A stretch of DNA of 62,952 bases, counting the filler, from Stramenopiles sp. TOSAG23-6 (lineage: Eukaryota), in assembly GCA_900128565.1 (NCBI GenBank). It is 11 parts of 11 records of this genome, joined end to end, with 100 filler letters (N's around TTAATTAATTAA, not from the genome) between each part and the next. Parts side by side here need not be neighbours in the genome. Positions count along the whole stretch, not along the records: positions 59,522 to 60,598 come from LT639779.1; 10 more parts are not named here. One strand, written 5' to 3'. The translations under genes and the position numbers were made by a program. Of this stretch, positions 1 through 62,952 are shown piece after piece. Below the pieces are notes generated by a model. That model made no database searches. It saw only the letters and a program-made list of their open reading frames with translations, and was not told the origin of the DNA. The first letter of the stretch is position 1, and each line of letters opens with the position of its first letter.

Positions 1-96
1 TATTTCAAAAAAAAAAACTTAAATTTGTTAGGTACAAAATTTTCAAAAAAAAAAACAATACATAATACATTCGAAATTAAAAAAAATAAAACATAC

Positions 97-3000
97 ATAA
101 CAGTCACCGATGGTTTTAATCTTTTCCACACCTAGGTCATCCGCAACTCGATCAAACTTTATAAACATCAAATTAAGCATTTTCACTAATTGAACAGCAG
201 AAATTGTTTGAGAAAACACAGTAAAACTGACAATATCAGCAAACAATATTGTTCCATGAGTACGCATTACTGTGCTTGACAGTGCTTCTGCACCACGTCT
301 GAGTTTCTCAAGCATCACACGGGGAATTGGAACTTTACCTAACAGACGATCAGTTTTAGCTTTTGTTTCAAGCATGAGTAATTTTTGATGGTCAAGCATC
401 CATTGTTTCAGGAAAGTTTTACGGTTGTGACGTTCAGCAGAAAAATCAGAAGATATTGAAACCATTGCAAGTGGAATCACATATTCTACAGTAATTGATA
501 TCCAATTATCATACCAATTTTCTCTACTTGAAGCCTCAGCATCTGGTAATTGAGCTTTGTACATTTGCCAATCATTATAACTTCGATGAGCATAAGCCCA
601 ATTACCAGCTGCAATCAATGCAATAGTCACCACGACTCCGTCAGCATGTGGAAGCAAAGTGAACGCATTGAGCGAAAATATCAACAACAAGACAAGGAAG
701 ATATAACTTCTTCCTGTAACTACAATCATCGCTACATGCGAAAATCCTATGAGCAGTACAAGTACGAATATGATGAACCACATAGATCTAAACCATATGT
801 ATTTTGAGAAAATATTTTTTTTTTAGTAAAAAAAAATGTTTTGTTAGGTATGGAATTTTCTACCAGAAAAATATTAAAATTAATTTTGAAAACGTACATT
901 CCACTACATTTTTCCATATTTTCAGTCACAGGGTCAATGATTGCATCTTTTTCTTCACCCTTTGAAGCATCATCAACTGTGCTCTGATTTAAACTCATTC
1001 TACTCTCCATTGAATTTCGTTTTTGTTGTAACGAAATTTCAATTTCATTATTTTCAGGAGATTCTTCATAAATTTCATCCAATCGAAGAGCTTCCCTCTG
1101 AGCTAAATGCATAACTGCAAGAAAGGCGACAATACATGGTGTAACGACAAAGCTCATAGTTCCTTCAGCAAAACGGACATCTGAACTGGACACCATGCCT
1201 ATAACTCCTTTTTTACTTGGCTCATCAATCACATCATAGTATTTATTATTCAAGTACGCTGCCATGGCAACTAACAAAATGTAGTATAATAACCAACCAG
1301 CAGGAGCACTAGAATAACATTGCTCTGCCAAGTAATCTCGGAAATGCTTCTCAATTTGATATAAATGTGCATATGCTTGATCAGCTGCACGGTCATCTGA
1401 ATGCAATGCTTCTTTTCCATTACACAATATAAACCAATTTGCTTGTACATAATAAAAAGCGGCGTGATAAGGTTGAATAAAAGCCTTATGTGCCCTAGAT
1501 ACGGCGCTTAATGATTTATCTTCTTGTTTGTATTTATCTCTAAAATAATCTTCATTAGCACGTTTATCGTCATGTTTACCTTCGCTAGAAGAAACGCTAC
1601 CTCTAACACCCAATTCTATTTCTACCTCGCCACCACCATGACGTGAGTCTCGCACTGTTTCGCCAACAGGCCTTGCTGTTGAAAACTCATCAGATGAACT
1701 ATCAGAATCTGAACCACTCGTCGCGCCTACGCAGAAGAATTTCGCAATACGCCGTTTCCAAGAAGGTGGAGATTTTGTATGTATATTTTTACTACTACCA
1801 GTATTTGAGACAGGAAGATTGTAATTGTCAAAACCATCTTGACTGTCATCAAAAAAGTTGCCATCAAATACGTCGTCAGATGATTGAGTGAAAAACTTTG
1901 AAAATCCTCGACGAACTTTATTTGATGTGGATGTAGAAGTAATTTCATTTGTAGTACATACACTTTCATCATTATTCTTTGAATCTTCATTATCATCAAC
2001 ATGAATCCATTTTGCAGAATTTCGTGAACTAATTGTATCGCCAGTACTCAATATACTCCCAGATCTGCTACCTCCAGTCGAAACGAGGAAGAATGTTTCC
2101 ATTTTACCCTTCCCCTTTACTTCAATTTCTCCACGAGATTGAACATTAAATTGTCCTTCTAATAATGCTGCTGTCTTTGGAGTTATTTGAATCCTTCCCT
2201 TTGGACAGTGACTATACATTCGACTGGCTGTATTTACTGTATCGCCAAACACATCAAAACAAAATTTACTCTTACCTATCACACCAGCAACTGCTTTCCC
2301 ACTGGCAATGCCAATCTTCCAAGAGAGGCCAGGTCGAGTCAAAATCTTTTCGACTATAGCAAGAGACATTGTAGCAACATTTTGAGCATGAAGAATTGAT
2401 GGTGATGGCATCCCGCCAGCAAACATATACACTTTTCCTATTGTCTTTATTTTTTCTACTCCATGTAACGTACACAAACGGTCAAAATCACAAAATAAAT
2501 CATTCAAAAAAGCGTGTTTTTGTCGAAAACCAGCTTCTTTACCCCCGTTTGCAGTTGTAGTCGCAGAATTAATACCAGACACATACGCAAAACCGATAGT
2601 ACAAGTTTCATATTCCATAGCAAGTTCTGTGAAAAATATTTTTTTTTTTTTTTTTTACAGAAAAAAAAAATCGTTAGGTACAAAAATTTTTTACCAAAAA
2701 AAAAACAAAATTGAAATAAATAATGAAAACGTACAACGGTATTACCTGCGTCAACTATCGCTTTCGTGATTTCAGGAGGTAATAAATTATTCAATAATAA
2801 ATCTGCAAATTCCTTTTCCTTTTGCATTGTTTGCATTTGGAGCAAAAATATTGTCAAAAATATTTTTTTTGTACAATTTGTTAGGTTATAAAAAGTCAAA
2901 AAAACAAATATTCGTTTTTTTTTTTGGTTTTTTGGTTTTTTGGTTTTTTTGGTTAGGTACAAAATTTCATAAGAAAAAAAANTAANTNAAAANTNCATTT

Positions 3001-4071
3001 TGAAAACGTACAATTTCTCTAGTCATTTTATGCCCATGTCTTTTTTTTGTGAGTACATACCATAATTGGCCAAGCATAACTACAGAGAATGTACCCTGTA
3101 TTTTGTGAAAATATTTCCAAAATTTTATTTTTTTGTTAGCCGTTATTTTAAGTATGAAATTTTGTATAATCAACAAATGAAATTGAACAACAAAACATTC
3201 TAAAAATTTGTTAGGTAGAAAATTTCGTATGTAAAAAAACAAACATACGAGGTATAAACATCGTTTTAAACGTTCTTTCCAGGTAAATTTATGAGGAGGT
3301 TCAATCCCGACAAAAAACAGAGAAGTTGATGCATATGTAATTAATATCGAAAGTGCACAAAGAGCAGCCATTTTAAAATCAAGACGGCTAAATGTATATA
3401 GTACAGCAACTAGAAAAATTAATACCGTATCGGCCAAACCTAAATAGCCACAAATCATTTCTGCAATCGTTACAAGAAGACCAAAAGAATAAAATAAAGC
3501 AAAGACCGCGCGGCGCTGAGTATGGTAACTAGAGAACCATTGGGATGATACAAACATATAGTATAGTAACCATAATAAGACCATGCAAACAAAAGCAACG
3601 GAAAAAGAAACGACAATTAAATACCCTCCATCTTCGGCCTCGCTCGCATACTTTTTTATGGCGGGGGATGCGATTACTGGAATCGCCAATATAGCCCCAA
3701 GAAGAACCCATGTATACTTTGTCTGATTCAGCCACTTTCGATGGCGATGTCCAGGCTGTTGCTTCTCTTGTTGGGTAGCAAGCCAGGCTTCCACGTCAAA
3801 GTTTTTTTAGGTGGGTAGAAAGAGCGGCATACTGTGCGCGACGGGACCTTTTTCCTGTTTTCGCTGCCAGCCAACCTCCGTCTAAGCTCACAACACCACG
3901 TCGACGACGACTACTGATACCACCACTAGTACTTCCCTGACGACGATAGCCTGCACTACTTCGGCGAGAACCATGGCGGCCTCTTGTAGAGGATAAGCTG
4001 CCGCGTACTTGACTGTGGTTCCCTAATGGTTCAAGTGGTTCAGCAACCATCGAATTAGATATGTTTTGCAT
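97..4071 (-). CDS. Membrane adenylyl cyclase with two class III catalytic domains (TM-cyclase-TM-cyclase), 3'-truncated at contig start
   Basis: VEKIKTIG, IGIASGKAVAGVIG, FDVFGDTVNTASRM in domain 1; TILFADIVSFT, VEKIKTIGDCY in domain 2; hydrophobic TM clusters. Inferred introns 3096-3248 (GT-AG), 2846-3011 (GT-TT), 2622-2734 (GT-TT), 797-897 (GT-AT), <1-96. A +1 frame break near 3796-3810. Confidence 0.85.
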
Positions 4072-4522
4072 ATAAAACACGGATAGTAATGTCTCAATAG
4101 GATTTCACAACCACTGAAATGATGTAATTATTTCAGCATTATAAAATTACACATGGCAATCAGAAAAATTGTGCTTCGATTGAGAATGTGAAGAAGAATT
4201 CTCTGATGATGATGACTGTATTGAGTACCTGTTCTCAATATACCCCTAACCCTTATATGACAGGCGCAGGGCTTAAAAAAAAACATTTTTTCGTGTTTCA
4301 AACTGTGTTGACCCCGACCACGGGTGTTTGATGTCGCCTGTCGATAAGCAAGAATAGATCTGATTCTAAATCTATAGCTTTATATAATATATAGTAATAA
4401 TATCATCAAAAAGTTTGGAGATAGTTGAATACTGCATCCATAGCGTAATTTCAAAACACTGGGGTTGCTGAGCAAAGCAGTATAATTTATTTTTTTTTGG
4501 TGTGTTGTGATTATTATTTACA

Positions 4523-6663
4523 ATGGGATTATGTGTCAGTAAGCAGCAAGACTGGCCAATAGGGACTCTCGATCATTATCAAAAAGACTCAGATTCTGTT
4601 GTAAAATTACTCTTATTGGGAGCAGGAGAATCTGGCAAGAGTACAATTTTCAAACAAATGCAAATATTACACAAGCCCGGTGCTTTTAAAGGTATTTTAT
4701 ATCATCAACAATTATACTCGTGTATTTTTTCGACCCTACATGAAGCATTTTATAATAACTCAAATATACTCTATTTTACTTATTTTTCTAAATACAGGAG
4801 CTTCCGCTAAAGCGTATGCCGATATTATTAGAGGAAATCTGCATAAAAACATGAAAGTTTTAGTCAAGGGTGCAGATAAGCTGGGTATCAAAGTGAATTC
4901 GGAAACAGCACTGAAGCAATATTTTTCAATTGATTCGAGGGGTGAATGGAGAAATGAATGGACAACAATGTTTAAGACGCTATGGAATGACTCTGGAATC
5001 CAAGAGGTGTATTCAAAACGTTCTCTACTTCAAGTGTCCGATTCTACAGCATATTATTTCTCTAATATTGATCGCATCGCATCTCCAGACTATTTGCCCA
5101 CTCAGCAGGATATTCTCCGCGCGCGGCATACGTTTTCATTATGAATTTTTTACTCATTTCGAACTAGTTTTTTTCATAGGAAATTTTGTACCTAACAAAC
5201 AAAATTAAATTATTGAAATATTTTTTTCAATGCATATAGGACTTCAGGAATTGTAGAAGAGCATTTTTTGGTCGGCGAGAATCAAAATGATTTCGCCATA
5301 TTTGATGTTGGTGGCCAGAGGAATGAACGTAGGAAATGTATGTTTTATTTTTTTCAATTTCTAATTTATTTATTTTTCATACGAAATTTTGTACCTAACA
5401 ATTTTTTTTTTTTTACGAAAAAAAAAAAAAAAATTTTTTTCACGAAACAGGGATTCATTGTTTTGATGACGTCACTGCGGTTATTTTTGTGGCTGCCTTG
5501 AGCGAATATGATGAAGTTCTCTATGAAGATCGACATCAAAACCGAATGGTTGAAGCAGTTCAACTTTTTAAAGAAATTGTAAATTGCAAATTTTTCTCTA
5601 AAACGTCAATGATGTATGTTTTATTTTTTTTCAAATTTGAATTTTGAATTTATTTTTTTTTTTATAAAAATTTTGTACCTAACAAATTTTCAAGATTTTT
5701 TTTTGAAATATTTTTTCCAAAATACATATTGTTTCTAAACAAACTTGATTTATTCCGAGAAAAAATTAAAACTGTCGATATAAAGCAACCCCTAGAACCA
5801 TGGAATAAGGACGAAGCCGAGGGAAATGTAATCGATGCTGAATTGGAAGGGACTCTTTCCCAGAGAAAAATTACACAGACTCGTCATAATGTGCGTTTTC
5901 AATAGACTTATATTTTTTATTTTTAAATACGAAATTTTNTACCNACACAAAAAAAAAAAAAAAAAAAAAAAAAAAACGTTTTTTTAATTTTTAATTTTTT
6001 TTTTCGCGCGAAATGTGGTGCCTAATTTTTTTTGTATCATTATTTTTCACAATACATGGTTTTTTTATGGATTATGACGGAGGTTGTGACGAAAAAGCTG
6101 GACTAAAATATTTTGAAAAATTATTCCGTAAACAAAACAAAAATCCAAACAGACAAATTTTCACGTATGCAACTACAGCAACGAATACAGAAAATATCAA
6201 ACATGTACGTTTTTTTTTCATACGAAATTTCATACCTAACGTTTTTTTTTTTCATCATTTCATCATTCATTTCAAATTTATTTATTTATTTTCAAAATAT
6301 TTCTTACTTTTAATTTTTTTTTTTAAGATATTGAGTTTTCTCATCATCATCATTCATTCATTTCAAATTTATTTTTTTCTTTTAATTTCAATTTGTTTTT
6401 TCAATTTCGATTTTTTTTTAATTTTTAACTAACAGATCAATCAAATTTTGAAATATCTTTTCACAGAACATGTATTTGAATCCGTACGTCAAACTTTAAC
6501 TGAAGATGATTTTAATGATATGTATGTTTTATTTTTTTAATTTCGAATTTATTTATTTTTCGTACGAAATTTTGTACCTAATAAATTTTAGTTTTTTTTT
6601 TGAAATATTTTTCCAAAATACATGGGTCTAGGAGGTACGGATAACCCCATGCACGCTTTGTAG
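4523..6663 (+). CDS. Heterotrimeric G protein alpha subunit, 8 exons
   Basis: MGLC lipidation start, [56 protein letters not shown], rebuilt across introns 4692-4797, 5128-5235, 5338-5450, 5614-5727, 5891-6057, 6205-6471, 6522-6623. Confidence 0.95.
5128..5235 (+). other. Non-canonical intron, AT...AT (G-alpha intron 2)
   Basis: ATACGTTTT start, GTACCTAAC motif, ends CAATGCAT; removal restores switch-I R-x-R-T-S-G. Confidence 0.75.
5614..5727 (+). other. Non-canonical intron, GT...AT (G-alpha intron 4)
   Basis: GTATGTTTT...GTACCTAAC...CCAAAATACAT; removal restores SMILFLNK. Confidence 0.9.
6205..6471 (+). other. Non-canonical intron, GT...AT (G-alpha intron 6), skips a CAG 5 nt upstream
   Basis: Removal restores NIKHVFESV; splicing at the CAG would frameshift. 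Confidence 0.85.
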
Positions 6664-6773
6664 GCTTTGTTTATTTGAAATTTGTATCCATTGTTTTATA
6701 AATTTGTAGTCATTGTTTTTATTTGAAATTTTTATATTTTATAAATTTGTAGTCATTCTTTTATTTGAAATTT

Positions 6774-7382
6774 TCATTTTCCTTTTTGCATTTCATAGAA
6801 CAACATATAAGCGTCGCGACCAGCCTGAAGTACTTCCGTGTCACTGACAATATATGACGTTGTATCAGAAACGAACATCCACATAAATTTATTTTCTTGT
6901 TCTGTCGAATGACATGCAGATTTTTCTTTTGGTAAAGAAATGCGGCGATATGTCATGAAATGTCCACCTAATGCAGAGCCTACGTGTACTATTACCGCAA
7001 TGAGATCATATCTTGAAGCACAACTACTCTTACAATAAAATCCACCATCGCAAAATGGGGTGATATCAAGTGTAGATGGAAAGTTGACAGATAATTCTAC
7101 TTTCTGAGAGTTATCAAATTGACACCGTTGTAGGTGAAAAACTAAAACTCGAGGAGTACATGTTTAGAAAAAAAATATTTCAAAAATTTGTTTTTTTCGT
7201 TAGCTACAAAATTTCCTAAAACAAAATAATAAATTTGAAATTAAAATAAAAACATACGAACAATCAAGAGTTGTTTTGTGGCACAACGGCGTACTGGCTT
7301 TGTTTTAGTACTTAACTTCTCATTATGCCCAGGTAACATTGAATTTTTCTCCTCATTATGCCCAGGTAACATTGAATTTTTC
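6774..7382 (-). CDS. Ubiquitin-specific protease, C-terminal part (USP30-like His box), 5'-truncated
   Basis: KQLLIVR|TPRVLVFHLQR, GGHFMTYRR, WMFVSD, AYMLFYE; GT...AT intron 7160-7257. Confidence 0.85.
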
Positions 7383-7482
7383 NNNNNNNNNNNNNNNNNN
7401 NNNNNNNNNNNNNNNNNNNNNNNNNNTTAATTAATTAANNNNNNNNNNNNNNNNNNNNNNNNNNNNNNNNNNNNNNNNNNNN
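7383..7482. other. Artificial contig spacer
   Basis: N44-TTAATTAATTAA-N44 (stops in all six frames). Confidence 0.98.
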
Positions 7483-8116
7483 AATAAAAATATGAAAATA
7501 TAAAAAAAAAAACGCAATTTCAAAAAAAAAAAAAAAATTGTAGAAATATGATTTTTAGGTACAAAATTTCGTACGAAAAAAAAAATTCTTTATTTTTGAT
7601 AATCTTCTATAGCAAAACCAACGATTCAAAATGAATATTTCGTTCAATATGGAATATACCGGTCGACTAAAGGTAGCCTATCTGATTGAATAAAACTTCA
7701 GTTCTATTGCGTAGGATAGTCTACCGCGAACACGGGACAGTCTAGTGGCTTGTAATTAATCACTGCGAAAATATCCAAGTATCTCTGAAGTACCTCCAAA
7801 TAAGCAGCTCTTGGAGCTTTACCACGCGTGTCAACTGCTTCCTTTCTTAGAGAATCTTGCGTATTGGGTCGATGTGAACAGAAGTTCCTTTGTGAACAAT
7901 AGCGTTTTGTTTGATCCTTCTGGACAATAATCTCCATTTCCCAAATTAATTTTCTGTTTGTTGTCACATTTTAATAATGATTTTTTCGGTACTTCAAGAA
8001 AAATTTCGTTTTTAGTAACGGATATTTATGTCGCATTTTGGTACGAAATTTTGGTATAGATTTCAAAATCTCAAACTGATTTATCCACAATTTCTTGAAA
8101 ATCTCCGTTGAAACGA

Positions 8117-8210
8117 CACGTGTCAGCATCACGTGTTTCAGAGCACCACGTGCCTGCACGTGGTTATCTCTTGCACAAAGAATAGTCTCGTAATAGAATA
8201 TAAACACGTG
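8117..8210. promoter_or_regulatory. Cluster of five CACGTG (E-box/G-box) sites upstream of the USP gene
   Basis: CACGTG at 8117, 8130, 8147, 8157, 8205. Confidence 0.55.
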
Positions 8211-8235
8211 CACAAGCAAGTACACAAGCAAGTGT

Positions 8236-9381
8236 ATGAACATGTCCACGAACATGCCCAACGGTAATGGCGCTAATGGATGCGTCAATAGGTTGGAAAC
8301 GTTACTAAGAAAGTGCGATCCTGAAAAAACTGACCGATATATACTGTCAAGCTGTTCAGTCGATAAGTTGCGCGAAATACAGAGTAGCCTATGTGAACTA
8401 GCGCACGAAGTTCGCCGCCAATCAAAGCACAAAAAGAAAAAAACGCGAAAAAAAAGAGCATCGTACTTATCTAGGGCTGATACTGCGTTACTCTATATCC
8501 GTGGAAGACTGAATGAGCTGTCCGTCAACTCAAATTGCGTAAGTTCAAGAAATTTTTATCAATAATTTTTTTTGTACGAAATTTTGTACCTAACGAATTT
8601 AATTTTTTTTTGAAATATTTTCTCAAAATACATGAAAATTGTATTAGTCCAACAGCAACTAACCCTAAAACCCCAACAGCAACTAACCCTAAAACCCCAA
8701 CAGCAACTAAAAAAACCCCAACTAACAAAAGAGGGTCTCTTAAAGGGTTAACACCAGAAAGGCTACTCTCGTCACCGTGGATTTTTTTTTTAATATCTTT
8801 TTTTTTTTTTTTCATGCAAAATTTTGTATCTAAAAAAATAAAAATTTCAATATAGATTAAAAATACAGGAGAAAAAAACGAAGATATACAAATGAAATAA
8901 ATGCAGCAGCAGCAGTATCATCAGTAGCAGCATCAGTAGCATTCGCAGCACCACCACCAAAACGTAACGTAAAACCAAAACGTAACGTACGGTTTCTTTT
9001 TTTATTTTTTTATTTTTTTTACATATTTAATTTTTTTCAATAATGTTTTATTTTTTTCTAAATTTTATACCTAACCTAAAAAAATACAAGTTTAAATATA
9101 CATTCAAAATATATATCTTGGAACGTTTTCGTCAAGCTCGCCAAAATAATAAAAACAAGAACAAAAAAAATAATAGTCCAAGAGTACCTGCTAAAAAACG
9201 AGTTAAAGGGTTAACTCCAAATAGGCCAACGTGGGTTTTTTTTAATATCTACGTTATTTTTTTTCATTCAAAATTTTGTATCTAAAAAAATAAAAATTCA
9301 ATATAGATTAAAAATACAGGAGAAAAAAACCAAGAAATACGAATGAAATAAATGCAGCAGCAGTAGCAGCATCAGCAGCAG

Positions 9382-9420
<39 letters not shown>

Positions 9421-12400
9421 TATTACCACCACCACCACCACCACCACCACCAAAACTTAAAGTACGGTTTCTTTTTTTTTTATTTTTTTATTTTTTTTTA
9501 CATATTTATATTTTTTCAATAATGTTTTTTTTTCTAAATTTTATACCTAACCTAAAAAAATACAAGTTTAAATATACATTCAAAATATATATCTTGGAAC
9601 GTATTCGTCAAGCTCGCCAAAAGAATAAAAACAAGAACAATCCATCTAGTCCAAGAGCGCCTCCTAGAAAATTTGAAGATTTCCTTGTTAGTCCACTTAG
9701 GATTAAAAGGAATGATCCAATTAGGAGGGATGGTCCACTTAACGTTAGGCGACGTATAAACGTTAGTAGGGTTCCATCTTGTACGTTTTTATCATCCTGA
9801 AAAAAAATTTTTTTTTAAAAATTCATACGAAAAAAAATAGTACCTAACAAAAAACATTTTTAAATATATAATTCAATACTACATGTAATGGAACAAACGT
9901 CTCTTCAGAAGAAACTAAACCTGTAGCTGCGCACGTATCTAAATCTGCACCTGTTGTTGCTGCTGTTACTTCTGATAACGATAGTAGCTCTGATTCATCG
10001 GATTCCGATTCTAGCTCAGATGAAGAAGAAGAAAATAAACATGTAGCTGCGCATGTATCTACCAATGAAGAATTTACTTCTGAAAAAAAAAAAGTACGTT
10101 TTCATTTAAANTTTTTTTTTTANTTTCNTTNAAAANTTTTTTTTTTTAATTTTAATTGTACCAAATTCCATACCTAACCCTAAAAAACAATTCAAATATT
10201 TTTCAAATAAAATGACCTTGGCTATTATGAGAATGCAGCGCAAGATCTGGCAACTTCGCTGCGTGATAGTGGAGCATCGGATGAGCAGATCTTGCATGAA
10301 GTGGATATGGCAGTTGCGATAGCGATGTCGCAAGCGCAAGCTGTGCCGGACGCTGGGGGGCTCCCTAATGATTCGAATAGTTGTTTCATGAATGCTGTCA
10401 TGCAATTATTGTCGAGAACTAGAGAGCTTCGATCTGCCTATTTTGATAGACCATATCATCAAGGCGATCAAGACAATGAAGTGGTAAAACTATTAGTAAA
10501 AGAAGTTTCTGGGTACCTAAATGGTACAAATGAATCATGTTTAACACATATTCATGAAGTTATGAAACAACTTCAATTTATACTGTTTAAACAAGTTGGT
10601 GATCAAGAAGATGCTTTTGAGACGATTATGGAATTGAAAAAAAAATTGAGTATACCTATGAATGTTAATTTTGGCGTTATTCACCAACAGAAGACAACAG
10701 TAACTGTAATGAAAGTACTCAAAGATGTATGTTTTTTTTTTTCAATTTTGATTTTTTTTTCGTACGAAATTCTGTACCTAACAATTTTTTTTGAAATATT
10801 TTTCCAAAATACATGAAGACAAAAATGGCGCATTTGAATATAAATATGAAAATTACCCAAACGAATTATTGAAAGAACATTTTCTAGATATTCCAGTAGA
10901 AAAGATTCAACCAATTAATCTTGATGATCCTAATTCTAAATTGTATGAGTATGTAATTTTAGAAGGCGAAAAAATAAAATTTACATGGACTATATACAGG
11001 AAAGGCACTATCGAAAATTGTATTGATCCTCTAAATATTCCTTTGAATGACGACACGCCACAAAATTTTTCTTTTGAAAAATTTGTAAAAGATTCTGCAA
11101 AAGATAATCCCCGCAAATTATTAAGCGGTTTCGGATCTTTATTATCAGATGAAAATTGCGAAGAACTCAGATTTGATGATATATGTCTTAGAGAGATACG
11201 CATAGCTCAGCTGATACAAGATCTAGACAAGCTTAGTTTACAACTAGAAACTTTGTATAATCAATTTGAACCTTTGAATGGGAATGTATGTTTTAATTTT
11301 TTTTCAATTTTGAATTTTTTTTTCGTACGAAATTTTGTACCTAACAATTTTTTTTGAAATATTTTTCCAAAATACATATGAATTATTTGAAGAAAAGAAA
11401 ATGTTTTTTTTTGTGGAAAAAAGAAACCTTTGGTGGAAAAAACAACATATCTTTGGATGAACATTTGAATAATGTTCTAGAAGAAGTTGAAAAATTCATG
11501 ACAAGTGAAGCATTATATAATTCGGCGAATTTGGAGGGTTTGCAAACACAACGTGAGAATGTGGAAAAAAACGTTGATGAACTTTTAATAAAAATACATC
11601 GATTTTTTAGTATCACAGCTAATCTGAAAACAACAAAAGATGATGTTGTTAGACCGTTGGACTATTATATTGAAGATGGAGGAAGTTCGTTCGAATGTAG
11701 TTCATTGGGTATTTTAATCACTGTGGGACGTTTTAAAACAAAAACGAATGATGCTGGAGATTTCGTAGAAAAAAAAATACATACAAAGACAAAATTTGAT
11801 GATGTGCAAATATCATTAACATTTGATCAAAGTGGTATAAAAACACATGAACTTACAGCTTTTATTTCACATATCGGAAGTACTTCATCTGGTGGTCACT
11901 ATGTTGAGTATCAGAGAAAAGAAGCTAACGAAAATCCAACTGATGATTTTTACGCAAGATGTTATGATGATTCACGGGTAACTGAAGTGTCAAAGGAAGA
12001 GTTTTTAAAAAAAGCAGCAGAAGGGTATATTTTTTATTTACGCCCAATTCAGATTAACAATGTAAGTGGTGGCTATTTTTTTTTTACTTTTCATTTGCAA
12101 ATTTCAAATTTATTTTTCTAGTAAAAATTGTATTTCTAACAAAAAAAATATTTTTAATATTTTGCATCACTATATGAAGAAAAAACAAAATCAGATATTG
12201 ACCGTCCTGTACAAAACTCAAAGCTGAAAGCACTCAACCTTGTTATCAGAAAGGCACTTCCCGCTGCAGCTGCTGACACAAATGGAGCTAATGCAGGTGG
12301 TCATGTTGCTGCAGTCGCTGATACTGATAATGTTGCTATTGCTGTCGGAGATGCTGCCGGTGCTGCCGCTGACGGGGATGAAGAAAAAACAAAATCTGAT

Positions 12401-14648
12401 ATTGAGAAATTTGCGAATCGTCGTGATGCTCTTAGTGATGATATTAATGAATCGAAAGATAATGTATGTTTTGCTTGGTTGTTTTAAATTTTTCTAATAT
12501 TTCGTGATTTTTTTTTTCATACGAAATATTGTACCTAACAAAAAAAAACAATATTGAAATATATGTCTTTACAATAAATCAGATAAATATCGATGCTAAA
12601 CGTTTAAGTCGTCTTAAGACAAGAAAAACCCGAGAAAAACAAAGTCGTCCTAAGAAAAAAAAAACCCAAGAAAAACAAAGTCGTCCTAAGAAAAAAAAAC
12701 CCGAGAAAAACAAAGTCGTCGTAAGAAAAAAAAAACCCAAGAAAAACAAAGTCGTCGTAAGAAAAAAAAAAACCCAAGAAAAACACATTCGTCAGAAAGA
12801 AAAAAAGAAAATAAAAGAAGCATCAGTACCAGCAACACCAGCACCAGTGTAAGTGAATGACCGTTCATTTCAAATTTATAATTTACAATTTTTTTTTATA
12901 CAAAATTTTGTACCTAATAGAAAACCAAATTAATATTCTAACAAAATAACAGTATAAAAAATTCATCGTCATCGTCATCGTCCGCTTTTGAAAGTCCTTT
13001 GCCATTGCCCTCTTCAAAATCTTTCCATGTTGAAACTTCATCTTCTGATACTAATTATGATGAGACAAAGAAAACAAAGAAGAAAAAAACAAAAAAAAAA
13101 CCTGAAAACAAAATTGAAGATGAAGACCCTAGCTCTACGTAAGTGATCATTATTCATTCCAAATTTACAATTTTATTTTTTTTTTCATACGAAATTTTGT
13201 ACCTAACAAAAAAAAAATATATTTTAACAAAAACAACAGTGAAAATAGTACTGATACTTCCTCTTCTTCTTCTGGAACTTCGTCTGATGATAACCTTGTG
13301 GTTGAAGCAAATGGCGAAAAATATGTTTTGAATGACGATTTCAAGACAAATTTTACAGAAGACAGAGATGAGATAACTATCAAAACAGGAAATCTTAAAA
13401 ATAATTGGAAGAATTTCACGTATTACTACAATGTAGAATATTGTGAAAAGCGAAATAAATATAGATCAGTTTTTAGGAAAAATACGCATTTCGACAAATC
13501 CATAGACGCTGCTAATTTAAGTGATAAAATTGCAAGAGTTTATAATAGAAAAAACTCCAACAACAGTAACAACTCTGCCCGAAAAATTNACGATNGNAAA
13601 AAAAAANTTNAATNAAAGACCAAGAAAAAATAACCCTTATACTGGATGCACATACAATGAAGGAACTGGTACATATTCTTATAGAATACAATCTAGAGGA
13701 GAAACACCCATAACTAGACATGGTTTTGAAACTATTCAGGCTGCTGCCAAAGCTAGGGATAAGAAGGTAAAACGTCTTCAAACTAATAAACCAATTGGTA
13801 GTGTGAGACAAACCTTCAACTCCAAAGGTAATTTAATTAAATGCACACCTGCAACAACAGAAGAAAAAAGGTATGTTTCATTATGAATTTTTTACGATTT
13901 TTTTATACAACATTTTGAACCTAACAAATTACCCTTTTGACATATTTTTGTACATTGTGGAGTGCATACACGCACTGTTAGGCGAGTTAAGGCAGCACAA
14001 AAGTCTATAGATGATATAAATAAAGAGACTAATAGAAAAAAACAAAAGAAAAACAACAACAAAAAAAAAAAAAGTAACGCAATAAAAAAGGAAAACAAAA
14101 GAAGAAAAAAATATAGTTTTCGAGAACACCAAAAATGTCCGGTTCGAAAGCCTATAAATGAACGTGTTGATCTTCAAGCTGCGGTATGTCATGATAAGTG
14201 TTATAAAACTGTGACAAAATATTGTAGAGATATATGTCAATTGTGTCATGGTCATAAAGAATGGTACAAATATGACCATAATGACATTGACAATCAATTA
14301 GTGATGGAACACTACATAGAGCTGCGTCACTATTTTCCTATCCTTGAATATAGTGACAAAGCTTGTTGGGATGCTTTGTATTATAAAGGAATAGTAATAA
14401 TGTCCTCTAAAATGAATAGTTGGAAGCTAAACAAGTGTCGACCCAGACATCTTGTTCCCAGAAAAATCTTCATAAGGATGAGTCTAAAACAAAAAGCTTT
14501 GGAGTACTTTCGATTAAAGTACTATTTTGATAATAGAAATAAAGAGGGATTTGAAGTTCAAAACTATGAAGATGATTATGATAAAGACGGAAACATGAAG
14601 GATGAGTGTAAAGAGAAAATTAAGTCATTAATTAAGCATTTGGAATAA
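8236..14648 (+). CDS. Large ~15-exon gene: low-complexity N-terminus, UIM-like motif, USP catalytic domain, Lys-rich repeats, AP2-like domain(s)
   Basis: Cys box GLPNDSNSCFMNAVMQLL, QEDAFE, His box HIGSTSSGGHYV, YDDSRV; EQILHEVDMAVAIAMS; YTGCTY...YSYRI...GFETIQAAAKARD. Exons chain in frame through family introns (e.g. 8539-8633, 10727-10814, 11286-11377). Frames near 12650-12780, 13590-13615 and the last intron are uncertain. Confidence 0.7.
8742..9640 (+). repeat. Tandem duplication of a two-intron exon module (8742-9164 and 9205-9640)
   Basis: Near-identical intron and exon sequence in both copies, e.g. AATATAGATTAAAAATACAGGAGAAAAAAAC and CATTCAAAATATATATCTTGGAACG. Confidence 0.9.
12622..12790 (+). 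repeat. ~33-bp coding tandem repeat, about 5 copies
   Basis: Repeated AAAACCC(A/G)AGAAAAACAAAGTCGTC(C/G)TAAG. Confidence 0.85.
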
Positions 14649-14845
14649 AGTCAATTAATTTAAAGTTTAATAATTTTTTTGTTTGTATATTTTTTCTACC
14701 TCCTGATAATAAGAATTTGGAAGCTTCAGAAGTTCAGACTCAGAGTCTTCTTCTTGTGTAATAAATAATATGTACTAGCCTACTAGACTATAGAGTCATA
14801 TGTCCTCCGTCCTGAGAGACTATCTCTTGCAGTGTAATACGTTAT

Positions 14846-14945
14846 NNNNNNNNNNNNNNNNNNNNNNNNNNNNNNNNNNNNNNNNNNNNTTAATTAATTA
14901 ANNNNNNNNNNNNNNNNNNNNNNNNNNNNNNNNNNNNNNNNNNNN
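14846..14945. other. Artificial contig spacer
   Basis: N44-TTAATTAATTAA-N44. Confidence 0.98.
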
Positions 14946-14989
<44 letters not shown>

Positions 14990-15013
14990 TCGAAATTCAC
15001 AATGAAGACGTAC

Positions 15014-16930
15014 ATGTTTTGGTCTAGTCGATAATGAGTCGGTGTTAGATTTATTAGAGTTATTAGGTGTACTACTACATGATTCATTATTTTGTTCAAA
15101 AATGTTTTTTCCGTCACGTCGTCTATTTGTACAATCAAGAGAACTCCCACATATATTGTGAAAAATATTTTTTTAATTCGTTAGGTACAAAATTTCGTAC
15201 GAAAACAAAACTAAATTCGAAATTGAAAAAAATAAAACATACGTCTTTTTTTTTGTATATTTTCATCCTTTTTCTCACGTGATCGACTCTTTCGACTAGA
15301 TAATTGTGAGGTATCTGAATCATTTTCAACTTTCATATTTTTTGTTTTTTCTGTTGTTTCTGTTTTTTCATTTTTTTTCATTTTTTTTGGTATATTTGGT
15401 TGATATGGATCCACTTGCCAAACTAAAACAAGGCCATCTTCACCACCAGTAGCTAAATAATGCCCAGAATGAGAAAATTGCATAGTATAGATTGCACCTG
15501 AATGAGCTTGAATTTTTTGTATTTCACGAATTCTTGGCCACTCTCGAACAGATTTATTTTCACAATGTGTTCTTTTATAAGAAAATGTTGGGTCTCGACC
15601 CCAAGCTCTTGCTTCCTCAGTTGACCAATTGGCAGGTTTGTCCGCACCAAATAAACGCCCAAATGCAGAAGTTCTAAGAGACCACTTATTTTGAACTCGA
15701 AAACCTCTACTACGAGCGATAGGACTATCATTTTTAACATTTTTTCCAGATCCACGTTCAGAATCAGTTGATGCGCTACGATTTCGTGATTCAACTTCAT
15801 CACAACCTTCTAATAAAGCAATTTCTTCTTGTGATCTTTTTTTATCACGTTTTGTAAAAGTAGAATATCGATGTAATGGTTGATGTTTTTCAACATCATT
15901 AATATGAAAGCGTATCTGCTCATCTTGATCAGTCACTAAGTATTTAGGGTCAACATTATCAGTACCGTACATGTATTGTGAAAAAACACGAAATCACAAA
16001 AATAATTGTTAGGTACGAAATTACGTACGAAAAAAAAATAAATTCGAAATCCATAATGGAAACGTACACACCTTGGCTTTCATGTAAACAATCATTCATG
16101 TCTTTATCCCGTTTTTCAGAATCAATACAAACTTTACTTTCCTGTCTTTGCAATTTGTGTTTTTTTTCAAATTGACTATTTTTTCTAGGAGATACTGGTG
16201 GTGGTGTATCACTCTTTATCTTAAATGGACTATTTTTTCTAGGAGATACTGGTGGTGGTGTATCACTCTTTATCTTACTATTTTTTACACGGTTACTATT
16301 TTTTTTAGGTGATACTGGTGGTTTACCTATACAATTATGTATTGGCTTTTTTTGTGTATGACTAGCATCATGACGTTGTAAAACTTTTACACTACTATTT
16401 TTCCGTAGAGCTACACCACTTGTAAATAAAGAGTCAATTGTGTCACTACTAGTAAATGAAGAGGCCGTTGCATCTCCAGAATTTTCTGAATGATGTGTCG
16501 AAAATTCTTGATCGTTTTTCACGCTCTTATTTTCCCTCTTCTCATTCATATTATCACGAACAGATACACTTTGATCATTCAAATCGCTCTTGTCTATTTG
16601 TTGAATGTCACTGTTGCTGTTTTTTTTGACGTAATAAGTATGAAATTCTGTAAGTGAGACAACGCCATCCTTGTCTTCGTCTATATTATTAAAAAGTTCT
16701 GTCAGTGACATTTTCTCATCTGCCGTTGCATTAGGTCTATTTGATTCAAATGAATCACGTGGTTTATGATTATTAGACGAGGTTCCATTCAAAGGACGTT
16801 TCTGTGCTTTTATACTTTTAGAACGACTATCTAAATTGTTTTTGTGTGTTGAAGCTATATGAGACTCAGATTCAGACTCTACCTCCGACTCTGCGGATTC
16901 AAACTCATCAAACAAATCATCTCCATCCAT
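15014..16930 (-). CDS. WDR44-like WD40 protein with an N-terminal EF-hand-like motif, 3'-truncated
   Basis: DEFESA N-terminal motif, DEDKDGVVSLTEF, QKIQAHSGAIYTMQFSHSGHYLATGGEDGLVLVW; GT...AT introns (e.g. 15971-16067). Confidence 0.75.
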
Positions 16931-17678
16931 ACTAATAGATTATAGGATATAAAAACACCACCAATAGACTACTTTGAGAATGCCCCCGCCTTGCAAAATT
17001 ATTCTCACGCAACGCTCGGTAACAGTGCTTGAAAAAACGAAAAAACAGATGGTGAGAGAACTTTTTCTGAAACTGGTTTTTTTTGTTGTCGGACCAAACG
17101 CAAACTTTCCATAAAAAATTCATAAATTCAATAATTAATTATTGTGAGAATTTCGAAATTAAAAAAAATTCACAAGTGAAAAAAATTTAATCAATCAAGG
17201 GAGAAAAAACAACATATAAGAATATTACATACAAAAGTAGTACAGACAAAAAACATTTAATTGATAAAGCTAATTATCTATAAAATCTCGTTCAACAGAG
17301 TTGCAAATTTCAAAACTTCAAATCACAAATATGAAAAAATCATTTTTTTGTTTTTTTTGTTTTTGAAAATAATAACTAATTTTGTATCATTATATCGTAG
17401 TAAATGATTGGGTAGCCACCTACGCAACCTGGCCCCGACCAAAGGCCTTCCCTCACATCACACGCATATATGAAATAAAAATCAGCTCGACTATATTTTG
17501 TATACACATAATACAAAAAGTATAAAAAATTATACAAAAAGTATAAAAATTATACACCTCATAGTACAATCATGTAAACAAAAATAAGTCTACCAAAATG
17601 AAAACACAACTCTCTACTACTTAAAACAGTAGAAAAGTTGTATTGTTCATTATGATTCATAAATTATACGAAAATAAC

Positions 17679-18452
17679 TTATTCAGCCTTGACAGCAAGG
17701 AAATCAGTATGTTCTTGGTATGGAGATTGCATAAAATGAGTTTCAGACCAAAGTTCAGGTGACAAGTAGCTGTAACTTTTACGTAACGCATAAAATGTAG
17801 CCTTGATAAAATTACCACCGGTTCGTGTATGCCCACGAGCGGATGTGTATACATCACTAATACCAGCCATAGAAAGAAGTTTCTTGGTGATTGGAGCAGC
17901 GACAATACCGGTACCACGTGGAGCAGGGATGAGACGAACACGGACTGAACCAGATTTACCTGTAAGTTTCATTGGTACAGTGTGAGGAAGTCCCATTTTA
18001 GAACCCCAGTAACCACGACGGACTGGAATGCATGAAATCTTTGCAAGAATGATAGCACCACGGATTGAGGTAGCAACTTCTGCGGAACATTTCATACCAA
18101 GACCAATGTGTCCATTGCTGTCACCAACGGCGACAAAAGCCTTAAAGCGAGTACGTTGACCAGCACGGGTTTGCTTCTGGACAGGCATGATTTCCATGAC
18201 TTCATCCTTAAGAGAATCTCCGAGAAATTGATCGACAATTTGGTACTCCTTAATTGGGAGAGAGAATAGGTAGATCTGCTCGAGGCGTTTGATCTTTCCT
18301 TCCTTCACGAGACGTCCAAGTTTGGTGACTGGTGTCCACTCATCTTTGTCAGAACGTCCACGTCCACGACCGCGTCCNCGACCACGTCCACGTCCTCGGC
18401 CACCACGGCCACCAGCACCACGTCCAAAACCTCCTCTTCCTGCGTCAGCCAT
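17679..18452 (-). CDS. RPS2: 40S ribosomal protein S2 (uS5), intronless
   Basis: RG-rich N-terminus, [36 protein letters not shown]. Confidence 0.98.
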
Positions 18453-18825
18453 TATATATGTATGTCTTTTACTTTATTTGCAACAACTGGTCGAGTTGAT
18501 CACGCGAAAAAGCGGAAACAAACAACGAAGGCACAACAACAAACACAACCACACGCGAGGCAAAAAAAATAAATGAGCTCACTCTATTTTTTTTTGTTAA
18601 GTACAAATNTTCGTACCAAAAGTCCAAAACTATATTTTCTGTCATGTCCATAATCGATTCGCGCGAGTCGACATCATCAGAAACTCCATCATCATGACTT
18701 TCTTAGTGTTGTGCTTTGCATAAACTCTTATTGTTACGGTGTAGAAAGATTCCCTTTTTGATTAAGCATACAGATTTATTAGTTATCGATATATAGTTGT
18801 GTAATACACAGAAATCTCCGCTACC

Positions 18826-20325
18826 ATGAGTTTAGCGATGGATCTCCAACTCGAAGTTAGAAAAATGCCTGGGAATAAAGTCTGTGCTGACTGCCCTGCT
18901 AGGAATCCACAGTGGGCAAGTGTTTCACACGGTACTCTTATATGTTTAGAATGCAGTGGTAAGCATAGATCTCTTGGTGTTCACATTTCATTTGTTCGTT
19001 CACTGCAAATGGACTCATGGAATGAAAAACAAATTAAATCATTAAAGTATGGCGGTAACAAAAAACTCAACAAATTTTTAAAAGCTCATGGCGTTCCTGT
19101 TGAAAAGCTTAGTATAAAAGAAAAATATGATAATCCCACTGCTGAAGCATTCAGAGAACGTATCTCTGCTCGTATTAGTGGAGACAAAGATTATTCTTCT
19201 ATCGAAATCCCAATGTATAATGCAACTCAATCTCGCGCTCCAATCAAAAAGAAGAAAGAAAAAGACTTTGCAAGCGCTCCACCCAATGACAGAAAACGCA
19301 TGGAAGAAGAAGCAAGAGAACGAATGCGAAAAAAGTTTGGCAAATCTACAGGCTTAGGTAGTAATGGTGCTTTTTCCAATCAAGCTGTTGGAAGTCATGG
19401 ATTGCACCATGAATCTTCTTCTCAAAGATCAAATTATAAAAAAGATTGGTTTTCTTCCATGGGAACAGCAGTGACTCAATTAGGCTCTCGTGCAGCTGCA
19501 ACAGCCCAGGCTGCTGTAAATAGTCAAAGTTCTAGTGGTTGGAGTGATTGGGCATCTAATTTGGCATCTAAAGCAAGTGAACGTGCTCGTGCTGCTGCTG
19601 GTGTCGTGAAATCGGCAACTAGTACACAAGAATCGACACCAACGTTATACAGGAGGGAAGGTGTGTCTGATTTTCCGAAACTGTATAATCGTGATCTGAA
19701 TAATACAAAACATGGTCAAATGGGTAAAGTAATGACAGGTATCGGTGGTGGTGGGGATGGTATCTCTAATAGTGAGGGTATAGATTCAAAAAATATGAAA
19801 AAATATAGCAAAAATGGAGTTAAGAAACCTAACCATAACAGTGTAAAGAGTGCCTGGCTGGATAGTTCTAATGATACTTGGGGTGATGACTTTGGCTGGG
19901 ACGATATGGAAGATATTGACACAAATAAAAAAGGTAAAACAAAAAAATCTTTGAAGTCAGTAGCATCTACCGGTAATACTTTGAATACTAATAATAAAAC
20001 TCCTTCTGTAGATAAGATACAATCTACAAATTCCTCTACAAAATCCATAAAAACAAAAAAAATAAAAAAAAAAGGTAAAAAACGTCCGAGTAATTTGACG
20101 TCATCATCTTCAAGTACAGGTCATGGTCATATGGTGAAATCACCACGGTGTGCACGAAATACAAAAAGTTTTATGGAGGATGACTTTTTTTCAGATGTAC
20201 ATTTGGCGAGCTCTCTCTCAGAATCAATGAATGATTTGAATACAACACAAACTACACGAAATATGCATGAAAAGAAAAAACAAATAATGGATACAGAAGA
20301 TGACTTTTTTAATAGTGACTGGTGA
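18826..20325 (+). CDS. ADP-ribosylation factor GTPase-activating protein (ArfGAP1-like)
   Basis: CADC...NPQWASV...CLECSGKHRSLGVHISFVRSLQMDSW zinc finger. Confidence 0.93.
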   Translation: MSLAMDLQLEVRKMPGNKVCADCPARNPQWASVSHGTLICLECSGKHRSLGVHISFVRSLQMDSWNEKQIKSLKYGGNKKLNKFLKAHGVPVEKLSIKEKYDNPTAEAFRERISARISGDKDYSSIEIPMYNATQSRAPIKKKKEKDFASAPPNDRKRMEEEARERMRKKFGKSTGLGSNGAFSNQAVGSHGLHHESSSQRSNYKKDWFSSMGTAVTQLGSRAAATAQAAVNSQSSSGWSDWASNLASKASERARAAAGVVKSATSTQESTPTLYRREGVSDFPKLYNRDLNNTKHGQMGKVMTGIGGGGDGISNSEGIDSKNMKKYSKNGVKKPNHNSVKSAWLDSSNDTWGDDFGWDDMEDIDTNKKGKTKKSLKSVASTGNTLNTNNKTPSVDKIQSTNSSTKSIKTKKIKKKGKKRPSNLTSSSSSTGHGHMVKSPRCARNTKSFMEDDFFSDVHLASSLSESMNDLNTTQTTRNMHEKKKQIMDTEDDFFNSDW

Positions 20326-20329
20326 ATAC

Positions 20330-20448
20330 GTAGTGTTGTACGCATTGTGAAATTCCGTACCAATTTTTTGTACTTTTTTGTACTTTAAAAAAAAATGAAA
20401 ATTAGGTACAAAAAATGGTACAGAATCTCACAATGCGTACAACACTAC
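20330..20448. mobile_element. 119-bp MITE-like foldback element with 10-bp flanking direct repeat
   Basis: Perfect 21-bp TIR GTAGTGTTGTACGCATTGTGA / TCACAATGCGTACAACACTAC, extending imperfectly to ~44 bp; flanks TGGTGAATAC (20320-20329) and TGGTGAAGAC (20449-20458). Confidence 0.8.
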
Positions 20449-20676
20449 TGGTGAAGACAGATATGTATAAAGATATTGGAAAAAAAAAAAAGAGTTTGTA
20501 AAAAAAGTTTTACATTTAGTTTGATAAATATATCAATCACATAAATATCCAAAATTATATATAGATCATTATTTTTATTGTTTTAAAAATAAGTTTTCAA
20601 TTTTCAAAATATAGAATGAAACAAATTTCTTGTTACTTTTGAAAAGATTATTTACCATTACATTTATGAAATTTCA

Positions 20677-22282
20677 TCATGTGTTATTATGTCTAGATTG
20701 TAATTCAATATATTTACCACGTAATGAAGTTGCATTGTGTGAACTTCGTGCTAAACCACTTCTCATTCGTTGAAATCTTGTTTTTTGTTCTTTTGGCAAA
20801 CATCCGTGTCTCAGAAGTGAACTACTAGTAACAACAGTATTATTACTATTATCATTATTACTTGTTTTTATATGAGCTTCATAAAATCTTTCCAACCAAC
20901 CATACTGTGATTGAGTCACCATAGTTGATTTAACTTGAGATTGATCAAAACCACCAATTGTAGATGATAGACATAAACTCTGAGAAGGGGACCAGACAGC
21001 ACTTTCAATACCATTACTACTAAGTGAATGATTCATACCATTATTAGAGGTATATGCGCTGTAATTTATACTACTACTATACTGTTTAGCATTTTCATTT
21101 GTGTTGTTAGATATATTTTCCAATATAACAGATTCTCTGAATTCTGATAAAGATTTGAGCATATCTTCACCACCATGTGACAAAGAAGGAGACCAATCAG
21201 GATGTTGTGTAACAAAAGATAAAAAAGATTTTTCCATTTTTCCATTCTTTGCAATAAGATCAGTATTATTGATAGTACCACCAATTACACCATTACCTTC
21301 ACCGTCTATTCTTGATTTTTTACCTGCATATTTTTCATCACCAAATTTTTCAAAATCAAATAATGAATATCCACAAACATGACCTAACCCATCAATATTA
21401 ACAGTATAATCACGAACAAAAGCACATATATCTTCAGCACACGAGGGAAGAGAAAATAAAAGTATAAAAGGAGCAACTACTACCGACGAAACTTCCATTA
21501 AAAATAAGACAACTTTGTACCTGTACATTGTCAACAAATCATCTCTTGTATCATAAGAAGATTCTTTATTCCTCCATCGATCTGGCATGTAATGTGTATC
21601 ATTCACCAACTTGTAAAATACTGCAGCAGGATCTTCACGATTTGAAGTATGAATATTTGGAACAAAACTTCGAGCTACAGCCAATATTCCAGTAAATATT
21701 GCAACATACCAAAACAAATTTCTCTCCATAAAATTTACTTGTAATAAAATATGCTCATCTAAAAAAGTAAAAAATAGCAGTAGCCCTAAGAGAGAGCCGA
21801 CAATGAAGGAGATAAATCTTGACATTATTGTTATTGCCGGCGTTGGAAATAATTTTTCATAATCATTTGCGGCCTTGTAAGATCGATTCAACCGCAACTC
21901 AAACACATGAGGAAGTTCATTAAATTCACGAAATTTCCAGCGAGCGAGAGGCGACCATTCCCTGGGTCCTAGATAATCCCGTTTAGTATGAAATTCTTCA
22001 GCATTTCGCATAAAGAAATACACAACAGAAAATATCAAAATAAATGGCATTAGAATAAAATTCAGTATAGCAACGAGAATAAATCGCCATTTCAAAGCAT
22101 CTACATTGTGTATAAAGTTCTGTTGTATGAAAAATTGATCAGTGAATAAATGATTCAGTATACAAAACCGAATATTCCATTGTAAATGTATTTTAGGAAA
22201 ATATTTTCATGTTTTTTTTGTTAGGTACAAAATTTCGTACGAAATATAAATAAATTTAAAATTGATCCTGAAAACATACATG
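20677..22282 (-). CDS. ATG9: Autophagy protein ATG9, 5'-truncated
   Basis: REWSPLARWKFREFNELPHVFELRLNRSY, THYMPDRW, GHVCGYSLFDF, GKMEKSFLSF; GT...AT intron 22186-22279. Confidence 0.93.
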
Positions 22283-22382
22283 NNNNNNNNNNNNNNNNNN
22301 NNNNNNNNNNNNNNNNNNNNNNNNNNTTAATTAATTAANNNNNNNNNNNNNNNNNNNNNNNNNNNNNNNNNNNNNNNNNNNN
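22283..22382. other. Artificial contig spacer
   Basis: N44-TTAATTAATTAA-N44. Confidence 0.98.
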
Positions 22383-22399
22383 AAAATAACAATTGATGT

Positions 22400-24322
22400 T
22401 TAGAACGTAAAATAAATTGTGTACAAATATGTCTTGTATGTTTTGTGAAAAAATATTGAAAATTTTTTTTGAAAATTTGTTAGGTATAGAATTTTTTTAC
22501 CAAAAAAAAAAAAAAAAAAAAAATTGAAATTCATCAAGAAAACAAACATGGATATTTCGTGTAGTAAGTGAATGCCATTCTTGAAAAACATCTTTGTTGT
22601 AAAGAAAACATTGTATTTTGTGCTAATCGTTGAAATTGTTTGTTTACAAAATTATCTAATTTAAACTTGTTTTGACGAGCTATTGTTTCCGCATGATGAC
22701 GGGATTCTTCTCGAACTGCCATGATATGTATTTTGTAAAAATATTTCAAAAAAAAAATTCAGAATTTTTTATTAGGTACAAAATTTCGTATGAAAAAATA
22801 AAAAAAAAAATAAATAAAACATACATAAGCTTCTTTCTCTTCTTCTCCTTTTTTCATTTGGTTGGATAGAGCCGTATTTATAATGGCATTAACAGTATCA
22901 TCGGAATATTTGACTTTTGTAATAAAAGCATAACGAACCCATGAATGAAATGCACTTGACATTGTTTTTGATGTTTGATGATTTAATCTCATTTATTTTG
23001 GAAAAATATTTCAAAAAAAATCTTAAAAATTTTGTTAGGTACAAAATTTCGTATGAAAACCAAAAAAAAAAAAATGTAGACAAATTTTGAAATTTTGAAA
23101 AAAAAAAAACATACATTTCCCAACTACTAAACACTCGGGCTATTGTTTTTTTTCCTTTCTTCTTGTTTTCGTGTAATTTCATTTTCATAATTAGCACATT
23201 GTTGTTTCATTATTTTTTGTGTTTTTGTATATTCTCTCCAACATGTGCTGTGAAAAAATATATATATATTTTTTTTAATTGTTAGGTACAAAATTTCGTA
23301 TGAAAAAAAAAAAAATCTCAAAAAAAAAAAAAAAAAAACGTACTGACAAAAACCATACGAGTCAAACTAATTTGTTTTTGTACCCACAATCGTGTTGAAA
23401 ATCTCATCCGTGATAAGAGAGACCGTGAACGAAGTACAAACGTTTGCCATTTTTGCCATGATTGTATCATCGATGGTGTTTTTTTACGTAAAAGAGAGTT
23501 GATTAAGGTTAATGCCAAGATTTTGTTTTTATGTTGTGTTTGAAGTTTTGCAAAATTGAGTTGTTCTTCGACGCGTTTGGTTACAATTTTATGTCTTTTA
23601 TATGCAGAATATCCTGTATTGTGAAGATATATATATATATATATATTTGTATGAAAAAAATGGTAGACAATGTATTAGTTGTACAGACATATACAAATAA
23701 ACAAAAAAACAAATAAACTTTTAGAAGAAAATTTCAAAAAAAACATTTTTAGATTTTTTTTTTGAATTTGTTAGGTACAACATTTCGTATGAAAAAAAAA
23801 AAAAAAAAACGTACAAGTCCGCCATGCCGAGGATTTACTTTTCCAAATCGTTCGTGTGATTGTTTTTTCAATTAATTCTTTTGATCTCTGCCTTTCTTCA
23901 TTTTTTGCATTCGTCGTGATATTCACCCATTTCATCCATGCAAGCATATATCCACTTCTTGTCATTACATTTATTTTGGAAAAATATTTCAAAAAAACAA
24001 TTTTGAAAAAAATTGTTAGGTACAACATTTCGTACGAAAACCAAAAAAAAAATTAAAAATTATTTCGAAAAAAAAATTTTGAAAAAAGTTGTTAGGTACA
24101 AAATTTACTATAAAAAAAAATTAAAAATTATTTCGAAAAAAAAATTTTTGAAAAAAAAATAAAACATACATGAAGATATCTTCGAACTGTGATGATTGCT
24201 TTACGTTTTTTTTCTATAATTTTCTTCCATGATAACAATATTGTTTTTTTGAATATTTGTCGATGTGTTGAAAATAGTTTATTTACAATTTTTTGTTGTA
24301 TTGAACTACCTTTCATTTCCAT
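22400..24322 (-). CDS. Intron-rich gene fragment with Trp-periodic (Sfi1-like) repeats; possibly a pseudogene
   Basis: LLSWKK, AWMKW, SAWRT, SWQKW, FVSWRE, VFSSWE, AFHSWV across ~7 exons; one junction gives TGA. Confidence 0.45.
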
Positions 24323-24517
24323 GTATTTTGAAAAAATATTTCAAAAAAAAAAACTTAAATTTGTTAGGTACAAAATTGAAATATTCACTCATTTAAAGAA
24401 ATTAAATCAATATAAATTAATAAACATTTTGAAAAGTAAAAATATATCATCATAAATGACTATTTTATTTGCAAATAAAAATCAATCAGATGTAACGAAC
24501 AACACAAAACATTCATT

Positions 24518-27500
24518 TCAACATTCAAATTCAAAATTAGAATCAGAATCAGAATCAGAATCAGAATCATGTATTATAATTACATCTGATTCAGAGTAAT
24601 TTTTTGGTTTTGGGTTTGATGTTGATTTTTGTCTTTTTCGTGGTTCTTCTGGCGATGCTTCTATGGCTTTTCTTTTTTTGTTGTTTTCTTTTGGTTTTGG
24701 TTTTGATGTTGATTTTTGTCTTTTTTGTGGTTCTTCTGGCGATGCTTCTATGGCTTTTCTTTTTTTGTTGTTGTCATTTTGTTTGGACAGGTTTCTGTCT
24801 TTTCTAAATTTATCAATTTGTTTTATTTTATTCTTCATGCTTTTACTTCTAGGGTTTCGATAACGACCAAGTGCATCAAGGAACACTTGGTTGCCATTTT
24901 TAAATATTTGGGTCCAAGGTAATTCAATTCTGATAGTCGACCAATTTTTTCCATATTTTTCAGCATAGTCAACTATGTCGCTGTAATTTTCGATCGACCA
25001 TTTGTGATGACGTGGTACTTCTACTAATTTAAGATTGCGAGCCTTCTTAGCCAAAGCTCTATCAGACTTTTCCTTCAGGAAAGGATATTTCGTATTTTTT
25101 TTAAAATTCTTCCAATTATCTTTTGTACATGGTTTGAATTCCAGTCTACATAGTTCATTTTTGAAACAATTTATCTGTTTTGGAATCCAACGTTTACCTG
25201 GATTAATGTCATGGTAATCGTTAATGCGATTTCTAATTGATTTTCCATTATGTTTAGGTAATTGTATTTTCGCTAGCTTTTTCAATTTAGGCCAATTCAG
25301 CATTGAATTAGATTTGGTACATTTTTTCACTAAAGTAAAGAGTATTTTATCCTTTTCTGCGGTCCAATTTCTGTTCAAATCTTGTCGTGTTTTTATTGCA
25401 TTTAATGTATCAGCATCGTATTTTTCCTTGGTGTCTTCTTCTTTTTCTTTTTGTATTCGTTCCCTAAGACGTTCCCTAAGAATTTCGTAGGTCTTGCTCT
25501 TAATGGACTTCACTGTACGTTCATTGATGTTACCATCTGCATTAAAAGCCGGAATTATTTTTTTCCAATTACGTTTGTTGCCCATTGTATGCGATTCCAC
25601 CGCAGACATTAGTTTCGATTTTTCAGTATCAGTCCAAATATCTTCTTTATTGCTTTTCTTGACTAGACCTAATTTACTTTGTTCGATGTGTGTTAGTATA
25701 TTGTCGTGTTTGTGTCGTAAATACTTCCAATGGTTTTTGTCGTTTACATCCCAGGTTTTGAGATGACCTTTTTCTTGCATTTCCATCAAGATATACCGCC
25801 ATTTTTTTTGACGTTTAGCAGGAAGATGAGAATATTTTTGTTCAAATTCACGAATGACATTTCTTAATACTATTGTATCACTGTCGTTGAATTTCTCTAC
25901 CACGGCGGGAGCTGTGGCGGGAGCAGCGGCAGCAGCAGCATTGGCAGCGGTGAAAGCTGAATACTTAGCATATAAATGATTTTGCATCATTCTATACAAT
26001 TCAAACGGGTTCTGCGGATATTCTTCCTTGATTACGATAGTATTTAAAGCAGTGTCAAACCGTATCGGAGACATATCTTCAGTGAATGCAGGGTCAAAAT
26101 AATCTGTTTTGTAATCATGTAACCCTGACCCAATTAATCCGAACAGCAGACAACTACAGCATAAGTAGAATTGTCCATTCAGAGTCAAATCATGCAAGCT
26201 CACTGGTTTGAAGTGATCCCACTGTCCACTTTTGACACCTCTACGTTGACTTTCATATCGTTGGAAAATATAAAAGTCGAACGCATTCACTTGCACACCA
26301 TCGACTTTCATACCCATTGTATAAAGGTTGGCATAAGTTCGAAATCTCTCCTCCTCCATTGCTTGTCCAAATGGAAGGTCTTGTATTTCCCATACAGGTA
26401 TAGAACTATCAACGCATTGTTTCATTCTCGCTTTTTTAGCACGAATTAGGACTTTATTTGATAAAAACGTTGTATAATCGGATTTCATCTTTATTTTTTG
26501 TTTTTCAGACAAGTTTTTCCACCATTTTTTGTAATCGTATAATGTGCTTTTGTCTTTTGGTGAAAGTCCAGGAATCTGAGGTATTTTATCACCACCATCA
26601 ATATTACATATACTGTACGAATCATGGCGTCCCTGTGGCAGATTAACTACTTGGGCAGAACCAGATTGACCAGTATCAGATGTATGTCGTGTTTCTTGTT
26701 TTTGATTATTTTTATCTTGTGTTTCTTGTTTTTGATTATTTTTATCTTGTGTTTGTTGTATTTGATCAGATACATTTCGTGTTTCTTGTTTTTGATTATT
26801 TCTTAATACCTGTGTTGTGAAAGATACATGGATGAAAAAGTTAGATACGATTAAACGAAATAAAAATCAGCATGCATACATTATATATATATCACTTACA
26901 TGTAGTGTGAAAAATATATTTTTATTAAATTTTTTAGGTACAAAATTTCGTATGAAAAAAAATCCTCAAAATTTAAAATTATTCAACTAGTTTTAAATCG
27001 TTAGATACGAAATTTCGTAGCAAAAAAAAATTAACCATGAAAACATACAATAGTTTGATCATCTCTGATAATATTCCCACAATTTATTAATTCTACCTGG
27101 ATACGACAGATCATCCAATCTTTTTGTTCACAATTAGAATTTAATCCTAATTGTTTACAAGCTTCTTTAAGTTCTGCTTCATTTGCATCATTCAAAACTG
27201 ATGTTACAGATGTCAAAGTTCCGCGGAGATTCCAGAGGTCTTTTGGCCTACTACTACTACTAGTATGATTCGCGACATGTAATTGTTTTTTTGAGATTTG
27301 ATCAGAAGATTTAGAAGAATTAATCATCGGTTGACACTCAATTTCAGTACTTACTTTAAAATTAAATATACTTTTAGGACTCGTATATTTTGTCAGAAAT
27401 ATTTTTTTTCAAAAAAAAAAACTGTTAGGTACAAAATTTTCTACGAAAAAATAACAAACAAATTCAAAATTTTTTTTTCGAAAAAAAACTGTTAGGTACA

Positions 27501-29325
27501 AAATTTCCTACGAAAAATTAAGAAAAAAATTGAAAACGTACATCAGAGTCGGGTACATCAGAGTCGGGTTTATTTTCCAATCGCTGTATTGTGAAAAAAA
27601 ATAAATTTTTAAACAGTTTAGTACAATATTTTTGTCAAATAATTAATAATTGAAGTGAATGATGCAAAAACAAACTAAAAAAAATTAAATTCATTATGAA
27701 AACGTACATTAAGAGGTGTTTTCGGATCTGTTGAAGAGGAACCATTTGCAATTATTTGAGAACAATTTCCCGCAGCAAGACTACTTGCTACGTTGTACGT
27801 ACGATTTTGACAGACACTTTGACGAGGTCTCAATTTAGAATTTATATGTCGACGAATTGTAGTAAGATTACGTGTAAATGCTTCGCGATCATCAAAACGT
27901 AGTCGAATAGAAATATGAGAGTTATCTTCACTAAGTAGAGTGCTTAGATTTGATAGAATAGGATTTGATAACGAAAAGTCGTTATGACGAAGTATTATAT
28001 CAATCTCTCTATTTTCTTTAGACCATTCAAGATATGCAATATCATGTGTTGTGAAAAAATACAAAATCACAAAAACAATCGTTAGGTACGAAATTCCGTA
28101 CGAAAAAAAAATTAAAATTAAAATTGAAAAAAAAAATAAACCATACATCAAAATAATTTAGAGCGGGTAGTCCATTCCTTAGTTCAAAACGACAAGAACT
28201 TGACGGTACAAAATACAAATCAAAAGTACCAAAATGAGCATGACATTCTTCAATTGTAACGTCTTCTTGACAATTTTTTGATNCAAATATCGGAGTTGTT
28301 GAGTTTTGTGTGCAAATGTTTACAGCATTACAATGTACAACAGAAATATCATTTTTTGAAATATTGGTATTATGTACGAAATCATAAATACCACATTCCT
28401 TATTTTGGATTTCATCTTTTTGCGAATCATATAATTTGACAATTTGAGAACCAGGATTGAATTCGATAGATTGACCAGCAGTATCCATATTCATTGAATT
28501 TTGAAATAAACATAAAATATCTTTTTTTTGGCATTTACTGGATTGTCCTTTAGTCATTGGAAACATCTGAAGACAAAGAGTACAAATGAGAAACGCTACT
28601 CGAAATTGGAGGGTCACATTTGTAGTAGAGAATAGTAAGGAACTCAAGTTAATCAATAAGTTGCTACATTCCACGTGAGTCTCTGATCTTTGTTTGGCTA
28701 TTTCGTTGGTATTGTATATAGATCCTACTTTGAGAAATGTATTTATATCAATCGTAATACCACCTGTAGTCTCAGCATAAAGTTGAAGTTCCGAATTGAT
28801 TTGCTCATGCTGGGATAAAGTTGTATGTTCGGTGATCTTCTCTGTATGTTCAGCCTCCATTTTTGATTTGGAGAGAAAACATAAACCATTTGTAAGTAGT
28901 CTGGCGAGTTCAGTCACAACATCGCGATCATGGCTTTGTCTCACATCCAAGTGAAGGTATGAAAAAATTTCGCTGACAGTCAAGATTGCCGAAGCAACTT
29001 GATTGTTAGGCTTTCCACCCGAAGCAACTTGATTGTTAGGCTTTCTACAAAGAATTATTTTGAGAAATTCGACAAGTTCATCAACGAGACCACGTAGTCC
29101 ATTTACAACAAAACGCTTGGTATTTTTACCAACTTTAATAGAATCAATCATTGATTGTACGATCTCTCTTCCTAATTTGGCAATCCATGGGATGTCACGT
29201 TCTGCGTTGTCAAGAGATGAAACAGACTCTGTTATTTCTCTGAGAGCCAAAGTAGCAGCAACAACGTTAGCTACGGCCTCTCTTTTGGCTGCTTCTTCTC
29301 TTGGATTATGAAACCATTCAGACAT
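24518..29325 (-). CDS. Multi-exon nuclear protein: unknown N-terminal domain, SAP-like motif, large last exon with several Myb/SANT repeats
   Basis: NEAELKEACKQLGLNSNCEQKDWMICRI; WTDTEKSKLMSAV...NWKKI, WTAEKDKILF...NWPKL, WSIENYSDIV...NWSTI. The ORF stays open from 26809 to 24518 and is in phase with the upstream exon ending at 27049. Confidence 0.7.
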
Positions 29326-29715
29326 TTTAAAATTTAAAAGAAACGCTATTTTCTTATTATCTCTTGTTAGACTAGTCACACCAATCGATCAAAAGTATAG
29401 AAAAAATTTGACATTCGAAAAATTTCTGTAATATCTTGGACTTATTATTATTTTTCGTGTACTGTAGTAATTTTGCCATTTGTTTTTCGTGTTTTGTGCG
29501 ATGATAGACTACAATCGAATCTAAATCTCAAGAGACTGTGTCTACCCTGAACTAGAAGTAATCTTTTACTCTCTAGATGAATGTTTTATAGTTCAGTATT
29601 CTTCACAGTTAAACATATGCAGGGGTAACCTATTGTTTATATTACGTTATCATTCCCTTAATAGAATGAGCAACGTTTCTCCAACACCATTCTGTGATCG
29701 ATTTGGACCACTTAT

Positions 29716-29815
29716 NNNNNNNNNNNNNNNNNNNNNNNNNNNNNNNNNNNNNNNNNNNNTTAATTAATTAANNNNNNNNNNNNNNNNNNNNNNNNNNNNN
29801 NNNNNNNNNNNNNNN
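29716..29815. other. Artificial contig spacer
   Basis: N44-TTAATTAATTAA-N44. Confidence 0.98.
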
Positions 29816-29853
29816 AAATGGATAAAAAAAATATTATGGTTATATTATATATA

Positions 29854-29895
<42 letters not shown>

Positions 29896-30352
29896 CATGA
29901 TGAATTTCAAATTTATTTTTACAAAAAAAAAAAAATCATAATTTTTTTTCAAATCCAACAAAAATAATAATATAATAATATATTGAATATAATTGATCAA
30001 AGCAAGTTCAAATTGTGCATTACTAATTTACTATTCTTATTCCCTATACATACTATATACAATATATTAGCATCGTTGTCCGGAACCGGGTACCTGTATT
30101 TGACCAATTTCTCAAAATCTCAAAACCTCAAAAAAATAGGTCAAAATTACAAAATTAGGGTTAGGGTTGATAAAAACAACACGAAATATATGGAAAAAAC
30201 ATGAAAAAAATGAAAAACTCGAGAGATCTCACAAACTCTACCTCGGTCTCTTTCTCTACTAAAAACAACAACAACACACACACACACAATATTACACCAC
30301 GGGGGCGCAAGCAACAATCATTTCTTCATATTGCTAATTTGTGTGTGTGAAC

Positions 30353-33031
30353 ATGTCAAATACTTTGTTAGAACGATGCCGTAGAACATTACAGGATAGA
30401 GATGAGGGGTGTAAGCTTTTATCTGAGGAATTGATGGAAGTACCAGAGACTCAAAAAGATAAAGTGAAGCAGGAGCTTCGTGTCGCTGCGTACATTTCGT
30501 TTATTCAGAAACAGTGTAGTGATCTATTATCTCTTTTCAAGGACAAAGATGGATTCCGACGAGCTGAAATCAAAACCATGTCCAAGGGTGATATTATAGA
30601 ACAATTTTATGCTCGTTATGGTGTCAATTCTTGTTATCATAAGAAACATCCAAGTATAGCGCCTGAGCAGTCTCTCCAAGATCGTCTGAACGTACTCGTT
30701 AACAAGTCTTTCATGAAGTTTTCAGGTGAAGAAAAGTATGGAAAATACTTGGATTTACATCAATTCTATACTCGTTTCTTAAATATGTCGGAGTTTGACC
30801 AAACAAAGGATTTTTTTCTATCAAAAAGTGACAAGGGGAGAAAAACGAAAAAGCATAAATCGTCAAACCCAACTTCTGAAGAAACTAAGCCAACTTCTGA
30901 ACAAACAAACTTGAATAAAAAAGACACCACACTTCAAGATGATGAAAATCAGAAAGATAGTCATGATGATTCAAATGTACAGAATAGAAAAGAAATTTCA
31001 TCAACAATATCCAAATCAAAAACAACAAAAACAACAAAAACAATTTCGTATCGTCAATTTCTCGATTTATTTTATATATTTAATCATGTAAATGTGTGCT
31101 ATCGTACGGGACATACTGCTACGACACGAAATCTTGTATATGCACAATATATTCATGATTTACGATATTATTTGGAACATTTTATTCAACGTGCTCAACC
31201 TGTCCTTGGTAATGATGCGAAAGATGCAATCAAACAATGGGAAAATGAATTTTCAAAAAAATGGGAAAAACAGGAAAATAACCCTAACCCTAACCCGTCT
31301 CTTAACGTTGAAATGTTACAAAAAAAAGATGGATTTATAAATGTAAACAAAATATCTACATATGATGAATTATCAGCAATGGAGACAAAAGCGATAAGAG
31401 CAGCTTTGTCCGTATATGGATTAAAAAAAGGAGGTACTCACAAACAGTGTGTACGTTTTTCAGTATGAATTTCATTTTTTTTTTCATAGTAAATTTTGTA
31501 CCTAACAATTTCAAAAAAAAAATTTGAAATTTTTTTCATAAAATTTTTTTTTCATAGTAAATTTTGTACCTAACAAAAAAAAAGAAATTTGAAATTTTTT
31601 TTCATAAAAATTTTTTTCATAAAATTTTTTTTTCATAAGAAATTTTGTANCTNACNAAAAAAAAAANTTTNAAATNTTTTTTCACAAATACATGTTGATC
31701 GATTTTGGTCCATTCGAAATTTGCATTACAGTCAATGGCCTATTGATATTTTTCAAACTTCACCAAATGCTACTACAAATGCATCAAAGTCTAATTCAAG
31801 GAAGCGAAAACGAAGACGTAAAAATAACCCTAACCCTAATACACAAAATATCAAAAATACAAAAAATGGTACAAAAAATGGTACAAAAAATACAAAAAAT
31901 GTAAAAAATGTAAAAAATTCAGCTTTTGAAATTGCACAAAATGAATATATTATTCATTTACTTGCAACAGAAATGCATCAAGAAAAACTTCGAGCAACAC
32001 GAAATCAAGTAGAGAAAAAGTTAACATTAACTTATAATGTAGGTTTTCATTTGTAGTACTTGAATTTTTTTTTTTTTTCAAAAATTTTTTTTTTTCAAAA
32101 ATTGTTTTTTTTCAAAAATTTTTTCATAGTAAATTTTGTACCTAACAATTTTTTTTCAAAATTTTTTCAAAATATTTTTGTACACTATAGGAATTGATAT
32201 CTCGACATGAAGATGAAGAGGATGCTGAACGTTTAGCAAATAAACTTGTTCAATCCGATGATGAAGACGATGAAATCATTTATAATCCTCTGAATCTTCC
32301 TTTGGGATGGGATGGAAAACCAATTCCTTTTTGGTTATATGTATGGTTTCATCATGAATTTATGAATTTATGAATTTAATTTTTTTTTTTTTTTTTTTTT
32401 TTCGTACGAAATTCCGTAATTAACAAAAACAAAATGTCAAATATTTTTTTACAATATATAAATTACATGGTTTGGGTATTGAATATAAATGTGAAATTTG
32501 TGGAAATGAAAGTTATTGGGGTCGAAGGGCTTTTGATAGACACTTTCAAGAATGGAAACATTCTCATGGTATGTACGTTTTCAATTTATCAATTTAAAAA
32601 AAAAAAATTCAAAATTTTTTTCAAAATTTTTTTTCAAATTTTTTTTCAAAATGTTTTTTTTTAAATGTATACTAACAAAAGAAACAACTAAAAAATATTT
32701 CCCACAAGACATGCGATGTCTAGGTATACCAAATACAAAACATTTTCATGATATTACAGTTATTGAAGATGCTGTGGCCCTTCATCAAAAATTATCTGCC
32801 TCTTTGGCTAAAGATTCATATAGCAAAACTATTGAATATGTATGTTTTATTTTTTTTTTCTTTACCAAAAAAAAAAAAAATCGAATTTTTTTTTTCATAG
32901 TAAATTTTGTACCTAACATTTTTTTTCAAAATTTTTTTTTGAAATATTTTTCCAAAATACATGAAGATTCAGAAGGAAATGTATTGGATCAAAAAACATA
33001 TCGCGATTTGGAACGACAAGGGTTACTCTAA
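30353..33031 (+). CDS. SF3A3: Splicing factor 3A subunit 3 (SF3a60/Prp9), 6 exons
   Basis: [75 protein letters not shown]; introns 31451-31693, 32039-32190, 32341-32459, 32573-32712, 32840-32962. Confidence 0.95.
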
Positions 33032-33516
33032 ATATTTATACTATATGATGTATTATGTAGTACAAGAAAATATTTGAAATTTGGATGAAAATATTTTTGA
33101 TGAAAAACATTTTTTTCTAGATTTTTATGTATTTTTTTTGTGAAATTGTCATTTTTCATAAATAATGAAATAAAGTTATTTGAATAATTGGTGCTACATT
33201 TTTTTGTGTTTTTTGTGTTTTTTGTTACATTGTAAATATTTTTTTTTTTATATTCAATTCTTTAATTTGATTAACCGAAAAATAATAATCGGTTTTTTAT
33301 TATACATTCAATTTTTTTATAATTTTTTTCTCCAAGAAATTAGAAATTCAAACCAGACCAGTCAAAAAATTTGTAGCCGACTCAGGTAACAAAAATCTCT
33401 TGAGATCAAACAAACAACTAACTAATATAATATATTGTATTTTTAGTGTATTATTACAGCAACGCTTTCTTCCATTTACATTGTATAAAACGCAATTACA
33501 AATTGCCTTCTGAACA

Positions 33517-34290
33517 ATGAATCTTGATCAATCTGCAACTATTTCAGGTGGTTTTCGTAAACTGTCTATATTGCTTCTTGGAAATGAAACACTAGTTCGG
33601 AACGTATTATATCGTTGGTCTGATGACTCATTACCACTCAGTTCAAGAAAAGAACAAACAGCTAGTTCTACTTTTGGCATTGAATTAAAATATAAGGATG
33701 TTCAAATTAATGGAACACAATATAGATTACAATTATGGACAACTGCTGATTCAAAACGATCATCATCTGTTAGTTTACCTCTTCTACTTGGCCATTCTGC
33801 AGTTTTCTTTGTGTATAACTTTTCTAATCAACACGACTTTGATATGTTACATAAATGGCTAAAATTAACGACAAGCAAACAAGTTCGAGATGCAAATACA
33901 CATTTTGTTGTATTATTTCAATCTCCCAAATCAGATGATGATGTTTCTTTAGCTCAATCTAATATATCTGGTAACATCAATATAAATAATGAGGACAAGT
34001 TGATTGAAAAAGAGTTTGACATTAAACAATTTTATATTGATGTTTTTCAGGATCTTTCGAAAAGTGGAATTAATAAAGCTATAGATTACATGACAAATCT
34101 TGTTGTGATGAGTAGACAAAATTGTACAACATGTACAATAAAACAAGATAAACCATTTCAAAATGAGTTAAACAAATTTAGTCATTGTCATTCGAAATCT
34201 GAAACAAAAAATTCTAATCCTACAATTGCTTCAAAATTATCAAAAGTATCAAAAAATAATGAAAACTGTAAACAATCAAACACAACATTA

Positions 34291-34321
<31 letters not shown>

Positions 34322-36958
34322 TACAAAGAATACATTCAATTGAAATGGTACAACCTATAATTAAGGAATTCAAACAAAATTCTTACTCTCATTTAAAGAT
34401 TTCGTGTTTTTTTCCAATTCCTGTACAAATGATGGTCAGTTTTATTTATTTTTTTTTATTTTTTAGTTGAATTTTTTTTTATTTTTTATTTGAAATTGAA
34501 ATTAAAATTAAAATTGAATTTTTTTTTTGGTTTCATACGAAATTTTGTACCAAACAATTTTTTTAAAAAATTTTTTTTTTGGTTTCATACGAAATTTTGT
34601 ACCAAACAATTTTTTTTTAAAAAAATTTTTTTTTTTGAAATATTTTTCCAATTTACATGATCAAGTCATTGCTTTGGAATGGCAAATAGGATCGCCATCA
34701 AGATCAATTTTTAAAAAAGTTCAACAATTAATTGGTAATTTAAGTGGTACATTTAATAATACAATGTCAATTGCTGATCCACGAAAAGTATTTGAAATAA
34801 CTACACCTTTTGAAAATGACCCTAACCCTAGCCCTAACCCTAGATCAGATTCTTCTGTTTTGGGAAAATCTCCAATAGGAAAATCACCGATACAATCAAC
34901 CCTAACCCTAAACAATAATTTTTCAATTGAATTGAATAAAGAAAGAATGCTTAAGTCTATATACAATACAGCATTATCTAAAGGATCATATTTTACAACT
35001 ACTAACCCTAACCCTAAGAATAATACTAGTGAAATATTAGTCGTATTACGTGTAGGTTGAATTTGATTTAAATTTTTTTTTTTTGAAATATTTTGAAAAA
35101 AAAAAAATTTTTTTGAAATTTTGAAAATTTTTTTTTTTTTNTTTTTTTTTTTTTTTTTTTACTACTATATAAACATTTTCTTTTCAATCTCATACTTTAC
35201 TACTCAAATATACCTAAAATGTAATGTTTCGAAATATGATTTCATACTGTATGTAAGAGCTAGAATTATTATACAGAAAATAAATGATACTCAAGTAACA
35301 AATATTGGTACAAATTCTAACCCTACCCCTAAAAAACAGAAAAAAAAAAGGGATGCAAAATGGACAAGTAGCACAAAACACTCTAAAAAATCAAAACGTA
35401 AATCAAAAAAAAGAAAAAGTATAAATAACCCTAACCCTAGCATGGGTAGTCCTGAAGATAGAGTACAATCACCTTGGTCATTATGGAGTCATTCATTACA
35501 TGTACTTTTTTAAAAAAATTTAAATTTTTTTATTTTTAAAATTTTTTTAAATTTTTTTAATTTTTTTAAATTTAAAAAAATTTTTTTTTTACATTTTTTT
35601 TTTTACATTTCATTTTTTTTCTTAATTATTTTATATACATATATTTATACACATTACAGATGGTAGATCCTAAACACAGCAAGATGTCTCTTACATCTAA
35701 TAGTATTCATCACACACAACAAAATAAAACAAAAATAAATACCAAAAATAATAATAATACTCCAAATACTCCAAATACTAATAATGAAACAATTTCGGAT
35801 ATTTCGGATATTTCGGATATAATAGTAACTGAAACAAATGCTATTTGTGCAATTTCTGTTATGAATGATAGTTATATAGCAACAGCAACACAAGGTTCAA
35901 ATACTATAAATATTTGGAAAAATAATGAATTTCAATATCAATTGAATGGTCATAAAAATGATGTTTTATGCTTACATTATATATTTGAAAATAAAACATT
36001 ATTAAGTGGATCATGGGACAAAACTGTCCGAGTATGGAGTATGTCAAACCCTAACCCTACTAGTCCACAAAATCAAAAAAATCTAAAACATCAAAAACAT
36101 CTAAACCATCTAAAATATACATCTCATATTATAATGATAGCACATAAACATAAAATTAGTTGTATTACATCAATTGAAAATGGAAAAGTTATAATAAGTG
36201 CAGAAAAAGAAATAAAACTTTGGCAATGGATACCCGGGACCCTTTATAAATCTGATCACACTAATGAAATCATATCCATAAAAAAATGTTTGATTACATT
36301 AACACAACATAATGGAATTGTTGAATCAATCTCTCCCATCCCAAACTCTTTAACAAATTCAGCAACTATGTATCTTTTATTTTTTTTTTTGTATGAAATT
36401 TTTTTTTTTTTTGTATGAAATTTTGTACCTAACAATTTTTTCTAAATTTTTTTTTTTTTTGAAATATTTTTCCAAAATACATTGAATTTATTTCAGGTTC
36501 CCGGGATAAAACTGTCAAAATTTGGGGGTACCCAAAAGGTAACATTGAAGCAACACAGTGTTTGTATACGATATTGGGACATACAAATTGGATAAAGTCT
36601 GTTTGTATGTATGTTATGTTTAACAAAAAAAAAAAAAAAAAAAAAATTATAGACAATTTTTTTGTATTGTAGTTGAAAAATATTTTTTTTTTTTTTTTCA
36701 TAGTAAATTTTATACCTAACAAAACAAAAAACAAAAATTTCAAAAATATTTTTCACACTATATTGTGTTCCCATCTGTGTTTGTATCTGCAGGATGTGAC
36801 AAAACTGTTCGTGTTTATAGTAAATGTAAACCAAAAATTAAAAATTTGAATTTTATTATAGGAAATTTGTATGAAAAAACGACTGGTGAATATCCACATA
36901 AATGGGTGATTTATGTGTGTGCCAACCCTAACCCTAAGCGTAATAATACAGATGATAT
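33517..36958 (+). CDS. Degenerate Rab-like domain fused to WD40 repeats, 3'-truncated
   Basis: STFGIELKYKDVQINGTQYRLQLWTTA, AVFFVY; GHKNDV...LLSGSWDKTVRVW, FISGSRDKTVKIW, GHTNWIKSV, VSAGCDKTVRVY. Some exon joins are uncertain. Confidence 0.6.
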
Positions 36959-36962
36959 GTAT

Positions 36963-36997
<35 letters not shown>

Positions 36998-37144
36998 ATT
37001 TTAAAATTTTTTTTTTTTAAAAAATTTTTTCCACAAAATTTAAAAAAAAAAAAAAAAAAAAGAATTTCAAAATTTTTTTTTTTACGAAATGTTTTTCCCA
37101 ACAGTTTAAAAAAAAAAAAAAAAAAAAAATATTTTTTTTTACAA

Positions 37145-37244
37145 NNNNNNNNNNNNNNNNNNNNNNNNNNNNNNNNNNNNNNNNNNNNTTAATTAATTAA
37201 NNNNNNNNNNNNNNNNNNNNNNNNNNNNNNNNNNNNNNNNNNNN
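37145..37244. other. Artificial contig spacer
   Basis: N44-TTAATTAATTAA-N44. Confidence 0.98.
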
Positions 37245-37298
37245 ACGAAATTTTGTACCTAACGATTTTAATGTTTGAAATATTTTTTCATAATCCAT

Positions 37299-38267
37299 AT
37301 TTTAGTTGCAAAATATCATTCTAGCACAAAAGATGATTTATTAATGCTAATGGTACAAAATAGCTATTTTGCAGAATTAGAATCGAACAATGGAGGAAAA
37401 AATAAAAACAAAAAGAATAGCAATCCTTTACGATTTCCTATCAATAATAAAAAGACAAAAAATATTATTGTAGAAAAGAAAAAACTGGAGAAAAATCAAA
37501 ATGTGGAAAGATTTACCCCAAATCCACAAAATCCACAAAATTCAAATAGTAGGAAAAATACTTTACATAATACCAAAGATTATCAAAAGTTTGAAAAACA
37601 AGGTAATAATAGTGACAATGCCTTTAGAAGTACAGAAAGCCGCGATATTTCGTCTTCCCATAAAATTGTAACACAAAGACAAACACGAAATCTAGGTAAT
37701 ATACAGGGTAATGCAAAAACTAATAATGGAATATTCAAACGACTAGGCAATAAATGGAATAAGAAGAACAGCCCACCACAATTTACAGTAAAAAGTAGCC
37801 AGGCTCAAAATATTCAAGCAAATACACATGGAATGCAAAGACAACAATTTCAAAGGCAAAAACAAAACACGAAATTCGTACGAAATTTGATACAAGAATC
37901 ACCCAATAACAGTCGAAAACTTCAAGCAGAGCTCGATGAAATGAAAAGAATGCATAATTTAGAATTAGGACATATAGCAAAGCAGCAGCAAATTTTGCGG
38001 AACGATCGAGATAAGTATGCTGAATTAGTAGCAAAACAACGTAAAGAGATTGAATATGTGACCGAATCTTCAGAATTTGCAGCATCTCAAAAGATTCTGA
38101 AACAGAATTTGAAGCAAGCAAATAAAGAAAGGGAAGCAGCGTTATTAAAGATAGAAAAAAAACAACTGATTGAATGTACAAATACAACTGACATAAATGA
38201 AGGCTATGTTGATTCGGTGGATAGTGACTCTTCTGAGGTGAGTGACTCAACTCAAGTGAGTTTGTAG
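37299..38267 (+). CDS. Terminal exon of an unknown coiled-coil protein, 5'-truncated
   Basis: Long ORF directly after a family intron 3' end; heptad-like C-terminus. Confidence 0.6.
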   Translation: MLVAKYHSSTKDDLLMLMVQNSYFAELESNNGGKNKNKKNSNPLRFPINNKKTKNIIVEKKKLEKNQNVERFTPNPQNPQNSNSRKNTLHNTKDYQKFEKQGNNSDNAFRSTESRDISSSHKIVTQRQTRNLGNIQGNAKTNNGIFKRLGNKWNKKNSPPQFTVKSSQAQNIQANTHGMQRQQFQRQKQNTKFVRNLIQESPNNSRKLQAELDEMKRMHNLELGHIAKQQQILRNDRDKYAELVAKQRKEIEYVTESSEFAASQKILKQNLKQANKEREAALLKIEKKQLIECTNTTDINEGYVDSVDSDSSEVSDSTQVSL

Positions 38268-38342
38268 AATGAATAAATATCATTTGAATTATATATTTCT
38301 GATAGTTTTGATATTTTGTTTCTTTCAGATAATTTCTTCATT

Positions 38343-38846
38343 TTATTTTTTTAGTCTTTCTATCAGAGAGAGGACTCGGACAACAAGTGCCTTGCGTAGT
38401 TCTCTCAATTTTCCAGAAGCTTCAACAGAGTCAAGTTTTAATAGGATTTGTGTGAGCAATTCTATATTTTGTATCAGCGTTTTTTCACTAGTTATTTTCT
38501 CTGTATCACTGACAGAATTAGATTCATTTTCTATAGTATCTATTTCCTTTGAAATGTTTTGAAGCATATTTTCCTTTTTGTTGACAACTGCTTGTATTTG
38601 TTGAGCACCAACCCCTTCTTTAGTTAATCTCAACATAACCTTTGATTTATTTTTGAGATTAGCGTCAACCAAACATTGATCACTTCTCCATGTCTTTCCC
38701 TTGAAAAGAATTTTCATGTGCTCAGGCAACAAACCTGATGAACTGGATAAGTCTTTTTTCAAATCAGCAAATGTGTCAGTTTGTTTACATGCTATTTTAA
38801 ATTTCTGCTTGCCATATTTTACTTCTACCTCAAAAGTATCACTCAT
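38343..38846 (-). CDS. BAG-family co-chaperone with ubiquitin-like domain
   Basis: Ubl (VEVKYGKQ...MKILFKGK...NKSKVML) plus BAG motif ELLTQILLKLDSVE...RELRKALV. Confidence 0.85.
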   Translation of the reverse strand: MSDTFEVEVKYGKQKFKIACKQTDTFADLKKDLSSSSGLLPEHMKILFKGKTWRSDQCLVDANLKNKSKVMLRLTKEGVGAQQIQAVVNKKENMLQNISKEIDTIENESNSVSDTEKITSEKTLIQNIELLTQILLKLDSVEASGKLRELRKALVVRVLSLIERLKK

Positions 38847-38968
38847 TTTGTGTTTTAAAGTCAATTTCAATTGGTCACTATACGTAAAATAGTAGTAGTT
38901 TTGTCGTTCTGAATAAAACAAAAAAAATAATTTAATTGCATTAAACATAATTATTAATTTTGCTATTT

Positions 38969-40600
38969 TTATTCTTTTTTTTCTACAATTTCAAGTTGAT
39001 ACCCTGGAAATGAAGGACTTTCGTATCCTCCATTCCACTGTACATGCACTGTTCCATCCGAATTATTGGATACAACTACACCAATATTTGGACATGTACT
39101 ATTTTCACCAATACTTGGAGGTGCAATATTTTCGATTTTATATTCGTCTCGCAAGGAACATTTTTTACCGACAAGAGATTCGCCTTCCAAACCACATATT
39201 GTGAAAAAATATTTTTAGAAAAAAAAATCATTAGGTACGAAATTTCGTACGAAAAAATAAATTCGAAATTGGTAAAACATAAAACAAACACGTTCCCAGA
39301 GTAAAGACAAATATCCAAATATAGGAACGTCTATACCTCCAATCTTTTTTACTCTGAAAGATCTCGTCGAATTCACAGATGGATGATTACCTAAACACCA
39401 AGTAACAGCATCTGCAAACCCAGGAGGGTTATCTATCATTAAATTATGCCCACTATCTTCAACTCTAGCAATCATAATATTTTTTATTGTTTTTTTTTGA
39501 GCTAGCTTCTTAGACTCACGAACGGTGGAACATTGGTGCCTCAATTGCAAAGCAGAATTTATATCCATCCAGTCTCGAGTTCCATATACAAAAGATATTG
39601 TATTATTTGCAAAAGGTAACTTTAACTTAGGTATGCGATCAATTAGAGGTCTGAAGGCGTAAGCACCTGGTAATAATAGTGTTGAATGACATGAACCACC
39701 TACACTGTAAAGTATTGAAATATATCAAGAAGATTTCATATGAATAAAGATTGTTTTTTTCTAAATGAATTAGTATAATTTTGTTATATATATATATATA
39801 TATATATATTACGAAGGCTCTCCATTACACCAATTGTATAACCAGTAATTCTGAAGTAATTTGTGAGGTGTCCAAGAGGATTGCTTAAATCGTGCTTGAG
39901 TATATTTACCTAGCCAATAGTTCTTGAAAGGCAAATCAAATGGACCATAGCCCCTTGACCAGAGACTTCGAACAGAACGGATAAGCATATTTCGCATAGA
40001 CCAAGTTCTGCTTGTTTGAAAAATCTTCAGATTTTCAGGTGCACGTGGTAGACCAACAGGTGATATTAATATCAAATCTTTTACATTTTGTCCGTGTTTT
40101 TCTGCATAGGCTACTGCAATGTACCCACCGATACTATGACCAACAATTGAAATATGCTCAACATTGAGAGATTTACGCAAGCCTTCAACCCCTGATACAA
40201 AGAAGTTCTCAATTTGATCAATATCTGCACTTGATCCATACCCAGAATCGTACTTCTCCCTAGTGGAGAGACCACAGCCTAAACTATCCACACTATATAC
40301 ATCGCACTTTAGTTTGTGAGAAATCAGTGGTGCTGAAGTTGCGTATATTCCAGTACCACTACCATAACCATGTAAAAGAAATACAGGTACATTGCCAGCT
40401 TGTACGTTTGAGCTACGATAACGTACAGTATGCATTTTCTGCTCACTACCTTTTTCTGACACCTGAATTTCAAAATCTACTGGTTCTACACTTACTGACA
40501 CATTATCTTCCCGACGTAATCGTATCCACTGTCTCGCCCATGAAAGGCCCCAACTAACAAGATCTTGTTCAGCATCGCGAGCATTTTTTTCATTCGACAT
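38969..40600 (-). CDS. Alpha/beta hydrolase, ABHD4/5 (CGI-58)-like
   Basis: LLHGYGSG, GHSIGG, LILISPVG, HNLMIDNP (HX4D); introns 39705-39812 (GT-AG) and 39196-39291 (GT-AT). Confidence 0.88.
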
Positions 40601-40933
40601 TGACGTCGACGTATTGATAAAGTCTCTAGCTAGTTAATCAAATTGATCGACTTTCTTAATCTTAATCTTACGTGATTTAAGAGTCTTCTACGACTCTTCT
40701 TCCTTTTGCCAATTGCTTTTTTGATTGCTGTTTCTGTTGTGAACTTGTGATGTGTGTCAGTTTGTGTTCGAATAAAAATATATACTTTTCAGGTTTGTGC
40801 CGGCGCCACGATCGCAATTTGAAAATGGATACACAAACAAATCTACGTATCTTTCTTTCACTGCACACCACCACCAAGGTATCATCACATCTCTTTGGAT
40901 ACCCAATGTTTGGCTTTTTATCCAATAATTAGT

Positions 40934-41593
40934 ATGAATCTACATCCTGATGGGTCCTCTACTAGACCTATTAGAACGAGAGTAATTCATGGTGAAATTG
41001 ACGAGACCAAAAATTACGTTACGGTAACTTCAGCATATATTTCCGACAGCTCAAGTGAATCTGGCGATGAAGTTGGTAACCACAGTGTGCAAATTCAAAC
41101 AAGTCCAATCCGAGAAAGAAAACCGGTAGCACAGAAACACATTCTAGTAGACTTTTCTAGACCACTATACTTAAAGGCGATTAATCCAGCAGAAGAAGGC
41201 ATTCTTATAAAACTAAGAGAAGACAGTCAAATTTCAACAATTAGCTGGGGCAAAGACCCTTTTTTAAATATCCAGGAAAGAAAGCGGTTCAAAACAGAAA
41301 GCCCTGGCACATTTGGCCAAGGATATGAAATATACAGACAAAAGCAGAAAACATCCGCACCAGATAGATTCCTCGTCAACATGAAGCAATACGATCAAAT
41401 TGTTAAACGAAGGATTGCTCGGGCTAATTTGTTGCAGAAATATCCTAATTGGTACAAGAAGAAAACGAATCCAAAATTCCTAAAGTCAGTTAAGAAGAAA
41501 TCTCGAGATGCATGCGGGGCGTTTAAACCGACTAAATGTAAAAAGAAAGGTAAAAAGAAAGGTAAAAAGAAAGGTGTCAATAATGGTTCATAG
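40934..41593 (+). CDS. NF-YA/HAP2-like CCAAT-binding factor subunit, divergent
   Basis: FLVNMKQYDQIVKRRIARANL and SRDACGAF resemble the NF-YA core. Confidence 0.6.
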   Translation: MNLHPDGSSTRPIRTRVIHGEIDETKNYVTVTSAYISDSSSESGDEVGNHSVQIQTSPIRERKPVAQKHILVDFSRPLYLKAINPAEEGILIKLREDSQISTISWGKDPFLNIQERKRFKTESPGTFGQGYEIYRQKQKTSAPDRFLVNMKQYDQIVKRRIARANLLQKYPNWYKKKTNPKFLKSVKKKSRDACGAFKPTKCKKKGKKKGKKKGVNNGS

Positions 41594-41853
41594 ATATTTT
41601 AGATATTGAATGTATAATTATTGGAAGATCAGGGACACAAGAAAATGATCCTATGAAGAAGTCACCCAGTATCGAAGGATGAAACCCCCCTTATAACTGT
41701 TTTAGATGAGAGACTTCGTGGTCTTGAATATTCAAATATCCTTTGTATAATTGTTGGAAATGGGGGACTTGGTGGTCTTGAATATCCAAATGCGTTTTGT
41801 ATGTAGCTTGAAGTGTAACATTCATGGGTTACTACTTGACACATATATTTCTC

Positions 41854-42852
41854 TTAACTTTCCACTTCCGTGAACCCATTACTATCATTAATAAATGGCA
41901 GTGAAGATATTTCGTGCCCAAGACAATCGAGTTTGGATAAGTTAGGTGAAAGATCAAACGAATCCAGTTCAATATTTAGAGATGATTCATTTTTACTACA
42001 AACAGAAAAGCCAAAGTTTGATTCACCTACCGACAAACTAGAAATTTTCGGAATGTATAACATGGATTCAATATTATTATGAAAGATATTATCTTCTTTC
42101 ATAATACGAGAATTCACGCATAAAGTCGAATGTTGTAGATTGTCATGTGCCTTAATATCTGTAGCAATATCTGAATTTTTTTTCAAGGTCAGATTGAAAG
42201 TAGAAGACTTGTTTGTAACTGCGAAAGAGGGTATATTTGAATTTTGGGTTTCATACTTCTTTGGTTTCGATGGAGATGATAACGGAACCAAACCAACCAA
42301 CATAGTTTCATTACTATTATTGGTTTTTGTGTCTAATGTTCCAAAATTCTTTTTTGAACTGCAGTGCTTGCTACAATAAAGTTTATTGGATTGCATAGAA
42401 CCAGCTGTACATTTCTGCCCGCCAGGGAATATATAAGTGCATCGCCATCCACCACCATGTAGCTTACAACATTGAAGTTGATTAAGGTTGCCAATAGCGC
42501 CCTTTGAACAGTCAGGGTAAATACACCTTCGGCCTCCACCATGGGCGATGCAATAAGGCGTCTTTCCTTGAGAACCGCGAGTACATTTTACATTACTACG
42601 TGATACAAATTGACAGCGGCGGCCACCTCCGTGACGGCTACATAGACCTGTTTTACCTCTGGCCCCAATATTACATACTTTGCCTGTTTCTTTATTAAAA
42701 AATAAACAACGAATGCCTCCACCATGGCTGAAACACAATTTAGTTTTACCTTGTGCTTTTTTTTTACAATACTTTCCGACAAGACCATTTTCTGGTGATT
42801 TTGAAATGTATGCGCAAAGTCGTCCACGTCGTGAAGCGATTGATTTCACCAT
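41854..42852 (-). CDS. Protein with repeated CxxHGGG zinc-finger-like motifs (WRKY19-like Zn-finger repeats)
   Basis: CFSHGGGIRC, CSRHGGGRRC, CIAHGGGRRC, CKLHGGGWRC. Confidence 0.85.
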   Translation of the reverse strand: MVKSIASRRGRLCAYISKSPENGLVGKYCKKKAQGKTKLCFSHGGGIRCLFFNKETGKVCNIGARGKTGLCSRHGGGRRCQFVSRSNVKCTRGSQGKTPYCIAHGGGRRCIYPDCSKGAIGNLNQLQCCKLHGGGWRCTYIFPGGQKCTAGSMQSNKLYCSKHCSSKKNFGTLDTKTNNSNETMLVGLVPLSSPSKPKKYETQNSNIPSFAVTNKSSTFNLTLKKNSDIATDIKAHDNLQHSTLCVNSRIMKEDNIFHNNIESMLYIPKISSLSVGESNFGFSVCSKNESSLNIELDSFDLSPNLSKLDCLGHEISSLPFINDSNGFTEVES

Positions 42853-42997
42853 TAATTATAGTACCACGAGCAAATTCTTCTATTCGTGTAAAAAGAATTC
42901 GTCTTTCAATGAAAGTAAATTACAAATGTCGTGATAAATTTGAAGTTTGTCTTAACTGTTGAGGTTACAACTTGTACCAACTAAATTACTGACGAAA

Positions 42998-43019
42998 GGC
43001 TGACGTGGCCACGTCAGCC
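42998..43019. promoter_or_regulatory. Perfect 22-bp palindrome with two TGACGTGG sites in a divergent promoter
   Basis: GGCTGACGTGGCCACGTCAGCC. Confidence 0.55.
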
Positions 43020-43247
43020 AGTAAAATTAAAAATCCTTTTTTACTACAACTTTTCGTACCTAAATGAATAAAATGAATCTTTGTGTCAAAAAGGAGCGCG
43101 TCATCGTTCGAGATAATTTCGATTTCTGTTGTGATTTCGAGATTGCCTTGCTGGCACCATCTCTACGTCTACGATACGCACACGGTCAGATTCTTTTGTT
43201 TTGCTGTTTTGGTATAGTCTAACATCTCAGCAGAGCCCAAGGATTCA

Positions 43248-44537
43248 ATGGAACATTTGTCGACGGAGACTAAAGATATAGTGGAACCATGGGTAAATTG
43301 TTTTATTCCATCGGAGGATAAACTTCTTCCAATTGTACTGTCAGTGCCTCATGGAGGAAGTTTAAAACCAAACTCTGTATTAGACAGAACTTCTGGCTGT
43401 CAACATCCAGACGAGGGAACAACGGAGCTTTCAAGATCAATATTTATGGCTCTATGTAAGAACAATAAGCGGAATTTTCAACCATGTCTTGTGCAACATT
43501 GTCTTCACCGATCAAAAATTGACCCCAACAGAGACTTGGATTTTGCTGTTGACGTAAAGTCTTCTTCTGTCGTAGAGTCTTGGCATCTATACCATGCAAA
43601 TATTAGACGAGCTCTTCTTTTATCAGTTAAAATTCATGGTTTTGCTTGCTTAGTTGATGTTCATGGGCAAGATCATAGAAATGATACGACTGAACTAGGC
43701 TATGGCTTGACGAGTTTCGAGTTGGTTCTTTCTGACGAAAACCTTCAAAATCGCTGGGTTACTAACTCTAACTCTACACCTCATCACTTTAACTCTGAAG
43801 GTCATGTTGTGCAATCAAGGAATGGAATGTGTTTTTCACTACATAGTCTTTTACACAATGGAATTTCAGTACCCGAAATTGTTCGTGGAGAATTTTCCTT
43901 GGGAGCTTTACTAGAGAAAAATGGATTTAAGTGTACACCAAGTATGTTGTATTTTTTTTAATTTCAAAGTTTTTTTTCATACGAAATGTTGTACCTAACA
44001 AAAAAAATCAAAACATCAAAAAAAAATATTTTTTTACACTACATGCCCACGTCTGCCGAAACCTGTATCACTATCAGATGTAATTGTTTCATTAACACAT
44101 GAACTTGATAATGAGATTATCGACGGTGGCAATTTAGAAACCCTTTTAACTCGTCATGGTTTTGCCCCTAGTTTGAATTTTGCGAAACTTTTACGGAATA
44201 ATATTATGAATGACATTAGTAGTGTTGAATCATTCTCAAATAGTAATATAGTTGATACTATATCCCACGGAAATAATTCGTTAGGTACGAAAGTGGGTAC
44301 AAAACCAAAACATTCAATTACGAATTTGACAAATACCACTCCTCCGAGTGTATCCCCATTTGACTATTTCAAAGGCATTTACTTCTGGGGTGGATATACA
44401 TTACAAGCCTATACTTGTCGCAACGCTATACCAGGAAATGTTGGCCCTCTTACTGAGTCAGATTGGACTCTAAAAAACCCTAACCTTAACCCCAATCAAT
44501 TACAATCTGTTCATACTACAAGAAATAGTTTTGAGAG

Positions 44538-44570
<33 letters not shown>
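43248..44570 (+). CDS. N-formylglutamate amidohydrolase-like Zn hydrolase, 3'-truncated
   Basis: LSVPHGG, IDPNR, WHLYH, VDVHGQ, ELGY, YFWGGY; GT...AT intron 43942-44044 restores PSP. Confidence 0.7.
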
Positions 44571-44670
44571 NNNNNNNNNNNNNNNNNNNNNNNNNNNNNN
44601 NNNNNNNNNNNNNNTTAATTAATTAANNNNNNNNNNNNNNNNNNNNNNNNNNNNNNNNNNNNNNNNNNNN
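44571..44670. other. Artificial contig spacer
   Basis: N44-TTAATTAATTAA-N44. Confidence 0.98.
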
Positions 44671-44734
44671 TAGGTACAAAATTTCGTACGAAAAAAAAAA
44701 TTTAGACAAAAAATTGAAAAAAAATAAAACATAC

Positions 44735-45419
44735 ATAGTGTCGATGGACTGGAACTGGGGGGTAATTCCCCTAATAGCAAAGTGGTAGAACAAGAAATAG
44801 AATGAGACGTATGATTATTTTGAAGACTTTGTGATGTGTGATTATTTTGAAGACTTTGTCTTTGTTTCTTTTGCTTCTTTTGAATGTATTGCGTTTGTTG
44901 ATTTTGTTGATTTTGTTGATTTTGTTTAGTAGGGATTGGACTTTTGTTTTGAAAAGAAGAACGTGCGAGTACAGTACGTTGCTGATCGGAAAAAGAAGTG
45001 GGCTTATAATTGGTTGACTCGTTATGTAGAGAATACCCCTTGTGTATGTTATATTGACGCTGGTTCGTTACTCTATTCATATTTGAGGGGTCGTTTTCCT
45101 GAGAATATTGTCTCGGTGACGTTTGCATGGCATACACATGGTTCCCTCCGAGATGTTTCTGAGAAGATTTTGCAGAAAAACCATACCCGTTTGTAGATCT
45201 TTCAGATTCAATAGATCCATTATTGGCATGTAATTTCGGTCGATAACTCCAAGATCGTTGCGTTGATGAGTTGGACTTTCCAACGCTTCGTTGTAGAGGA
45301 GACAAATTTTGGAAATGACGCTGATCTGTTTCATATTTTATATTACCTTGCTCCTGTTGAAGAGGACGAGAAAAAGTTGTTGGTTGAACTACTCCTTTCT
45401 CTGCATCATGTGTTGACAT
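44735..45419 (-). CDS. First exon of an unknown Q/S-rich protein, 3'-truncated
   Basis: ATG-initiated ORF ending at a family 5' splice site (GTATGTTTT at 44734). Confidence 0.55.
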
Positions 45420-46091
45420 GATATTCTATCGTTTGGATAGAAAATGTAATGTTCTTTTTCAACAACACAATACTTTACTATAGACAACGTCAATAAAATA
45501 TACTCAAAATAGTAAAAAGGCGCGATGTTTACGAAACTTGGTTCAAAAAAAATTGCGCAAGTTTTTTTTTTGAGTTATTTTTGAGTTATTTTGAAAATAA
45601 TTCAACAAAATTTTGGAACAAACCTGAGACGCCAATTTTTAGCTCTCCTAGGGTTAGGTTAGGTGCCTAGGGTTAGGGTTCCTGGTGTTTTGGTCAGCCC
45701 TTCATTTTTTTTTCGCGAAAAAAATTCAACTCTGTGTTTCTGCTCTGCGCACGAATTTTCCTTCAACGTAGACCTTTTTTCTATCACTCAAGGAGTACGT
45801 AATTCTCTTAATTACTTTATTATTATATACATCATCGATTAACTTATCTTGTTGACGATCATTTCATTGATTCTTAAGAAGAGTATGATTGTCTTTCCTT
45901 GTTTTTTTGCAATTTGTTTTTCTTCATGAACCAAGTCATGACTTTCTTCCTCCGTTTTGTTGTCGTGTCTGTTTTTCGGTTTGAACCTGGCATTCTTTCC
46001 TTTGATATAGTGTTTTTTTACTCTAGCATTTCACAGTGTATGTCTAACCCTTTCCAAATTTCTTATATTCTGAAAAAGCAGTACTCTTACA

Positions 46092-46298
46092 ATGGACGTT
46101 AACGAACTTGTATTCAAACCTCTCTTCCAATTCGGTTTAGATTCGTACCGCCTGGTTCAAAAATGCACCAAGCCAGACCGCACTGAATTTACCCGTGTAT
46201 TTTTCGCTACTAGCTGTGGGTTCTTTATTATGGGATTTATTGGTTTCTTTGTCAAACTTGTTCATATTCCTATAAATAATATTATCGTAGGGCGTTAA
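46092..46298 (+). CDS. SEC61G: Protein translocon subunit Sec61 gamma
   Basis: [14 protein letters not shown]...[20 protein letters not shown]; probable 5' UTR GT-AG intron 45795-46081. Confidence 0.96.
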
Positions 46299-46706
46299 AA
46301 CACATGTGAAAAAAAAAAAAAAAAAAACAGGATTTTTCGTACGAAATTTCGTACCTAACGAAAAAAAAAATCGACGTCTAGTCTATCCTTTTTTTTTTGT
46401 GATTATTTGATAAATAAACAACACTCTAGAGAATGTAGAGACATTATTTTATACTATGTATATATATACATGATACACAAGGAAAATAGCAACATGAAAA
46501 GAATGTATATCAACATGAAAAAAATATATATTTTATTACACTTCATTTAAAAGTACAACAAGGATAATCAACCCTAACCCTAGTACAAAGACATTCATTG
46601 TAGGGCTAGTGGCCTCTTTTTGAGTACTCATTTTGTGTAATGAGTTCATTGTGTTACTTTATATGTTTTAGATATAATAGATTTTTTCTATGTTACATTC
46701 TCCAAA

Positions 46707-48455
46707 TTATACATTTTTGGACGTTTCTTCCATTTCAATGTCAAAGTCGTCAGGTACATTTCTCAAAATCCAGCGGTCAATTTCATCTTCCATGTCGTCT
46801 TTGTCGTGTATCGAAATATCTCCAACTTGAGCCGCTCTTTGTGCTTTCAACTTCTTCGCTTCCTCTTCAAAACCCCGGACAGAACGCATATGACTTGTTT
46901 CGTTTACTTCAGTCAAGAATTCCTTTATTTTGTGTGCTGTTGGTGTGGTCGGTCGTAGTGGACTTTGTTCCAATGAACTTTCCAGCGCTGCATTACTATT
47001 CTTGAGAACAGTTTTATCAGAAAATGTAGATGCAATTGCACGATCAATACCTAAAACATGACCACCTAATATATTTCCGACGGCATCACCACGTTCAATA
47101 GGTAAATACAACTGCGAATCAATTGGGTTGGAGTGGGTATCAAAGTCAAGAAATTCGGAAATTACAGTATCCGATATATCACTAAAACTATCATACTTTT
47201 TCATAGGATTAGATACACTAGATAATATAGCTCGGGAGACAGAAAACTCCATTTGAAGACATTCTGCAATGGAATATTCTACTTTTTTACAACCCCCTAT
47301 ACGTTGCATTGCGTGAGTTAGTTTTAGAGCTAGAGGGGAACGCTCATGGAGTAACACTTGAAGAGTTTGACTCGCCCAGTCAGCTAACGAATCGCCTGCA
47401 GAACCTGAAGCAAGTTGTTCCAATTGTTCGATAATTTCCTCAATACTGTCTTGATTGAAACAAGTATCAATTAATTCTAAATGATTTGACAACCAAGTCT
47501 CTGGTATAACTGCAGTATCACCTGTAATAGTGTCTCCATGCGTACCGTATGAAATTGCAGTATCAAAACTGGCTTCAACTAGGCAATCTGCTAGTGTTGA
47601 GTTCATACGACTTGATATATTATCAATATCGTCTCTAAGAAATCCTATAGAACCACTTAATACGGGTGTGTAATGCGTGGCAATACCAGTATGAAGAGCA
47701 TCCGCTCCAGTTACCCGGGCCCCTGTTAACGATAACCATAGACCTATACCAGACATTCGATCTTCATTACCACGAAACTGAAGTCGAGGAAGATTATATG
47801 ATGCACCCATATCTGGTATCCATCCTATTTCTGTCTCTGGTAATTGAAATATTGTCTTATCAGTAGCAATGCGAACACGATTTAATAAGGAAAGTGAAGC
47901 GGCAGACCCGGATGTTAAGCCATCAAGAAGTGTAATCACTGGTGTCCCGGATGTCGCTAAACGATAGCTAAGATAATTCTCCTGTCTTAATATGTCAATA
48001 GCTTTATCCAATGAACCATTTTGTACCATTTGTACGAGTGCAGGATGATCACGGCCTCTACAAAACACATCAGAACGTTGGTCATTGCTTCCTTGATAAC
48101 CACCAAGGAAAATAGCCAAAATTTGAGAATTTGGTTCCCAAAGTTCATGAAGGCGTGTTAGTTGCTGAACGGTAGAAAGATCAAGAACATTATCTCCATT
48201 GTTCGTATTTACTTCTGCCATTCTCCATGTAGCATTCCCTTCGGAAATTAGAACCTTCTCGTCTGATCGGAAAGGTTGTCGGACAACTTCTTCATCGCGA
48301 GATGAGAGAAGACCACGAGACAGAGGATGTTTTTCTTCATCTTTGTTTGTGTCTATATTACTCGTACTGAAACTACACGATGATAAAGCTGTCGAGTGAC
48401 GTAAGTGTGATGCGGATGTGCGCGTAAATGTTCGAACTAATTGTGTGGAAGACAT
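46707..48455 (-). CDS. 3-hydroxyisobutyryl-CoA hydrolase-like (crotonase fold), mitochondrial
   Basis: Presequence-like N-terminus; RIATDKTIFQLPETEIGWIPDMGASYNLPRL, LTGARV, GIATHY, RSPLALK. Confidence 0.85.
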   Translation of the reverse strand: MSSTQLVRTFTRTSASHLRHSTALSSCSFSTSNIDTNKDEEKHPLSRGLLSSRDEEVVRQPFRSDEKVLISEGNATWRMAEVNTNNGDNVLDLSTVQQLTRLHELWEPNSQILAIFLGGYQGSNDQRSDVFCRGRDHPALVQMVQNGSLDKAIDILRQENYLSYRLATSGTPVITLLDGLTSGSAASLSLLNRVRIATDKTIFQLPETEIGWIPDMGASYNLPRLQFRGNEDRMSGIGLWLSLTGARVTGADALHTGIATHYTPVLSGSIGFLRDDIDNISSRMNSTLADCLVEASFDTAISYGTHGDTITGDTAVIPETWLSNHLELIDTCFNQDSIEEIIEQLEQLASGSAGDSLADWASQTLQVLLHERSPLALKLTHAMQRIGGCKKVEYSIAECLQMEFSVSRAILSSVSNPMKKYDSFSDISDTVISEFLDFDTHSNPIDSQLYLPIERGDAVGNILGGHVLGIDRAIASTFSDKTVLKNSNAALESSLEQSPLRPTTPTAHKIKEFLTEVNETSHMRSVRGFEEEAKKLKAQRAAQVGDISIHDKDDMEDEIDRWILRNVPDDFDIEMEETSKNV

Positions 48456-48792
48456 AATCACACCAACTTGTTGAATACACTACAAAAGTAATCTGGATAT
48501 TTTAGTTTTGTTGTGTGTGTTTGCGACTGACTTTTGATTAATTCTAATGCGCCACGTGCTCGAAGTTAAAATTTTTGACTCGTGTGTTACCCGGTTCCAA
48601 AAATAAAGCTGCTTTGATCCATTGAATTCAGATCGTAAACCGTAAAATAAAATTGACAAAAAAATGTCATAAAAATTAAATACTACTACGTCAAAGACCG
48701 AAAAGACTATTTCCCTGTAAGGGGTAAAGACATACACAATACATACAGTAACATTATTTAAATTCACTTCATTTTGAGCAATATTTTTAGCC

Positions 48793-49320
48793 ATGAATGG
48801 TCAAATCATGTTTTTCTATCTCTTCATTTTGGGATGGATCAGTTCTAGTGCAATACACGTTGAAAAGAATTATATTTGTTTGAATCACAATGAAAATCCT
48901 GATAATACTTGCTCTGTTCACAAAGACAGAATTTCTTGTACGTCTTCGTATGATACAACACATAAGAAGTGTTTATATGTGTATAGAAAAGCCGCACAAT
49001 TAAATGAAACATGTTGTCCAAATAAGAAAGAAGATAATGGGAAATGCGCCGAAAAAATAGGTGGTCTACAGTGTGATGCAAATTTGTACTGCTACGTTTC
49101 CACTTTTCGTGGTGACGTTGGCACCTGCGTCTTACGAAGCAGTGTTGCTTTTATTGGCCAGACATGTTGCAAAACAAAAACAGAAGTATGTACAGCACCA
49201 CACTGTGCGTCAGGATTGACTTGTTATTCTAGCCCATCTTTTTTTGGTACGTGTGGTCGATCGTTTCCATCTCTTCGAAGTCGAAATGGAGAAAACAGTA
49301 CACTATTTTCCTGGTTTTGA
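48793..49320 (+). CDS. Small secreted cysteine-rich protein
   Basis: Hydrophobic N-terminal signal-like segment; many Cys in two repeated CC...C...C...C...GTC units. Confidence 0.65.
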   Translation: MNGQIMFFYLFILGWISSSAIHVEKNYICLNHNENPDNTCSVHKDRISCTSSYDTTHKKCLYVYRKAAQLNETCCPNKKEDNGKCAEKIGGLQCDANLYCYVSTFRGDVGTCVLRSSVAFIGQTCCKTKTEVCTAPHCASGLTCYSSPSFFGTCGRSFPSLRSRNGENSTLFSWF

Positions 49321-49884
49321 ATTTAAAAAAAAAATAATACTAGAGAACTGTGTGTAACAAGATCGTTACAATCCCAATATACATTGGATAACTTGGAAGC
49401 TTGTGCATTTGTATACAAAATGATAAAATAATACATTTGCAACTTACATTTCATTCAAATTTCATATTTATTCTTTTATCCTTAGGGTTAGGGTAAAAAG
49501 ACACATCAGAGGGAAGAAAGATTATTTCTCTCTGGTGTTTTTTTTCCCTTTACATTATCTATGTGGTTCATTTTGGAACTGTAGCTAGATTGCCTACAAT
49601 GCAACATAAAGAAAAAACAACAAAAACAAATTTAAATTTAAATTTAAATTTTTTTATAAAACAATTAGAAAAAACAAAAACAAATTCATTTATTTTTGTA
49701 TTTTTGTATGTAACAATTAGAAAAAACAGAAATAATAAAAACAAAATTAAATTTTTTTTTAATTCACAAATCAACATGTTAACATAATGTTTAAGTGGTC
49801 AAGTTTTACACTTCACAAACAAAAAAAGAACAAAAAAAATACAATTTTTACATTTTGTCATTTTTTTTTGGACATTACAAATTT

Positions 49885-51996
49885 TTATTGAGTTTCTAAT
49901 ATTTTTGTTACAATACCAGCCGCAATGTATTGTAAAAAAATATTTTTTTTTTGTAATTTTTTTGTTAGGTACAAAATTTTTATAAAAAACCAAAAAAAAA
50001 AAAAATTAAAAATTAAAAAAAAAATAAAATGTACAACTCATTTCGCCAAGAGCCTCGCTGGATGACAACTTGGTGGGTTCCTCCATTTGCCGTTGGTGTT
50101 TTGCACGAGATATGAGACGGAGAATGGACTGTAACTGGTGCGCATTTGGACGTACCAATCATTACTGATATCGTGCTATATTCCGAAGTATGTGTACTTG
50201 TACTAAAATTAATTGGGCCTACCACACCAATACCATAAATATCTAATGTTTCACCGCCATAAGGTGAACAACCTGTTAGATTTGGATAAGAGGTATCTCG
50301 GTCAACTGTCGTGTCACAACCAATCATATATTTAATAATTGGACCAGGATATGCAAATGAATTGATGACTAAATTATTATCTAATGCCACTACCTTACGT
50401 GCAGATGCGCTTTTATTTTGAGGATCTGTTGATGTGTATCCTGTACCCGCCTGTCCATAATGATTATTACCAAAACAATACAAACTACTATCCTTCATAA
50501 TTGCGCATGTACTATCTACCCCAGTATCAATATCAACAACATCATTGAGTAATTTTTTTGTATCCTCATTTGTTATCCAACATAATGGTTTATGATATTG
50601 AGAATCAATTCTCTTGATATCATCCAACATTTCCTCAGGAAAAGTCGGACCATTTGAGTAATTTTGTTCATCGACGCCACAATCTGTATCAGACATATAC
50701 ATATCACCCCAACATCCAACATTACCATTAGCAATAAGAATGCATCCGCCTAAATCACCAGAACTTATTTTTATAGCACGGTGGGTTGCTGAAAGCCATG
50801 TATTTTGGAAAAATATTTCAAAAAAAAAAATCTTTTAGGTTTTTAAGGTTTAGGTACAAAATTTTTTTACCAAAAAAAAAAAAAATATATTCGAAATAAA
50901 AAAAAATAAAACATACATATCCTTGGAGTTGCATAATGACCTGCTCCGGATATTAATCGAATTTCACCTCCTTCATATAAAACACTACCAAAAATATGGC
51001 TTTTAGCAATACCTCCAAGATACTGAGTGACTTGAATTGCTTTCAGACCTCCAATCCACATGCAAGTGCTTTGATCACATGTATCAGGCTTTATTTTTGA
51101 TGCACATAATGTATAGTTTGCAGACGTACATTTACTCCCTACTGGTGTACCTCCAGATGTTTTACACATATTTCCTCTCGAAGAACATGAAGTAGATGAG
51201 ACATGAGACGGTGACGTTTCACATTTCGAACGGTTTTTTGATACGCATTTTGTCGTTGACGTCGCTGCAGTGACTGATGTTCCTGAGAACCCGGTACCTG
51301 CAATTTCTGACCAATAATCGTAGATGCCCTCTGCTCCAACAATTTCAATATCAGGATTAAGCATACAGAAAACACGGCCTGCATCAGCAGAAGATGGACC
51401 ACTACGAATTACACAAATCCTGGAACTATTTGGCGGTGATATCTCTTTTACATAATCTAATTCTATTGTATAGGGAGAGCCAATACTAGAAGTACCAGCA
51501 GGTACATGTATTATAAAAAAATATTTTCAAAAAAAAATTCAAAACTTTGTTAGGTATGAATTTTTTTTTTTTTTTTTTAATGGAAACCAAAAAAAAAAAT
51601 CATAATGAGAATAATCAAAACATACATCCCATGACTTACTCTGACGAATGCTCAACCCTTTCGCGTTTGTCGCTGGTAACAGATATATTGGCCTTTGAAA
51701 TGGATACTGTATCCATGTAAAATCATTGGTATTTGTTGTTTGTTGCAGTTTATCACCTGTAATTGTCTTAACTGTTGTTTGTACCACATGTGGATAAATC
51801 TTTTCATCTGCTTCTCTTGCTGGAGCAAAACCACCACCACCTCCACCACCACTATCCCCACCACCACTATCTCCACCACCGCTATCTCCACCACCGCTAT
51901 CTCCGCCTCCACTATCTCCACCACCGCTATCTCCGCCTCCACTATCTCCACTATCTCCACCACCACTATCCTTACCACCACCACCACCACCACCAG
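49885..51996 (-). CDS. RCC1-like repeat plus IPT/TIG-domain protein with a Gly/Asp/Ser-rich segment, 5'-truncated
   Basis: TGVDSTCAIMKDSSLYCFGNNHYGQAG; SPYGGETLDIYG...VMIGTSKC...ISCKTP; three GT...AT introns. Confidence 0.7.
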
Positions 51997-52096
51997 NNNN
52001 NNNNNNNNNNNNNNNNNNNNNNNNNNNNNNNNNNNNNNNNTTAATTAATTAANNNNNNNNNNNNNNNNNNNNNNNNNNNNNNNNNNNNNNNNNNNN
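51997..52096. other. Artificial contig spacer
   Basis: N44-TTAATTAATTAA-N44. Confidence 0.98.
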
Positions 52097-52151
52097 TCGT
52101 ACGAAATTTTGTACCTAACGATTTTTTTTGAAATATTTTTCCAAAATACAT

Positions 52152-54283
52152 GCCCTCGTTTAATTGGAAAAGGGGGTGTAAATATTAAAAAACTTAGAGA
52201 GGATACTAAATGTAGTATTGAATGTGATGCTAAAGGAAATGTGATGTTTAAAGGACAAGAAGATGTTATCAAGAATGCTGTCGCTGTTGTGACAAATTTT
52301 GTAGGTGAAAATCAAATATGTAGTGATGATAACCTTGCGTTGAAAATCTTTGTGAGTAAAGGTCATGTTGCATATATTATTGGAAAAAAAGGAAGTCAAC
52401 TGAATGAATTTGAAAAAAAGTATAATGTAACTATCGAAATTAATCGCAATTCGGAAAAGAGTGGTGCTACAATTTATGGTAGAAAAGTGGACACTGAAGC
52501 GTGTAAATCCGCCATTATTTCATATTTACGTCAGACAGTTCGCGTTACTCACGATATAAAAATTTCTGCCAAACAAATGCATTATATATTTGGTAAAAAT
52601 TTAAGTGGTATTGGACAACTTCGTAGTTCTTCTGGTGCTCGTATTGATACTCAGCTGAATGGAAATGGCAAAGAATATAACATACGTGTGAATGGCACAG
52701 AAATGTCTGCTGGTTCTGCTCTTGCTGCTTTAAAGGCTGCACAAAATGGAAAAATGTCATCTTTAGTACGACTTGTTTCCCCAGATCATCTTTCTCTTTT
52801 ACGTGGCAGTGCTGGTGGAAATCTTCAAAAAATACGCGAAGATTGCAATGTATCATTGACGCTTCAAAATGATGAAGAAATGTCTTTATCGTCTATCTTA
52901 GTTGTTGGTTCTACAAAGGGTGTTCAATCAGCAGTTCTAGATGTTCAACTTTTATTAAGTTTCTTTTTCCCTGATAATTATGCTCGAATATCTTTACCAT
53001 CTACCTTTATAAGTACTTTGTTTCATGATAAAGCAGCAAAATTGAAAGCATATGAAGAAAATGGTTGTAAGGTACAAGTGGATTACAAGGGAAATTCTTT
53101 ATGCATTCAAGGGTCAAAAGAAGCTGTGTCGAGTGTTAAAAGTACTGTCCATGCTGCATTGAAAGAACATGCTTTTGAAAACGCAGAAATAAAAATTAAT
53201 GATATTGAGAGTATATCTCTTTTAATTGGCCCAAAAGGTGCAAATATTAAAGATATGCAAAACAAATGTGGAGCTCGCTTTGATATATCTCGTGAGAATA
53301 TGATTGTATGTATTCGAGGTAAACGTGAACAAGTTGAAGAAGGTAAAAAATTAGTCCAAGAAACATTTGATCGTTTTAAAAAATGTCGTTTTTCTATGGA
53401 CATTGAAACAGATTTTGCTCCTGTACTTATTGGAAAAGGTGGTTCTACCATACGAGATCTACAGAAGGAAACTGGTTGTAGGATTCAAGTTGACAAAGAA
53501 TTTGGTGTTGTTATTGTACGAGCTCCAATGGGTTCCGAGAATAAATTGGTTGCTGCTCGTGAATTAATTGATGCTATGCTTGTAGAGTATAATGAAAGAC
53601 GTCATCGTGAAATAATGGAAGCTACTCGTGTTGAAGAAGAAATTCATGGACAATCTGATAAAAATGAAAACACACGTGGAAAGCAAGAGCAGCGACGTAA
53701 TTTCGATCAAAGAAAACAACATATACCACAGGAAAAAGTTGTTTTGAAAGCACCTGCTGATGCTTTTGATAATATCCCTCTTGGTTCTTCCCAGTCGGTG
53801 GAATCTTCAAGACGTCGGCGAAGACAGAATAAATCATCGGAATATGATGATGATTCTAATGCTTTAAATATGCTCAAGAGAATGGGTGTTAGTGTTAACG
53901 AAAATTCCTCAAATTTTCAAAACCATAATCTCACTCATGCTAGTGGTAGCAATATGGATTCTAGAGGCCAAGATGCATTTACACCACCTCCTTATTTATT
54001 GAATAGAGACCAATTTAATACATACGATAAAACAAATACTACGCAAATTTCTGGTATTTCTAATACTGAAACTTCTGCTCCTTCTTTACCCCCTGGATTT
54101 GGACTGACAGGTGTGACACCCAATAAAACTCAACATGTACGTTTTTATCATGAATTTCTAATTTAATTTTTTTTTCGTACCAAATACCGTACCTAACGAA
54201 TTTCAAATTTTAAAATAATTTTTACAACACATGAATCTAGTTACTACAAATCATCAACTGGAGGTTACAGTGTACGACTGTAA
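52152..54283 (+). CDS. Multi-KH-domain RNA-binding protein (vigilin-like), 5'-truncated
   Basis: LIGKGG, IIGKKG, LIGPKG, LIGKGG GxxG loops; GT...AT intron 54137-54232. Confidence 0.85.
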
Positions 54284-54602
54284 AACTATGTTTAATTTTC
54301 AGGTATTTCTTGAAAATAAAATATACCAGAGTAATGCCTTATTGATTTTTCTCCAAAGCAATTGATTTTTTTTTTTTTAATATTTATTGCTGTTTGAACA
54401 ATGTTTGTTTGAATATATATATTCAATAATGACATTATGACAATATATGAGAATTTTTTTTTTAACAGTTACATTTTGTCAAATAACATGACTACTACAC
54501 TACTTATACGTAGCTATAGTTACCCTACGCGTTTCTCACTACTGTAAGATTTCATCAATAAGGATGCTTCATTGATATATACCATATTGAAAAACGTATT
54601 CC

Positions 54603-57600
54603 ATGAGAGCTGCAGCTGCAGCAGGAAGTAGTCCTAGGCGGAAACATCGGCAGAGCAATACCTTAGATTCTATAAAGTTAACGAACCCATCATTTAAAGA
54701 TAACAATTCTTGTGTTACATCAGTTGAAAATAATAAAAATAGTATTGCCAGTGAAGAAACTCTCGTTAATTCTACGAAGAAAGAAGATTTCCCCGTTTTT
54801 GAAGAACATATTGACTCTATTGAAACAGAAAATGATAATGTTTCAAAAGAGAAAAATACCAAAGAAAATCTGAACGAAGCGTTTCACAAGGGATTTTACG
54901 AAAACGCAATGATAAAAGCACAGCAACATACATTACCCTGGTTTCTTCAAGACTCTGATTTATTTGGTGTAAAAGACGAAATAAACCAAGAACAAAGTGA
55001 AGAGACCAAACCCGGTTGTAATGAATCAAATATAAGACGTCAAAAACCACAGACTCGCCGTGGTGTTTTTATTGACATGAATCAAGCTCGGAAGCTTACT
55101 AAGGTAGGTGAAAAAGTTGGGACAAAGTTTGCAATGACAGATGGAATACTTTTTTCAGCAGACAGGAAAATGGTTATTACAATGCCTTCCGTTGATGCAG
55201 CCATGGCAAAGTTATCTAATGATAAACATGCCTTAGAGTCCTTCCTTTGGGAACATAAAAAAGAGGGAAATGCAAGATTAGCTCTTGGTGCCGAATGGAA
55301 GATTCGTGCAAATGCTCGACGTTGGTCTGCCCTAGAAGATAGCAAAGGATTAATTGGCGAGCTTGAAATAGCAATGTTGAAACAGCGCGAAGCCATAGCA
55401 AGAAATAAAAAAAAATACCGATATGAAGTTTGCGTAGGACGAAATAAAAGACCTGATGGTTTTTGGAAAAAAGAGGGTCGGGATAAAAAACCTATATATA
55501 AGATAATGGATATGCTTCCTGATACTGATGATCAAAATGTAGTAGCTTCGTCTTCAAGAATTAATAACCCTAGATTCAAAATATTGAGTTATAATCTTAT
55601 GCCACAAAAATACTTCAAAGAACAGAAAGATTTGTTTATGTATTGCAGTAGTCATTTACTAAATTGGTCTTTTAGGTCAGAGAATTTATTAAAAGAAGTA
55701 ATTTCTTTTGGCGCGGACATAATTTGTCTTCAAGGAGTAGACCAATATGAAAAGTGGTGGCAACCAAAGATGTCAAATGCTGGGTATGATGGGATATTTA
55801 AAGAAAGCACAGCTGAATATTACTCCTTTGGCTTAGCTACTTTTTATAGGAGAGATATTTATCAATTATGTTCTTCAGATTCCCTTGAATTTCGCGATAT
55901 AATGAAACAATCTCGGGGGACTGACGCTGATGATAAAGATGACGACAGTGATAAAATAATAGAATCTCCATTAAAAAATAATGATGTGGCGCTTGTTTGT
56001 ACATTGCAGCCGTGGGAAACATCCCCACATCCTTCCGCTGTATTTGTTGTAAACACAGAACTATCGCGTAAGCCACCACATAGTATTCATGCGAATGATG
56101 CTAAATCGTATTTGCGTATGCTTCAAGCAAGATATTTATTGCGCAGAGTTGAAAGATGGAATGCGCATATGCAATTGCCTGTTTTAATGACTGGAAGTTT
56201 TCATTGCGATAGTGAAGATCCTGTTTATCATATGATATGTACGGGTAGTTTACCAAAAATCTTAGAGCCCCCAAGTCAACCAGGAAAACCAGTTGCTTTT
56301 AAACCTACTTGGTCTTCGATGCAGGTTAAATGGGAAGTATGTAAATCTGAAGGTAGCCATTCTATAGTAGGGTATAAAATACAACGACGAGTCGGGAAAA
56401 ACACATCAATAGGTTTTACAAATGATATATTTATACCTGTTGATCCACATGAACATAGTGATAGTGATAGTTGGACCGATTCTGAAGAAGAAGAAATGAC
56501 TAAGCTTGATCAATTGAAAGCCTCATACGACGCCGAAGAATTACCGAGACCAAAGGCAAATGCATATTTTAAACTTTGTGAGGAAAAAGTAGCAATAGCA
56601 AATGCAGTGGCAGATGATGCTATTGGTGCGTTTGCCAAAGCACAATCGATGTCTATTCGGGCATCATTAGAAGATAAAGCTGATGCAGTTAAGAAAGCAG
56701 AGGAATTAAGTATGGCAAATTTAGTCGCCCAATCTAAGAAAAAAACGGAATTAGATGCTTTAGAAATAGCGCGTCAAGGTGATCCTATTGCATTAGCTGC
56801 ATATGTTATTGAGCTAAATAAGAAAGTTGCAAGTATACCAGATGATCCATTAAAACGTGGAGTGAAGAATCGCGCGATTGCTGAATTGAACGAATGTAAA
56901 ACTAAACTTGAAGTTTTAGAAAAATTTATGAAAAAAGAAACAAAAAGAGTCAAACAGGAAATAAAAGAACGTGCTGAAGAATTGGCTGCGAGGTTAGCTC
57001 GTGGAGATTCAGTATTGTTAGAAGCAGAGTTAGCAGAGAAAAAAAAACTTGATGAGAAACGGAAACAAAAGGAAGCAGATATTCGAGCTCGTCGACGACT
57101 CCGAGAAAAAAAAAAGAAAGTTAAATATATAGAATTTACTGCTCAAGAGCTCGCATCAGGTTTAGTCTACGAATATCGTGTAGCTGCAATGAGCGTAATT
57201 GGTTTAAGCAAATGGTCAGAAATTAGCGATCCTTTAGCAACTGCGATAAGCCGAAGACAAGAAAAAGGATTGTGCTCGATATTATCAAATGTAGATATCG
57301 CTGGTGGTATAATAAAAAATGTTGGCGAAAAAGACGAATTAGATCTTGATTTAGTAATTGGTCGCAGAGATTCGGGATTAACGCCTCGTCTTGATGATGG
57401 CACTAAATTACATGGAACAGCAACAAATCGTTCAATGGATTTAATGGACTATTTTCATGCAAAAGGTGTACCTTTAGGTACTCTAGATAAACTAGCAGTC
57501 CATGCACTTAACTTGCGGTCGGCCTATGCATTATATCCTTTAGGTCCTTCCCACGGAGAATTTGCAGTTGGGGAACCTAGTGCAACTTTAATCACAGAAA

Positions 57601-57971
57601 GAAGAAGAGAGCAATGTGATTACATCTTCTATTCAGCAGAAAGATTTGTAACCAAAAGACTTATGATGGTACCAGGCAAAGCATTCATGAAGGAGTTGGA
57701 TGTTCGAGAACCGGAAATGATCAGTGCATCTGAAAAGGATAAACCAGCCAATTGGTGTACAGAAAAATATATACTAGAAGCTAATTATGACACAGGAGAA
57801 ATGAATGAAATCCCAAATCCTTTATATAAAGGAGAGTGGAAGGGTGCTCTTGTACCTAATCCAAACAGAACGCACAATTATTTACCAAACAGGCATATTT
57901 CAAGTACACATTTCGCATTATGCGCAGAGATAGCATTTTCTGATATGACGTTAACTTCTGAATGGTACTAA
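54603..57971 (+). CDS. CCR4/Angel-like EEP-domain protein interrupted by a split FN3 domain and coiled coil; probable pseudoenzyme
   Basis: FKILSYNL, LNWSFR, ADIICLQ, GLATFYR, CDYIFY; FN3 halves PPSQPGKP...GYKIQ and LASGLVYEYRVAAMS...WS. Confidence 0.8.
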   Translation: MRAAAAAGSSPRRKHRQSNTLDSIKLTNPSFKDNNSCVTSVENNKNSIASEETLVNSTKKEDFPVFEEHIDSIETENDNVSKEKNTKENLNEAFHKGFYENAMIKAQQHTLPWFLQDSDLFGVKDEINQEQSEETKPGCNESNIRRQKPQTRRGVFIDMNQARKLTKVGEKVGTKFAMTDGILFSADRKMVITMPSVDAAMAKLSNDKHALESFLWEHKKEGNARLALGAEWKIRANARRWSALEDSKGLIGELEIAMLKQREAIARNKKKYRYEVCVGRNKRPDGFWKKEGRDKKPIYKIMDMLPDTDDQNVVASSSRINNPRFKILSYNLMPQKYFKEQKDLFMYCSSHLLNWSFRSENLLKEVISFGADIICLQGVDQYEKWWQPKMSNAGYDGIFKESTAEYYSFGLATFYRRDIYQLCSSDSLEFRDIMKQSRGTDADDKDDDSDKIIESPLKNNDVALVCTLQPWETSPHPSAVFVVNTELSRKPPHSIHANDAKSYLRMLQARYLLRRVERWNAHMQLPVLMTGSFHCDSEDPVYHMICTGSLPKILEPPSQPGKPVAFKPTWSSMQVKWEVCKSEGSHSIVGYKIQRRVGKNTSIGFTNDIFIPVDPHEHSDSDSWTDSEEEEMTKLDQLKASYDAEELPRPKANAYFKLCEEKVAIANAVADDAIGAFAKAQSMSIRASLEDKADAVKKAEELSMANLVAQSKKKTELDALEIARQGDPIALAAYVIELNKKVASIPDDPLKRGVKNRAIAELNECKTKLEVLEKFMKKETKRVKQEIKERAEELAARLARGDSVLLEAELAEKKKLDEKRKQKEADIRARRRLREKKKKVKYIEFTAQELASGLVYEYRVAAMSVIGLSKWSEISDPLATAISRRQEKGLCSILSNVDIAGGIIKNVGEKDELDLDLVIGRRDSGLTPRLDDGTKLHGTATNRSMDLMDYFHAKGVPLGTLDKLAVHALNLRSAYALYPLGPSHGEFAVGEPSATLITERRREQCDYIFYSAERFVTKRLMMVPGKAFMKELDVREPEMISASEKDKPANWCTEKYILEANYDTGEMNEIPNPLYKGEWKGALVPNPNRTHNYLPNRHISSTHFALCAEIAFSDMTLTSEWY

Positions 57972-58321
57972 ATAGTATGTAATTTGAAAATAATATGGAA
58001 ATAAATTATTGAAATGTTTTACTATATTTTGTACCATTTTGTTCTTTATTACCATAACTACAATACACCATATTTTATACGAATAAATCCGAAGATTTTA
58101 TGGAACAATTGTTAAAAGGAAATTAAATAGAAATATCTTTATTACATTTCAATGATACTGTATATCCCTAACCCTAGTATAATATACGATTCGAAGTTTC
58201 AAAACTGGTTGCGGTCAAACAAACAATCAACTCGCGTAGTACCTCTGGCCATTGGATTATTTTCGGATAGTGTTTTTCGAGGGGTACGGAAGAACATTAT
58301 TTCTACAGAATACCCACAATA

Positions 58322-59368
58322 ATGTTTCCACGGAGTTGTTTGCGCTATTCTAGGCAATTAAAATTGTGTTCTAGATCTCAGTCTAGTCGTTCTTTTTCAG
58401 CCAGGAAGTCTTCCGATGGACGTCACGCAGTTCCACAACCAAAAAGTGCTAATGTACCAGTATTTGATTACTCACCGCTATTTCAGAAGGCAGCACCCTC
58501 AACAACGCCATATCGGAAGCTCACATCTGACTTTGTGACTCCATTGATTTTAAATGGCGAGAAATTTCTCAAAATAGAATATGAAGCTTTGCGTTTGCTT
58601 TCTTCTACAGCTATGCGTGATATTGCACATCTTCTTCGACCGGCTCACTTGCAGCAACTTCGCAATATTTTAGATGATTCAGAGGCTACTTCGAATGACA
58701 AGTTTGTAGCTCTTGAGTTATTAAAAAATGCATGCATTGCATCTGGTTTTATATTACCAGGTTGTCAAGACACGGGAACGGGAATTGTTTTTGGAAAACG
58801 TGGTCATAATATCATCACTGGTTTTGATGACGAAGCTGCTTTGTCTCATGGAGTTTTTGATACCTATACGGAAACAAATTTACGTTATAGCCAAGTTGCA
58901 CCTTTATCAATGTACGACGAGAAAAATACGGGATGCAATCTTCCTGCACAAATTGATACCTATGCTGTCCCAGGCTCGGAATATAATTTTGGATTTATCG
59001 CAAAAGGTGGTGGTTCTGCAAACAAAACTTTTCTTTTTCAGCAGACAAAGGCTTTGCTCAATCCCGATTCGATGATGAAATTTCTTGAAGAAAAAATTAA
59101 AACATTAGGTACAGCAGCATGTCCACCTTATCATTTAGCCATTGTAATTGGAGGGTTGTCAGCTGAACTTACGTTAAAAACTGTAAAAATGGCATCGATC
59201 AAATATTTAGACAATTTACCTACTACTGGAAGTGAGAGTGGTCGTGCATTTCGTGATTTGGAATTAGAGTCTCGTGTGCATGAATTGACTCAACAGATGG
59301 GAATTGGTGCCCAGTTTGGTGGAAAATATTTTTGTCATGATGTCCGAGTTGTGAGACTTCCAAGACAT
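58322..59368 (+). CDS. Class I (Fe-S) fumarate hydratase, mitochondrial, 3'-truncated
   Basis: Presequence-like N-terminus; [35 protein letters not shown]. Confidence 0.95.
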
Positions 59369-59421
59369 GTACGTTTTCATCATGAATTTCTAATTTATTT
59401 ATTTTTTTCATACGAAATTTT

Positions 59422-59521
59422 NNNNNNNNNNNNNNNNNNNNNNNNNNNNNNNNNNNNNNNNNNNNTTAATTAATTAANNNNNNNNNNNNNNNNNNNNNNN
59501 NNNNNNNNNNNNNNNNNNNNN
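59422..59521. other. Artificial contig spacer
   Basis: N44-TTAATTAATTAA-N44. Confidence 0.98.
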
Positions 59522-59576
59522 TTTTTTTTTTTTGAAACTAAAAAAAAAAAATTTGAAATATTTTTCCAAAATACAT

Positions 59577-60436
59577 GAACCTTTGAATGGTGGACATCCT
59601 GTGCTAAAATGGTACAAAGTTCAGCCTGCGAAGAGAGGCCAGAAACCAAAAGGAATGATGAAATTGGCTGATGTTACGATACAACGAGCGGATGAATTTA
59701 ATCGAGATGAAGAAGTTCATGTACGTTGTTATGAGTACTATGACAATATTTTTTTTTTTTTTTTTCAAACTTCAAATTTTTTTTCATACGAAATTTTGTA
59801 CCTAACCAAAAAAAAATCCAAGAAAAATTAATTTTTTTTTTAAATATTTTTGTACAATTTAGGATGGGAATACAAAGAAGCATATCACTTCAAAATGTTT
59901 TCGAATTGTATCACCTGATAAATCAAAATGTTATTTAATAAATATACACCCATTAATGATCCCAAGTCAAAATGCATATAGGTTTTAGCTTTTTTCAAAT
60001 TCGATTTTTTTTTTATAGTAAATTTCGTACCTAACAATTTTTTTTAGATTTTTTTTGAAATATTTTTCCAAAATGCATTACTTGAAAGAGATGATTGGAT
60101 GCATAAAATCGAAGAAGCTGCTGCACAATATGAAACTGACGTACGTTTTTTTTTTTTTGGTTTCATACGAAATTTTGTACCTAAGCCAAAAAGCCAAAAA
60201 AAAAAAAATTAAATCTAAGAAAAAAAAATATTTTAGAAAAAAATATTTTCACACAACATATGATCATGATGTAAAAATTGCACAAAAAAACTCAACTCAA
60301 AAGAGCACAGAACGTCTATCCCAACGTCTAGATATCGTTGTAGGGTTAGGGTTACAAGATCGACTTCGTCCAAGAGAGAAACAAATTATATGGCAAAGTC
60401 GACACGTATTTTTTCATACGAAATTTTGTACCTAAC

Positions 60437-60474
<38 letters not shown>

Positions 60475-60598
60475 TTAAAAAAAAAAATTTTTAGCTAATT
60501 GTGTATACTATATATACTATTTATATCTTGACAACAAAGCGTTTGGTTACTCAGTCCGCTGCATTACCTAAATTTATTGAGTCCGTTGATTGGATTAA
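59577..60598 (+). CDS. Internal fragment of a PI3K-like protein: PH domain followed by the start of the PIK helical domain
   Basis: LKWYK...KPKGMMKL...FRIVS...ERDDWMHKIEEA; LRPREKQIIWQSRH...AALPKFIESVDW; AT...AT intron 59978-60078. Confidence 0.7.
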
Positions 60599-60698
60599 NN
60601 NNNNNNNNNNNNNNNNNNNNNNNNNNNNNNNNNNNNNNNNNNTTAATTAATTAANNNNNNNNNNNNNNNNNNNNNNNNNNNNNNNNNNNNNNNNNNNN
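60599..60698. other. Artificial contig spacer
   Basis: N44-TTAATTAATTAA-N44. Confidence 0.98.
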
Positions 60699-61115
60699 AA
60701 AGATCTGATGCAAAGGTTAGAACAGTGGGAGGAAAGCGCTGACTTAGTATTGTCCCTTGGGACATCCTTAAGTGGTTTAACAGCAGATGGTGTATGTGCA
60801 GCAGCTGCTAAGCGCGCGGAAGAGTCCGGGAATGGTCTCGGTTTAGTCATTGTTTCATTAACAAAAACCGGGTTAGATGACTTGGCAGCCATAAGAATTT
60901 TTGCAACTATTGATGATATACTAGCAAGACTTTCAAAACTATTGAAATTGGAAAGATATTTTCCAAATGATCAAGAAATACAAAAGGCTAGTAAACGTTC
61001 CTCTCTTTGGCATACGTATGCACTTTGGTATCGCGATTTTTACGATAAACAATTCAAACGTGAAACAAAAAAACAAATACGCCGTCGGGCACAGCCAAAT
61101 GTTAAGTTTTGCTAG
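60699..61115 (+). CDS. Sirtuin (SIRT6/7-like) C-terminal fragment
   Basis: ADLVLSLGTSL, LVIVSLTKTGLDDLAAIRIFATIDDIL. Confidence 0.75.
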   Translation, partial: KDLMQRLEQWEESADLVLSLGTSLSGLTADGVCAAAAKRAEESGNGLGLVIVSLTKTGLDDLAAIRIFATIDDILARLSKLLKLERYFPNDQEIQKASKRSSLWHTYALWYRDFYDKQFKRETKKQIRRRAQPNVKFC

Positions 61116-61775
61116 TAGTAGTAATGTCTGTACTAAAATAATAGATGCTGTGAATTATGTTGTTGTATGAATAAAAAACAAGAAAATTGGCTGTTATTTA
61201 AGTAATTATAATATTTTTTTTAGCCGCCGGTCGGTACTATATTAATACCAAGTAGAAGCATTCTGTACCCCTTGTAGTCTTGAAACATGTGCCCCTTCGG
61301 AAGGGCAGTCCAAGTGCACTGCGTGCGAAAGTGGGAAGTTTACAGACACAATTGGGGCGATTCCCTGCGAAGAAAAGAACTCGGAGACCCCGGTCTCGGA
61401 AATTATCATTTTGGTTTTGATTTCGATCGAGTCGGTGGGAAAGAAGCGCTAGTGCGAAGATCGTTGGCCAACAGATGGCCACCTAACATCTTTTTCCCCT
61501 TTCCCAAATCACCGCACAAACGGGTCCACAAGTTTCCCCCCATTTCAGCGTCGCAAGTAGCGCCAGTGCGTTGCTCTCGAGGATTTTGCAACTCACGTAG
61601 TTTTTGTGTGATGGCATCGTCCAGGGCTTGGAGAGCGAAGGCCTGTGTCTGGAATTTTTCCATCTGGTGGGTAACTGGATCTTATATAGCCTACGTCCAC
61701 TATAAAGTGCACTACGAGGAAACTGGCTCAGAGAAGAAGACAAACCGAGGATGGGCGGCGAGAATGTTGATCAGT

Positions 61776-61875
61776 NNNNNNNNNNNNNNNNNNNNNNNNN
61801 NNNNNNNNNNNNNNNNNNNTTAATTAATTAANNNNNNNNNNNNNNNNNNNNNNNNNNNNNNNNNNNNNNNNNNNN
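61776..61875. other. Artificial contig spacer
   Basis: N44-TTAATTAATTAA-N44. Confidence 0.98.
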
Positions 61876-61960
61876 AAAAAGCGAAACATAAACGAACCTA
61901 AACAACTGTAGCATTCCATTTCTTNGCATATTTTTAGTGTGTACAGTACATCAAATTAAA

Positions 61961-62952
61961 ATGACATTTGAGCGAATGAAAGTTGAGTCCGTTGGACAGT
62001 CTGACTTTGAAGTAAAAAAGTCCAAAACGATCAAAGTTCTATTTGTCGTTGTAGGCATTAGTCTCATTGCTGCGCTTCTATACGGTTCATATCGATCGTA
62101 TCCTCATTCAAGGCATTCTACAAAGACAAGCTCTTCACCAAAGAATCATGTTGAAAATAACACACCAGTGTTTACGCAGTATACTCCAGATTCGATCGGT
62201 AAATATTTGACAAAGTCACTGAGTGATTACAAAGTGAATGTTACAAGAAACGAGAAATTAGCGAAAGAAAATCTTGAACGTGCGTCAAAAGTCTATGATG
62301 AGGCTTTTGGTAAGGCCAGTGAAGACGTTATTACAGAAGTACAAACTTATGCTGCTAAAGTCCAAAATGCTGAAGAAAATTCTGAACCTGATCATCAACA
62401 CAGAACTTCTGAAGAACACGAGAAGTATCCTCGACGTCTTGTTAAAAATGAAGAACAAGTAAACGAAGAGGCTCAAGACGAAGCATCAGAACACAACGAA
62501 AACACCAAACATACCAAAAACAATCAAGATGCAGTCAAAGTATCTGAACAAGACGTACAAAACGAAAACAAAACAGCACAAAACATACGCGGCTCAAACA
62601 ATCTACGTTCAAAAGATCCAACAACACCTGCACCAACACAAACAACACCTGCACCAACAACACCTGCACCAACACCTGCACCAACAACACCAGCACCAAC
62701 AACACCTGCACCAACACCTGCACCAACACCAACAACACCTGCACCAACAACACCTGCACCAACACCAACAACACCTGCACCAACAACACCTGCACCAACA
62801 ACACCTGCACCAACACCTGCACCAACAACACCTGCACCAACAACACCTGCACCAACAACACCAACAACAACAACAACAACACCAAATTCAACAAATGTAC
62901 AACAACCCGATGACAAAGCATCAAACAATCTACATTCAAAAGATCCAAATTC
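61961..62952 (+). CDS. Type II membrane protein with mucin-like PTTPA repeats, 3'-truncated (absent from the ORF track)
   Basis: ATG at 61961, signal anchor VLFVVVGISLIAALLYG, no stop seen to window end; Pro/Thr repeats from ~62618. Confidence 0.7.
   Translation, partial: MTFERMKVESVGQSDFEVKKSKTIKVLFVVVGISLIAALLYGSYRSYPHSRHSTKTSSSPKNHVENNTPVFTQYTPDSIGKYLTKSLSDYKVNVTRNEKLAKENLERASKVYDEAFGKASEDVITEVQTYAAKVQNAEENSEPDHQHRTSEEHEKYPRRLVKNEEQVNEEAQDEASEHNENTKHTKNNQDAVKVSEQDVQNENKTAQNIRGSNNLRSKDPTTPAPTQTTPAPTTPAPTPAPTTPAPTTPAPTPAPTPTTPAPTTPAPTPTTPAPTTPAPTTPAPTPAPTTPAPTTPAPTTPTTTTTTPNSTNVQQPDDKASNNLHSKDPN
62618..62885 (+). repeat. CCAACAACACCTGCA-type coding tandem repeat
   Basis: Repeated 9/15-bp units encoding PTTPA. 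Confidence 0.9.

Follow-up and report, generated by a model that had tools for sequence, protein, structure and literature searches.

A family of similar introns spans nine contigs

The window analysed here, 62,952 nucleotides in all, consists of 11 contigs of Stramenopiles sp. TOSAG23-6 joined by N runs. The source is an uncultured, AT-rich marine protist, and a 99%-identical EukProt record whose name includes 'MAST3' hints at a stramenopile of the MAST-3 type. An nhmmer profile seeded with 20 copies of a repeated intron and searched across the window gave 69 matches, which merged into 60 loci, every one on the first nine contigs, in host genes for G-alpha, SF3A3, a cyclase, a USP-like protein, WD40, RCC1 and KH proteins, and others. 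The first-pass annotation had counted about 60-70 introns on nine contigs, which is about right; it had also called them the dominant intron class in this genome, a statement based on 63 kb only. At three mismatches or fewer, 43 occurrences of the internal motif TTTCRTACGAAATTTTGTACCTAAC were counted, compared with none in 100 shuffles, and GTAYGTTTT occurs 35 times in the window, compared with 2.67 expected.

Four blocks recur in each copy, namely GTAYGT followed by a conserved TTT at +7 to +9, a palindromic TTTCRTACGAAA, a branch-like TACCTAAC, and a T-run (-16 to -12 of the intron) with CAMAATACAT. The family consensus thus reads AT/GTAYGTTTT ... TACCTAAC ... T-run-CAMAATACAT/G, where slashes mark junctions. 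The branch-like motif, a candidate by its sequence, lies about 40 nt (median) from the 3' end and is TACTAAC in one copy. Conserved blocks beyond any known splicing signal, CAATTTCGAATTT and TTTGAAATA, are present as well.

Besides the copies in G-alpha and SF3A3, GT-AT introns on the plus strand lie at 8539..8633 (5' site GTAAGT, exon ending in GC), 8987..9114 (in a repeated exon-intron unit, branch motif ATACCTAAC) and its 95% identical twin 9462..9590, 9781..9884 (exon ending in TT), 10094..10213 (Ns inside, ending AAAAT), 10727..10814 and 11286..11377 (both near-consensus and 95% identical), 12464..12579 (ending AAAT), 36370..36482 (WD40 gene, 5' site GTATCT), 36609..36763, 43942..44044 (exon ending in AA), 54137..54232 (by register, no frame signal) and 60141..60259. 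Those on the minus strand lie at 797..897 (cyclase gene, in frame, with a downstream ORF of 753 nt), 7160..7257 (USP-like gene, exon ending in TC), 15151..15242 (frame test tied), 15971..16067 (exon ending in GT), 22186..22279 (3 nt off a contig end), 22438..22547 (by register, no frame signal; 5' site GTTTGT), 22726..22824, 22991..23114 (AAAT), 23243..23343 (AG 5 nt upstream bypassed), 23969..24169 (two branch modules), 26900..27048 (by register, no frame signal), 28044..28146, 49925..50034 (by register, no frame signal; 5' site GTACAT), 50798..50916 and 51506..51625. GT-AG introns are found at 3096..3248 and 27584..27707 on the minus strand, the latter by register with no frame signal, and at 59721..59862 on the plus strand, where an AT-AT intron at 59978..60078 has a 10-nt direct repeat over its junctions and a reading frame that stays open across three exons.

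At least five contig ends are located within copies, and partial copies comprise 5' parts at 1..96 (minus strand, cut by the window start), 44671..44734 (minus strand, contig end) and 59369..59421 (plus strand, contig end), and plus-strand 3' parts at 37245..37298 (contig end, ending CCAT), 52097..52151 (contig end, ending ACAT) and 59522..59576 (contig start, ending ACAT). The copy at 34517..34658 (plus strand) has two branch modules of a CCAAAC variant, its 5' end not being placed, while 23614..23814 (minus strand) has a clear 5' site and an uncertain 3' end, for which the profile suggests ACAG.

Most copies end in AT

AG is near-universal at the 3' end of introns. Both ends were set for 48 copies, in groups of 40 (in the GTAYG-start register), 6 and 2; these are 36 GT-AT, 5 GT-AG, 2 AT-AT, 2 GT-TT, 1 GT-GG, 1 GT-GT and 1 GT-AC, and the group of 40 alone has 33 GT-AT, 5 GT-AG and 2 AT-AT. 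The family therefore departs from the 3' YAG rule of U2-type introns, with AG at the end of 5 copies and AT at the end of 38 of 48, as had been claimed on first reading for most of these introns. The 5' site is conventional by comparison (n=46): G in 44, T in all 46, A in 43, +5 G in 45 and +6 T in 42 copies, whereas +4 is free (T 24, C 19, A 1, G 2). Variants include GTAAGT, GTATGT, GTACGT, GTAGGT and GTGCGT, with +5 G kept, which is the GTRNGT form with tolerant +3/+4 expected of U2-type introns.

An unused AG stands between the branch motif and the intron end in 15 of 40 copies, in three of them only 4-5 nt upstream of the AT, in agreement with the earlier proposal that the choice of the 3' site is independent of AG. 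A 'first AT' rule can be rejected too, because on average 5.75 AT dinucleotides are bypassed before the one used. The upstream exon ends in AT in 27 of 46 copies, compared with a background of 9.8%, and the downstream exon begins with G in 29 of 46. These exon-side preferences, like the odd-ended copies, the contig ends inside copies and the origin of all copies from one family, had not been part of the earlier reading.

Family junctions restore conserved motifs in G-alpha and SF3A3

All introns of these two genes lie on the plus strand. With the family junctions, G-alpha aligns without gaps to independent homologues over four junctions in conserved motifs. Intron 1 of the gene model (4692..4797, GT-AG) has no family profile match and is unspliced in one contig of RNA run X1. 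The family introns are 5128..5235 (AT-AT, ATACGTTTT...GCAT, with ILRARHRTSGIVE gap-free against homologues), 5338..5450 (GT-AG, RK/WIHCF), 5614..5727 (GT-AT, SMI/LFLNK), 5891..6057 (GT-AT, 5' site GTGCGT), 6205..6471 (GT-AT, NIKH/VFES, bypassing an AG 5 nt upstream) and the last intron, 6522..6623 (GT-AT). The homologues uphold all three motifs put forward in the first-pass annotation, SMI/LFLNK, NIKH/VFES and RK/WIHCF, and the alignment also bears out that the GT-AG copy at RK/W fixes the 5' register. Contigs from independent seawater runs span 5696-5727 with no differing letter listed at 5726-5727, so this AT end is not peculiar to the assembly.

In SF3A3, the family junctions likewise give a gap-free fit to independent homologues over conserved motifs. 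The introns lie at 31451..31693 (GT-AT, three branch modules), 32039..32190 (GT-AG), 32341..32459 (GT-AT, WLY/KLHGL), 32573..32712 (GT-AT, HGM/RCLG; this intron has TACTAAC and no profile match, and bypasses an AG 4 nt upstream) and 32840..32962 (GT-AT, EY/EDSEGNV). WLY/KLHGL and HGM/RCLG, both predicted earlier, are restored as judged by the homologues, and so is EYEDSEGNV. A 99%-identical public CDS (P0008) with different junctions, in contrast, has conserved residues missing or altered, its gaps or substitutions falling precisely at the restored junctions.

P0008 uses a GT-AG alternative at each SF3A3 junction, and this leads to the idea that nearby canonical pairs are used after all, or else that removal is non-spliceosomal, by DNA elimination or structure-guided excision. 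The weakly inverted-repeat-like intron ends (ATGTATGTTTT and ATGTATTTT, an imperfect inversion) would suit this idea. The canonical alternatives, however, delete 18 conserved residues, including a zinc-finger Cys pair, and turn HGM into HDM and EYED into EYVY. Non-spliceosomal removal is opposed by signals of the classic spliceosomal kind and by folding no better than that of shuffles (z +0.14 to -1.29), with no consensus RNA structure or covariation predicted for the copies. We give this idea very little credence, although the lack of spliced RNA in the seawater runs counts in its favour. Euglenid nonconventional introns, whose borders vary and whose ends are held together by a stable structure, were considered as a comparison as well and set aside, as the borders here are uniform and the copies share no consensus structure.

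The 3' cut appears to follow position

In the frame test, 21 of 30 copies had their longest downstream frame with the 3' end defined by the motif, compared with about 10 by chance; of the nine misses, four have short downstream exons, four fit with the family-register cut and one had a misassigned 5' site. In the USP-like gene, R/TPRVL at 7160..7257 reads as an open frame. We further placed the 3' cut with a position matrix blind to the last two bases. The resulting cut is in frame for 13871..13960 (plus strand, GT-GG, in frame only there, 687 nt), 2846..3011 (minus strand, GT-TT, two branch modules, in frame only at the register cut, 339 nt), 2622..2734 (minus strand, GT-TT at the family register, with an AG at 2627 out of frame) and 39194..39289 (minus strand, GT-GT, equally GT-AT with the cut at 39291/39196). 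For 2734, the TT variant fits best in 52 of the 88 informative cyclase homologues (150 homologues in all). A GT-AC intron at 27383..27541 (minus strand, two branch modules) was set by hand alignment to the 3' motif and is in frame at +2 of an AT. Support for a position rule thus comes from four or five copies, in three of which an odd 5' cut yields an identical mRNA. These odd-ended copies suggest a cut placed by position, and in the family at large the 3' cut seems to be determined by where it falls in the conserved 3' motif and not by AG.

Which spliceosome removes the family introns?

As no spliced reads or contigs were seen in four seawater RNA runs (exon depth 3-6, repeat-to-repeat joints only) and no snRNA was located in the window, we infer both removal and its mechanism from the features above. 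We consider it fairly probable that these are real spliceosomal introns, forming one proliferated introner-like family, removed by a U2-type spliceosome with a position-set 3' cut. Excision would begin immediately ahead of the GT and finish at a set position within the 3' block. This position reads AT in roughly three quarters of the copies, AG in roughly one tenth, and TT, GG or AC in a small number, and the same altered recogniser may also favour AT at the upstream exon end. The major-type spliceosome is suggested because the 5' sites vary (GTAAGT/GTATGT/GTACGT/GTAGGT) with +5 G kept, and the lack of a U12 motif points the same way. U2-type introns carry a branch motif with a bulged A 10-60 nt ahead of the 3' end and then a pyrimidine run, and the family has this arrangement, with TACCTAAC as the candidate branch. 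Budding-yeast-type introns have the form GUAUGU ... UACUAAC ... YAG, and the family shares their 5' hexamer, nearly the same branch heptamer and a similar branch-to-end spacing, but differs by an extra C in the branch motif (TACCTAAC) and by its AU 3' end in place of AG.

A competing view, which we regard as unlikely, is that, as in the Physarum expansion, a transformed minor (U12-type) spliceosome is at work whose snRNAs have co-evolved with GTAYGTTTT and TACCTAAC. U12 introns are characterised by relaxed 3' dinucleotides, TTT at +7 to +9 is conserved as in U12 introns, one copy (36370..36482) has a GTATCT 5' site, GTATGTTTT agrees with GTATCCTTT at 7 of 9 positions, and TACCTAAC stands halfway from the branch consensus of the U2 type to that of the U12 type, CCTAAC being one base off the U12 branch. 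On the other hand, GTAAGT, GTAGGT and GTGCGT together with a free +4 fit U1/U6-type recognition, and the family carries GT at +5/+6, unlike the U12-type 5' site RTATCCTT. That canonical motif, which the first-pass annotation had already noted as absent here, is at chance level in the window (5 matches compared with 4.08 expected) and at none of the family introns. U12 branch points usually lie much nearer to the 3' end than 45 nt and have no pyrimidine tract; the family median is 40 nt, with a T-run present. A switch of this kind would presumably require U11 and U6atac to change in a matching way. According to the available part of the Physarum polycephalum report (10.1101/2020.10.12.336362), GT-AT and AT-AT make up 17% and 8% of its non-canonical U12 introns, its U12 snRNA has co-evolved with the branch motif, and the U12 branch TTCCTTRAC is defined within ~45 nt of the 3' end. 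Mass intron gain, extended motifs, relaxed 3' dinucleotides including GT-AT and inverted-repeat-like ends are common to both systems, yet neither the RTATCYTT 5' site nor the TTTGA branch 10-12 nt from the 3' end described there is present here.

A further proposal reads the copies as AT-AC introns in a register 2 nt off (ATGTAYG...AC). It draws on the 27 of 46 copies in which AT precedes GT, and because of this AT both registers give the same mRNA for AT-ending copies. The remaining 19 of 46 copies, without an upstream AT, would nevertheless be left with arbitrary 5' dinucleotides, and such a shift turns the conserved Trp of RKWIHCF into Gly in the GT-AG copy at 5338. We thus find this proposal hardly tenable, as had been argued earlier.

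Returning to a U2-type spliceosome, a bolder extension that we entertain as a tentative possibility is that the splice code has moved from AG to AU at both sites, with exon ...AU/GUAYGU...CAU/G in place of the usual ...AG/GT...AG/G. One shared, co-evolved recogniser would read both, the U1 5' end, U2AF35 or a Prp8/U5 pocket being candidates, and the second-step site would be measured from the 3' motif. If so, most genes of the organism would currently be mis-annotated. Fritillaria borealis, in the available part of its description (PMC13326754), similarly has most introns off the GT/AG rule, a major spliceosome and 3' ends read by altered, divergent U2AF paralogs, which is a plausible model for AT recognition here. 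It differs in being an animal with both ends non-canonical and factors tested biochemically.

Origin and relatives of the family

The sequence common to the copies extends far past the splicing signals, and we therefore regard them as one proliferated family. The closest relative of 29 of 38 copies is on a different contig, and the branch module is tandemly duplicated within at least five introns. Mobility is deduced from similarity alone, since the copies lack a clear target-site duplication (25 dinucleotide matches compared with 21.6 in shuffles, P 0.044), with no transposase within the window, and no intron-free site or related locus found for a presence/absence comparison. The first two of these points, with a median pairwise identity of only 0.65 and no predicted consensus RNA structure, could mean that the introns are old and non-mobile, their likeness arising from unusually long, strongly selected splicing signals or gene conversion and not from recent spread. 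We think this improbable, given the conserved blocks outside known signals, the duplicated branch modules, the assembly breaks within copies and the cross-contig pairs that are 82-86% identical.

Many similar copies dispersed in unrelated genes is what defines introners. Like the introner elements of Micromonas, Aureococcus, dinoflagellates and others, as covered in the available part of PMC9860276, the family consists of short, similar, high-copy introns dispersed among genes of an aquatic protist, with their own splice signals and inverted-repeat-like ends, and some introner families there lack target-site duplications too; those families are GY-AG, in contrast to the dominant 3' AT here. 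In curated surveys AG and AC are the only 3' ends admitted, as far as the available part of PMC12130899 goes, and MAST has no occurrence (0) in these parts of either paper. The available part of the Amoebophrya report (PMC7789003) likewise deals with a marine protist whose repeated introns show non-canonical borders and carry short direct repeats across their junctions. The borders there differ widely from intron to intron, inverted repeats of 8-20 nt and predicted hairpins accompany them, and no U1 was found, whereas the present family follows a single uniform consensus, opens with the classic GT, carries a strong branch motif and shows no stable fold. We found no description of such an AT-ending family in the literature searched; introners and non-canonical introns are the kinds already known.

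The AT-ending family would be a natural system in which to study how the end of an intron is chosen by the splicing machinery. The family motif was not found in JGI metagenome contigs or IMG/VR; independent seawater RNA runs hold hundreds of element-bearing contigs (559 and 614), which are 90-99% alike.

A widespread intron family with unusual 3′ ends

The first-pass annotation had proposed a widespread family of short introns ending mostly in AT rather than AG, and both parts of this proposal are borne out. The internal 25-mer of the family matched 43 times at ≤3 mismatches compared with none in 100 shuffles, and GTAYGTTTT was counted 35 times, compared with 2.67 expected. Alignment of 20 copies with MAFFT revealed similarity over the full length, beyond the splice signals, and an nhmmer profile built from this alignment returned 69 matches; once merged, these represent 60 loci, all within contigs one to nine. 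The family introns have a median length of 114 nt and carry the branch-like TACCTAAC at a median of 40 nt upstream of the 3′ end. At least five contig ends fall within family copies, a pattern expected where a high-copy repeat breaks assemblies. In two seawater RNA runs the element was found in 559 and 614 contigs at 90-99% identity, unlike the window exons, whose depth in seawater RNA runs was only 3-6. Isolated branch modules lacking a recognisable full intron were also seen (46333-46366, 60409-60443, 18587-18621, and 7549-7586), some of which probably lie outside coding sequence.

With GTAYG taken as the intron start, 40 coordinate-bounded copies comprised 33 GT-AT, 5 GT-AG, and 2 AT-AT introns, while all 48 bounded copies (40 + 6 + 2) gave 36 GT-AT, 5 GT-AG, 2 AT-AT, 2 GT-TT, and one each of GT-GG, GT-GT, and GT-AC. 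The consensus of 46 copies has A (33) and T (35) at the end of the upstream exon, followed by an intron start of G (44), T (46), A (43), Y (T in 24, C in 19), G (45), T (42), T (46), T (42), and T (42). At the 3′ end, a run of T leads into CAMAATA and then C (31), A (42), and T (39), and the first base of the downstream exon is G in 29 of 46. The A-starting introns 5128-5235 and 59978-60078 both end in GCAT, not ACAT, and the latter carries a 10-nt direct repeat (CAAAATGCAT) over both junctions.

Reading frame, homology, and the register of the 5′ end

The intron ends were examined with a frame test, in which intron length affects neither the phase upstream nor the frame downstream. In 21 of 30 copies, compared with about 10 by chance, no other 3′ end opened a longer frame downstream than the motif-defined one. 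Among the nine misses, one resulted from a misplaced 5′ site (3244; the correct site is 3248, with which the copy fits), four have short downstream exons, including 32840, which is confirmed by homology, and the remaining four are odd-ended copies.

It had also been claimed that conserved protein motifs are restored when most of these introns end in AT, which holds for both G-alpha and SF3A3. With the family junctions, the G-alpha model is gap-free against two homologues across two conserved stretches, and the SF3A3 model is gap-free against P0009, an independent SF3A3 homologue, across a longer stretch and EYEDSEGNV. P0008, a public EukProt SF3A3 CDS that uses other junctions, misses 18 residues including a Cys pair, and has HDM for HGM and EYVY for EYED. 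Judged by these missing residues and replacements against the gap-free alignment to P0009, the GT-AT reading is in all probability the correct one, and the P0008 gene model errs at these introns. Within 30353-33031 (+), four or five junctions of P0008 appear mis-spliced, and this CDS additionally drops an in-frame low-complexity stretch of SF3A3 exon 1 that is absent from the homologue too. Among transcript-derived proteins, no identical match was obtained for G-alpha exon 2 (the best reached 41% over 96%, another 60% over 55%), and the USP exon returned zero matches.

The family might alternatively consist of AT-AC introns offset by 2 nt, as GT-AT and the 2-nt-shifted AT-AC give an identical mRNA wherever both the exon and the intron end in AT, and the exon end is AT in 27 of 46 copies. 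However, the GT-AG copy in G-alpha (5338..5450) restores a conserved Trp in the GT register only, in agreement with the first-pass argument that this intron sets the register, and in the 19 copies without an upstream AT the shifted register yields arbitrary starting dinucleotides. We therefore favour the GT register over AT-AC on these comparisons.

Choice of the 3′ end

AG is not the mark of the 3′ end in this family. In 15 of 40 copies the stretch from the branch motif to the intron end contains at least one AG, in three of them just 4-5 nt from the end (6471, 23243, and 32712; copies are named by one coordinate), where cutting at the AG would truncate G-alpha or alter a conserved Gly of SF3A3. 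A 'first AT' rule was ruled out, with a mean of 5.75 AT dinucleotides skipped.

Four copies are out of frame at any nearby AT or AG, namely 13960 (13871..13960), 2846, 2622, and 39194 (39194..39289). A weight matrix covering only positions -18 to -3, in which the terminal dinucleotide carries no weight, set the cuts after ...TTGTGG in 13960, ...CAATATTT in 2846, ...CAGAACTT in 2622, and ...CAATATGT in 39194, and a fifth odd end, 27383, was aligned by hand with a cut after ...AAATATAC; all five are in frame, as would equally be cuts 3 nt off. When four junction variants of 2622 were compared with 150 cyclase homologues, 88 cases were informative; the TT end was clearly best in 52 of them, and the other three variants in 9, 14, and 13. 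The cut may thus be set by its place within the 3′ motif, a rule to which we give about an even chance, because of the 3-nt ambiguity, because the last two exon bases equal the last two intron bases in 2622, 2846, and 39194, so that an odd 5′ cut would yield the same mRNA (39194 can also be read as plain GT-AT), and because the matrix or profile is noisy when used by itself (in frame for 24 of the 34 informative cases, with several picks inside introns). The earlier interpretation stands in part: the family, its AT ends, the GT register, and an AG-free 3′ choice are retained.

Spliceosome type and other routes of removal

The family is probably removed by a major-type spliceosome. The 5′ sites observed are GTATGT, GTACGT, GTAAGT, GTAGGT, GTGCGT, and GTTTGT with a nearly invariant +5 G, which is the pattern of U1/U6 recognition. 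A transformed minor (U12-type) system is a less likely alternative, given that TTT at +7 to +9 is conserved, that U12 introns characteristically tolerate relaxed 3′ ends, and that Physarum shows the minor system to be open to transformation (10.1101/2020.10.12.336362). Nevertheless, the U12 5′ motif occurs at chance level in the window, in line with its absence as first annotated, and the Physarum motifs differ from those of the family. The branch motif TACCTAAC is one base off the U2-type consensus and equally one base off the U12-type; TACTAAC is at chance level in the window (5 compared with 6.46 expected), only one being intronic. The branch would be expected to form on the penultimate A within TACCTAAC. 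Under major-type removal, minor snRNAs would be missing or of the ordinary kind, the part of U2 that pairs with the branch would hold an additional G so as to complement UACCUAAC, and the U1 5′ end would have A for C facing exon position -1.

Structure-guided removal or self-splicing is spoken against, because the RNAalifold consensus contains 0 pairs, six single-copy folds are no better than shuffles, the hairpin GUACGA/UUGUAC of the palindromic block shows no covariation, and Rfam returned nothing at the gathering threshold over the window, the two chance-level matches lying around two introns. Four seawater RNA runs searched against 2996-5938 gave no joint across any intron at an exon depth of 3-6; the joints in these runs connect repeat copy to repeat copy. 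One RNA-run contig reads unspliced into the ordinary first G-alpha intron, and the libraries therefore contain pre-mRNA or DNA.

Spread and insertion context

For 29 of 38 copies the nearest relative lies on another contig, at 70-86% identity, while two local copy pairs reach 95%. The branch module (TTTCRTACGAAATTTTGTACCTAAC) is doubled in tandem within at least five introns, occurring two or three times per intron in 2846-3011, 23969-24169, 27383-27541, 31451-31693, and 34517-34658. In 6 of 43 modules CATAGTAAA replaces CATACGAAA; five of these are on one contig (31482, 31550, 32122, 32893, and 36696) and the other is at 24091. Such clustering may reflect gene conversion or local spread, but over all copies the nearest-neighbour test did not reach significance (nearest copy on the same contig in 9 of 38, compared with 5.1 expected, P 0.08).

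No clear target-site duplication was found, junction matches numbering 25 compared with 21.6 in shuffled pairs (P 0.044), with the whole excess due to three odd-ended copies. The insertion context is strong, with AT before the intron in 27/46 against a background of 9.8% and G after it in 29/46. It mirrors the canonical AG/GT...AG/G, except that T stands where each AG has its G. The U1 of fission yeast base-pairs not only at the end of the exon but also with the 3′ AG. The AT/G context would fit one shared, altered recogniser; it would also fit insertion by reverse splicing, or an element with an AT/G target preference. Metagenome contigs queried with P0008 matched in 109 word stretches, none from a relative, and searches with the 25-nt motif in metagenome contigs and an 18-nt motif in viral contigs gave 0 matches each.

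Few features of spliceosomal introns vary as little as the 3′ AG. If our reading is true, a free-living lineage whose common intron class ends in AU, while its 5′ site and branch motif follow the textbook, would offer a clean natural experiment bearing on 3′ site choice in the second catalytic step. To the question of intron spread the family contributes a further case, with no clear target-site duplication and a marked AT/G context. The missing zinc-finger segment of the public SF3A3 CDS would be a consequence of the other splice-site choice, and as this 99%-identical CDS lacks it, gene catalogues, gene counts, and reference libraries of such uncultured marine grazers are likely distorted.

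Our literature search found no paper that describes introns of this kind in stramenopiles, MAST included. Neither 'splic' nor 'canonical' occurs in the main text of the MAST single-cell genome paper (PMC5778133), and two introner surveys (PMC9860276, PMC12130899) have 0 occurrences of 'MAST'; one of the surveys took only AG or AC 3′ ends (PMC12130899). The closest comparators are introners, the non-canonical introns of Amoebophrya (PMC7789003), a tunicate U2AF case (PMC13326754), and Physarum (10.1101/2020.10.12.336362). By its sequence features, the family is best described as introner-like with non-canonical ends.

Gene content and source organism

The window consists of 11 contigs separated by N runs, the first of 7.4 kb and the others of about 7.3 kb except three of ~1.1 kb, with a GC content of 23-41%. 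It carries ordinary eukaryotic genes, encoding G-alpha, a membrane nucleotide cyclase, SF3A3, ATG9, ArfGAP, USP, and WD40, as well as RCC1, KH, fumarase, and enoyl-CoA hydratase. P0008, a public record with 'MAST3' in its name, is 99% identical to the first SF3A3 exon, and no sequencing runs other than seawater metatranscriptomes share words with the first contig; on these two grounds, a MAST-3-type marine stramenopile is suggested as the source, a lead rather than a proof. A PDB search with a 37-residue cyclase exon gave as its best result a weak sGC coiled-coil match (E 1.2).

At 54591-57971 (+) there is a 1126-residue open frame whose only domain match, a weak one, is to endonuclease/exonuclease/phosphatase (E 1.3e-6); at E 0.001 it does not match reverse transcriptase, and we do not read it as the mobilising enzyme of the family. 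The telomere-like 11-mer CCCTAACCCTA is present in 15 copies compared with 0 expected, 10 of the 15 on one contig (sites mainly within 30156-36936, and also at 45668, 46572, 49483, 58166, and 60341). Most copies lie within open reading frames and are read as NPNP or TLTL, two of them in variable parts of SF3A3, and the copies resemble short interstitial insertions of a telomere repeat. Finally, an exon-plus-intron unit at 8987-9590 is repeated with a period of ~475 nt, its two introns being 95% identical, and is an internal gene duplication.

Follow-up and report, generated by a model that had tools for sequence, protein, structure and literature searches.

The extended, branch-point-like motif at 11321-11345(+) in the DNA of Stramenopiles sp. 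TOSAG23-6 is probably the core of a MITE-like introner family whose copies are removed as spliceosomal introns, mostly with the 3' cut after AT. The window analysed here is the whole stretch of 62,952 nucleotides (filler included) from this AT-rich marine protist, and family copies were identified in dozens of host genes. Judged from sequence comparison, these copies appear to form a new introner-like family, possibly with non-AG 3' splice sites; literature searches covering GT-AT introns and single-cell genomes of protists returned no description of it.

We propose that copies of a short (~90-125 nt) MITE-like sequence have entered many unrelated genes, where they are removed from the transcripts as spliceosomal introns. 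Every copy would bring its own signals, namely a yeast-like 5' site GTAYGT(TTT), CTAAC, a T-rich tract and a fixed 3' end ~34-48 nt past the branch A, and in most copies the 3' cut would fall after AT, at the place where a minority of copies have AG. The 20 bases 5' of CTAAC would be alike mainly through recent shared descent and not through the upkeep of an RNA hairpin, and the palindrome would be a leftover of the element's internal repeats. We infer branching at the second A of CTAAC, cutting by a U2-type spliceosome and a spread of the family as a mobile element; splicing itself and the position of the 3' cut are likewise deduced from the DNA.

A repeated intron in unrelated genes

The motif is the central module common to all subfamilies of a repeated intron of about 100 nt. 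Fifteen clean copies could be aligned over their full length, with GTAYGTTTT at one end and the last intron base at the other (coordinates of the main features are given in Table 1). Their similarity runs to the exon-intron borders and not into the exons, the flanks differing beyond 0-6 nt. According to Pfam, the hosts belong to more than 10 families (cyclase, G-alpha, two UCH genes, WD40, ATG9, Myb, SF3A3, BAG, RCC1/TIG and KH). Module matches around 57 motif instances were far above those in shuffled flanks, and we detected 19 and 28 matches to the 3' modules (overlapping lists) and 21 to the 5' module. Contig breaks fall within family copies, as a high-copy repeat would give. At the element ends, the outermost 6 nt of the inverted repeat spanning 11284-11377 (ATGTAT / ATACAT) pair perfectly, in DNA that is AT-rich.

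Table 1. Members and modules of the intron family, with positions counted along the window
Feature	Position	Strand	Observation
Family copy (92 nt) in ubiquitin-hydrolase (UCH) gene, GTATGTTTT...ATACAT	11286..11377	+	UCH Pfam on both flanking ORFs
5' splice-site module GTATGTTTT (GTACGTTTT in other copies)	11286..11294	+	15-copy alignment
Central module (reported motif)	11321..11345	+	presumed branch site CTAAC 11341-11345, presumed branch A 11344
3' module GAAATATTTTTCCAAAATACAT, putative intron end AT	11356..11377	+	19 matches with ≤3 mismatches in the window
Imperfect terminal inverted repeat	left arm 11284..11307, right arm 11354-11377	+	24 nt, 71% complementary
G-alpha intron 2, first base A not G	5128..5237	+	best AT..AT (5128-5235), equivalently 5130-5237
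G-alpha intron 3, canonical GT..AG family copy	5338..5450	+	junction rebuilds W codon of KWIHCF
G-alpha intron 4, GT..AT (or AT..AC via 2-nt repeat)	5614..5727	+	junction TSM-I-LFLNK
G-alpha intron 5, GT..AT, decayed motif	5891..6057	+	junction HN/GFFMDY, as KHNGFFMDY of P0003
G-alpha intron 6, long copy flanked by 8-nt direct repeat AACATGTA	6205..6471	+	junction NIKH/VFES collinear with NVDKVFES of P0002
G-alpha intron 7, GT..AT	6522..6623	+	junction collinear with EMGYGNGGRDNPM of P0002
Family copy in EF-hand/WD40 gene	15971..16067	-	junction QGVYGTDNVDPKYL compared with QGVFGTDGVDPKYL of P0121

In copies found through the 3' or 5' modules, the 3' half of the motif has a mean of 1.1-1.6 mismatches in 16, so that the motif is no better kept there than the modules used as bait. 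Among motif-defined copies the same half shows 5.9% mismatch compared with 17-30% in the other modules, a difference that could reflect constraint beyond CTAAC in a set that is itself biased by the way its members were picked. Shared descent among the members of a repeat family can by itself produce what the first-pass annotation described as an extended, structured branch-point motif. That annotation mentions neither the repetition of the whole intron nor the scarcity of AG at the ends of its copies.

Occurrence and orientation of the motif

With at most 3 mismatches, the 25-mer, which occurs exactly in the UCH intron, has 39 matches on both strands of the window, whereas 100 shuffles that preserved dinucleotide composition gave a mean of 0. 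The 57 instances follow from a looser rule that allows ≤1 mismatch in the last 8 nt and ≤7 in the whole motif. The larger flanking ORF lies on the same strand as the motif in 52 of them and on the opposite strand in four, among them the one at 46335 in a non-coding stretch 3' of genes, with one tie; this bears out the earlier claim that the motif is sense-oriented in introns. Its distance from the 3' end, put at about 30-50 nt in the same annotation, was measured as 29-58 nt (mostly 34-48) between the second A of CTAA and the curated 3' end. The box does carry an extra C relative to TACTAAC and is unlike the U12 box: TACCTAAC occurs exactly 49 times in the window (28 + 21), TACTAAC five times and TCCTTAAC not at all.

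CTAA is kept in 55-57 of the 57 instances, a figure biased by the anchor, and is present in most copies found via other family modules. The proposed branch-point role thereby receives indirect support, from a near-invariant, sense-oriented CTAA with suitable spacing to the 3' end; by its conservation and position, CTAA is a candidate branch site of the U2 type. Variation within the motif falls at positions 4, 5, 8, 9 and 16, with positions 10-15 and 18-24 at least 91% constant over the 57 instances, and in the motif-defined set constancy is 79-100% over the 8 bases 5' of TACC. Decayed copies retain CTAAC and have an altered TACC before it. The bases before CTAAC read ATTTCTAAC in the intron starting at 12062, and GTAGCTAAC and GTATCTAAC in other copies. 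The 5' dyad arm decays and the 3' arm adjoining CTAAC is retained. In its fullest form the motif consists of two tandem 12-mers, each starting TTTCGTAC, and ATTTCG units recur in the 5' and 3' modules of the family.

Intron borders and 3' ends

Frame tests, together with homologue collinearity in two genes, place the putative splice after AT. Among 40 curated 3' ends, 34 are AT, five AG and one GT. GT..AT borders are in phase in 15 of the 18 AT-type copies with robust flanking frames (P = 1.9e-5), and only 6 of these 18 would be in phase at the first AG past the branch site. Three of the 18 are out of frame, for which the explanations (a short last exon, a 5' site missed by the pattern, a 2-nt GT repeat) came after the fact. 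Six family-intron junctions in the two genes are collinear with homologues. In the UCH gene, the GT..AT border of the copy at 11286-11377 keeps the frame between 168 open codons on the upstream side and 247 on the downstream side; since an AG 15 nt farther downstream is in phase as well, this copy alone is not decisive. A homologue search with its upstream exon (10815-11285) found none.

In the G-alpha gene, homologues read RAR-IR-TSGI at intron 2, and the conserved R needs a 3' border before AGG; a GT..AG reading (5132-5239) was rejected, as T would replace this residue. The junction of intron 4 matches TSIILFLNK of solved G-alpha chains and TSMILFLNK of P0001 and P0002, with TAMILFLNK in P0003. 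Here the first AG after the branch site lies 32 nt past the AT end, inside coding codons, so that its use would delete the NKxD box. The AG located 5 nt before the end of intron 6 is out of phase. The three close homologues P0001-P0003 may be transcripts or intron-less genes; P0001 and P0002, with 94-96% identity in one exon, come from contigs of 1.4 and 2.4 kb and have uninterrupted ORFs. The penultimate G-alpha exon (35 residues) gave no G-alpha match in the PDB. The same gene carries the sole clear non-family intron (4690-4798, GT..AG), which is without any CTAAC. In the EF-hand/WD40 gene, the copy is in phase with 290 and 252 open codons, and its 5' flank is GT, not AT, which excludes AT..AC and leaves GT..AT or GT..AC only.

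Other border rules were considered and rejected. AT..AC as a general rule conflicts with about 10 copies that have non-AT 5' flanks before GT, and with the EF-hand/WD40 copy. A 2-nt AT target-site duplication is contradicted by the AT that also precedes GT in three of the five AG-type copies, and by the finding that most copies with a non-AT 5' flank still end in AT, not in their own flank. Repeats across the borders measure 0-6 nt (8 nt at G-alpha intron 6, read by eye), without constant length. A hairpin in the 3' module that would hide the upstream AG, suggested by folds, was discarded as its 5' arm is not conserved across copies.

We give about even chances to the specific reading in which the family is removed at GT...AT (A1...T in one copy) and the U2-type spliceosome sets the 3' cut by position after the strong GUAUGU and UACCUAAC, and not by AG. 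Under this reading an AG only 5 nt upstream of the 3' end would be skipped in three copies. Such a position-set cut may be tied to adapted U2, U2AF or second-step machinery.

Alternative explanations of the motif

The two dyads of the first-pass annotation exist, both in the consensus, where a hairpin GUACGA/UUGUAC is predicted at -4.4 kcal/mol; it is predicted in all copies folded (-4.4 to -5.6 kcal/mol), and its end abuts CUAAC. It is nevertheless very unlikely that the dyads act as a structural switch that shows or hides the branch A. Variants that keep the stem do occur (16008, 28081, 39230 and 46335), and certain of them strengthen it, but only through one-sided changes from G.U to G-C, and commoner variants break it (A at position 5 in 26 of 57 instances, G at position 8 in 13). 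The covariation check failed to support the switch, since neither dyad covaries and paired cells equal the shuffled values: 74.8% against 74.6% for the 6-bp stem, with 235 of 500 shuffles reaching the observed value, and 81.4% against 80.7% for the 4-bp stem, with 180 of 500. Changes on both sides affect one cell in the 6-bp stem and four in the 4-bp stem, no more than in shuffles. Among 43 distinct motif rows, the closing pair is absent in 24 and the C-G pair in 17, and the 12-nt palindrome gives a stem of at most 4 bp with three A-U pairs. The isolated hairpin has a z-score of -1.9 in one copy and -0.7 in another, and whole introns fold no better than shuffles (z -0.2 to -1.5). Base pairing of another kind would explain the length of the motif if the extended box TACCTAAC, or more, were recognised by an altered snRNA, either a U2 whose GUAGUA has gained a G or a transformed U12-like RNA, whose U2/U12 box would match GUUAGGUAC. 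The excess of TACCTAAC over TACTAAC and the constancy of the 8 bases before TACC in the motif-defined set agree with this, and the minor spliceosome elsewhere tolerates non-AG 3' ends (AT-AC minor introns, as treated in part of PMC11282704). We still judge it quite improbable, as the window has no match to the U12 box and the 5' site is GTAYGT (GTAYGTTTT in full), not RTATCC (RTATCCTT). Tolerance of non-AG ends by the minor spliceosome is wider than AT-AC introns; minor introns have the branch nearer to the 3' end than the 34-48 nt seen here, which counts against a U12-like reading. CTAAC fits the general U2 branch consensus and is all that decayed copies retain while the preceding bases vary, so that a variant snRNA is unneeded; the clear non-family intron, without CTAAC, also speaks against one. 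Rfam gave 0 matches in the window at the gathering score, and five weak ones at E up to 1 included no snRNA.

At the level of DNA, the palindrome TTTCGTACGAAA and the ATTTCG repeats may be binding sites for a transposase or another protein that moved the element, with CTAAC adjoining by chance. We regard this account, which is compatible with the introner-family explanation, as unlikely. The tandem 12-mers and the recurrence of ATTTCG in the outer modules agree with it, as do the imperfect inverted repeat at the element ends, a separate 119-bp palindromic element (20330-20448) that carries GAAATTCCGTACC, close to the motif, and the one motif copy (46335) outside any intron context. The transposase site suggested earlier fits in so far as the motif belongs to a repeated MITE-like intron, but no transposase gene, constant target-site duplication or antisense copy inside genes was found in the window, and the strict sense orientation fits RNA-level selection. 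Because DNA-level sites need not persist after insertion, the data cannot separate such sites from simple descent; with a weak inverted repeat and no autonomous element seen in the window, mobility as a DNA transposon is a conjecture. That the copies are instead ordinary unrelated introns under very strict splice signals is scarcely credible, as the similarity extends over whole introns including non-signal modules, the assembly breaks inside copies and searching other assemblies with a strict 19-mer pattern brings up full copies.

Relation to known intron families

Introners and introner-like elements are described in Micromonas, Aureococcus and fungi (surveys PMC9860276 and PMC12130899). In the parts of these surveys considered here, they resemble the present family in occurring as similar introns in unrelated genes, with border-to-border similarity, sense orientation, their own splice signals and, possibly, transposon-like ends. 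The present family differs in its mostly AT ends, the absence of a constant target-site duplication, a very short AT-rich element and a yeast-like branch box inside a palindromic core. Bursts of intron gain are at present best explained by introners. The curation section of PMC12130899 accepts only AG and AC as 3' ends; as surveys accept familiar splice sites only, an AT-ending family would escape both them and standard gene finders.

Non-canonical introns derived from MITEs are described in Fritillaria borealis (PMC11282704; bioRxiv 10.1101/2025.08.15.670264), where, in the portions of these sources considered, AG-AC and AG-AT are the commonest pairs and removal is by a U2-type spliceosome. 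Our family resembles them in its inverted-repeat ends, imperfect here, and its putative non-AG 3' ends, and may share their transposon origin and their removal by such a spliceosome; their 5' end is non-canonical (AG), whereas here it is GTAYGT with a strong branch box, and their host is an animal, whereas ours appears to be a protist. The introners of Amoebophrya (PMC7789003) are also from a marine protist and have direct repeats of variable length over the borders and inverted repeats joining the intron ends, but the parts of that report considered here give highly diverse borders and no family-wide motif, in contrast to one family with a fixed GT, CTAAC and AYAT.

U12-type introns are similar in their long conserved 5' and branch boxes and tolerated non-AG ends, but neither box matches and the branch lies 34-48 nt from the 3' end here. 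The yeast-type branch site UACUAAC pairs with the U2 GUAGUA box. The family has the same CUAAC core with UAC upstream, a GUAUGU 5' site and a similar distance to the 3' end; it differs in the extra C of UACCUAAC, which could face a canonical U2 only as a bulge, and in a 3' end of YAU, not YAG. Should the GT...AT reading be true, the family would be a natural example in which YAU 3' splice sites are used on a large scale together with a canonical 5' site. Real AT ends would mean systematic errors in the gene models of this organism and its relatives, and the family would then offer a simple natural system for second-step 3' site choice (canonical 5' site and branch, non-AG 3' end) and an added case of transposon invasion together with spliceosome tolerance.

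Copies in other assemblies and variable positions

In collections of metagenome, viral and genome contigs, the strict 25-mer pattern had 0 matches. A looser 19-mer pattern detected six loci in other assemblies, of which four are chance matches in unrelated DNA. The two true family copies (L001 and L004) come from other public metagenome assemblies, and the frame around L004 is ambiguous. Literature searches on motif strings gave unrelated primer-type matches only, and two of the motif 12-mers appeared in no paper. Methylation-driven CpG decay may underlie the variable positions of the motif, which coincide with the three CpGs of its fullest form, but the window shows no CpG depletion (observed/expected 0.96).

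The motif belongs to a repeated intron family

We found 39 matches to the 25-mer with three or fewer mismatches in the window and none in 100 shuffles; a looser rule gave 57 instances. These are on the same strand as the larger neighbouring ORF in 52 cases, on the opposite strand in four and tied in one, and the distance between the second A of CTAA and the curated 3' end is 29-58 nt, in most cases 34-48 nt. The first-pass annotation thus described the sense orientation and placement of the motif correctly, and the contrast that it drew with the U12 sequence also holds: the U12 box TCCTTAAC has 0 occurrences in the window, against 49 exact occurrences of TACCTAAC, while TACTAAC occurs five times.

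Printing the flanks of the instances and aligning 15 clean copies showed that the whole intron is repeated, not the motif alone. From 5' to 3', the modules are GTAYGTTTT followed by a T-run, CAATTTCGAATTTATTT, the reported motif, and a 3' module with two forms (GAAATATTTTTCCAAAATACAT or TTTTTTCACAAYACAT-type) that are versions of each other when aligned from the 3' end. The host genes are unrelated, and the similarity ends at the intron borders, with cross-border repeats of 0-6 nt among the rows with right coordinates and of 8 nt at G-alpha intron 6. The family agrees with the working definition of introner families used in surveys, as given in the methods of PMC12130899. A literature search covering the articles themselves found no description of the family or its motif strings, and set against that literature the introner family is new.

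In a 5'-site scan, 35 of 47 candidate introns were family members, comprising nearly every plausible intron; most of the others were false positives on the coding strand or copies truncated where a contig stops. At three contig ends the break lies within a family copy, as expected of a high-copy repeat that breaks the assembly. A 19-mer pattern added two copies from public assemblies other than this one (loci L001 and L004) along with four chance matches, and the strict 25-mer had no match in three collections (metagenome, viral and genome contigs). At L004 (contig MDTB01012742.1), the family intron copy is followed, ~150 nt downstream, by telomere-like CCCTAA / TTAGGG repeats (600-660 in the minus-strand view).

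Several copies show local structure. Two introns are nearly identical, as are the exon stretches beside them, which points to one local segmental duplication and not to separate insertions; tandem motif pairs within single introns suggest that the branch-site module was duplicated internally. In one gene, three introns in a row start with GTAAGTG and all still carry family modules, so they are counted as a subfamily with a different 5' end.

Features of the window, with positions counted along the whole stretch
Position	Strand	Feature	Observation
near 2680		Family copy	AG 5 nt before end (our own reading of the frame table)
4523-6640		G-alpha gene	Seven introns, six of them family copies
4690-4798		Sole clear non-family intron	In G-alpha gene; GT..AG
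6205-6471; 23243-23343		Family copies	AG 5 nt before end; family-homologous end in phase
7383-7482; 14846-14945; 22283-22382; eight further sites		100-base linkers	N run, TTAATTAATTAA, N run
8987-9103; 9462-9579		Nearly identical introns
11321-11345	+	Exact 25-mer
12062-12180		GTAAGTG intron	Appears to end TATAT
12849-12952; 13139-13239		GTAAGTG introns	End ACAG
near 15013, 44734, 59369		Contig ends	Inside family copies
15971-16067	-	EF-hand/WD40 family copy
20330-20448		Palindromic element	119 bp; 39-nt arms, 92% complementary
24015/24091; 27424/27491; 31482/31550; 34531/34583		Tandem motif pairs	52-76 nt apart
30338-33000		SF3A3 gene	Interrupted by several family introns
39196		Frame-test miss	Possibly a 2-nt GT repeat
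46300-46430		Motif copy	All three CpGs intact; 3' of stop codon; no GTAYG 5' site
46335		Opposite-strand motif instance	Non-coding, downstream of genes
49925		Frame-test miss	Possibly 5' site GTACAT missed by pattern
54137		Frame-test miss	Possibly a short last exon
54591-57968		ORF	1126 codons

Descent, rather than a special branch-site recognition, probably explains the motif

The first-pass annotation had proposed a variant snRNA, a hairpin switch or a DNA-level transposase binding site. An Rfam search of the window returned no snRNA. CTAAC agrees with the general U2 branch consensus, and against the canonical U2 GUAGUA box the extra C of the branch box would presumably simply bulge; a variant snRNA, though conceivable, is therefore not needed. 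The sole clear non-family intron lacks CTAAC, which argues weakly against a spliceosome demanding the long box. As for the switch, a hairpin GUACGA/UUGUAC is predicted in every copy folded, yet it is weak (-4.4 to -5.6 kcal/mol), and whole-intron folding was no better than in shuffles. Pair counting over the 57 instances (43 distinct rows) gave 74.8% paired cells for the 6-bp stem vs 74.6% in shuffles and 81.4% vs 80.7% for the 4-bp stem, with no excess of double changes in the stems over shuffles. The stem-keeping variants cited in the first-pass annotation do exist, but each replaces G.U by G-C through a change on one side. Variation in the stem is lopsided, with a variable 5' arm (G5 in 20/57, C8 in 38/57, G9 in 34/57) and fixed 3' partners (C20 in 55/57, G17 in 50/57). 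The hairpin switch is thus unsupported. The variable sites fall on the three CpGs present in the fullest form, which can be read as two 12-mers in tandem; CpG observed/expected is 0.96 over the whole window, with no depletion. The stretch preceding the motif copy at 46300-46430 resembles an inverted 3' module, and this copy is possibly non-intronic or rearranged.

Among copies found via the motif, a set biased by selection, its 3' half (AAATTTTGTACCTAAC) has 5.9% mismatches vs 17-30% in other modules. When copies were found via the 3' or 5' modules (19, 28 and 21 matches, in overlapping lists), the same 16 nt had a mean of 1.1-1.6 mismatches, about as many as the modules used for finding the copies, and outside CTAAC these copies gave no clear sign of extra constraint. 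In decayed copies CTAAC is kept and the TACC in front of it is altered (ATTTCTAAC, GTAGCTAAC, GTATCTAAC). The motif is the core common to all subfamilies and is explained by descent within the new introner family; the first-pass interpretation is supported in part, as a putative branch site inside a repeat resembling a mobile element.

Most family introns probably end in AT

Of 40 curated 3' ends, 34 read AT, five AG and one GT. Robust open frames flank 18 AT-type copies on either side; 15 of these copies are in phase at GT..AT (binomial P = 1.9e-5), and the first AG past the branch site is in phase in six, the chance level; the explanations tabulated for the three misses are after the fact. 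Three copies have an out-of-phase AG 5 nt before the family-homologous end, and for at least two of these the end itself is in phase. The last four bases are ACAG or ATAG in AG-type copies and ACAT or ATAT in the others, so that T occupies the position of G.

The G-alpha gene has three close homologues (P0001, P0002 and P0003), 92-96% identical in the exon compared; in two of them the ORF runs uninterrupted on its contig (1.4 and 2.4 kb). By tblastn, every junction is collinear with the homologues.

Junctions of the G-alpha gene and its close homologues
Intron	Window	Homologue
3 (GT..AG)	KWIHCF	KWIHCF
4	TSMILFLNK	TSMILFLNK (P0001, P0002); TAMILFLNK (P0003)
5	HN/GFFMDY	KHNGFFMDY (P0003)
6	NIKH/VFES	NVDKVFES (P0002)
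7	DM/GLGGTDNPM	EMGYGNGGRDNPM (P0002)

At intron 4, solved G-alpha chains align to both flanking exons (TSM + I + LFLNK = TSIILFLNK); past the branch site, AG first occurs 32 nt beyond the AT end, within coding codons, and its use would thereby remove the NKxD box. The EF-hand/WD40 copy gives the junction QGVYGTDNVDPKYL vs QGVFGTDGVDPKYL of a more distant homologue (P0121). AT..AC borders were excluded for this copy, as its 5' flank is GT and only GT..AT or GT..AC fit. The frames and these two genes together place the cut after AT, and GT..AT are the most likely splice borders of the family, judging from sequence comparison with homologues that could be transcripts or intron-less genes. This splicing is the part deserving follow-up. 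G-alpha intron 2 begins ATACG, not GTACG, and the conserved R of RAR-IR-TSGI is kept only with a 3' border before AGG, the GT..AG alternative placing T there; the odds therefore favour, though not decisively, an AT..AT intron whose borders are exactly the family-homologous ones.

Comparison with known systems and mobility

The family fits introners as a kind and differs in its AT ends. The MITE-derived introns of Fritillaria borealis, chiefly AG-AC and AG-AT, are spliced by a U2-type spliceosome whose U2AF has diverged (PMC11282704; bioRxiv 10.1101/2025.08.15.670264). They are the closest precedent for non-AG ends on a mass scale, although there the 5' end is also non-canonical, unlike in the window family. 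Amoebophrya introns have variable direct and inverted repeats at their borders and no family-wide signals (PMC7789003), unlike the family here; diplonemid non-canonical introns have GC-rich ends and no branch motifs (PMC12621601, section 5).

The two ends of the family are imperfect inverted repeats of each other (24 nt, 71%, outer 6 nt perfect). The exon ahead of the intron usually ends in T, often in AT, and the exon behind it starts with G in 22/40 copies; the AT flank is present in AG-type copies also, and the border repeats vary in length. Neither a transposase nor a longer element was found in the window. Both a MITE-like DNA origin and reverse splicing are possible sources of the copies.

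The window is AT-rich (GC 23-41% in 2-kb steps) and chains contigs of ~7.3 kb or shorter. It encodes adenylate/guanylate cyclase, G-alpha, two UCH hydrolases, ribosomal protein uS5, ArfGAP, ATG9, KH and WD40 proteins, and SF3A3, a splicing factor of the U2 snRNP. The closest named relatives of the G-alpha protein are stramenopiles (70-74% identity in one exon). The DNA runs containing the stretch are two from one 2015 sample, with a small share in two seawater metagenomes. The source is accordingly taken to be a marine protist and probably a stramenopile. The 1126-codon ORF gave a single, weak match, to an endonuclease/exonuclease/phosphatase domain (residues 357-552), and none to reverse transcriptase, so it is probably a cellular gene, not a retroelement. 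The ArfGAP and ATG9 genes converge on the palindromic element, which has weak microRNA-like Rfam matches on both strands. A sequence close to the intron motif, GAAATTCCGTACC, is present in its arms, and the element may be either a related MITE or a terminator acting in both directions.

What the first reader, a model, noticed from the sequence alone, without database searches (positions are those of the whole stretch)
26810..27048. Back-to-back introns with a zero-length exon (AT|GT ratchet point)
Seen (minus strand): a complete family intron GTATGTTTT…CACTACAT (27048-26900) is followed immediately by GTAAGT…CTAAC…CACAG (26899-26810). Removing both joins DQTI|VLRNNQ in frame into the Myb exon. 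Established: recursive splicing normally uses AG|GT ratchet points. Inference: the element inserted exactly at the 5' splice site of an older intron, creating a non-canonical recursive site.
Basis: partly seen in the sequence, partly recalled or inferred. Interest (0 to 1): 0.72.

Follow-up and report, generated by a model that had tools for sequence, protein, structure and literature searches.

The report
Two introns joined end to end
A copy of a repeated intron that ends in AT instead of AG lies directly against the start of an ordinary intron in a Myb-type gene of a marine protist; both must be removed, but only RNA data could show whether this takes one cut or two.

Summary
On the minus strand, 27048-26900 (149 nt) is a full copy of the window's abundant intron family: GTATGT start, two palindromic branch cores, family 3' end ...CACTACAT. 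It abuts 26899-26810 (90 nt), a GTAAGT...CTAAC...CACAG intron that does not match the family. Removing both joins exon 1 to the Myb exon in phase 0. Removing only one leaves stop codons.

The AT end is not peculiar to this locus. 25 other family copies in the window end in [CTA]AT| with open frames or homology on both sides. Junctions in a G-alpha gene and an SF3A3 gene match homologues at the residue level. A public CDS for that SF3A3 gene, built only with GT-AG introns, loses a conserved zinc-finger segment.

Family 3' ends are followed by GTA in 5 of 25 other copies, so an intron donor is a natural landing place.

Insertion at the donor of an older intron is the best reading of origin (about 0.65-0.7). 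Two-step ("recursive") removal is plausible but untested, because a single GT-AG excision of 239 nt gives the same mRNA. No RNA run, relative or empty site could be found. This is a new variant of a known kind and of moderate interest.

The parts
27049..27327 (-). Exon 1 coding part (ATG 27327-27325; 93 codons, ends ...DDQTI, phase 0)
   Evidence: No Pfam family.
26900..27048 (-). Unit 1: 149-nt family intron copy, GTATGT...CACTACAT (GT...AT), with an internal duplication
   Evidence: two profile matches, E 1.5e-08 and 6.9e-10, reaching both model ends. (stop after 5 codons on read-through).
27000..27016 (-). Core 1 of unit 1 (GAAATTTCGTATCTAAC): palindromic module plus branch-like CTAAC
26933..26949 (-). 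Core 2 of unit 1 (GAAATTTTGTACCTAAA), ending 33 nt before the CAT| end. It pairs with core 1 in the predicted fold.
   Evidence: MFE -27.9 kcal/mol, z -4.02, 0 of 200 shuffles as stable.
26899..26900 (-). Junction: last T of unit 1 (26900) and first G of unit 2 (26899), with no exon base between (CAT|GTAAGT)
26810..26899 (-). Unit 2: 90-nt GTAAGT...CACAG intron, not a recognisable family member
   Evidence: (E 0.85). (no stable fold, z +0.88). (stop after 10 codons if kept).
26840..26850 (-). Branch-like motif TCGTATCTAAC of unit 2, ending 30 nt before the AG
24521..26809 (-). Exon 2 (763 codons, starts VLRNNQ; stop codon at 24518-24520)
25487..25636 (-). Myb_DNA-binding domain (residues 392-441 of the exon 2 translation)
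   Evidence: PF00249, E 2.8e-09. Coordinates worked out from the residue numbers.
26828..26830 (-). Alternative in-frame CAT| acceptor inside unit 2. It would add 6 codons and ends only 12 nt after the branch motif.
   Evidence: donor 27048 to 26828, in frame, at least 300 codons open.

Best explanation
A mobile or formerly mobile intron family of this genome carries its own donor (GTAYGT), a palindromic module ending in a branch motif (..GTACCTAAC) and its own 3' module ending in CAT|. One copy of it landed at the donor of a pre-existing 90-nt GT-AG intron in a Myb-domain gene.

The result is two complete splicing units with no exon between them. Shown: the structure, the need to remove both units, the family membership of unit 1 only, and the routine use of AT-ending acceptors by this family elsewhere in the window.

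Inferred: each site pairs with its nearest partner, as expected for short introns with strong sites, so the units are excised separately. That is 27048 with 26900, and 26899 with 26810. If unit 1 goes first, exon 1 is joined to GTAAGT and re-spliced, which is a zero-length-exon ratchet with AT|GT. If unit 2 goes first, the CAT| end of unit 1 comes to lie on exon 2 and is spliced next. Some transcripts may lose all 239 nt in one GT-AG step. All routes give the same mRNA.
For: Structure and frames. Unit 1 matches the family profile to its first and last positions, and unit 2 does not.

AT-ending acceptors are real and used on their own. 25 other copies end in [CTA]AT|. For 8 of them the upstream exon does not end in AT, so an AT-AC reading is impossible, and all 8 have at least 38 open codons on both sides.

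Residue-level homology supports the junctions. G-alpha exon d aligns to Go-alpha residues 212-263, and the next exon starts LFLNKLD, keeping the NKxD box in register. The Pfam G-alpha profile numbering is continuous across 5132-5239. In SF3A3, introns 32341-32459, 32573-32712 and 32840-32962 read as GT...AT give WLY|KLHGL.., HSHG-M|RC and EY|EDSEGN, as in homologue P0122.

The inner sites look as good as used ones. The last 12 nt of unit 1 match 11 of 12 with the frame-supported intron 43942-44044. GTAAGT starts four other frame-compatible introns (8539, 12062, 12849, 13139). The distances from branch motif to 3' end, 33 and 30 nt, are typical.

On the landing place: GTA follows the family 3' end in 5 of 25 other copies against 1.7% expected. 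AT precedes family donors in 17 of 26, so ...CAT|GTAAGT looks like a normal exon-intron junction of this genome.
Against: The outer GT-AG pair is canonical and its length is within the observed range (243 and 267 nt). Multi-core family introns such as 31451-31693 must skip internal branch-plus-CAT look-alikes, so the machinery can read across them.

Core 2 has CCTAAA instead of CCTAAC. It is predicted to be paired with core 1 in a stable hairpin, which could hide the branch site of unit 1 and favour a single step.

No empty-site allele or orthologue was found to prove the insertion. The direct repeats at the junctions are no longer than the family consensus alone gives, so there is no copy-specific target-site duplication.
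Confidence: 0.5

Rival explanations
1. It is one ordinary 239-nt GT-AG intron. The donor at 27048 pairs with the branch site and AG of unit 2. The inner CAT|GTAAGT junction is never used and the family copy is just passenger sequence inside an intron.
For: The outer sites are canonical and in frame. Introns of 243 and 267 nt exist in the window. Other multi-core copies are read across internal look-alike sites. The predicted hairpin of unit 1 (z -4.02) would loop out its interior and partly cover core 2, whose branch motif is also altered (CCTAAA).
Against: Both inner sites are full-strength by the standards of this genome. With two strong donors competing for one acceptor, and two acceptors for one donor, the nearest partners are usually chosen (established splice-site competition, recalled). 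One other copy with a CCTAAA core, 50916-50798, is frame-supported as an intron.
Confidence: 0.3
2. The pair arose inside the family, not by insertion at an older unrelated intron. Unit 2 would be a decayed family copy, and the arrangement a tandem duplication or two successive family insertions.
For: Multi-core and composite copies are common: 3 cores in 31451-31693, 2 in 24169-23969 and 5891-6057, and 2 in unit 1 itself. Unit 2 has a family-like branch motif TCGTATCTAAC, and its end TTTCACAACACAG resembles the end of 28146-28044 (TTCACAACACAT). Introns 12849-12952 and 13139-13239 combine a GTAAGTGA start with a family core.
Against: The family profile finds nothing in unit 2 beyond 11 nt (E 0.85). 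The other composite copies have no preserved inner splice sites.
Confidence: 0.12
3. The gene model is wrong. Exon 1 does not belong to the Myb ORF, or another acceptor such as CAT| at 26828 is the one used.
For: Exon 1 has no Pfam family and the Myb ORF has no detectable homologue. The 26828 acceptor is in frame.
Against: Exon 1 (ATG plus 93 codons) ends exactly at a family donor in phase 0, and exon 2 opens in phase 0 at an AG. The exon 2 frame has no ATG near its start. The 26828 site ends only 12 nt after the branch motif, against about 29-46 nt for the family acceptors that remain visible in the truncated output.
Confidence: 0.06

Closest known systems
Zero-nucleotide-exon ratchet points of Drosophila recursive splicing (Duff et al., bioRxiv 10.1101/006163; abstract and opening text read)
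   Same: A 3' splice site directly juxtaposed to a 5' splice site with no exon between. After the first splice the upstream exon is joined to a regenerated donor.
   Different: Those sites are AG/GT, lie in very long introns, are conserved, and are proven by junction reads and lariats. Here the junction is AT/GT and the whole unit is 239 nt. It was made by a repeat insertion, and nothing is known at the RNA level.
[D] stwintrons and the Lipomyces starkeyi complex intervening sequence with abutting donors (PMC7138796; abstract read)
   Same: Two U2-type units occupy one intron position in a short-intron organism. The abstract reports excision either in one standard reaction or in two consecutive ones, which is exactly the alternative left open here.
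   Different: In a [D] stwintron the inner intron interrupts the donor of the outer one, so the order is forced. Here the upstream unit ends just before an intact donor, so either order or a single step works. Here one unit is a repeat-family copy with an AT end.
Introner elements / MITE-derived introns (Micromonas, Aureococcus; review PMC11282704, passages read)
   Same: Many near-identical short introns in unrelated genes, carrying their own splice signals, with short terminal inverted repeats (ATGTAT...ATACAT when the upstream exon ends in AT).
   Different: Those use GT/GC-AG ends and show clear target-site duplications. Here the 3' end is CAT| and no copy-specific duplication could be shown.
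3'AT (YAY) introns of Fritillariid larvaceans (PMC13326754, section 21 read)
   Same: A 3' end in a YAY triplet (here mostly CAT), often with the same kind of triplet just upstream of the donor, and a U-rich tract kept. The section gives 3'AT in 34-44% of introns in two species.
   Different: The major Fritillaria classes start with AG, whereas these start with GTAYGT and keep a yeast-like branch motif. The gene content of the window (class I fumarase, FGase, WRKY19-type fingers) and the source label of a 99%-identical protein point to a protist, not a tunicate.

Membership tests
Zero-nucleotide-exon recursive splice site (ratchet point) | 3' splice site and 5' splice site juxtaposed with no exon base between | tested here: met
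   CAT at 26902-26900 is followed by GTAAGT at 26899-26894. The 3' module matches the family profile to its last position.
Zero-nucleotide-exon recursive splice site (ratchet point) | AG/GT at the junction | tested here: not met
   The junction is AT/GT.
Zero-nucleotide-exon recursive splice site (ratchet point) | Junction reads from the upstream exon to the ratchet point, and two lariats | not testable with these tools
Zero-nucleotide-exon recursive splice site (ratchet point) | Evolutionary conservation of the site | not testable with these tools
   No relatives were found. The 3 metagenome matches to the core are chance matches in unrelated sequence.
[D] stwintron | The inner intron interrupts the donor hexamer of the outer intron, so the outer donor exists only after the first splice | tested here: not met
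   GTAAGT at 26899-26894 is intact in the unspliced sequence, and unit 1 ends before its first G.
[D] stwintron | Two consecutive splicing reactions shown by an RNA intermediate | not testable with these tools
   No RNA data.
Introner / MITE-like intron family | Many similar copies as introns of unrelated genes | tested here: met
   34 core matches against 0.02 expected and 60 looser matches. There are 26 curated GT...AT copies, in G-alpha, UCH, SF3A3, cyclase, WD40 and other genes.
Introner / MITE-like intron family | Target-site duplication specific to each copy | tested here: inconclusive
   The mean direct repeat at the junctions is 3.17 nt in 24 copies. Pairing the 5' side of one copy with the 3' side of another gives 3.09, and 1386 of 5000 shuffles reach the observed value. 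The repeat is therefore the consensus AT|GTA..CAT|G.
Introner / MITE-like intron family | Presence/absence of copies between strains or species | not testable with these tools
   No whole genome is held and no relatives were found.
U12-type AT-AC introns | ATATCC donor and a TCCTTAAC branch site close to the 3' end | tested here: not met
   Donors are GTAYGT. In the part's truncated output that remains visible, the family acceptors lie about 29-46 nt after the end of the branch motif. 9 of 26 copies lack the upstream AT needed for an AT-AC reading. The U12 consensus is recalled.
Fritillaria-type non-canonical introns | YAY triplet as the last three bases | tested here: met
   The ends are CAT in 21, TAT in 3 and AAT in 2 of 26 copies, so 24 of 26 are YAY. 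The rule comes from PMC13326754.
Fritillaria-type non-canonical introns | Non-GT donors (AG/AC and AG/AT as the main classes) in a larvacean tunicate | tested here: not met
   All 26 copies start with GT. The gene content and the source label point to a protist.

The most novel reading that the evidence does not exclude
In this marine protist a mobile intron family is routinely spliced at CAT| acceptors. At 26900/26899 one copy, by landing on a donor, has made a constitutive zero-length-exon ratchet with AT|GT. This would be the first recursive splice site created by an introner insertion and the first that does not use AG. It would also be a natural proof that an AT acceptor can be recognised with no exon behind it.
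Probability: 0.4. Interest if true: 0.65.

Novelty: new variant of a known kind. Interest (0 to 1): 0.45.

Why it matters
If the two units are removed one after the other, the locus shows how insertion of an intron-like transposon at an existing donor builds compound introns and recursive sites. It would also show that an AT acceptor works without any downstream exon.

The wider point has practical weight. This genome uses GT...AT introns on a large scale, and a gene model restricted to GT-AG gets proteins wrong. The public CDS P0121 for the SF3A3 gene of this window replaces a 19-residue zinc-finger segment with 3 residues and alters two further junctions. Gene counts and apparent gene decay in such genomes could be distorted in the same way. 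That last sentence is inference.

Tried and rejected

Whole genome: none is held.

Relatives of the Myb ORF: none among 7127 candidates. None in metagenome contigs, where 278 pattern matches gave no confirmed relative.

Family core as an exact 19-mer in metagenome contigs: 3 loci, all chance matches in unrelated sequence of 38-44% GC.

Earlier findings of this scan: nothing for this genome or sequence. The two word hits concern Ostreococcus and do not bear on this.

Rfam: no match in the window.

Copy-specific target-site duplication: not supported.

AT-AC reading of the family: possible for the 17 copies preceded by AT, but impossible for 9 of 26, unit 1 included. I therefore read all copies as GT...AT.

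U12-type: rejected on donor and branch position.

Tunicate origin, prompted by the Fritillaria 3'AT introns: rejected on gene content and source label.

Taxon from uS5 hits and from the protein atlas: uninformative.

Homology check of the type-ii junction 31451-31693: only suggestive. tblastn (E cutoff 50) listed no match of P0122's 'ERAHRLFS' region (residues about 280-300) to the exon that follows the intron, and Pfam found nothing in that exon on its own.

PDB search with the exon after 5727: no hit at E 0.01. PDB search with the exon after 31693: no hit.

In print: searches for recursive splicing with introners, for abutting or tandem introns, and for MAST with introns, introner or GT-AT listed no paper describing GT...AT introns in stramenopiles or a non-AG ratchet point. 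In the passages of PMC5778133 that I saw, 'splice' occurs 0 times. Supplements were not opened.

Full report
**What the window is.** The 62,952 bases are about ten short contigs joined by linkers of N44-TTAATTAATTAA-N44. The contig with the finding spans 22383-29715. GC is about 30%. The only public runs that hold the stretch are DNA runs, and a small share sits in a seawater metagenome. Pfam content includes class I fumarase, N-formylglutamate amidohydrolase, WRKY19-type fingers, an adenylate/guanylate cyclase domain, G-alpha, ATG9 and SF3A3. A protein 99% identical to the SF3A3 ORF is held in EukProt under the label 'GSMAST32.ASY1.ANO1.2132.1 assembled CDS'. Together these point to a marine protist, probably a MAST-type stramenopile judging by that label. 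I did not establish which assembly the window belongs to, and I do not claim one.

**The observation.** One search confirms every coordinate. Exon 1 (ATG at 27327, 93 codons) ends ...DDQTI at 27049. Unit 1 is 27048-26900 (149 nt, GTATGT...CACTACAT). Unit 2 is 26899-26810 (90 nt, GTAAGT...TCGTATCTAAC...CACAG). Exon 2 starts VLRNNQ at 26809 and runs 763 codons with a Myb domain. Read-through from exon 1 stops after 5 codons. Removing unit 1 alone stops after 10 codons. Removing both is in phase 0.

**The family.**
- A 21-nt degenerate core occurs 34 times against 0.02 expected, and a looser 17-mer occurs 60 times.
- An alignment of 20 copies gives the plan. It starts with GTAYGTTTT and a T-rich stretch. 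Then comes a palindromic module (CGTACGAAATTTYGTAC) running into CCTAAC, then a T-rich stretch. It ends in GAAATATTTTTCCAAAATACAT or TTTTCACAAYACAT.
- I curated 26 copies that end in [CTA]AT|, made up of the finding and 25 others.
- 20 of the 25 have at least 29 open codons upstream and at least 38 downstream in one phase.
- Four of the remaining five (6205-6471, 6522-6623, 32573-32712, 32840-32962) are followed by short last or near-last exons, or were put in the wrong phase by the script. These rest on homology.
- The fifth (22279-22186) touches a contig end.

**Are the AT ends real?** In the G-alpha gene (4600-6660), the exon before 5614 aligns to Go-alpha 212-263. After removal of 5614-5727 the text continues M, I (split codon), LFLNKLD, which keeps the NKxD box in register (the box is textbook knowledge, recalled). 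Exon 6058-6204 aligns to G-alpha chains up to its residue 48. The next two junctions give ..NIKH|VFESV.. and ..ND-M|GL.., which fit the conserved C-terminus as I recall it. At 6205-6471 a CAG lying 5 nt before the CAT is not the one that keeps the frame.

In the SF3A3 gene, homologue P0122 reads WLYKLHGLNITYSCEICGN, HAHGMRC and EYEDSQGN. The window gives [26 protein letters not shown] and EY|EDSEGN only if 32341-32459, 32573-32712 and 32840-32962 are removed as GT...AT. The public CDS P0121 uses GT-AG pairs instead, often 4 nt away (GTAT|GTTTT...CATGAAG|). It reads WLYVCYWGRR, HSHDMRC and EYVYSEGN.

All the junctions above are preceded by AT, so they could also be read as AT...AC. But 9 of 26 copies, unit 1 among them, lack that AT. 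The 8 others of this kind have open frames on both sides. One of them (31451-31693) gives [13 protein letters not shown].. against P0122's GGTLEERAHRLFS.. with the same spacing. This is suggestive only, because tblastn listed no match of that region of P0122 to the exon after the intron. GT...AT is therefore the one reading that fits all copies.

**Family copies with AG ends also exist.** 5338-5450 is proven by RRK-W|IHCF. 2734-2627 is another. In 5132-5239 a damaged 5' end is bypassed by the GT 4 nt further in. The Pfam G-alpha profile numbering runs 167, [168, 169], 170 across that junction.

**The two units compared.** Unit 1 matches the family profile twice. Bases 4-58 match model positions 4-71, and bases 77-149 match model positions 20-103 (E 1.5e-08 and 6.9e-10). 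It therefore has both family ends and a duplicated core. Its two palindromic cores pair in a stable predicted hairpin (-27.9 kcal/mol, z -4.02, 0 of 200 shuffles). Unit 2 matches only at its 11-nt branch motif (E 0.85) and has no stable fold (z +0.88). Its size, GTAAGT donor and 30-nt distance from branch motif to AG are ordinary for this window.

**Origin.** The junction context of the family is AT|GTA...CAT|G. AT precedes the donor in 17 of 26 copies, G follows the end in 20 of 26, and GTA follows in 6 of 26 (5 of 25 without the finding, against 1.7% expected, p 5.7e-05). A donor preceded by T is therefore the kind of place where these copies are found. This pattern cannot be told apart from a fixed target motif or from selection for splice context. 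The repeat at the junctions is no longer in true pairs than in swapped pairs (3.17 against 3.09 nt). Among the 26 copies, this is the only one whose 3' end is followed by another intron rather than by an exon. Insertion at the donor of an older intron is the simplest reading, at about 0.65-0.7. A decayed second family copy is the alternative.

**How it is removed.** Three routes give the same mRNA.
- Unit 1 first, then a re-splice from the regenerated donor.
- Unit 2 first, then unit 1, whose CAT| then lies on exon 2.
- One GT-AG step of 239 nt.

I favour separate excision, at about 0.5-0.55. Both inner sites are as good as sites that are used elsewhere: the last 12 nt of unit 1 match 43942-44044 at 11 of 12 positions, and GTAAGT starts four other introns. 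Nearest strong partners usually pair in short-intron genomes (recalled principle).

Several points count against it. Core 2 reads CCTAAA and is predicted to be buried in the hairpin. Other multi-core copies are read across inner look-alike sites. Introns of 243 and 267 nt exist. Nothing could be tested at the RNA level.

**Comparison with known systems.** The junction has the layout of a Drosophila zero-nucleotide ratchet point, but it is AT/GT, lies in a tiny intron and has no RNA proof. It resembles the Lipomyces starkeyi complex intron, which is excised either in one reaction or in two, but it is not a [D] stwintron because the outer donor is intact. The family behaves like introners, but with an AT end. 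That end recalls the YAY 3' ends of Fritillariid larvaceans, although the donors are GT and the organism is a protist. My searches listed no paper on GT...AT introns in stramenopiles or on a non-AG ratchet point. Supplements were not opened.

**Verdict.** The locus is a new variant of a known kind (compound or recursive intron), of moderate interest in itself (0.45). The more striking fact is the one it rests on: a large GT...AT intron family that a public GT-AG-only gene model misses.

Noticed in passing
window 30353-33028 (+), SF3A3 gene: The public CDS P0121 (99% identical over shared exons) is built only with GT-AG introns. It replaces the 19 residues [19 protein letters not shown] with VCY, reads HSHDMRC and EYVYSEGN where homologue P0122 has HAHGMRC and EYEDSQGN, and skips 31694-31801. 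A GT...AT model restores all of these.
   Followed up: yes
window 10727-10814, 12062-12175, 32042-32211, 32840-32962 (+): Many family copies offer a canonical GT-AG pair shifted by 4 nt on both sides (GTAT|GTTTT ... CAT GAAG|). It has the same length and stays in frame, so a GT-AG-only predictor finds a plausible but wrong junction.
   Followed up: partly
window 6205-6471 (+) and 23343-23243 (-): A CAG lies 5 nt upstream of the CAT| that keeps the frame (..CACAGAACAT|..CACAGCACAT|). If the frames are right, the AG is passed over in favour of AT.
   Followed up: partly
window 5127-5240 (+), G-alpha gene: A family copy whose first bases read ATACGTTTTC instead of GTACGTTTTC. The GT 4 nt further in serves as donor with a TATAG| end. 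The Pfam G-alpha profile numbering is continuous across this junction.
   Followed up: yes
family core, e.g. window 46338-46358 (+), 39231-39251 (-): The conserved core is a near-perfect palindrome (CGTACGAAATTTCGTAC) running straight into the branch motif CCTAAC. Single copies fold it into a small hairpin, and two cores in one intron pair with each other. Its role is unknown.
   Followed up: partly
window 7383-7482, 14846-14945, 22283-22382, 29716-29815, 37145-37244, 44571-44670, 51997-52096, 59422-59521, 60599-60698, 61776-61875: Pairs of 44 N around TTAATTAATTAA. The window is a chain of separate contigs (eight of about 7.4 kb, then shorter ones), so features must not be read across these points.
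   Followed up: yes
window 27371-27541 (-): A two-core family copy lies upstream of the ATG of the same Myb gene. It starts GTACGT at 27541, with possible ends near 27401 or 27371. It is probably a 5'-UTR intron, but its 3' end is unclear.
   Followed up: no
window 26683-26801 (-): Exon 2 opens with three imperfect 30-nt repeats coding ..NNQKQETQDK...
   Followed up: no
window 5891-6057 (+): A composite family intron. A first copy runs into a long A run, then comes a second copy whose 5' end lacks the GT (..ACGTTTTTTTAATTT..). Tandem family units inside one intron are therefore common, but usually without preserved inner splice sites.
   Followed up: partly

Follow-up and report, generated by a model that had tools for sequence, protein, structure and literature searches.

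How is an intron removed when it begins with A and ends with T? Two introns raise this question in a 62,952-nucleotide stretch of DNA from Stramenopiles sp. TOSAG23-6 (GenBank assembly GCA_900128565.1), in which 11 parts are joined end to end and which we refer to as the window. A preliminary description had reported AT-starting copies of an intron family at 5128-5235 and 59978-60078, both ending in TGCAT, and both are present in the sequence exactly as reported. Two explanations may account for these A-starting members, unusual AT-AT splicing or a shift onto nearby ordinary splice sites, and the sequence points either way. Positions count along the window and all features lie on the + strand; intron bases are numbered from +1 at the 5' end and from -1 at the 3' end, and a slash within a peptide or short motif marks a junction.

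An intron family with AT at its 3' end

The family core matches 44 times within 63 kb, where 0.00 matches are expected. Its normal form is GTAYGTTTT...TACCTAAC...GAAATATTTTTCCAAAATACAT, with an intron size of about 100 bases, and our curated set comprises 32 introns, of which 27 are GT...AT and 2 start with A. Aligned end to end, the members consist, in order, of a 5' [G]TAYGTTTT, a TTTCGAA box, the CRTACGAAATTTTGTACCTAAC core, a U-tract, GAAATA and the TTTTTCCAAAATACAT 3' end, which corresponds at the RNA level to GUAYGU...UACCUAAC...U-tract...A-C-A-U, with the junction after the U. In 31 of the 32 introns an ACCTAA-type motif could be recognized, at a median distance of 45 nt (31-233) to the 3' end, and the 5' site is conserved across the set (+2 T and +6 T in 32/32, +3 A and +5 G each in 29/32). 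DNA-level excision like that of ciliate IESs, a candidate prompted by the AT repeat and the inverted ends, was rejected, since each of the 32 curated copies lies in sense orientation and has spliceosomal signals.

The family is itself a larger oddity than its A-starting pair, because its 3' end is AT and not AG. The last three bases of the 27 GT...AT copies are CAT in 20, AAT in 4 and TAT in 3, with YAY as the final triplet in 23 of them, and A occupies -4 in 27/27. The best upstream and downstream reading frames are joined by 21 of these 27 copies (binomial p = 3e-6) and by 11 of the 13 whose frames are unambiguous, and an in-frame GT-AG alternative within +/-12 nt is absent in 15 of the 25 GT...AT copies examined. 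Reference copies in the G-alpha gene lie at 5614-5727 (junction KTSM/ILFLNK), 6205-6471 (with an 8-nt direct repeat, AACAT/GTA, at both junctions) and 6522-6623 (junction FNDM/GLGG), and the three junctions SM/ILFLNK, ENIKH/VFESV and NDM/GLGG are collinear with homologues. By sequence, alignment and frame, a family intron at 5338-5450 ends in AACAG where its relatives have AACAT, and therefore the last base can be either G or T; AG-ending relatives finish at the same aligned column as AT-ending copies. AT serves as the acceptor in 4 of 7 G-alpha introns and in 27 of the 32 curated family introns.

The upstream exon ends in AT in 17 of the 27 GT...AT copies. An AT-AC register, shifted by -2, was rejected as a general family rule because this exon-end AT is missing in the other 10, and copies at 8539, 10094, 31451, 43942, 23343, 39291 and 27048 lack it and are nevertheless in frame as GT...AT. 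Direct repeats across the junctions have a combined length (L+R) of 0 to 5 in most copies, with two long exceptions, at 6205-6471 (8 nt) and at 59978-60078 (10 nt), and a terminal inverted repeat, ATGTAT(G)TTTT with AAAATACAT, is found in the main subfamily only. An Rfam search of the window returned no match, the minor-spliceosome U11, U12, U4atac and U6atac snRNAs included.

Two members with A at the first position

The first A-starting copy is a 108-nt family intron in the G-alpha gene (5128-5235, ATACGTTTTCAT...TTTCAATGCAT), on the contig spanning 1-7382, with A at +1 and G at -4. Its sequence reads ATACGTTTT...CAATGCAT, following an exon that ends in CGCGCGGC at 5127 and preceding one that starts with ATAGGACTTCAGG. 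It aligns with the family from end to end (nearest copy 43942-44044, 80% identity), and its removal at the family ends keeps the frame, with 174 and 87 open codons. On the G-alpha profile, the exon before it ends at position 167 and the exon after it opens with R at position 169, where we take the consensus to be K or R. The register slides only from 0 to +3, along an ATA repeat and not over GCAT, and the repeat allows AT-AT, TA-TA, AC-AT and CG-TA. Elsewhere the G-alpha gene has intact exons, all collinear with homologues. The A at +1 also occurs in a public assembly at 99% protein identity (one residue differs), possibly not independent of the window's source, and the product from that assembly (P0129) reads ...RARHTFSL, that is, into the intron.

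The second copy, a 101-nt family intron at 59978-60078 (ATAGGTTTT...AAAATGCAT as seen, ATAGGTTTT...CCAAAATGCAT in the family-aligned register), likewise has A at +1 and G at -4 and aligns with the family from end to end (nearest copy 11286-11377, 86% identity). The distance between the ACCTAA-type motif and the 3' end is 41 nt in the first A-starting copy and 45 nt in the second; in the latter, the family-conserved, branch-site-like core GTACCTAAC occupies 60027-60035, 45 nt from the 3' end. The flanking exons translate to ...IPSQNA and LERDDWMHKIEEAAAQYETD; the downstream exon begins TACTTGAAAGAGATGATTGG, and the T/TA join yields LLERDDWMHKIEEAAAQYETD. We judged this frame by reading (T/TA = L, the first L of that peptide), as the automatic best-frame test was misled by a longer-open frame in the downstream intron. 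The join restores the helix LLERDDW, as the preliminary description had it, while the PH domain to which the helix was assigned matches weakly, and a PI3K label for the gene found no confirmation: the profile search of the helix exon gave only a PH_13 match that begins at the E of the helix (E = 0.041, below the cut-off), and that of the exon after the intron found no family.

An exact 10-nt direct repeat of CAAAATGCAT, also noted previously, lies at the exon end (59968-59977, left slide L = 10) and at the intron end (60069-60078, a 9/10 match to the family 3' consensus CAAAATACAT) and lets the register of the second copy slide through 11 equivalent positions. None of these is GT-AG, GC-AG or AT-AC, and the only one to end in C, AT-GC, has a G and not an A before that C. 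Termini derived from the target site, one of the causes suggested for the unusual ends, thus fit the second copy with its 10-nt repeat and do not fit the first, in which L = 0. The GCAT said to mark both 5' junctions is there in each, in different registers (GC/AT in the first copy, GCAT/AT in the second). The same contig carries an AG-ending family intron at 59721-59862 (GTACGTTGT...ACAATTTAG), another at 60141-60261 (GTACGTTTT...CACAACATAT) whose in-frame 3' end, 60261, is still AT (an end at 60259 is out of frame, and the frame of 60262-60405 is open), and, at the contig start, the 3' part of a further one (59522-59576, ...GAAATATTTTTCCAAAATACAT/GAACC). A search for sequencing runs gave 7, of which 6 are recorded as RNA and all have small shares (0.05-0.11). 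Reads from four of these runs mapped to 59522-60598 cover only repeated intron parts, with depth 0 in the exons beside the A-starting copy and no join of 59977 to 60079, and are uninformative on splicing.

Co-variation between the intron ends, proposed from these two copies, held when checked over the 32 curated introns: -4 is G in 2/2 A-starting copies and in 0/30 others (Fisher p = 0.002, before any correction for having picked the position post hoc). TGCAT is the terminal pentamer of the two A-starting copies only; a third TGCAT, at 12163-12167, is internal to another intron. The two copies belong to different subfamilies and are 73% identical to each other, so that the +1/-4 pair arose twice and was not simply inherited.

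Comparison with known intron systems

The nearest precedent for the family is the 3'-AT introns of Fritillaria, a class further marked by cDNA-proven junctions and by U2AF subunits that are duplicated and divergent. According to PMC13326754, Fritillaria has major-spliceosome introns that end in AT or AC and often start with A, and these are connected with introner transposons whose splice sites are weak; in Fritillaria borealis, U2-type introns that start with A and end in AT or AC are the commonest classes, and one YAY triplet precedes the 5' site while another forms the intron's last three bases. The window family resembles these in the AT end of 27/27 GT...AT copies, the CAT end of both A-starting copies and the AT before the 5' site in 17/27; at the position of the upstream YAY triplet, the copy at 59978 has CAT and the copy at 5128 has GGC. 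It differs in keeping a strong GUAYGU donor, whereas the main Fritillaria classes start with AG, and in the rarity of A-starting copies (2/32). The host also differs in not being a tunicate, the closest named relative of its fumarase being a 'GSMAST32' EukProt CDS at 91% identity. The host genome is AT-rich and belongs to a protist of a stramenopile-like lineage.

Like the introners of Micromonas, Aureococcus, dinoflagellates and Amoebophrya, the family places many near-identical short introns across unrelated genes, with short direct repeats over the junctions and, in the main subfamily, weak terminal inverted repeats. Aureococcus introners are described as having canonical splice motifs and constant repeats; in contrast, the element in the window itself supplies a non-AG acceptor, and its repeat, which extends to 8 and 10 nt in two copies, is in most others limited to AT (+G). 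Neither a transposase nor an autonomous partner was seen.

U12-type introns have their branch site, TCCTTAAC, about 10-26 nt from the 3' end. We rejected membership of this class, since the branch-like UACCUAAC of the window family has a median distance of 45 nt to the 3' end, far past that short range, and since the 5' site is GUAYGU and not RUAUCCUU, with an [AG]TATCC start in 0/32 copies. The same terminal dinucleotide pairs do occur among non-canonical U12-type introns (AT-AT, GT-AT, AT-AA, AT-AG), and one survey counts 12 AT-AT and 7 GT-AT introns and describes AT-AN and GT-AT as competent for U12-type splicing (PMC1557818). The hairpin-type nonconventional introns of euglenids and the IEs of Amoebophrya were set aside as well, the end-to-end duplexes of the family being weak. 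Under the first-last base rule that Parker and Siliciano are said to have described in 1993, a first-base G-to-A change is partnered by a last-base G-to-C change. The A-starting copies resemble U2-type AT-AC introns under this rule in that the first-base G-to-A change is accompanied by a change at the 3' end; unlike them, they keep T as the last base and have the partner change at -4. Membership of that class was also rejected, as neither copy has a frame-preserving register with C in last place.

Searches beyond the window yielded no transcript-derived counterpart of the G-alpha exon: at longer lengths the exon protein had 5 matches, the best at 41% identity, and at near lengths 5 matches, one of them 99% identical and unspliced. 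The 38-aa PH exon, searched against 1.84 billion representatives, had one match, to an irrelevant repeat protein. A metagenome scan with the core 16-mer found at least 118 loci, of which 5 passed a loose filter and, by eye, none of these five showed family context, while viral contigs gave 0 family core matches and prokaryote genomes a single chance match in a Bacteroidales MAG. We found no description of the family in the main texts of the open literature, and a search of that literature on MAST genomes, with PMC5778133, PMC12614181 and PMC8163842 among the sources, turned up no mention of non-canonical introns.

Splicing of the A-starting copies

We tentatively favor a reading in which both copies derive from an introner-like spliceosomal family by a G-to-A change at +1 and would be spliced A...U ('AT-AT') at the bonds homologous to those of the family. 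The 3' splice site of the family would consist of an A just ahead of U (or G), at a constant position, together with the unvarying A at -4, and the two copies would be removed by the same major-type spliceosome as the rest. Positions +2 to +6 (UAYGU / UAGGU) would retain their contacts with U1 and U6, and because G(+1) introns ending in U are already joined, the first-last base check may be relaxed enough to admit an intron with A(+1) and U(-1). The A-to-G change that recurs at -4 could then be a compensating change in 3'-site recognition, and the 10-nt repeat at 59968 and 60069 may reflect insertion at, or later conversion with, exon sequence resembling the element's own 3' end. More speculatively, and in our estimate improbably, the 3' site would read A(-4)-N-A-K, where U in last place serves no less well than G, and the swap from G(+1)/A(-4) to A(+1)/G(-4) would be the mark of a direct tertiary contact that the first base makes with -4 during the second catalytic step.

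The main competing explanation, which is credible though on the whole doubtful, is that both copies are ordinary GT-AG introns at 5132-5239 and 59982-60088 and that no AT-AT introns exist here. The G(+1)-to-A change would have killed the family donor, and splicing would have moved 4 bases inward to the GT that family copies have at +5/+6 and onward to the next in-frame AG, +4 in the first copy and +10 in the second; the A-to-G change at -4 would then have disabled the old ACAT acceptor, whose use would otherwise shift the frame. Such in-frame alternatives, displaced by (4,4) and (4,10) and overlooked in the preliminary description, do exist. The first is a canonical 108-nt GT...AG intron (5132-5239, GTTTTC...GCATATAG) with a good acceptor, ATATAG/G, and an unchanged protein length, RARHT/TSGIVEE; the second is a 107-nt GT...AG intron (59982-60088, its AG lying 10 nt beyond the 3' end of the family) that would give ...SQNAYRDDW..., and a rare G at +4 of this copy (2/32) makes AG/GT around the cryptic donor. 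A third candidate junction for the second copy would join 59965 to 60091. An in-frame GT...AG path through +5/+6 is thus open to 2/2 A-starting copies and to only 5/25 ordinary ones (chance ~0.04 if the path were irrelevant), which argues against AT-AT splicing. The shift would also explain why -4, invariably A in the GT...AT copies (27/27), is hit in exactly the copies that lack G(+1), and a change at this base resembles damage more than repair.

Several observations nevertheless favor AT-AT splicing. The cryptic donors GTTTTC and GTTTTA lack the +3 A and +5 G that are each present in 29/32 family members, and the second copy's acceptor, GAAAG/, is poor. The shift would leave a T in G-alpha where the R at profile position 169 better suits what we take to be a K/R consensus, and it would cost the second protein two residues, including the E at which the weak PH_13 match to LLERDDW starts. 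The old ACAT could have been knocked out at -1, -2 or -4 and by any base, yet both copies carry the same A-to-G change. Finally, the A(+1) of the first copy recurs in a second assembly, in a G-alpha gene that is otherwise intact. Weighing against AT-AT splicing are the number of A-starting copies (n=2), the choice of the tested position after the data were seen, and the want of a known contact between +1 and -4. A further objection is that in well-studied major spliceosomes an intron with A(+1) is blocked at the second step except when C is its last base (Parker and Siliciano 1993, cited after PMC13326754).

It is decidedly unlikely that the association between +1 and -4 has no function and reflects small-sample coincidence or local sequence exchange, such as conversion between exon end and intron end in the second copy, with splicing in some register regardless of -4. 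With only two A-starting copies and a position chosen post hoc, correction for roughly 10 end positions raises p = 0.002 to about 0.02, and the G at -4 of the second copy lies inside the 10-nt identity with the exon end, so that conversion would suffice without any involvement of +1. However, the first copy has the same G without a repeat (L = 0), the two copies come from different subfamilies, and -4 is A in every GT...AT copy.

We consider it very improbable that excision is guided by a hairpin, in the manner of the nonconventional introns of euglenids or the introners of Amoebophrya, with pairing of ATGCAT at the 5' junction to ATGCAT at the 3' end setting the cuts and both changes preserving that pairing. 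ATGCAT is self-complementary, the exon AT plus GUAU can pair with AUACAU in ordinary copies, and the end duplex of the second copy is the strongest of 30 (-8.4 kcal/mol, z = -2.5). Across these 30 copies, however, end-to-end duplexes have energies between -1.1 and -8.4 kcal/mol, most of them no more than 1.5 sd from shuffled sequences and only 4 with z <= -2, and the first copy reaches -4.4 kcal/mol (z = -0.8). The family inverted repeat, which is not conserved across subfamilies, sets +1 opposite -3 and +2 opposite -4; the changes at +1 and -4 give A x C and U.G and therefore weaken the helix in this register, breaking pairs instead of preserving them. The new pairings, ATGCAT with ATGCAT in the second copy and GCAT with ATGC (only 4 bp) in the first, lie 4 and 2 nt off the family register, and the sense orientation of 32/32 copies with GUAYGU, UACCUAAC and a U-tract also speaks against a hairpin mechanism. 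Base pairing between the 5' and 3' ends, to which the preliminary description had attributed the co-variation, thus finds no common register in the two copies. Equally remote is the notion that the loci are not productively spliced, whether because the introns are decaying within a pseudogene or a non-functional allele or because of assembly errors: the sole near-identical public product found (P0129) does read through into the intron, but no other G-alpha exon is damaged or out of line with homologues, a second assembly at 99% protein identity also has A(+1), and long open frames flank both loci.

Implications

If both copies are cut at the family bonds, tunicates would not be the only organisms in which a major-type spliceosome has natural A...U introns. 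The +1/-4 pairing, if true, would be a new constraint on 3'-site choice, and a contact between these bases would amount to the first-last rule moved three bases inward, found via natural introner variants. Even if the AT-AT reading fails, the family shows a protist routinely using AT as an acceptor, and gene finders restricted to GT-AG will break most genes in such genomes. PMC5778133 gives about 2,700-3,300 genes in 19-21 Mb for MAST-3 single-cell assemblies; we would guess that these low counts may share the same cause, AT acceptors missed by GT-AG gene finders. With G or T as its last base and G or A as its first, the family offers a compact natural series with which to study how introners might give rise to splice sites.

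The intron family in the window

The window is built from contigs of two sizes, eight near 7.3 kb and three of 1077 bases, with linkers of N44-TTAATTAATTAA-N44 between them, and distances spanning linkers are meaningless. G+C content of the window is about 31%, and the proteins read from its long open frames are ordinary eukaryotic ones (G-alpha, adenylate/guanylate cyclase, ArfGAP, ATG9, SF3A3-like, KH-domain, class I fumarase and others). The fumarase exon shares 91% identity with a EukProt CDS that bears the label GSMAST32, and among its remaining matches, which lie at 64-75%, are sequences of stramenopiles and other protists; we therefore treated the organism as a MAST-3-like stramenopile. 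The SF3A3-like splicing-factor gene (30338-31468, then 31694 onward, +) is itself split by a three-core GT...AT family intron (31451-31693).

We found the family core, CATACGAAATTTTGTACCTAAC, at 44 places in the window at three or fewer mismatches (0.00 expected), and a looser core pattern at 53 places, part of them tandem cores inside single introns. Alignment gives a common layout of GTAYGTTTT, a TTTCGAA box, a T-run, CRTACGAAATTTTGTACCTAAC, a T-run, GAAATA and TTTTTCCAAAATACAT. The curated set comprises 32 introns with both ends placeable by alignment (median length 113 nt; T at +2 and +6 in all 32, counting from the 5' end). Left out were copies truncated at contig ends (the copy at 59522 and those with cores at 42, 22235, 37248 and 52104), second cores where an intron has tandem ones, and diverged or unresolved places (2967, 3225, 7569, 8051, 9060, 9536, 20350, 23785, 27439, 46344 and 60421). 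Two GTAAGT...AACAG copies (12849-12952 and 13139-13239), both in frame, were left out of the tally of end types and frame joining only.

Inside the core, window-wide, lies a 16-nt palindrome, GTACGAAATTTCGTAC, directly 5' of CTAAC (for example at 39230-39251, -; 46338-46359, +; and 60020-60035, +). It is perfect in some copies and reads GTACGAAATTTTGTAC in the majority, where the RNA would have a G.U pair. Its role could be that of a hairpin flanking the branch site, or that of a DNA-level recognition site for the mobile element. Some introns carry two or three tandem core modules as internal duplications and still end in ACAT or AAAT (31451-31693, +; 24169-23969, -; 27541-27399, -; 34500-34660, +). 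Directly after the intron at 27048-26900 (-), with no intervening exon, comes another donor-like site, GTAAGTGATATAT... (26900-26880, -); here two introns may abut, or a single, longer intron may be composite. In several copies an AG 10-20 nt past CTAAC is apparently skipped; that of 5614-5727 (+) is in frame and its use would add 11 residues to a conserved G-alpha strand. Given these AGs, one may ask whether the true branch is in the GAAATA box, closer to the 3' end. Finally, 636 contigs of one RNA-labelled run match intron-family parts of 59522-60598 at 90-100% likeness with the exons nearly uncovered, for which possible explanations are intron retention, a library that includes genomic DNA, or relatives that share the family.

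AT is the usual 3' end

The curated introns divide into 27 GT...AT, three GT...AG and two A-starting copies. With cuts at the aligned GT and AT, the best frames on the two sides are joined in 21 of the 27 GT...AT copies (one third expected, p=3e-6), and in 11 of the 13 with unambiguous frames. The six misses are no contradiction of an AT end: the intron at 60141 comes into frame once its end is moved two bases on to 60261, again AT; by reading, those at 54137 and 50034 have a 13-codon exon or near stop downstream; and downstream of those at 15242, 22547 and 32840 two frames are open. Three GT...AT junctions of the G-alpha gene are collinear with homologues (KTSM/ILFLNK at 5614-5727, +; ENIKH/VFESV at 6205-6471, +; FNDM/GLGG at 6522-6623, +), and 15 of 25 GT...AT copies checked lack an in-frame GT-AG alternative within 12 nt. 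An AT-AC register two bases upstream was rejected as the family rule because the exon end lacks AT in 10 of 27 copies, several of them keeping the frame as GT...AT. In the three relatives that end in AG, the end falls in the aligned column of the AT ends (AACAG versus AACAT; CTATAG versus CTATAT), so the last base can be either G or T. All 27 GT...AT copies have A at -4, counting from the 3' end.

Two A-starting copies with coupled ends

The A-starting introns are copy 1, in the G-alpha gene (5128-5235, +) on contig 1-7382, and copy 2 (59978-60078, +) on a separate 1077-base contig, 59522-60598. All that the preliminary description reported as seen, namely both introns, their AT starts and TGCAT ends, a direct repeat and the restored PH helix and G-alpha switch I, is present in the sequence; AT-AT splicing itself is an inference. 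The 10-nt repeat of copy 2, CAAAATGCAT, is exact (leftward slide L = 10) and gives 11 equivalent registers, none canonical; the copy 1 register slides from 0 to +3 only. TGCAT is the terminal pentamer of these two copies alone, a third TGCAT in the window, near 12165, being internal to an intron ending CACTATAT. The GCAT noted at the 5' junction is found in both copies, although in different registers (GC/AT in copy 1, GCAT/AT in copy 2), and the PH helix has a weak PH_13 match (E = 0.041). No analysis supports the accompanying PI3K label. A protein derived from Logan, at 99% identity to the G-alpha exon, runs on into the intron of copy 1 (...RARHTFSL), and its His requires A at the second codon position, so an error of this assembly alone does not account for A at +1. 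The 11 bases ATGCAT/ATAGG form both the 3' junction of copy 1 and the 5' junction of copy 2, with exon and intron roles swapped (5236-5240 and 59973-59982, +).

The proposed co-variation of the ends held: G at -4 occurs in both A-starting introns and in none of 30 other family introns (Fisher p=0.002), although -4 was picked after the data were seen, so a fair p lies nearer 0.02. More telling than the p value is the non-kinship of the two copies. Copy 1, of the GTACGTTTTCAT.ATGAA...CACTACAT type, has its nearest relative at 43942 (80%), copy 2, of the GTATGTTTTA...CCAAAATACAT type, at 11286 (86%), and the two are 73% identical; they are not close relatives, so both substitutions arose twice. 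The +1/-4 coupling is real within this small sample.

How the A-starting copies may be removed

We tentatively favour, with confidence a little short of even, removal of both copies as AT-AT introns at the family bonds, the ends given by family alignment. A shift of splicing to ordinary GT...AG sites, using the GT at +5/+6 present in every family copy, ranks a close second, though we hold it less likely than not. It would use GT 5132 and AG 5238-5239 in copy 1, with the length of the family intron and protein RARHT/TSGIVEE, and GT 59982 and AG 60087-60088 in copy 2 (107 nt, ...SQNAY/RDDW...). A +4 donor alternative exists in only 5 of 25 ordinary copies, so its presence in both flagged copies has a chance of about 0.04 unless relevant, and the shift neatly accounts for the -4 change, the old ACAT acceptor having had to be silenced. 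However, the same A-to-G twice is more specific than plain inactivation needs, the alternative donors, GTTTTC and GTTTTA, lack the A at +3 and G at +5 that are each found in 29 of 32 family introns, and the GAAAG acceptor of copy 2 is poor. Protein fit is also slightly better in the family register: the upstream exon closes at G-alpha profile position 167, and the R opening the next exon is position 169, where K or R is usual; a related G-alpha has P there (RVRLPTSGI). The PH_13 match starts at the E of LLERDDW.

The preliminary interpretation is supported in part: the coupling holds, but neither cause put forward for it accounts for both copies. Exons end in AT in 17 of 27 copies, against 9.7% of window dinucleotides, and G opens the following exon in 17 of 27, so an AT(G) direct repeat or target preference is real. 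Long junction repeats in two introns, 8 nt (AACAT/GTA) at 6205-6471 (+) and 10 nt in copy 2, suggest insertion at sites like the element's abutted ends. The pre-insertion target at 6205-6471 would have resembled those abutted ends, ATACAT/GTAT itself being a palindrome, a hint that homology to the end junction guided insertion. Target-derived termini thus suit copy 2 with its 10-nt repeat, but in copy 1, where L = 0, they leave G at -4 unexplained.

The other cause put forward is base pairing between the ends. Exon-AT plus GUAU can pair with AUACAU in ordinary copies, +1 facing -3 and +2 facing -4, and in this register A(+1) and G(-4) give A x C and U.G and a weaker helix. The self-complementary ATGCAT allows a helix of 6 bp in copy 2 and one of 4 bp (GCAT/ATGC) in copy 1, out of family register by 4 nt and 2 nt, respectively. 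End duplexes of 30 copies range from -1.1 to -8.4 kcal/mol, with z at or below -2 in only four (copy 2, -2.5; copy 1, -0.8); they are mostly weak and not conserved between subfamilies, so pairing is no family requirement, and on these energies hairpin-guided excision is very unlikely. U12-type splicing was rejected on an RTATCC start in 0 of 32 introns and a branch-like motif whose median distance to the 3' end is 45 nt, and AT-AC type because no frame-keeping register of the flagged copies ends in AC.

Relation to known non-canonical introns

PMC1557818 lists 12 AT-AT and 7 GT-AT cases as rare U12-type subtypes, and one conserved GT-AT pair as a putative U2-type intron. For MAST genomes, the openly available main texts searched gave no account of non-canonical introns; 'intron' occurs twice in PMC5778133, in methods only, and is absent from PMC12614181 and PMC8163842. 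Introners of Amoebophrya, as described in PMC7789003, also carry direct and inverted repeats, and many have non-canonical ends. Among known systems, the non-canonical introns of the major spliceosome in Fritillaria come closest. For these, PMC13326754 reports AT as the most frequent 3' end in F. pellucida and F. borealis, AG/AC and AG/AT as leading non-canonical classes, and a YAY triplet before the 5' site and again at the intron end, and it invokes introner transposons with weak sites. For AT-AT removal in the present family, a spliceosome with a relaxed check of the last base would excise the A-starting copies at the family bonds, and the A-to-G change at -4 would be a compensating change of the 3' site.
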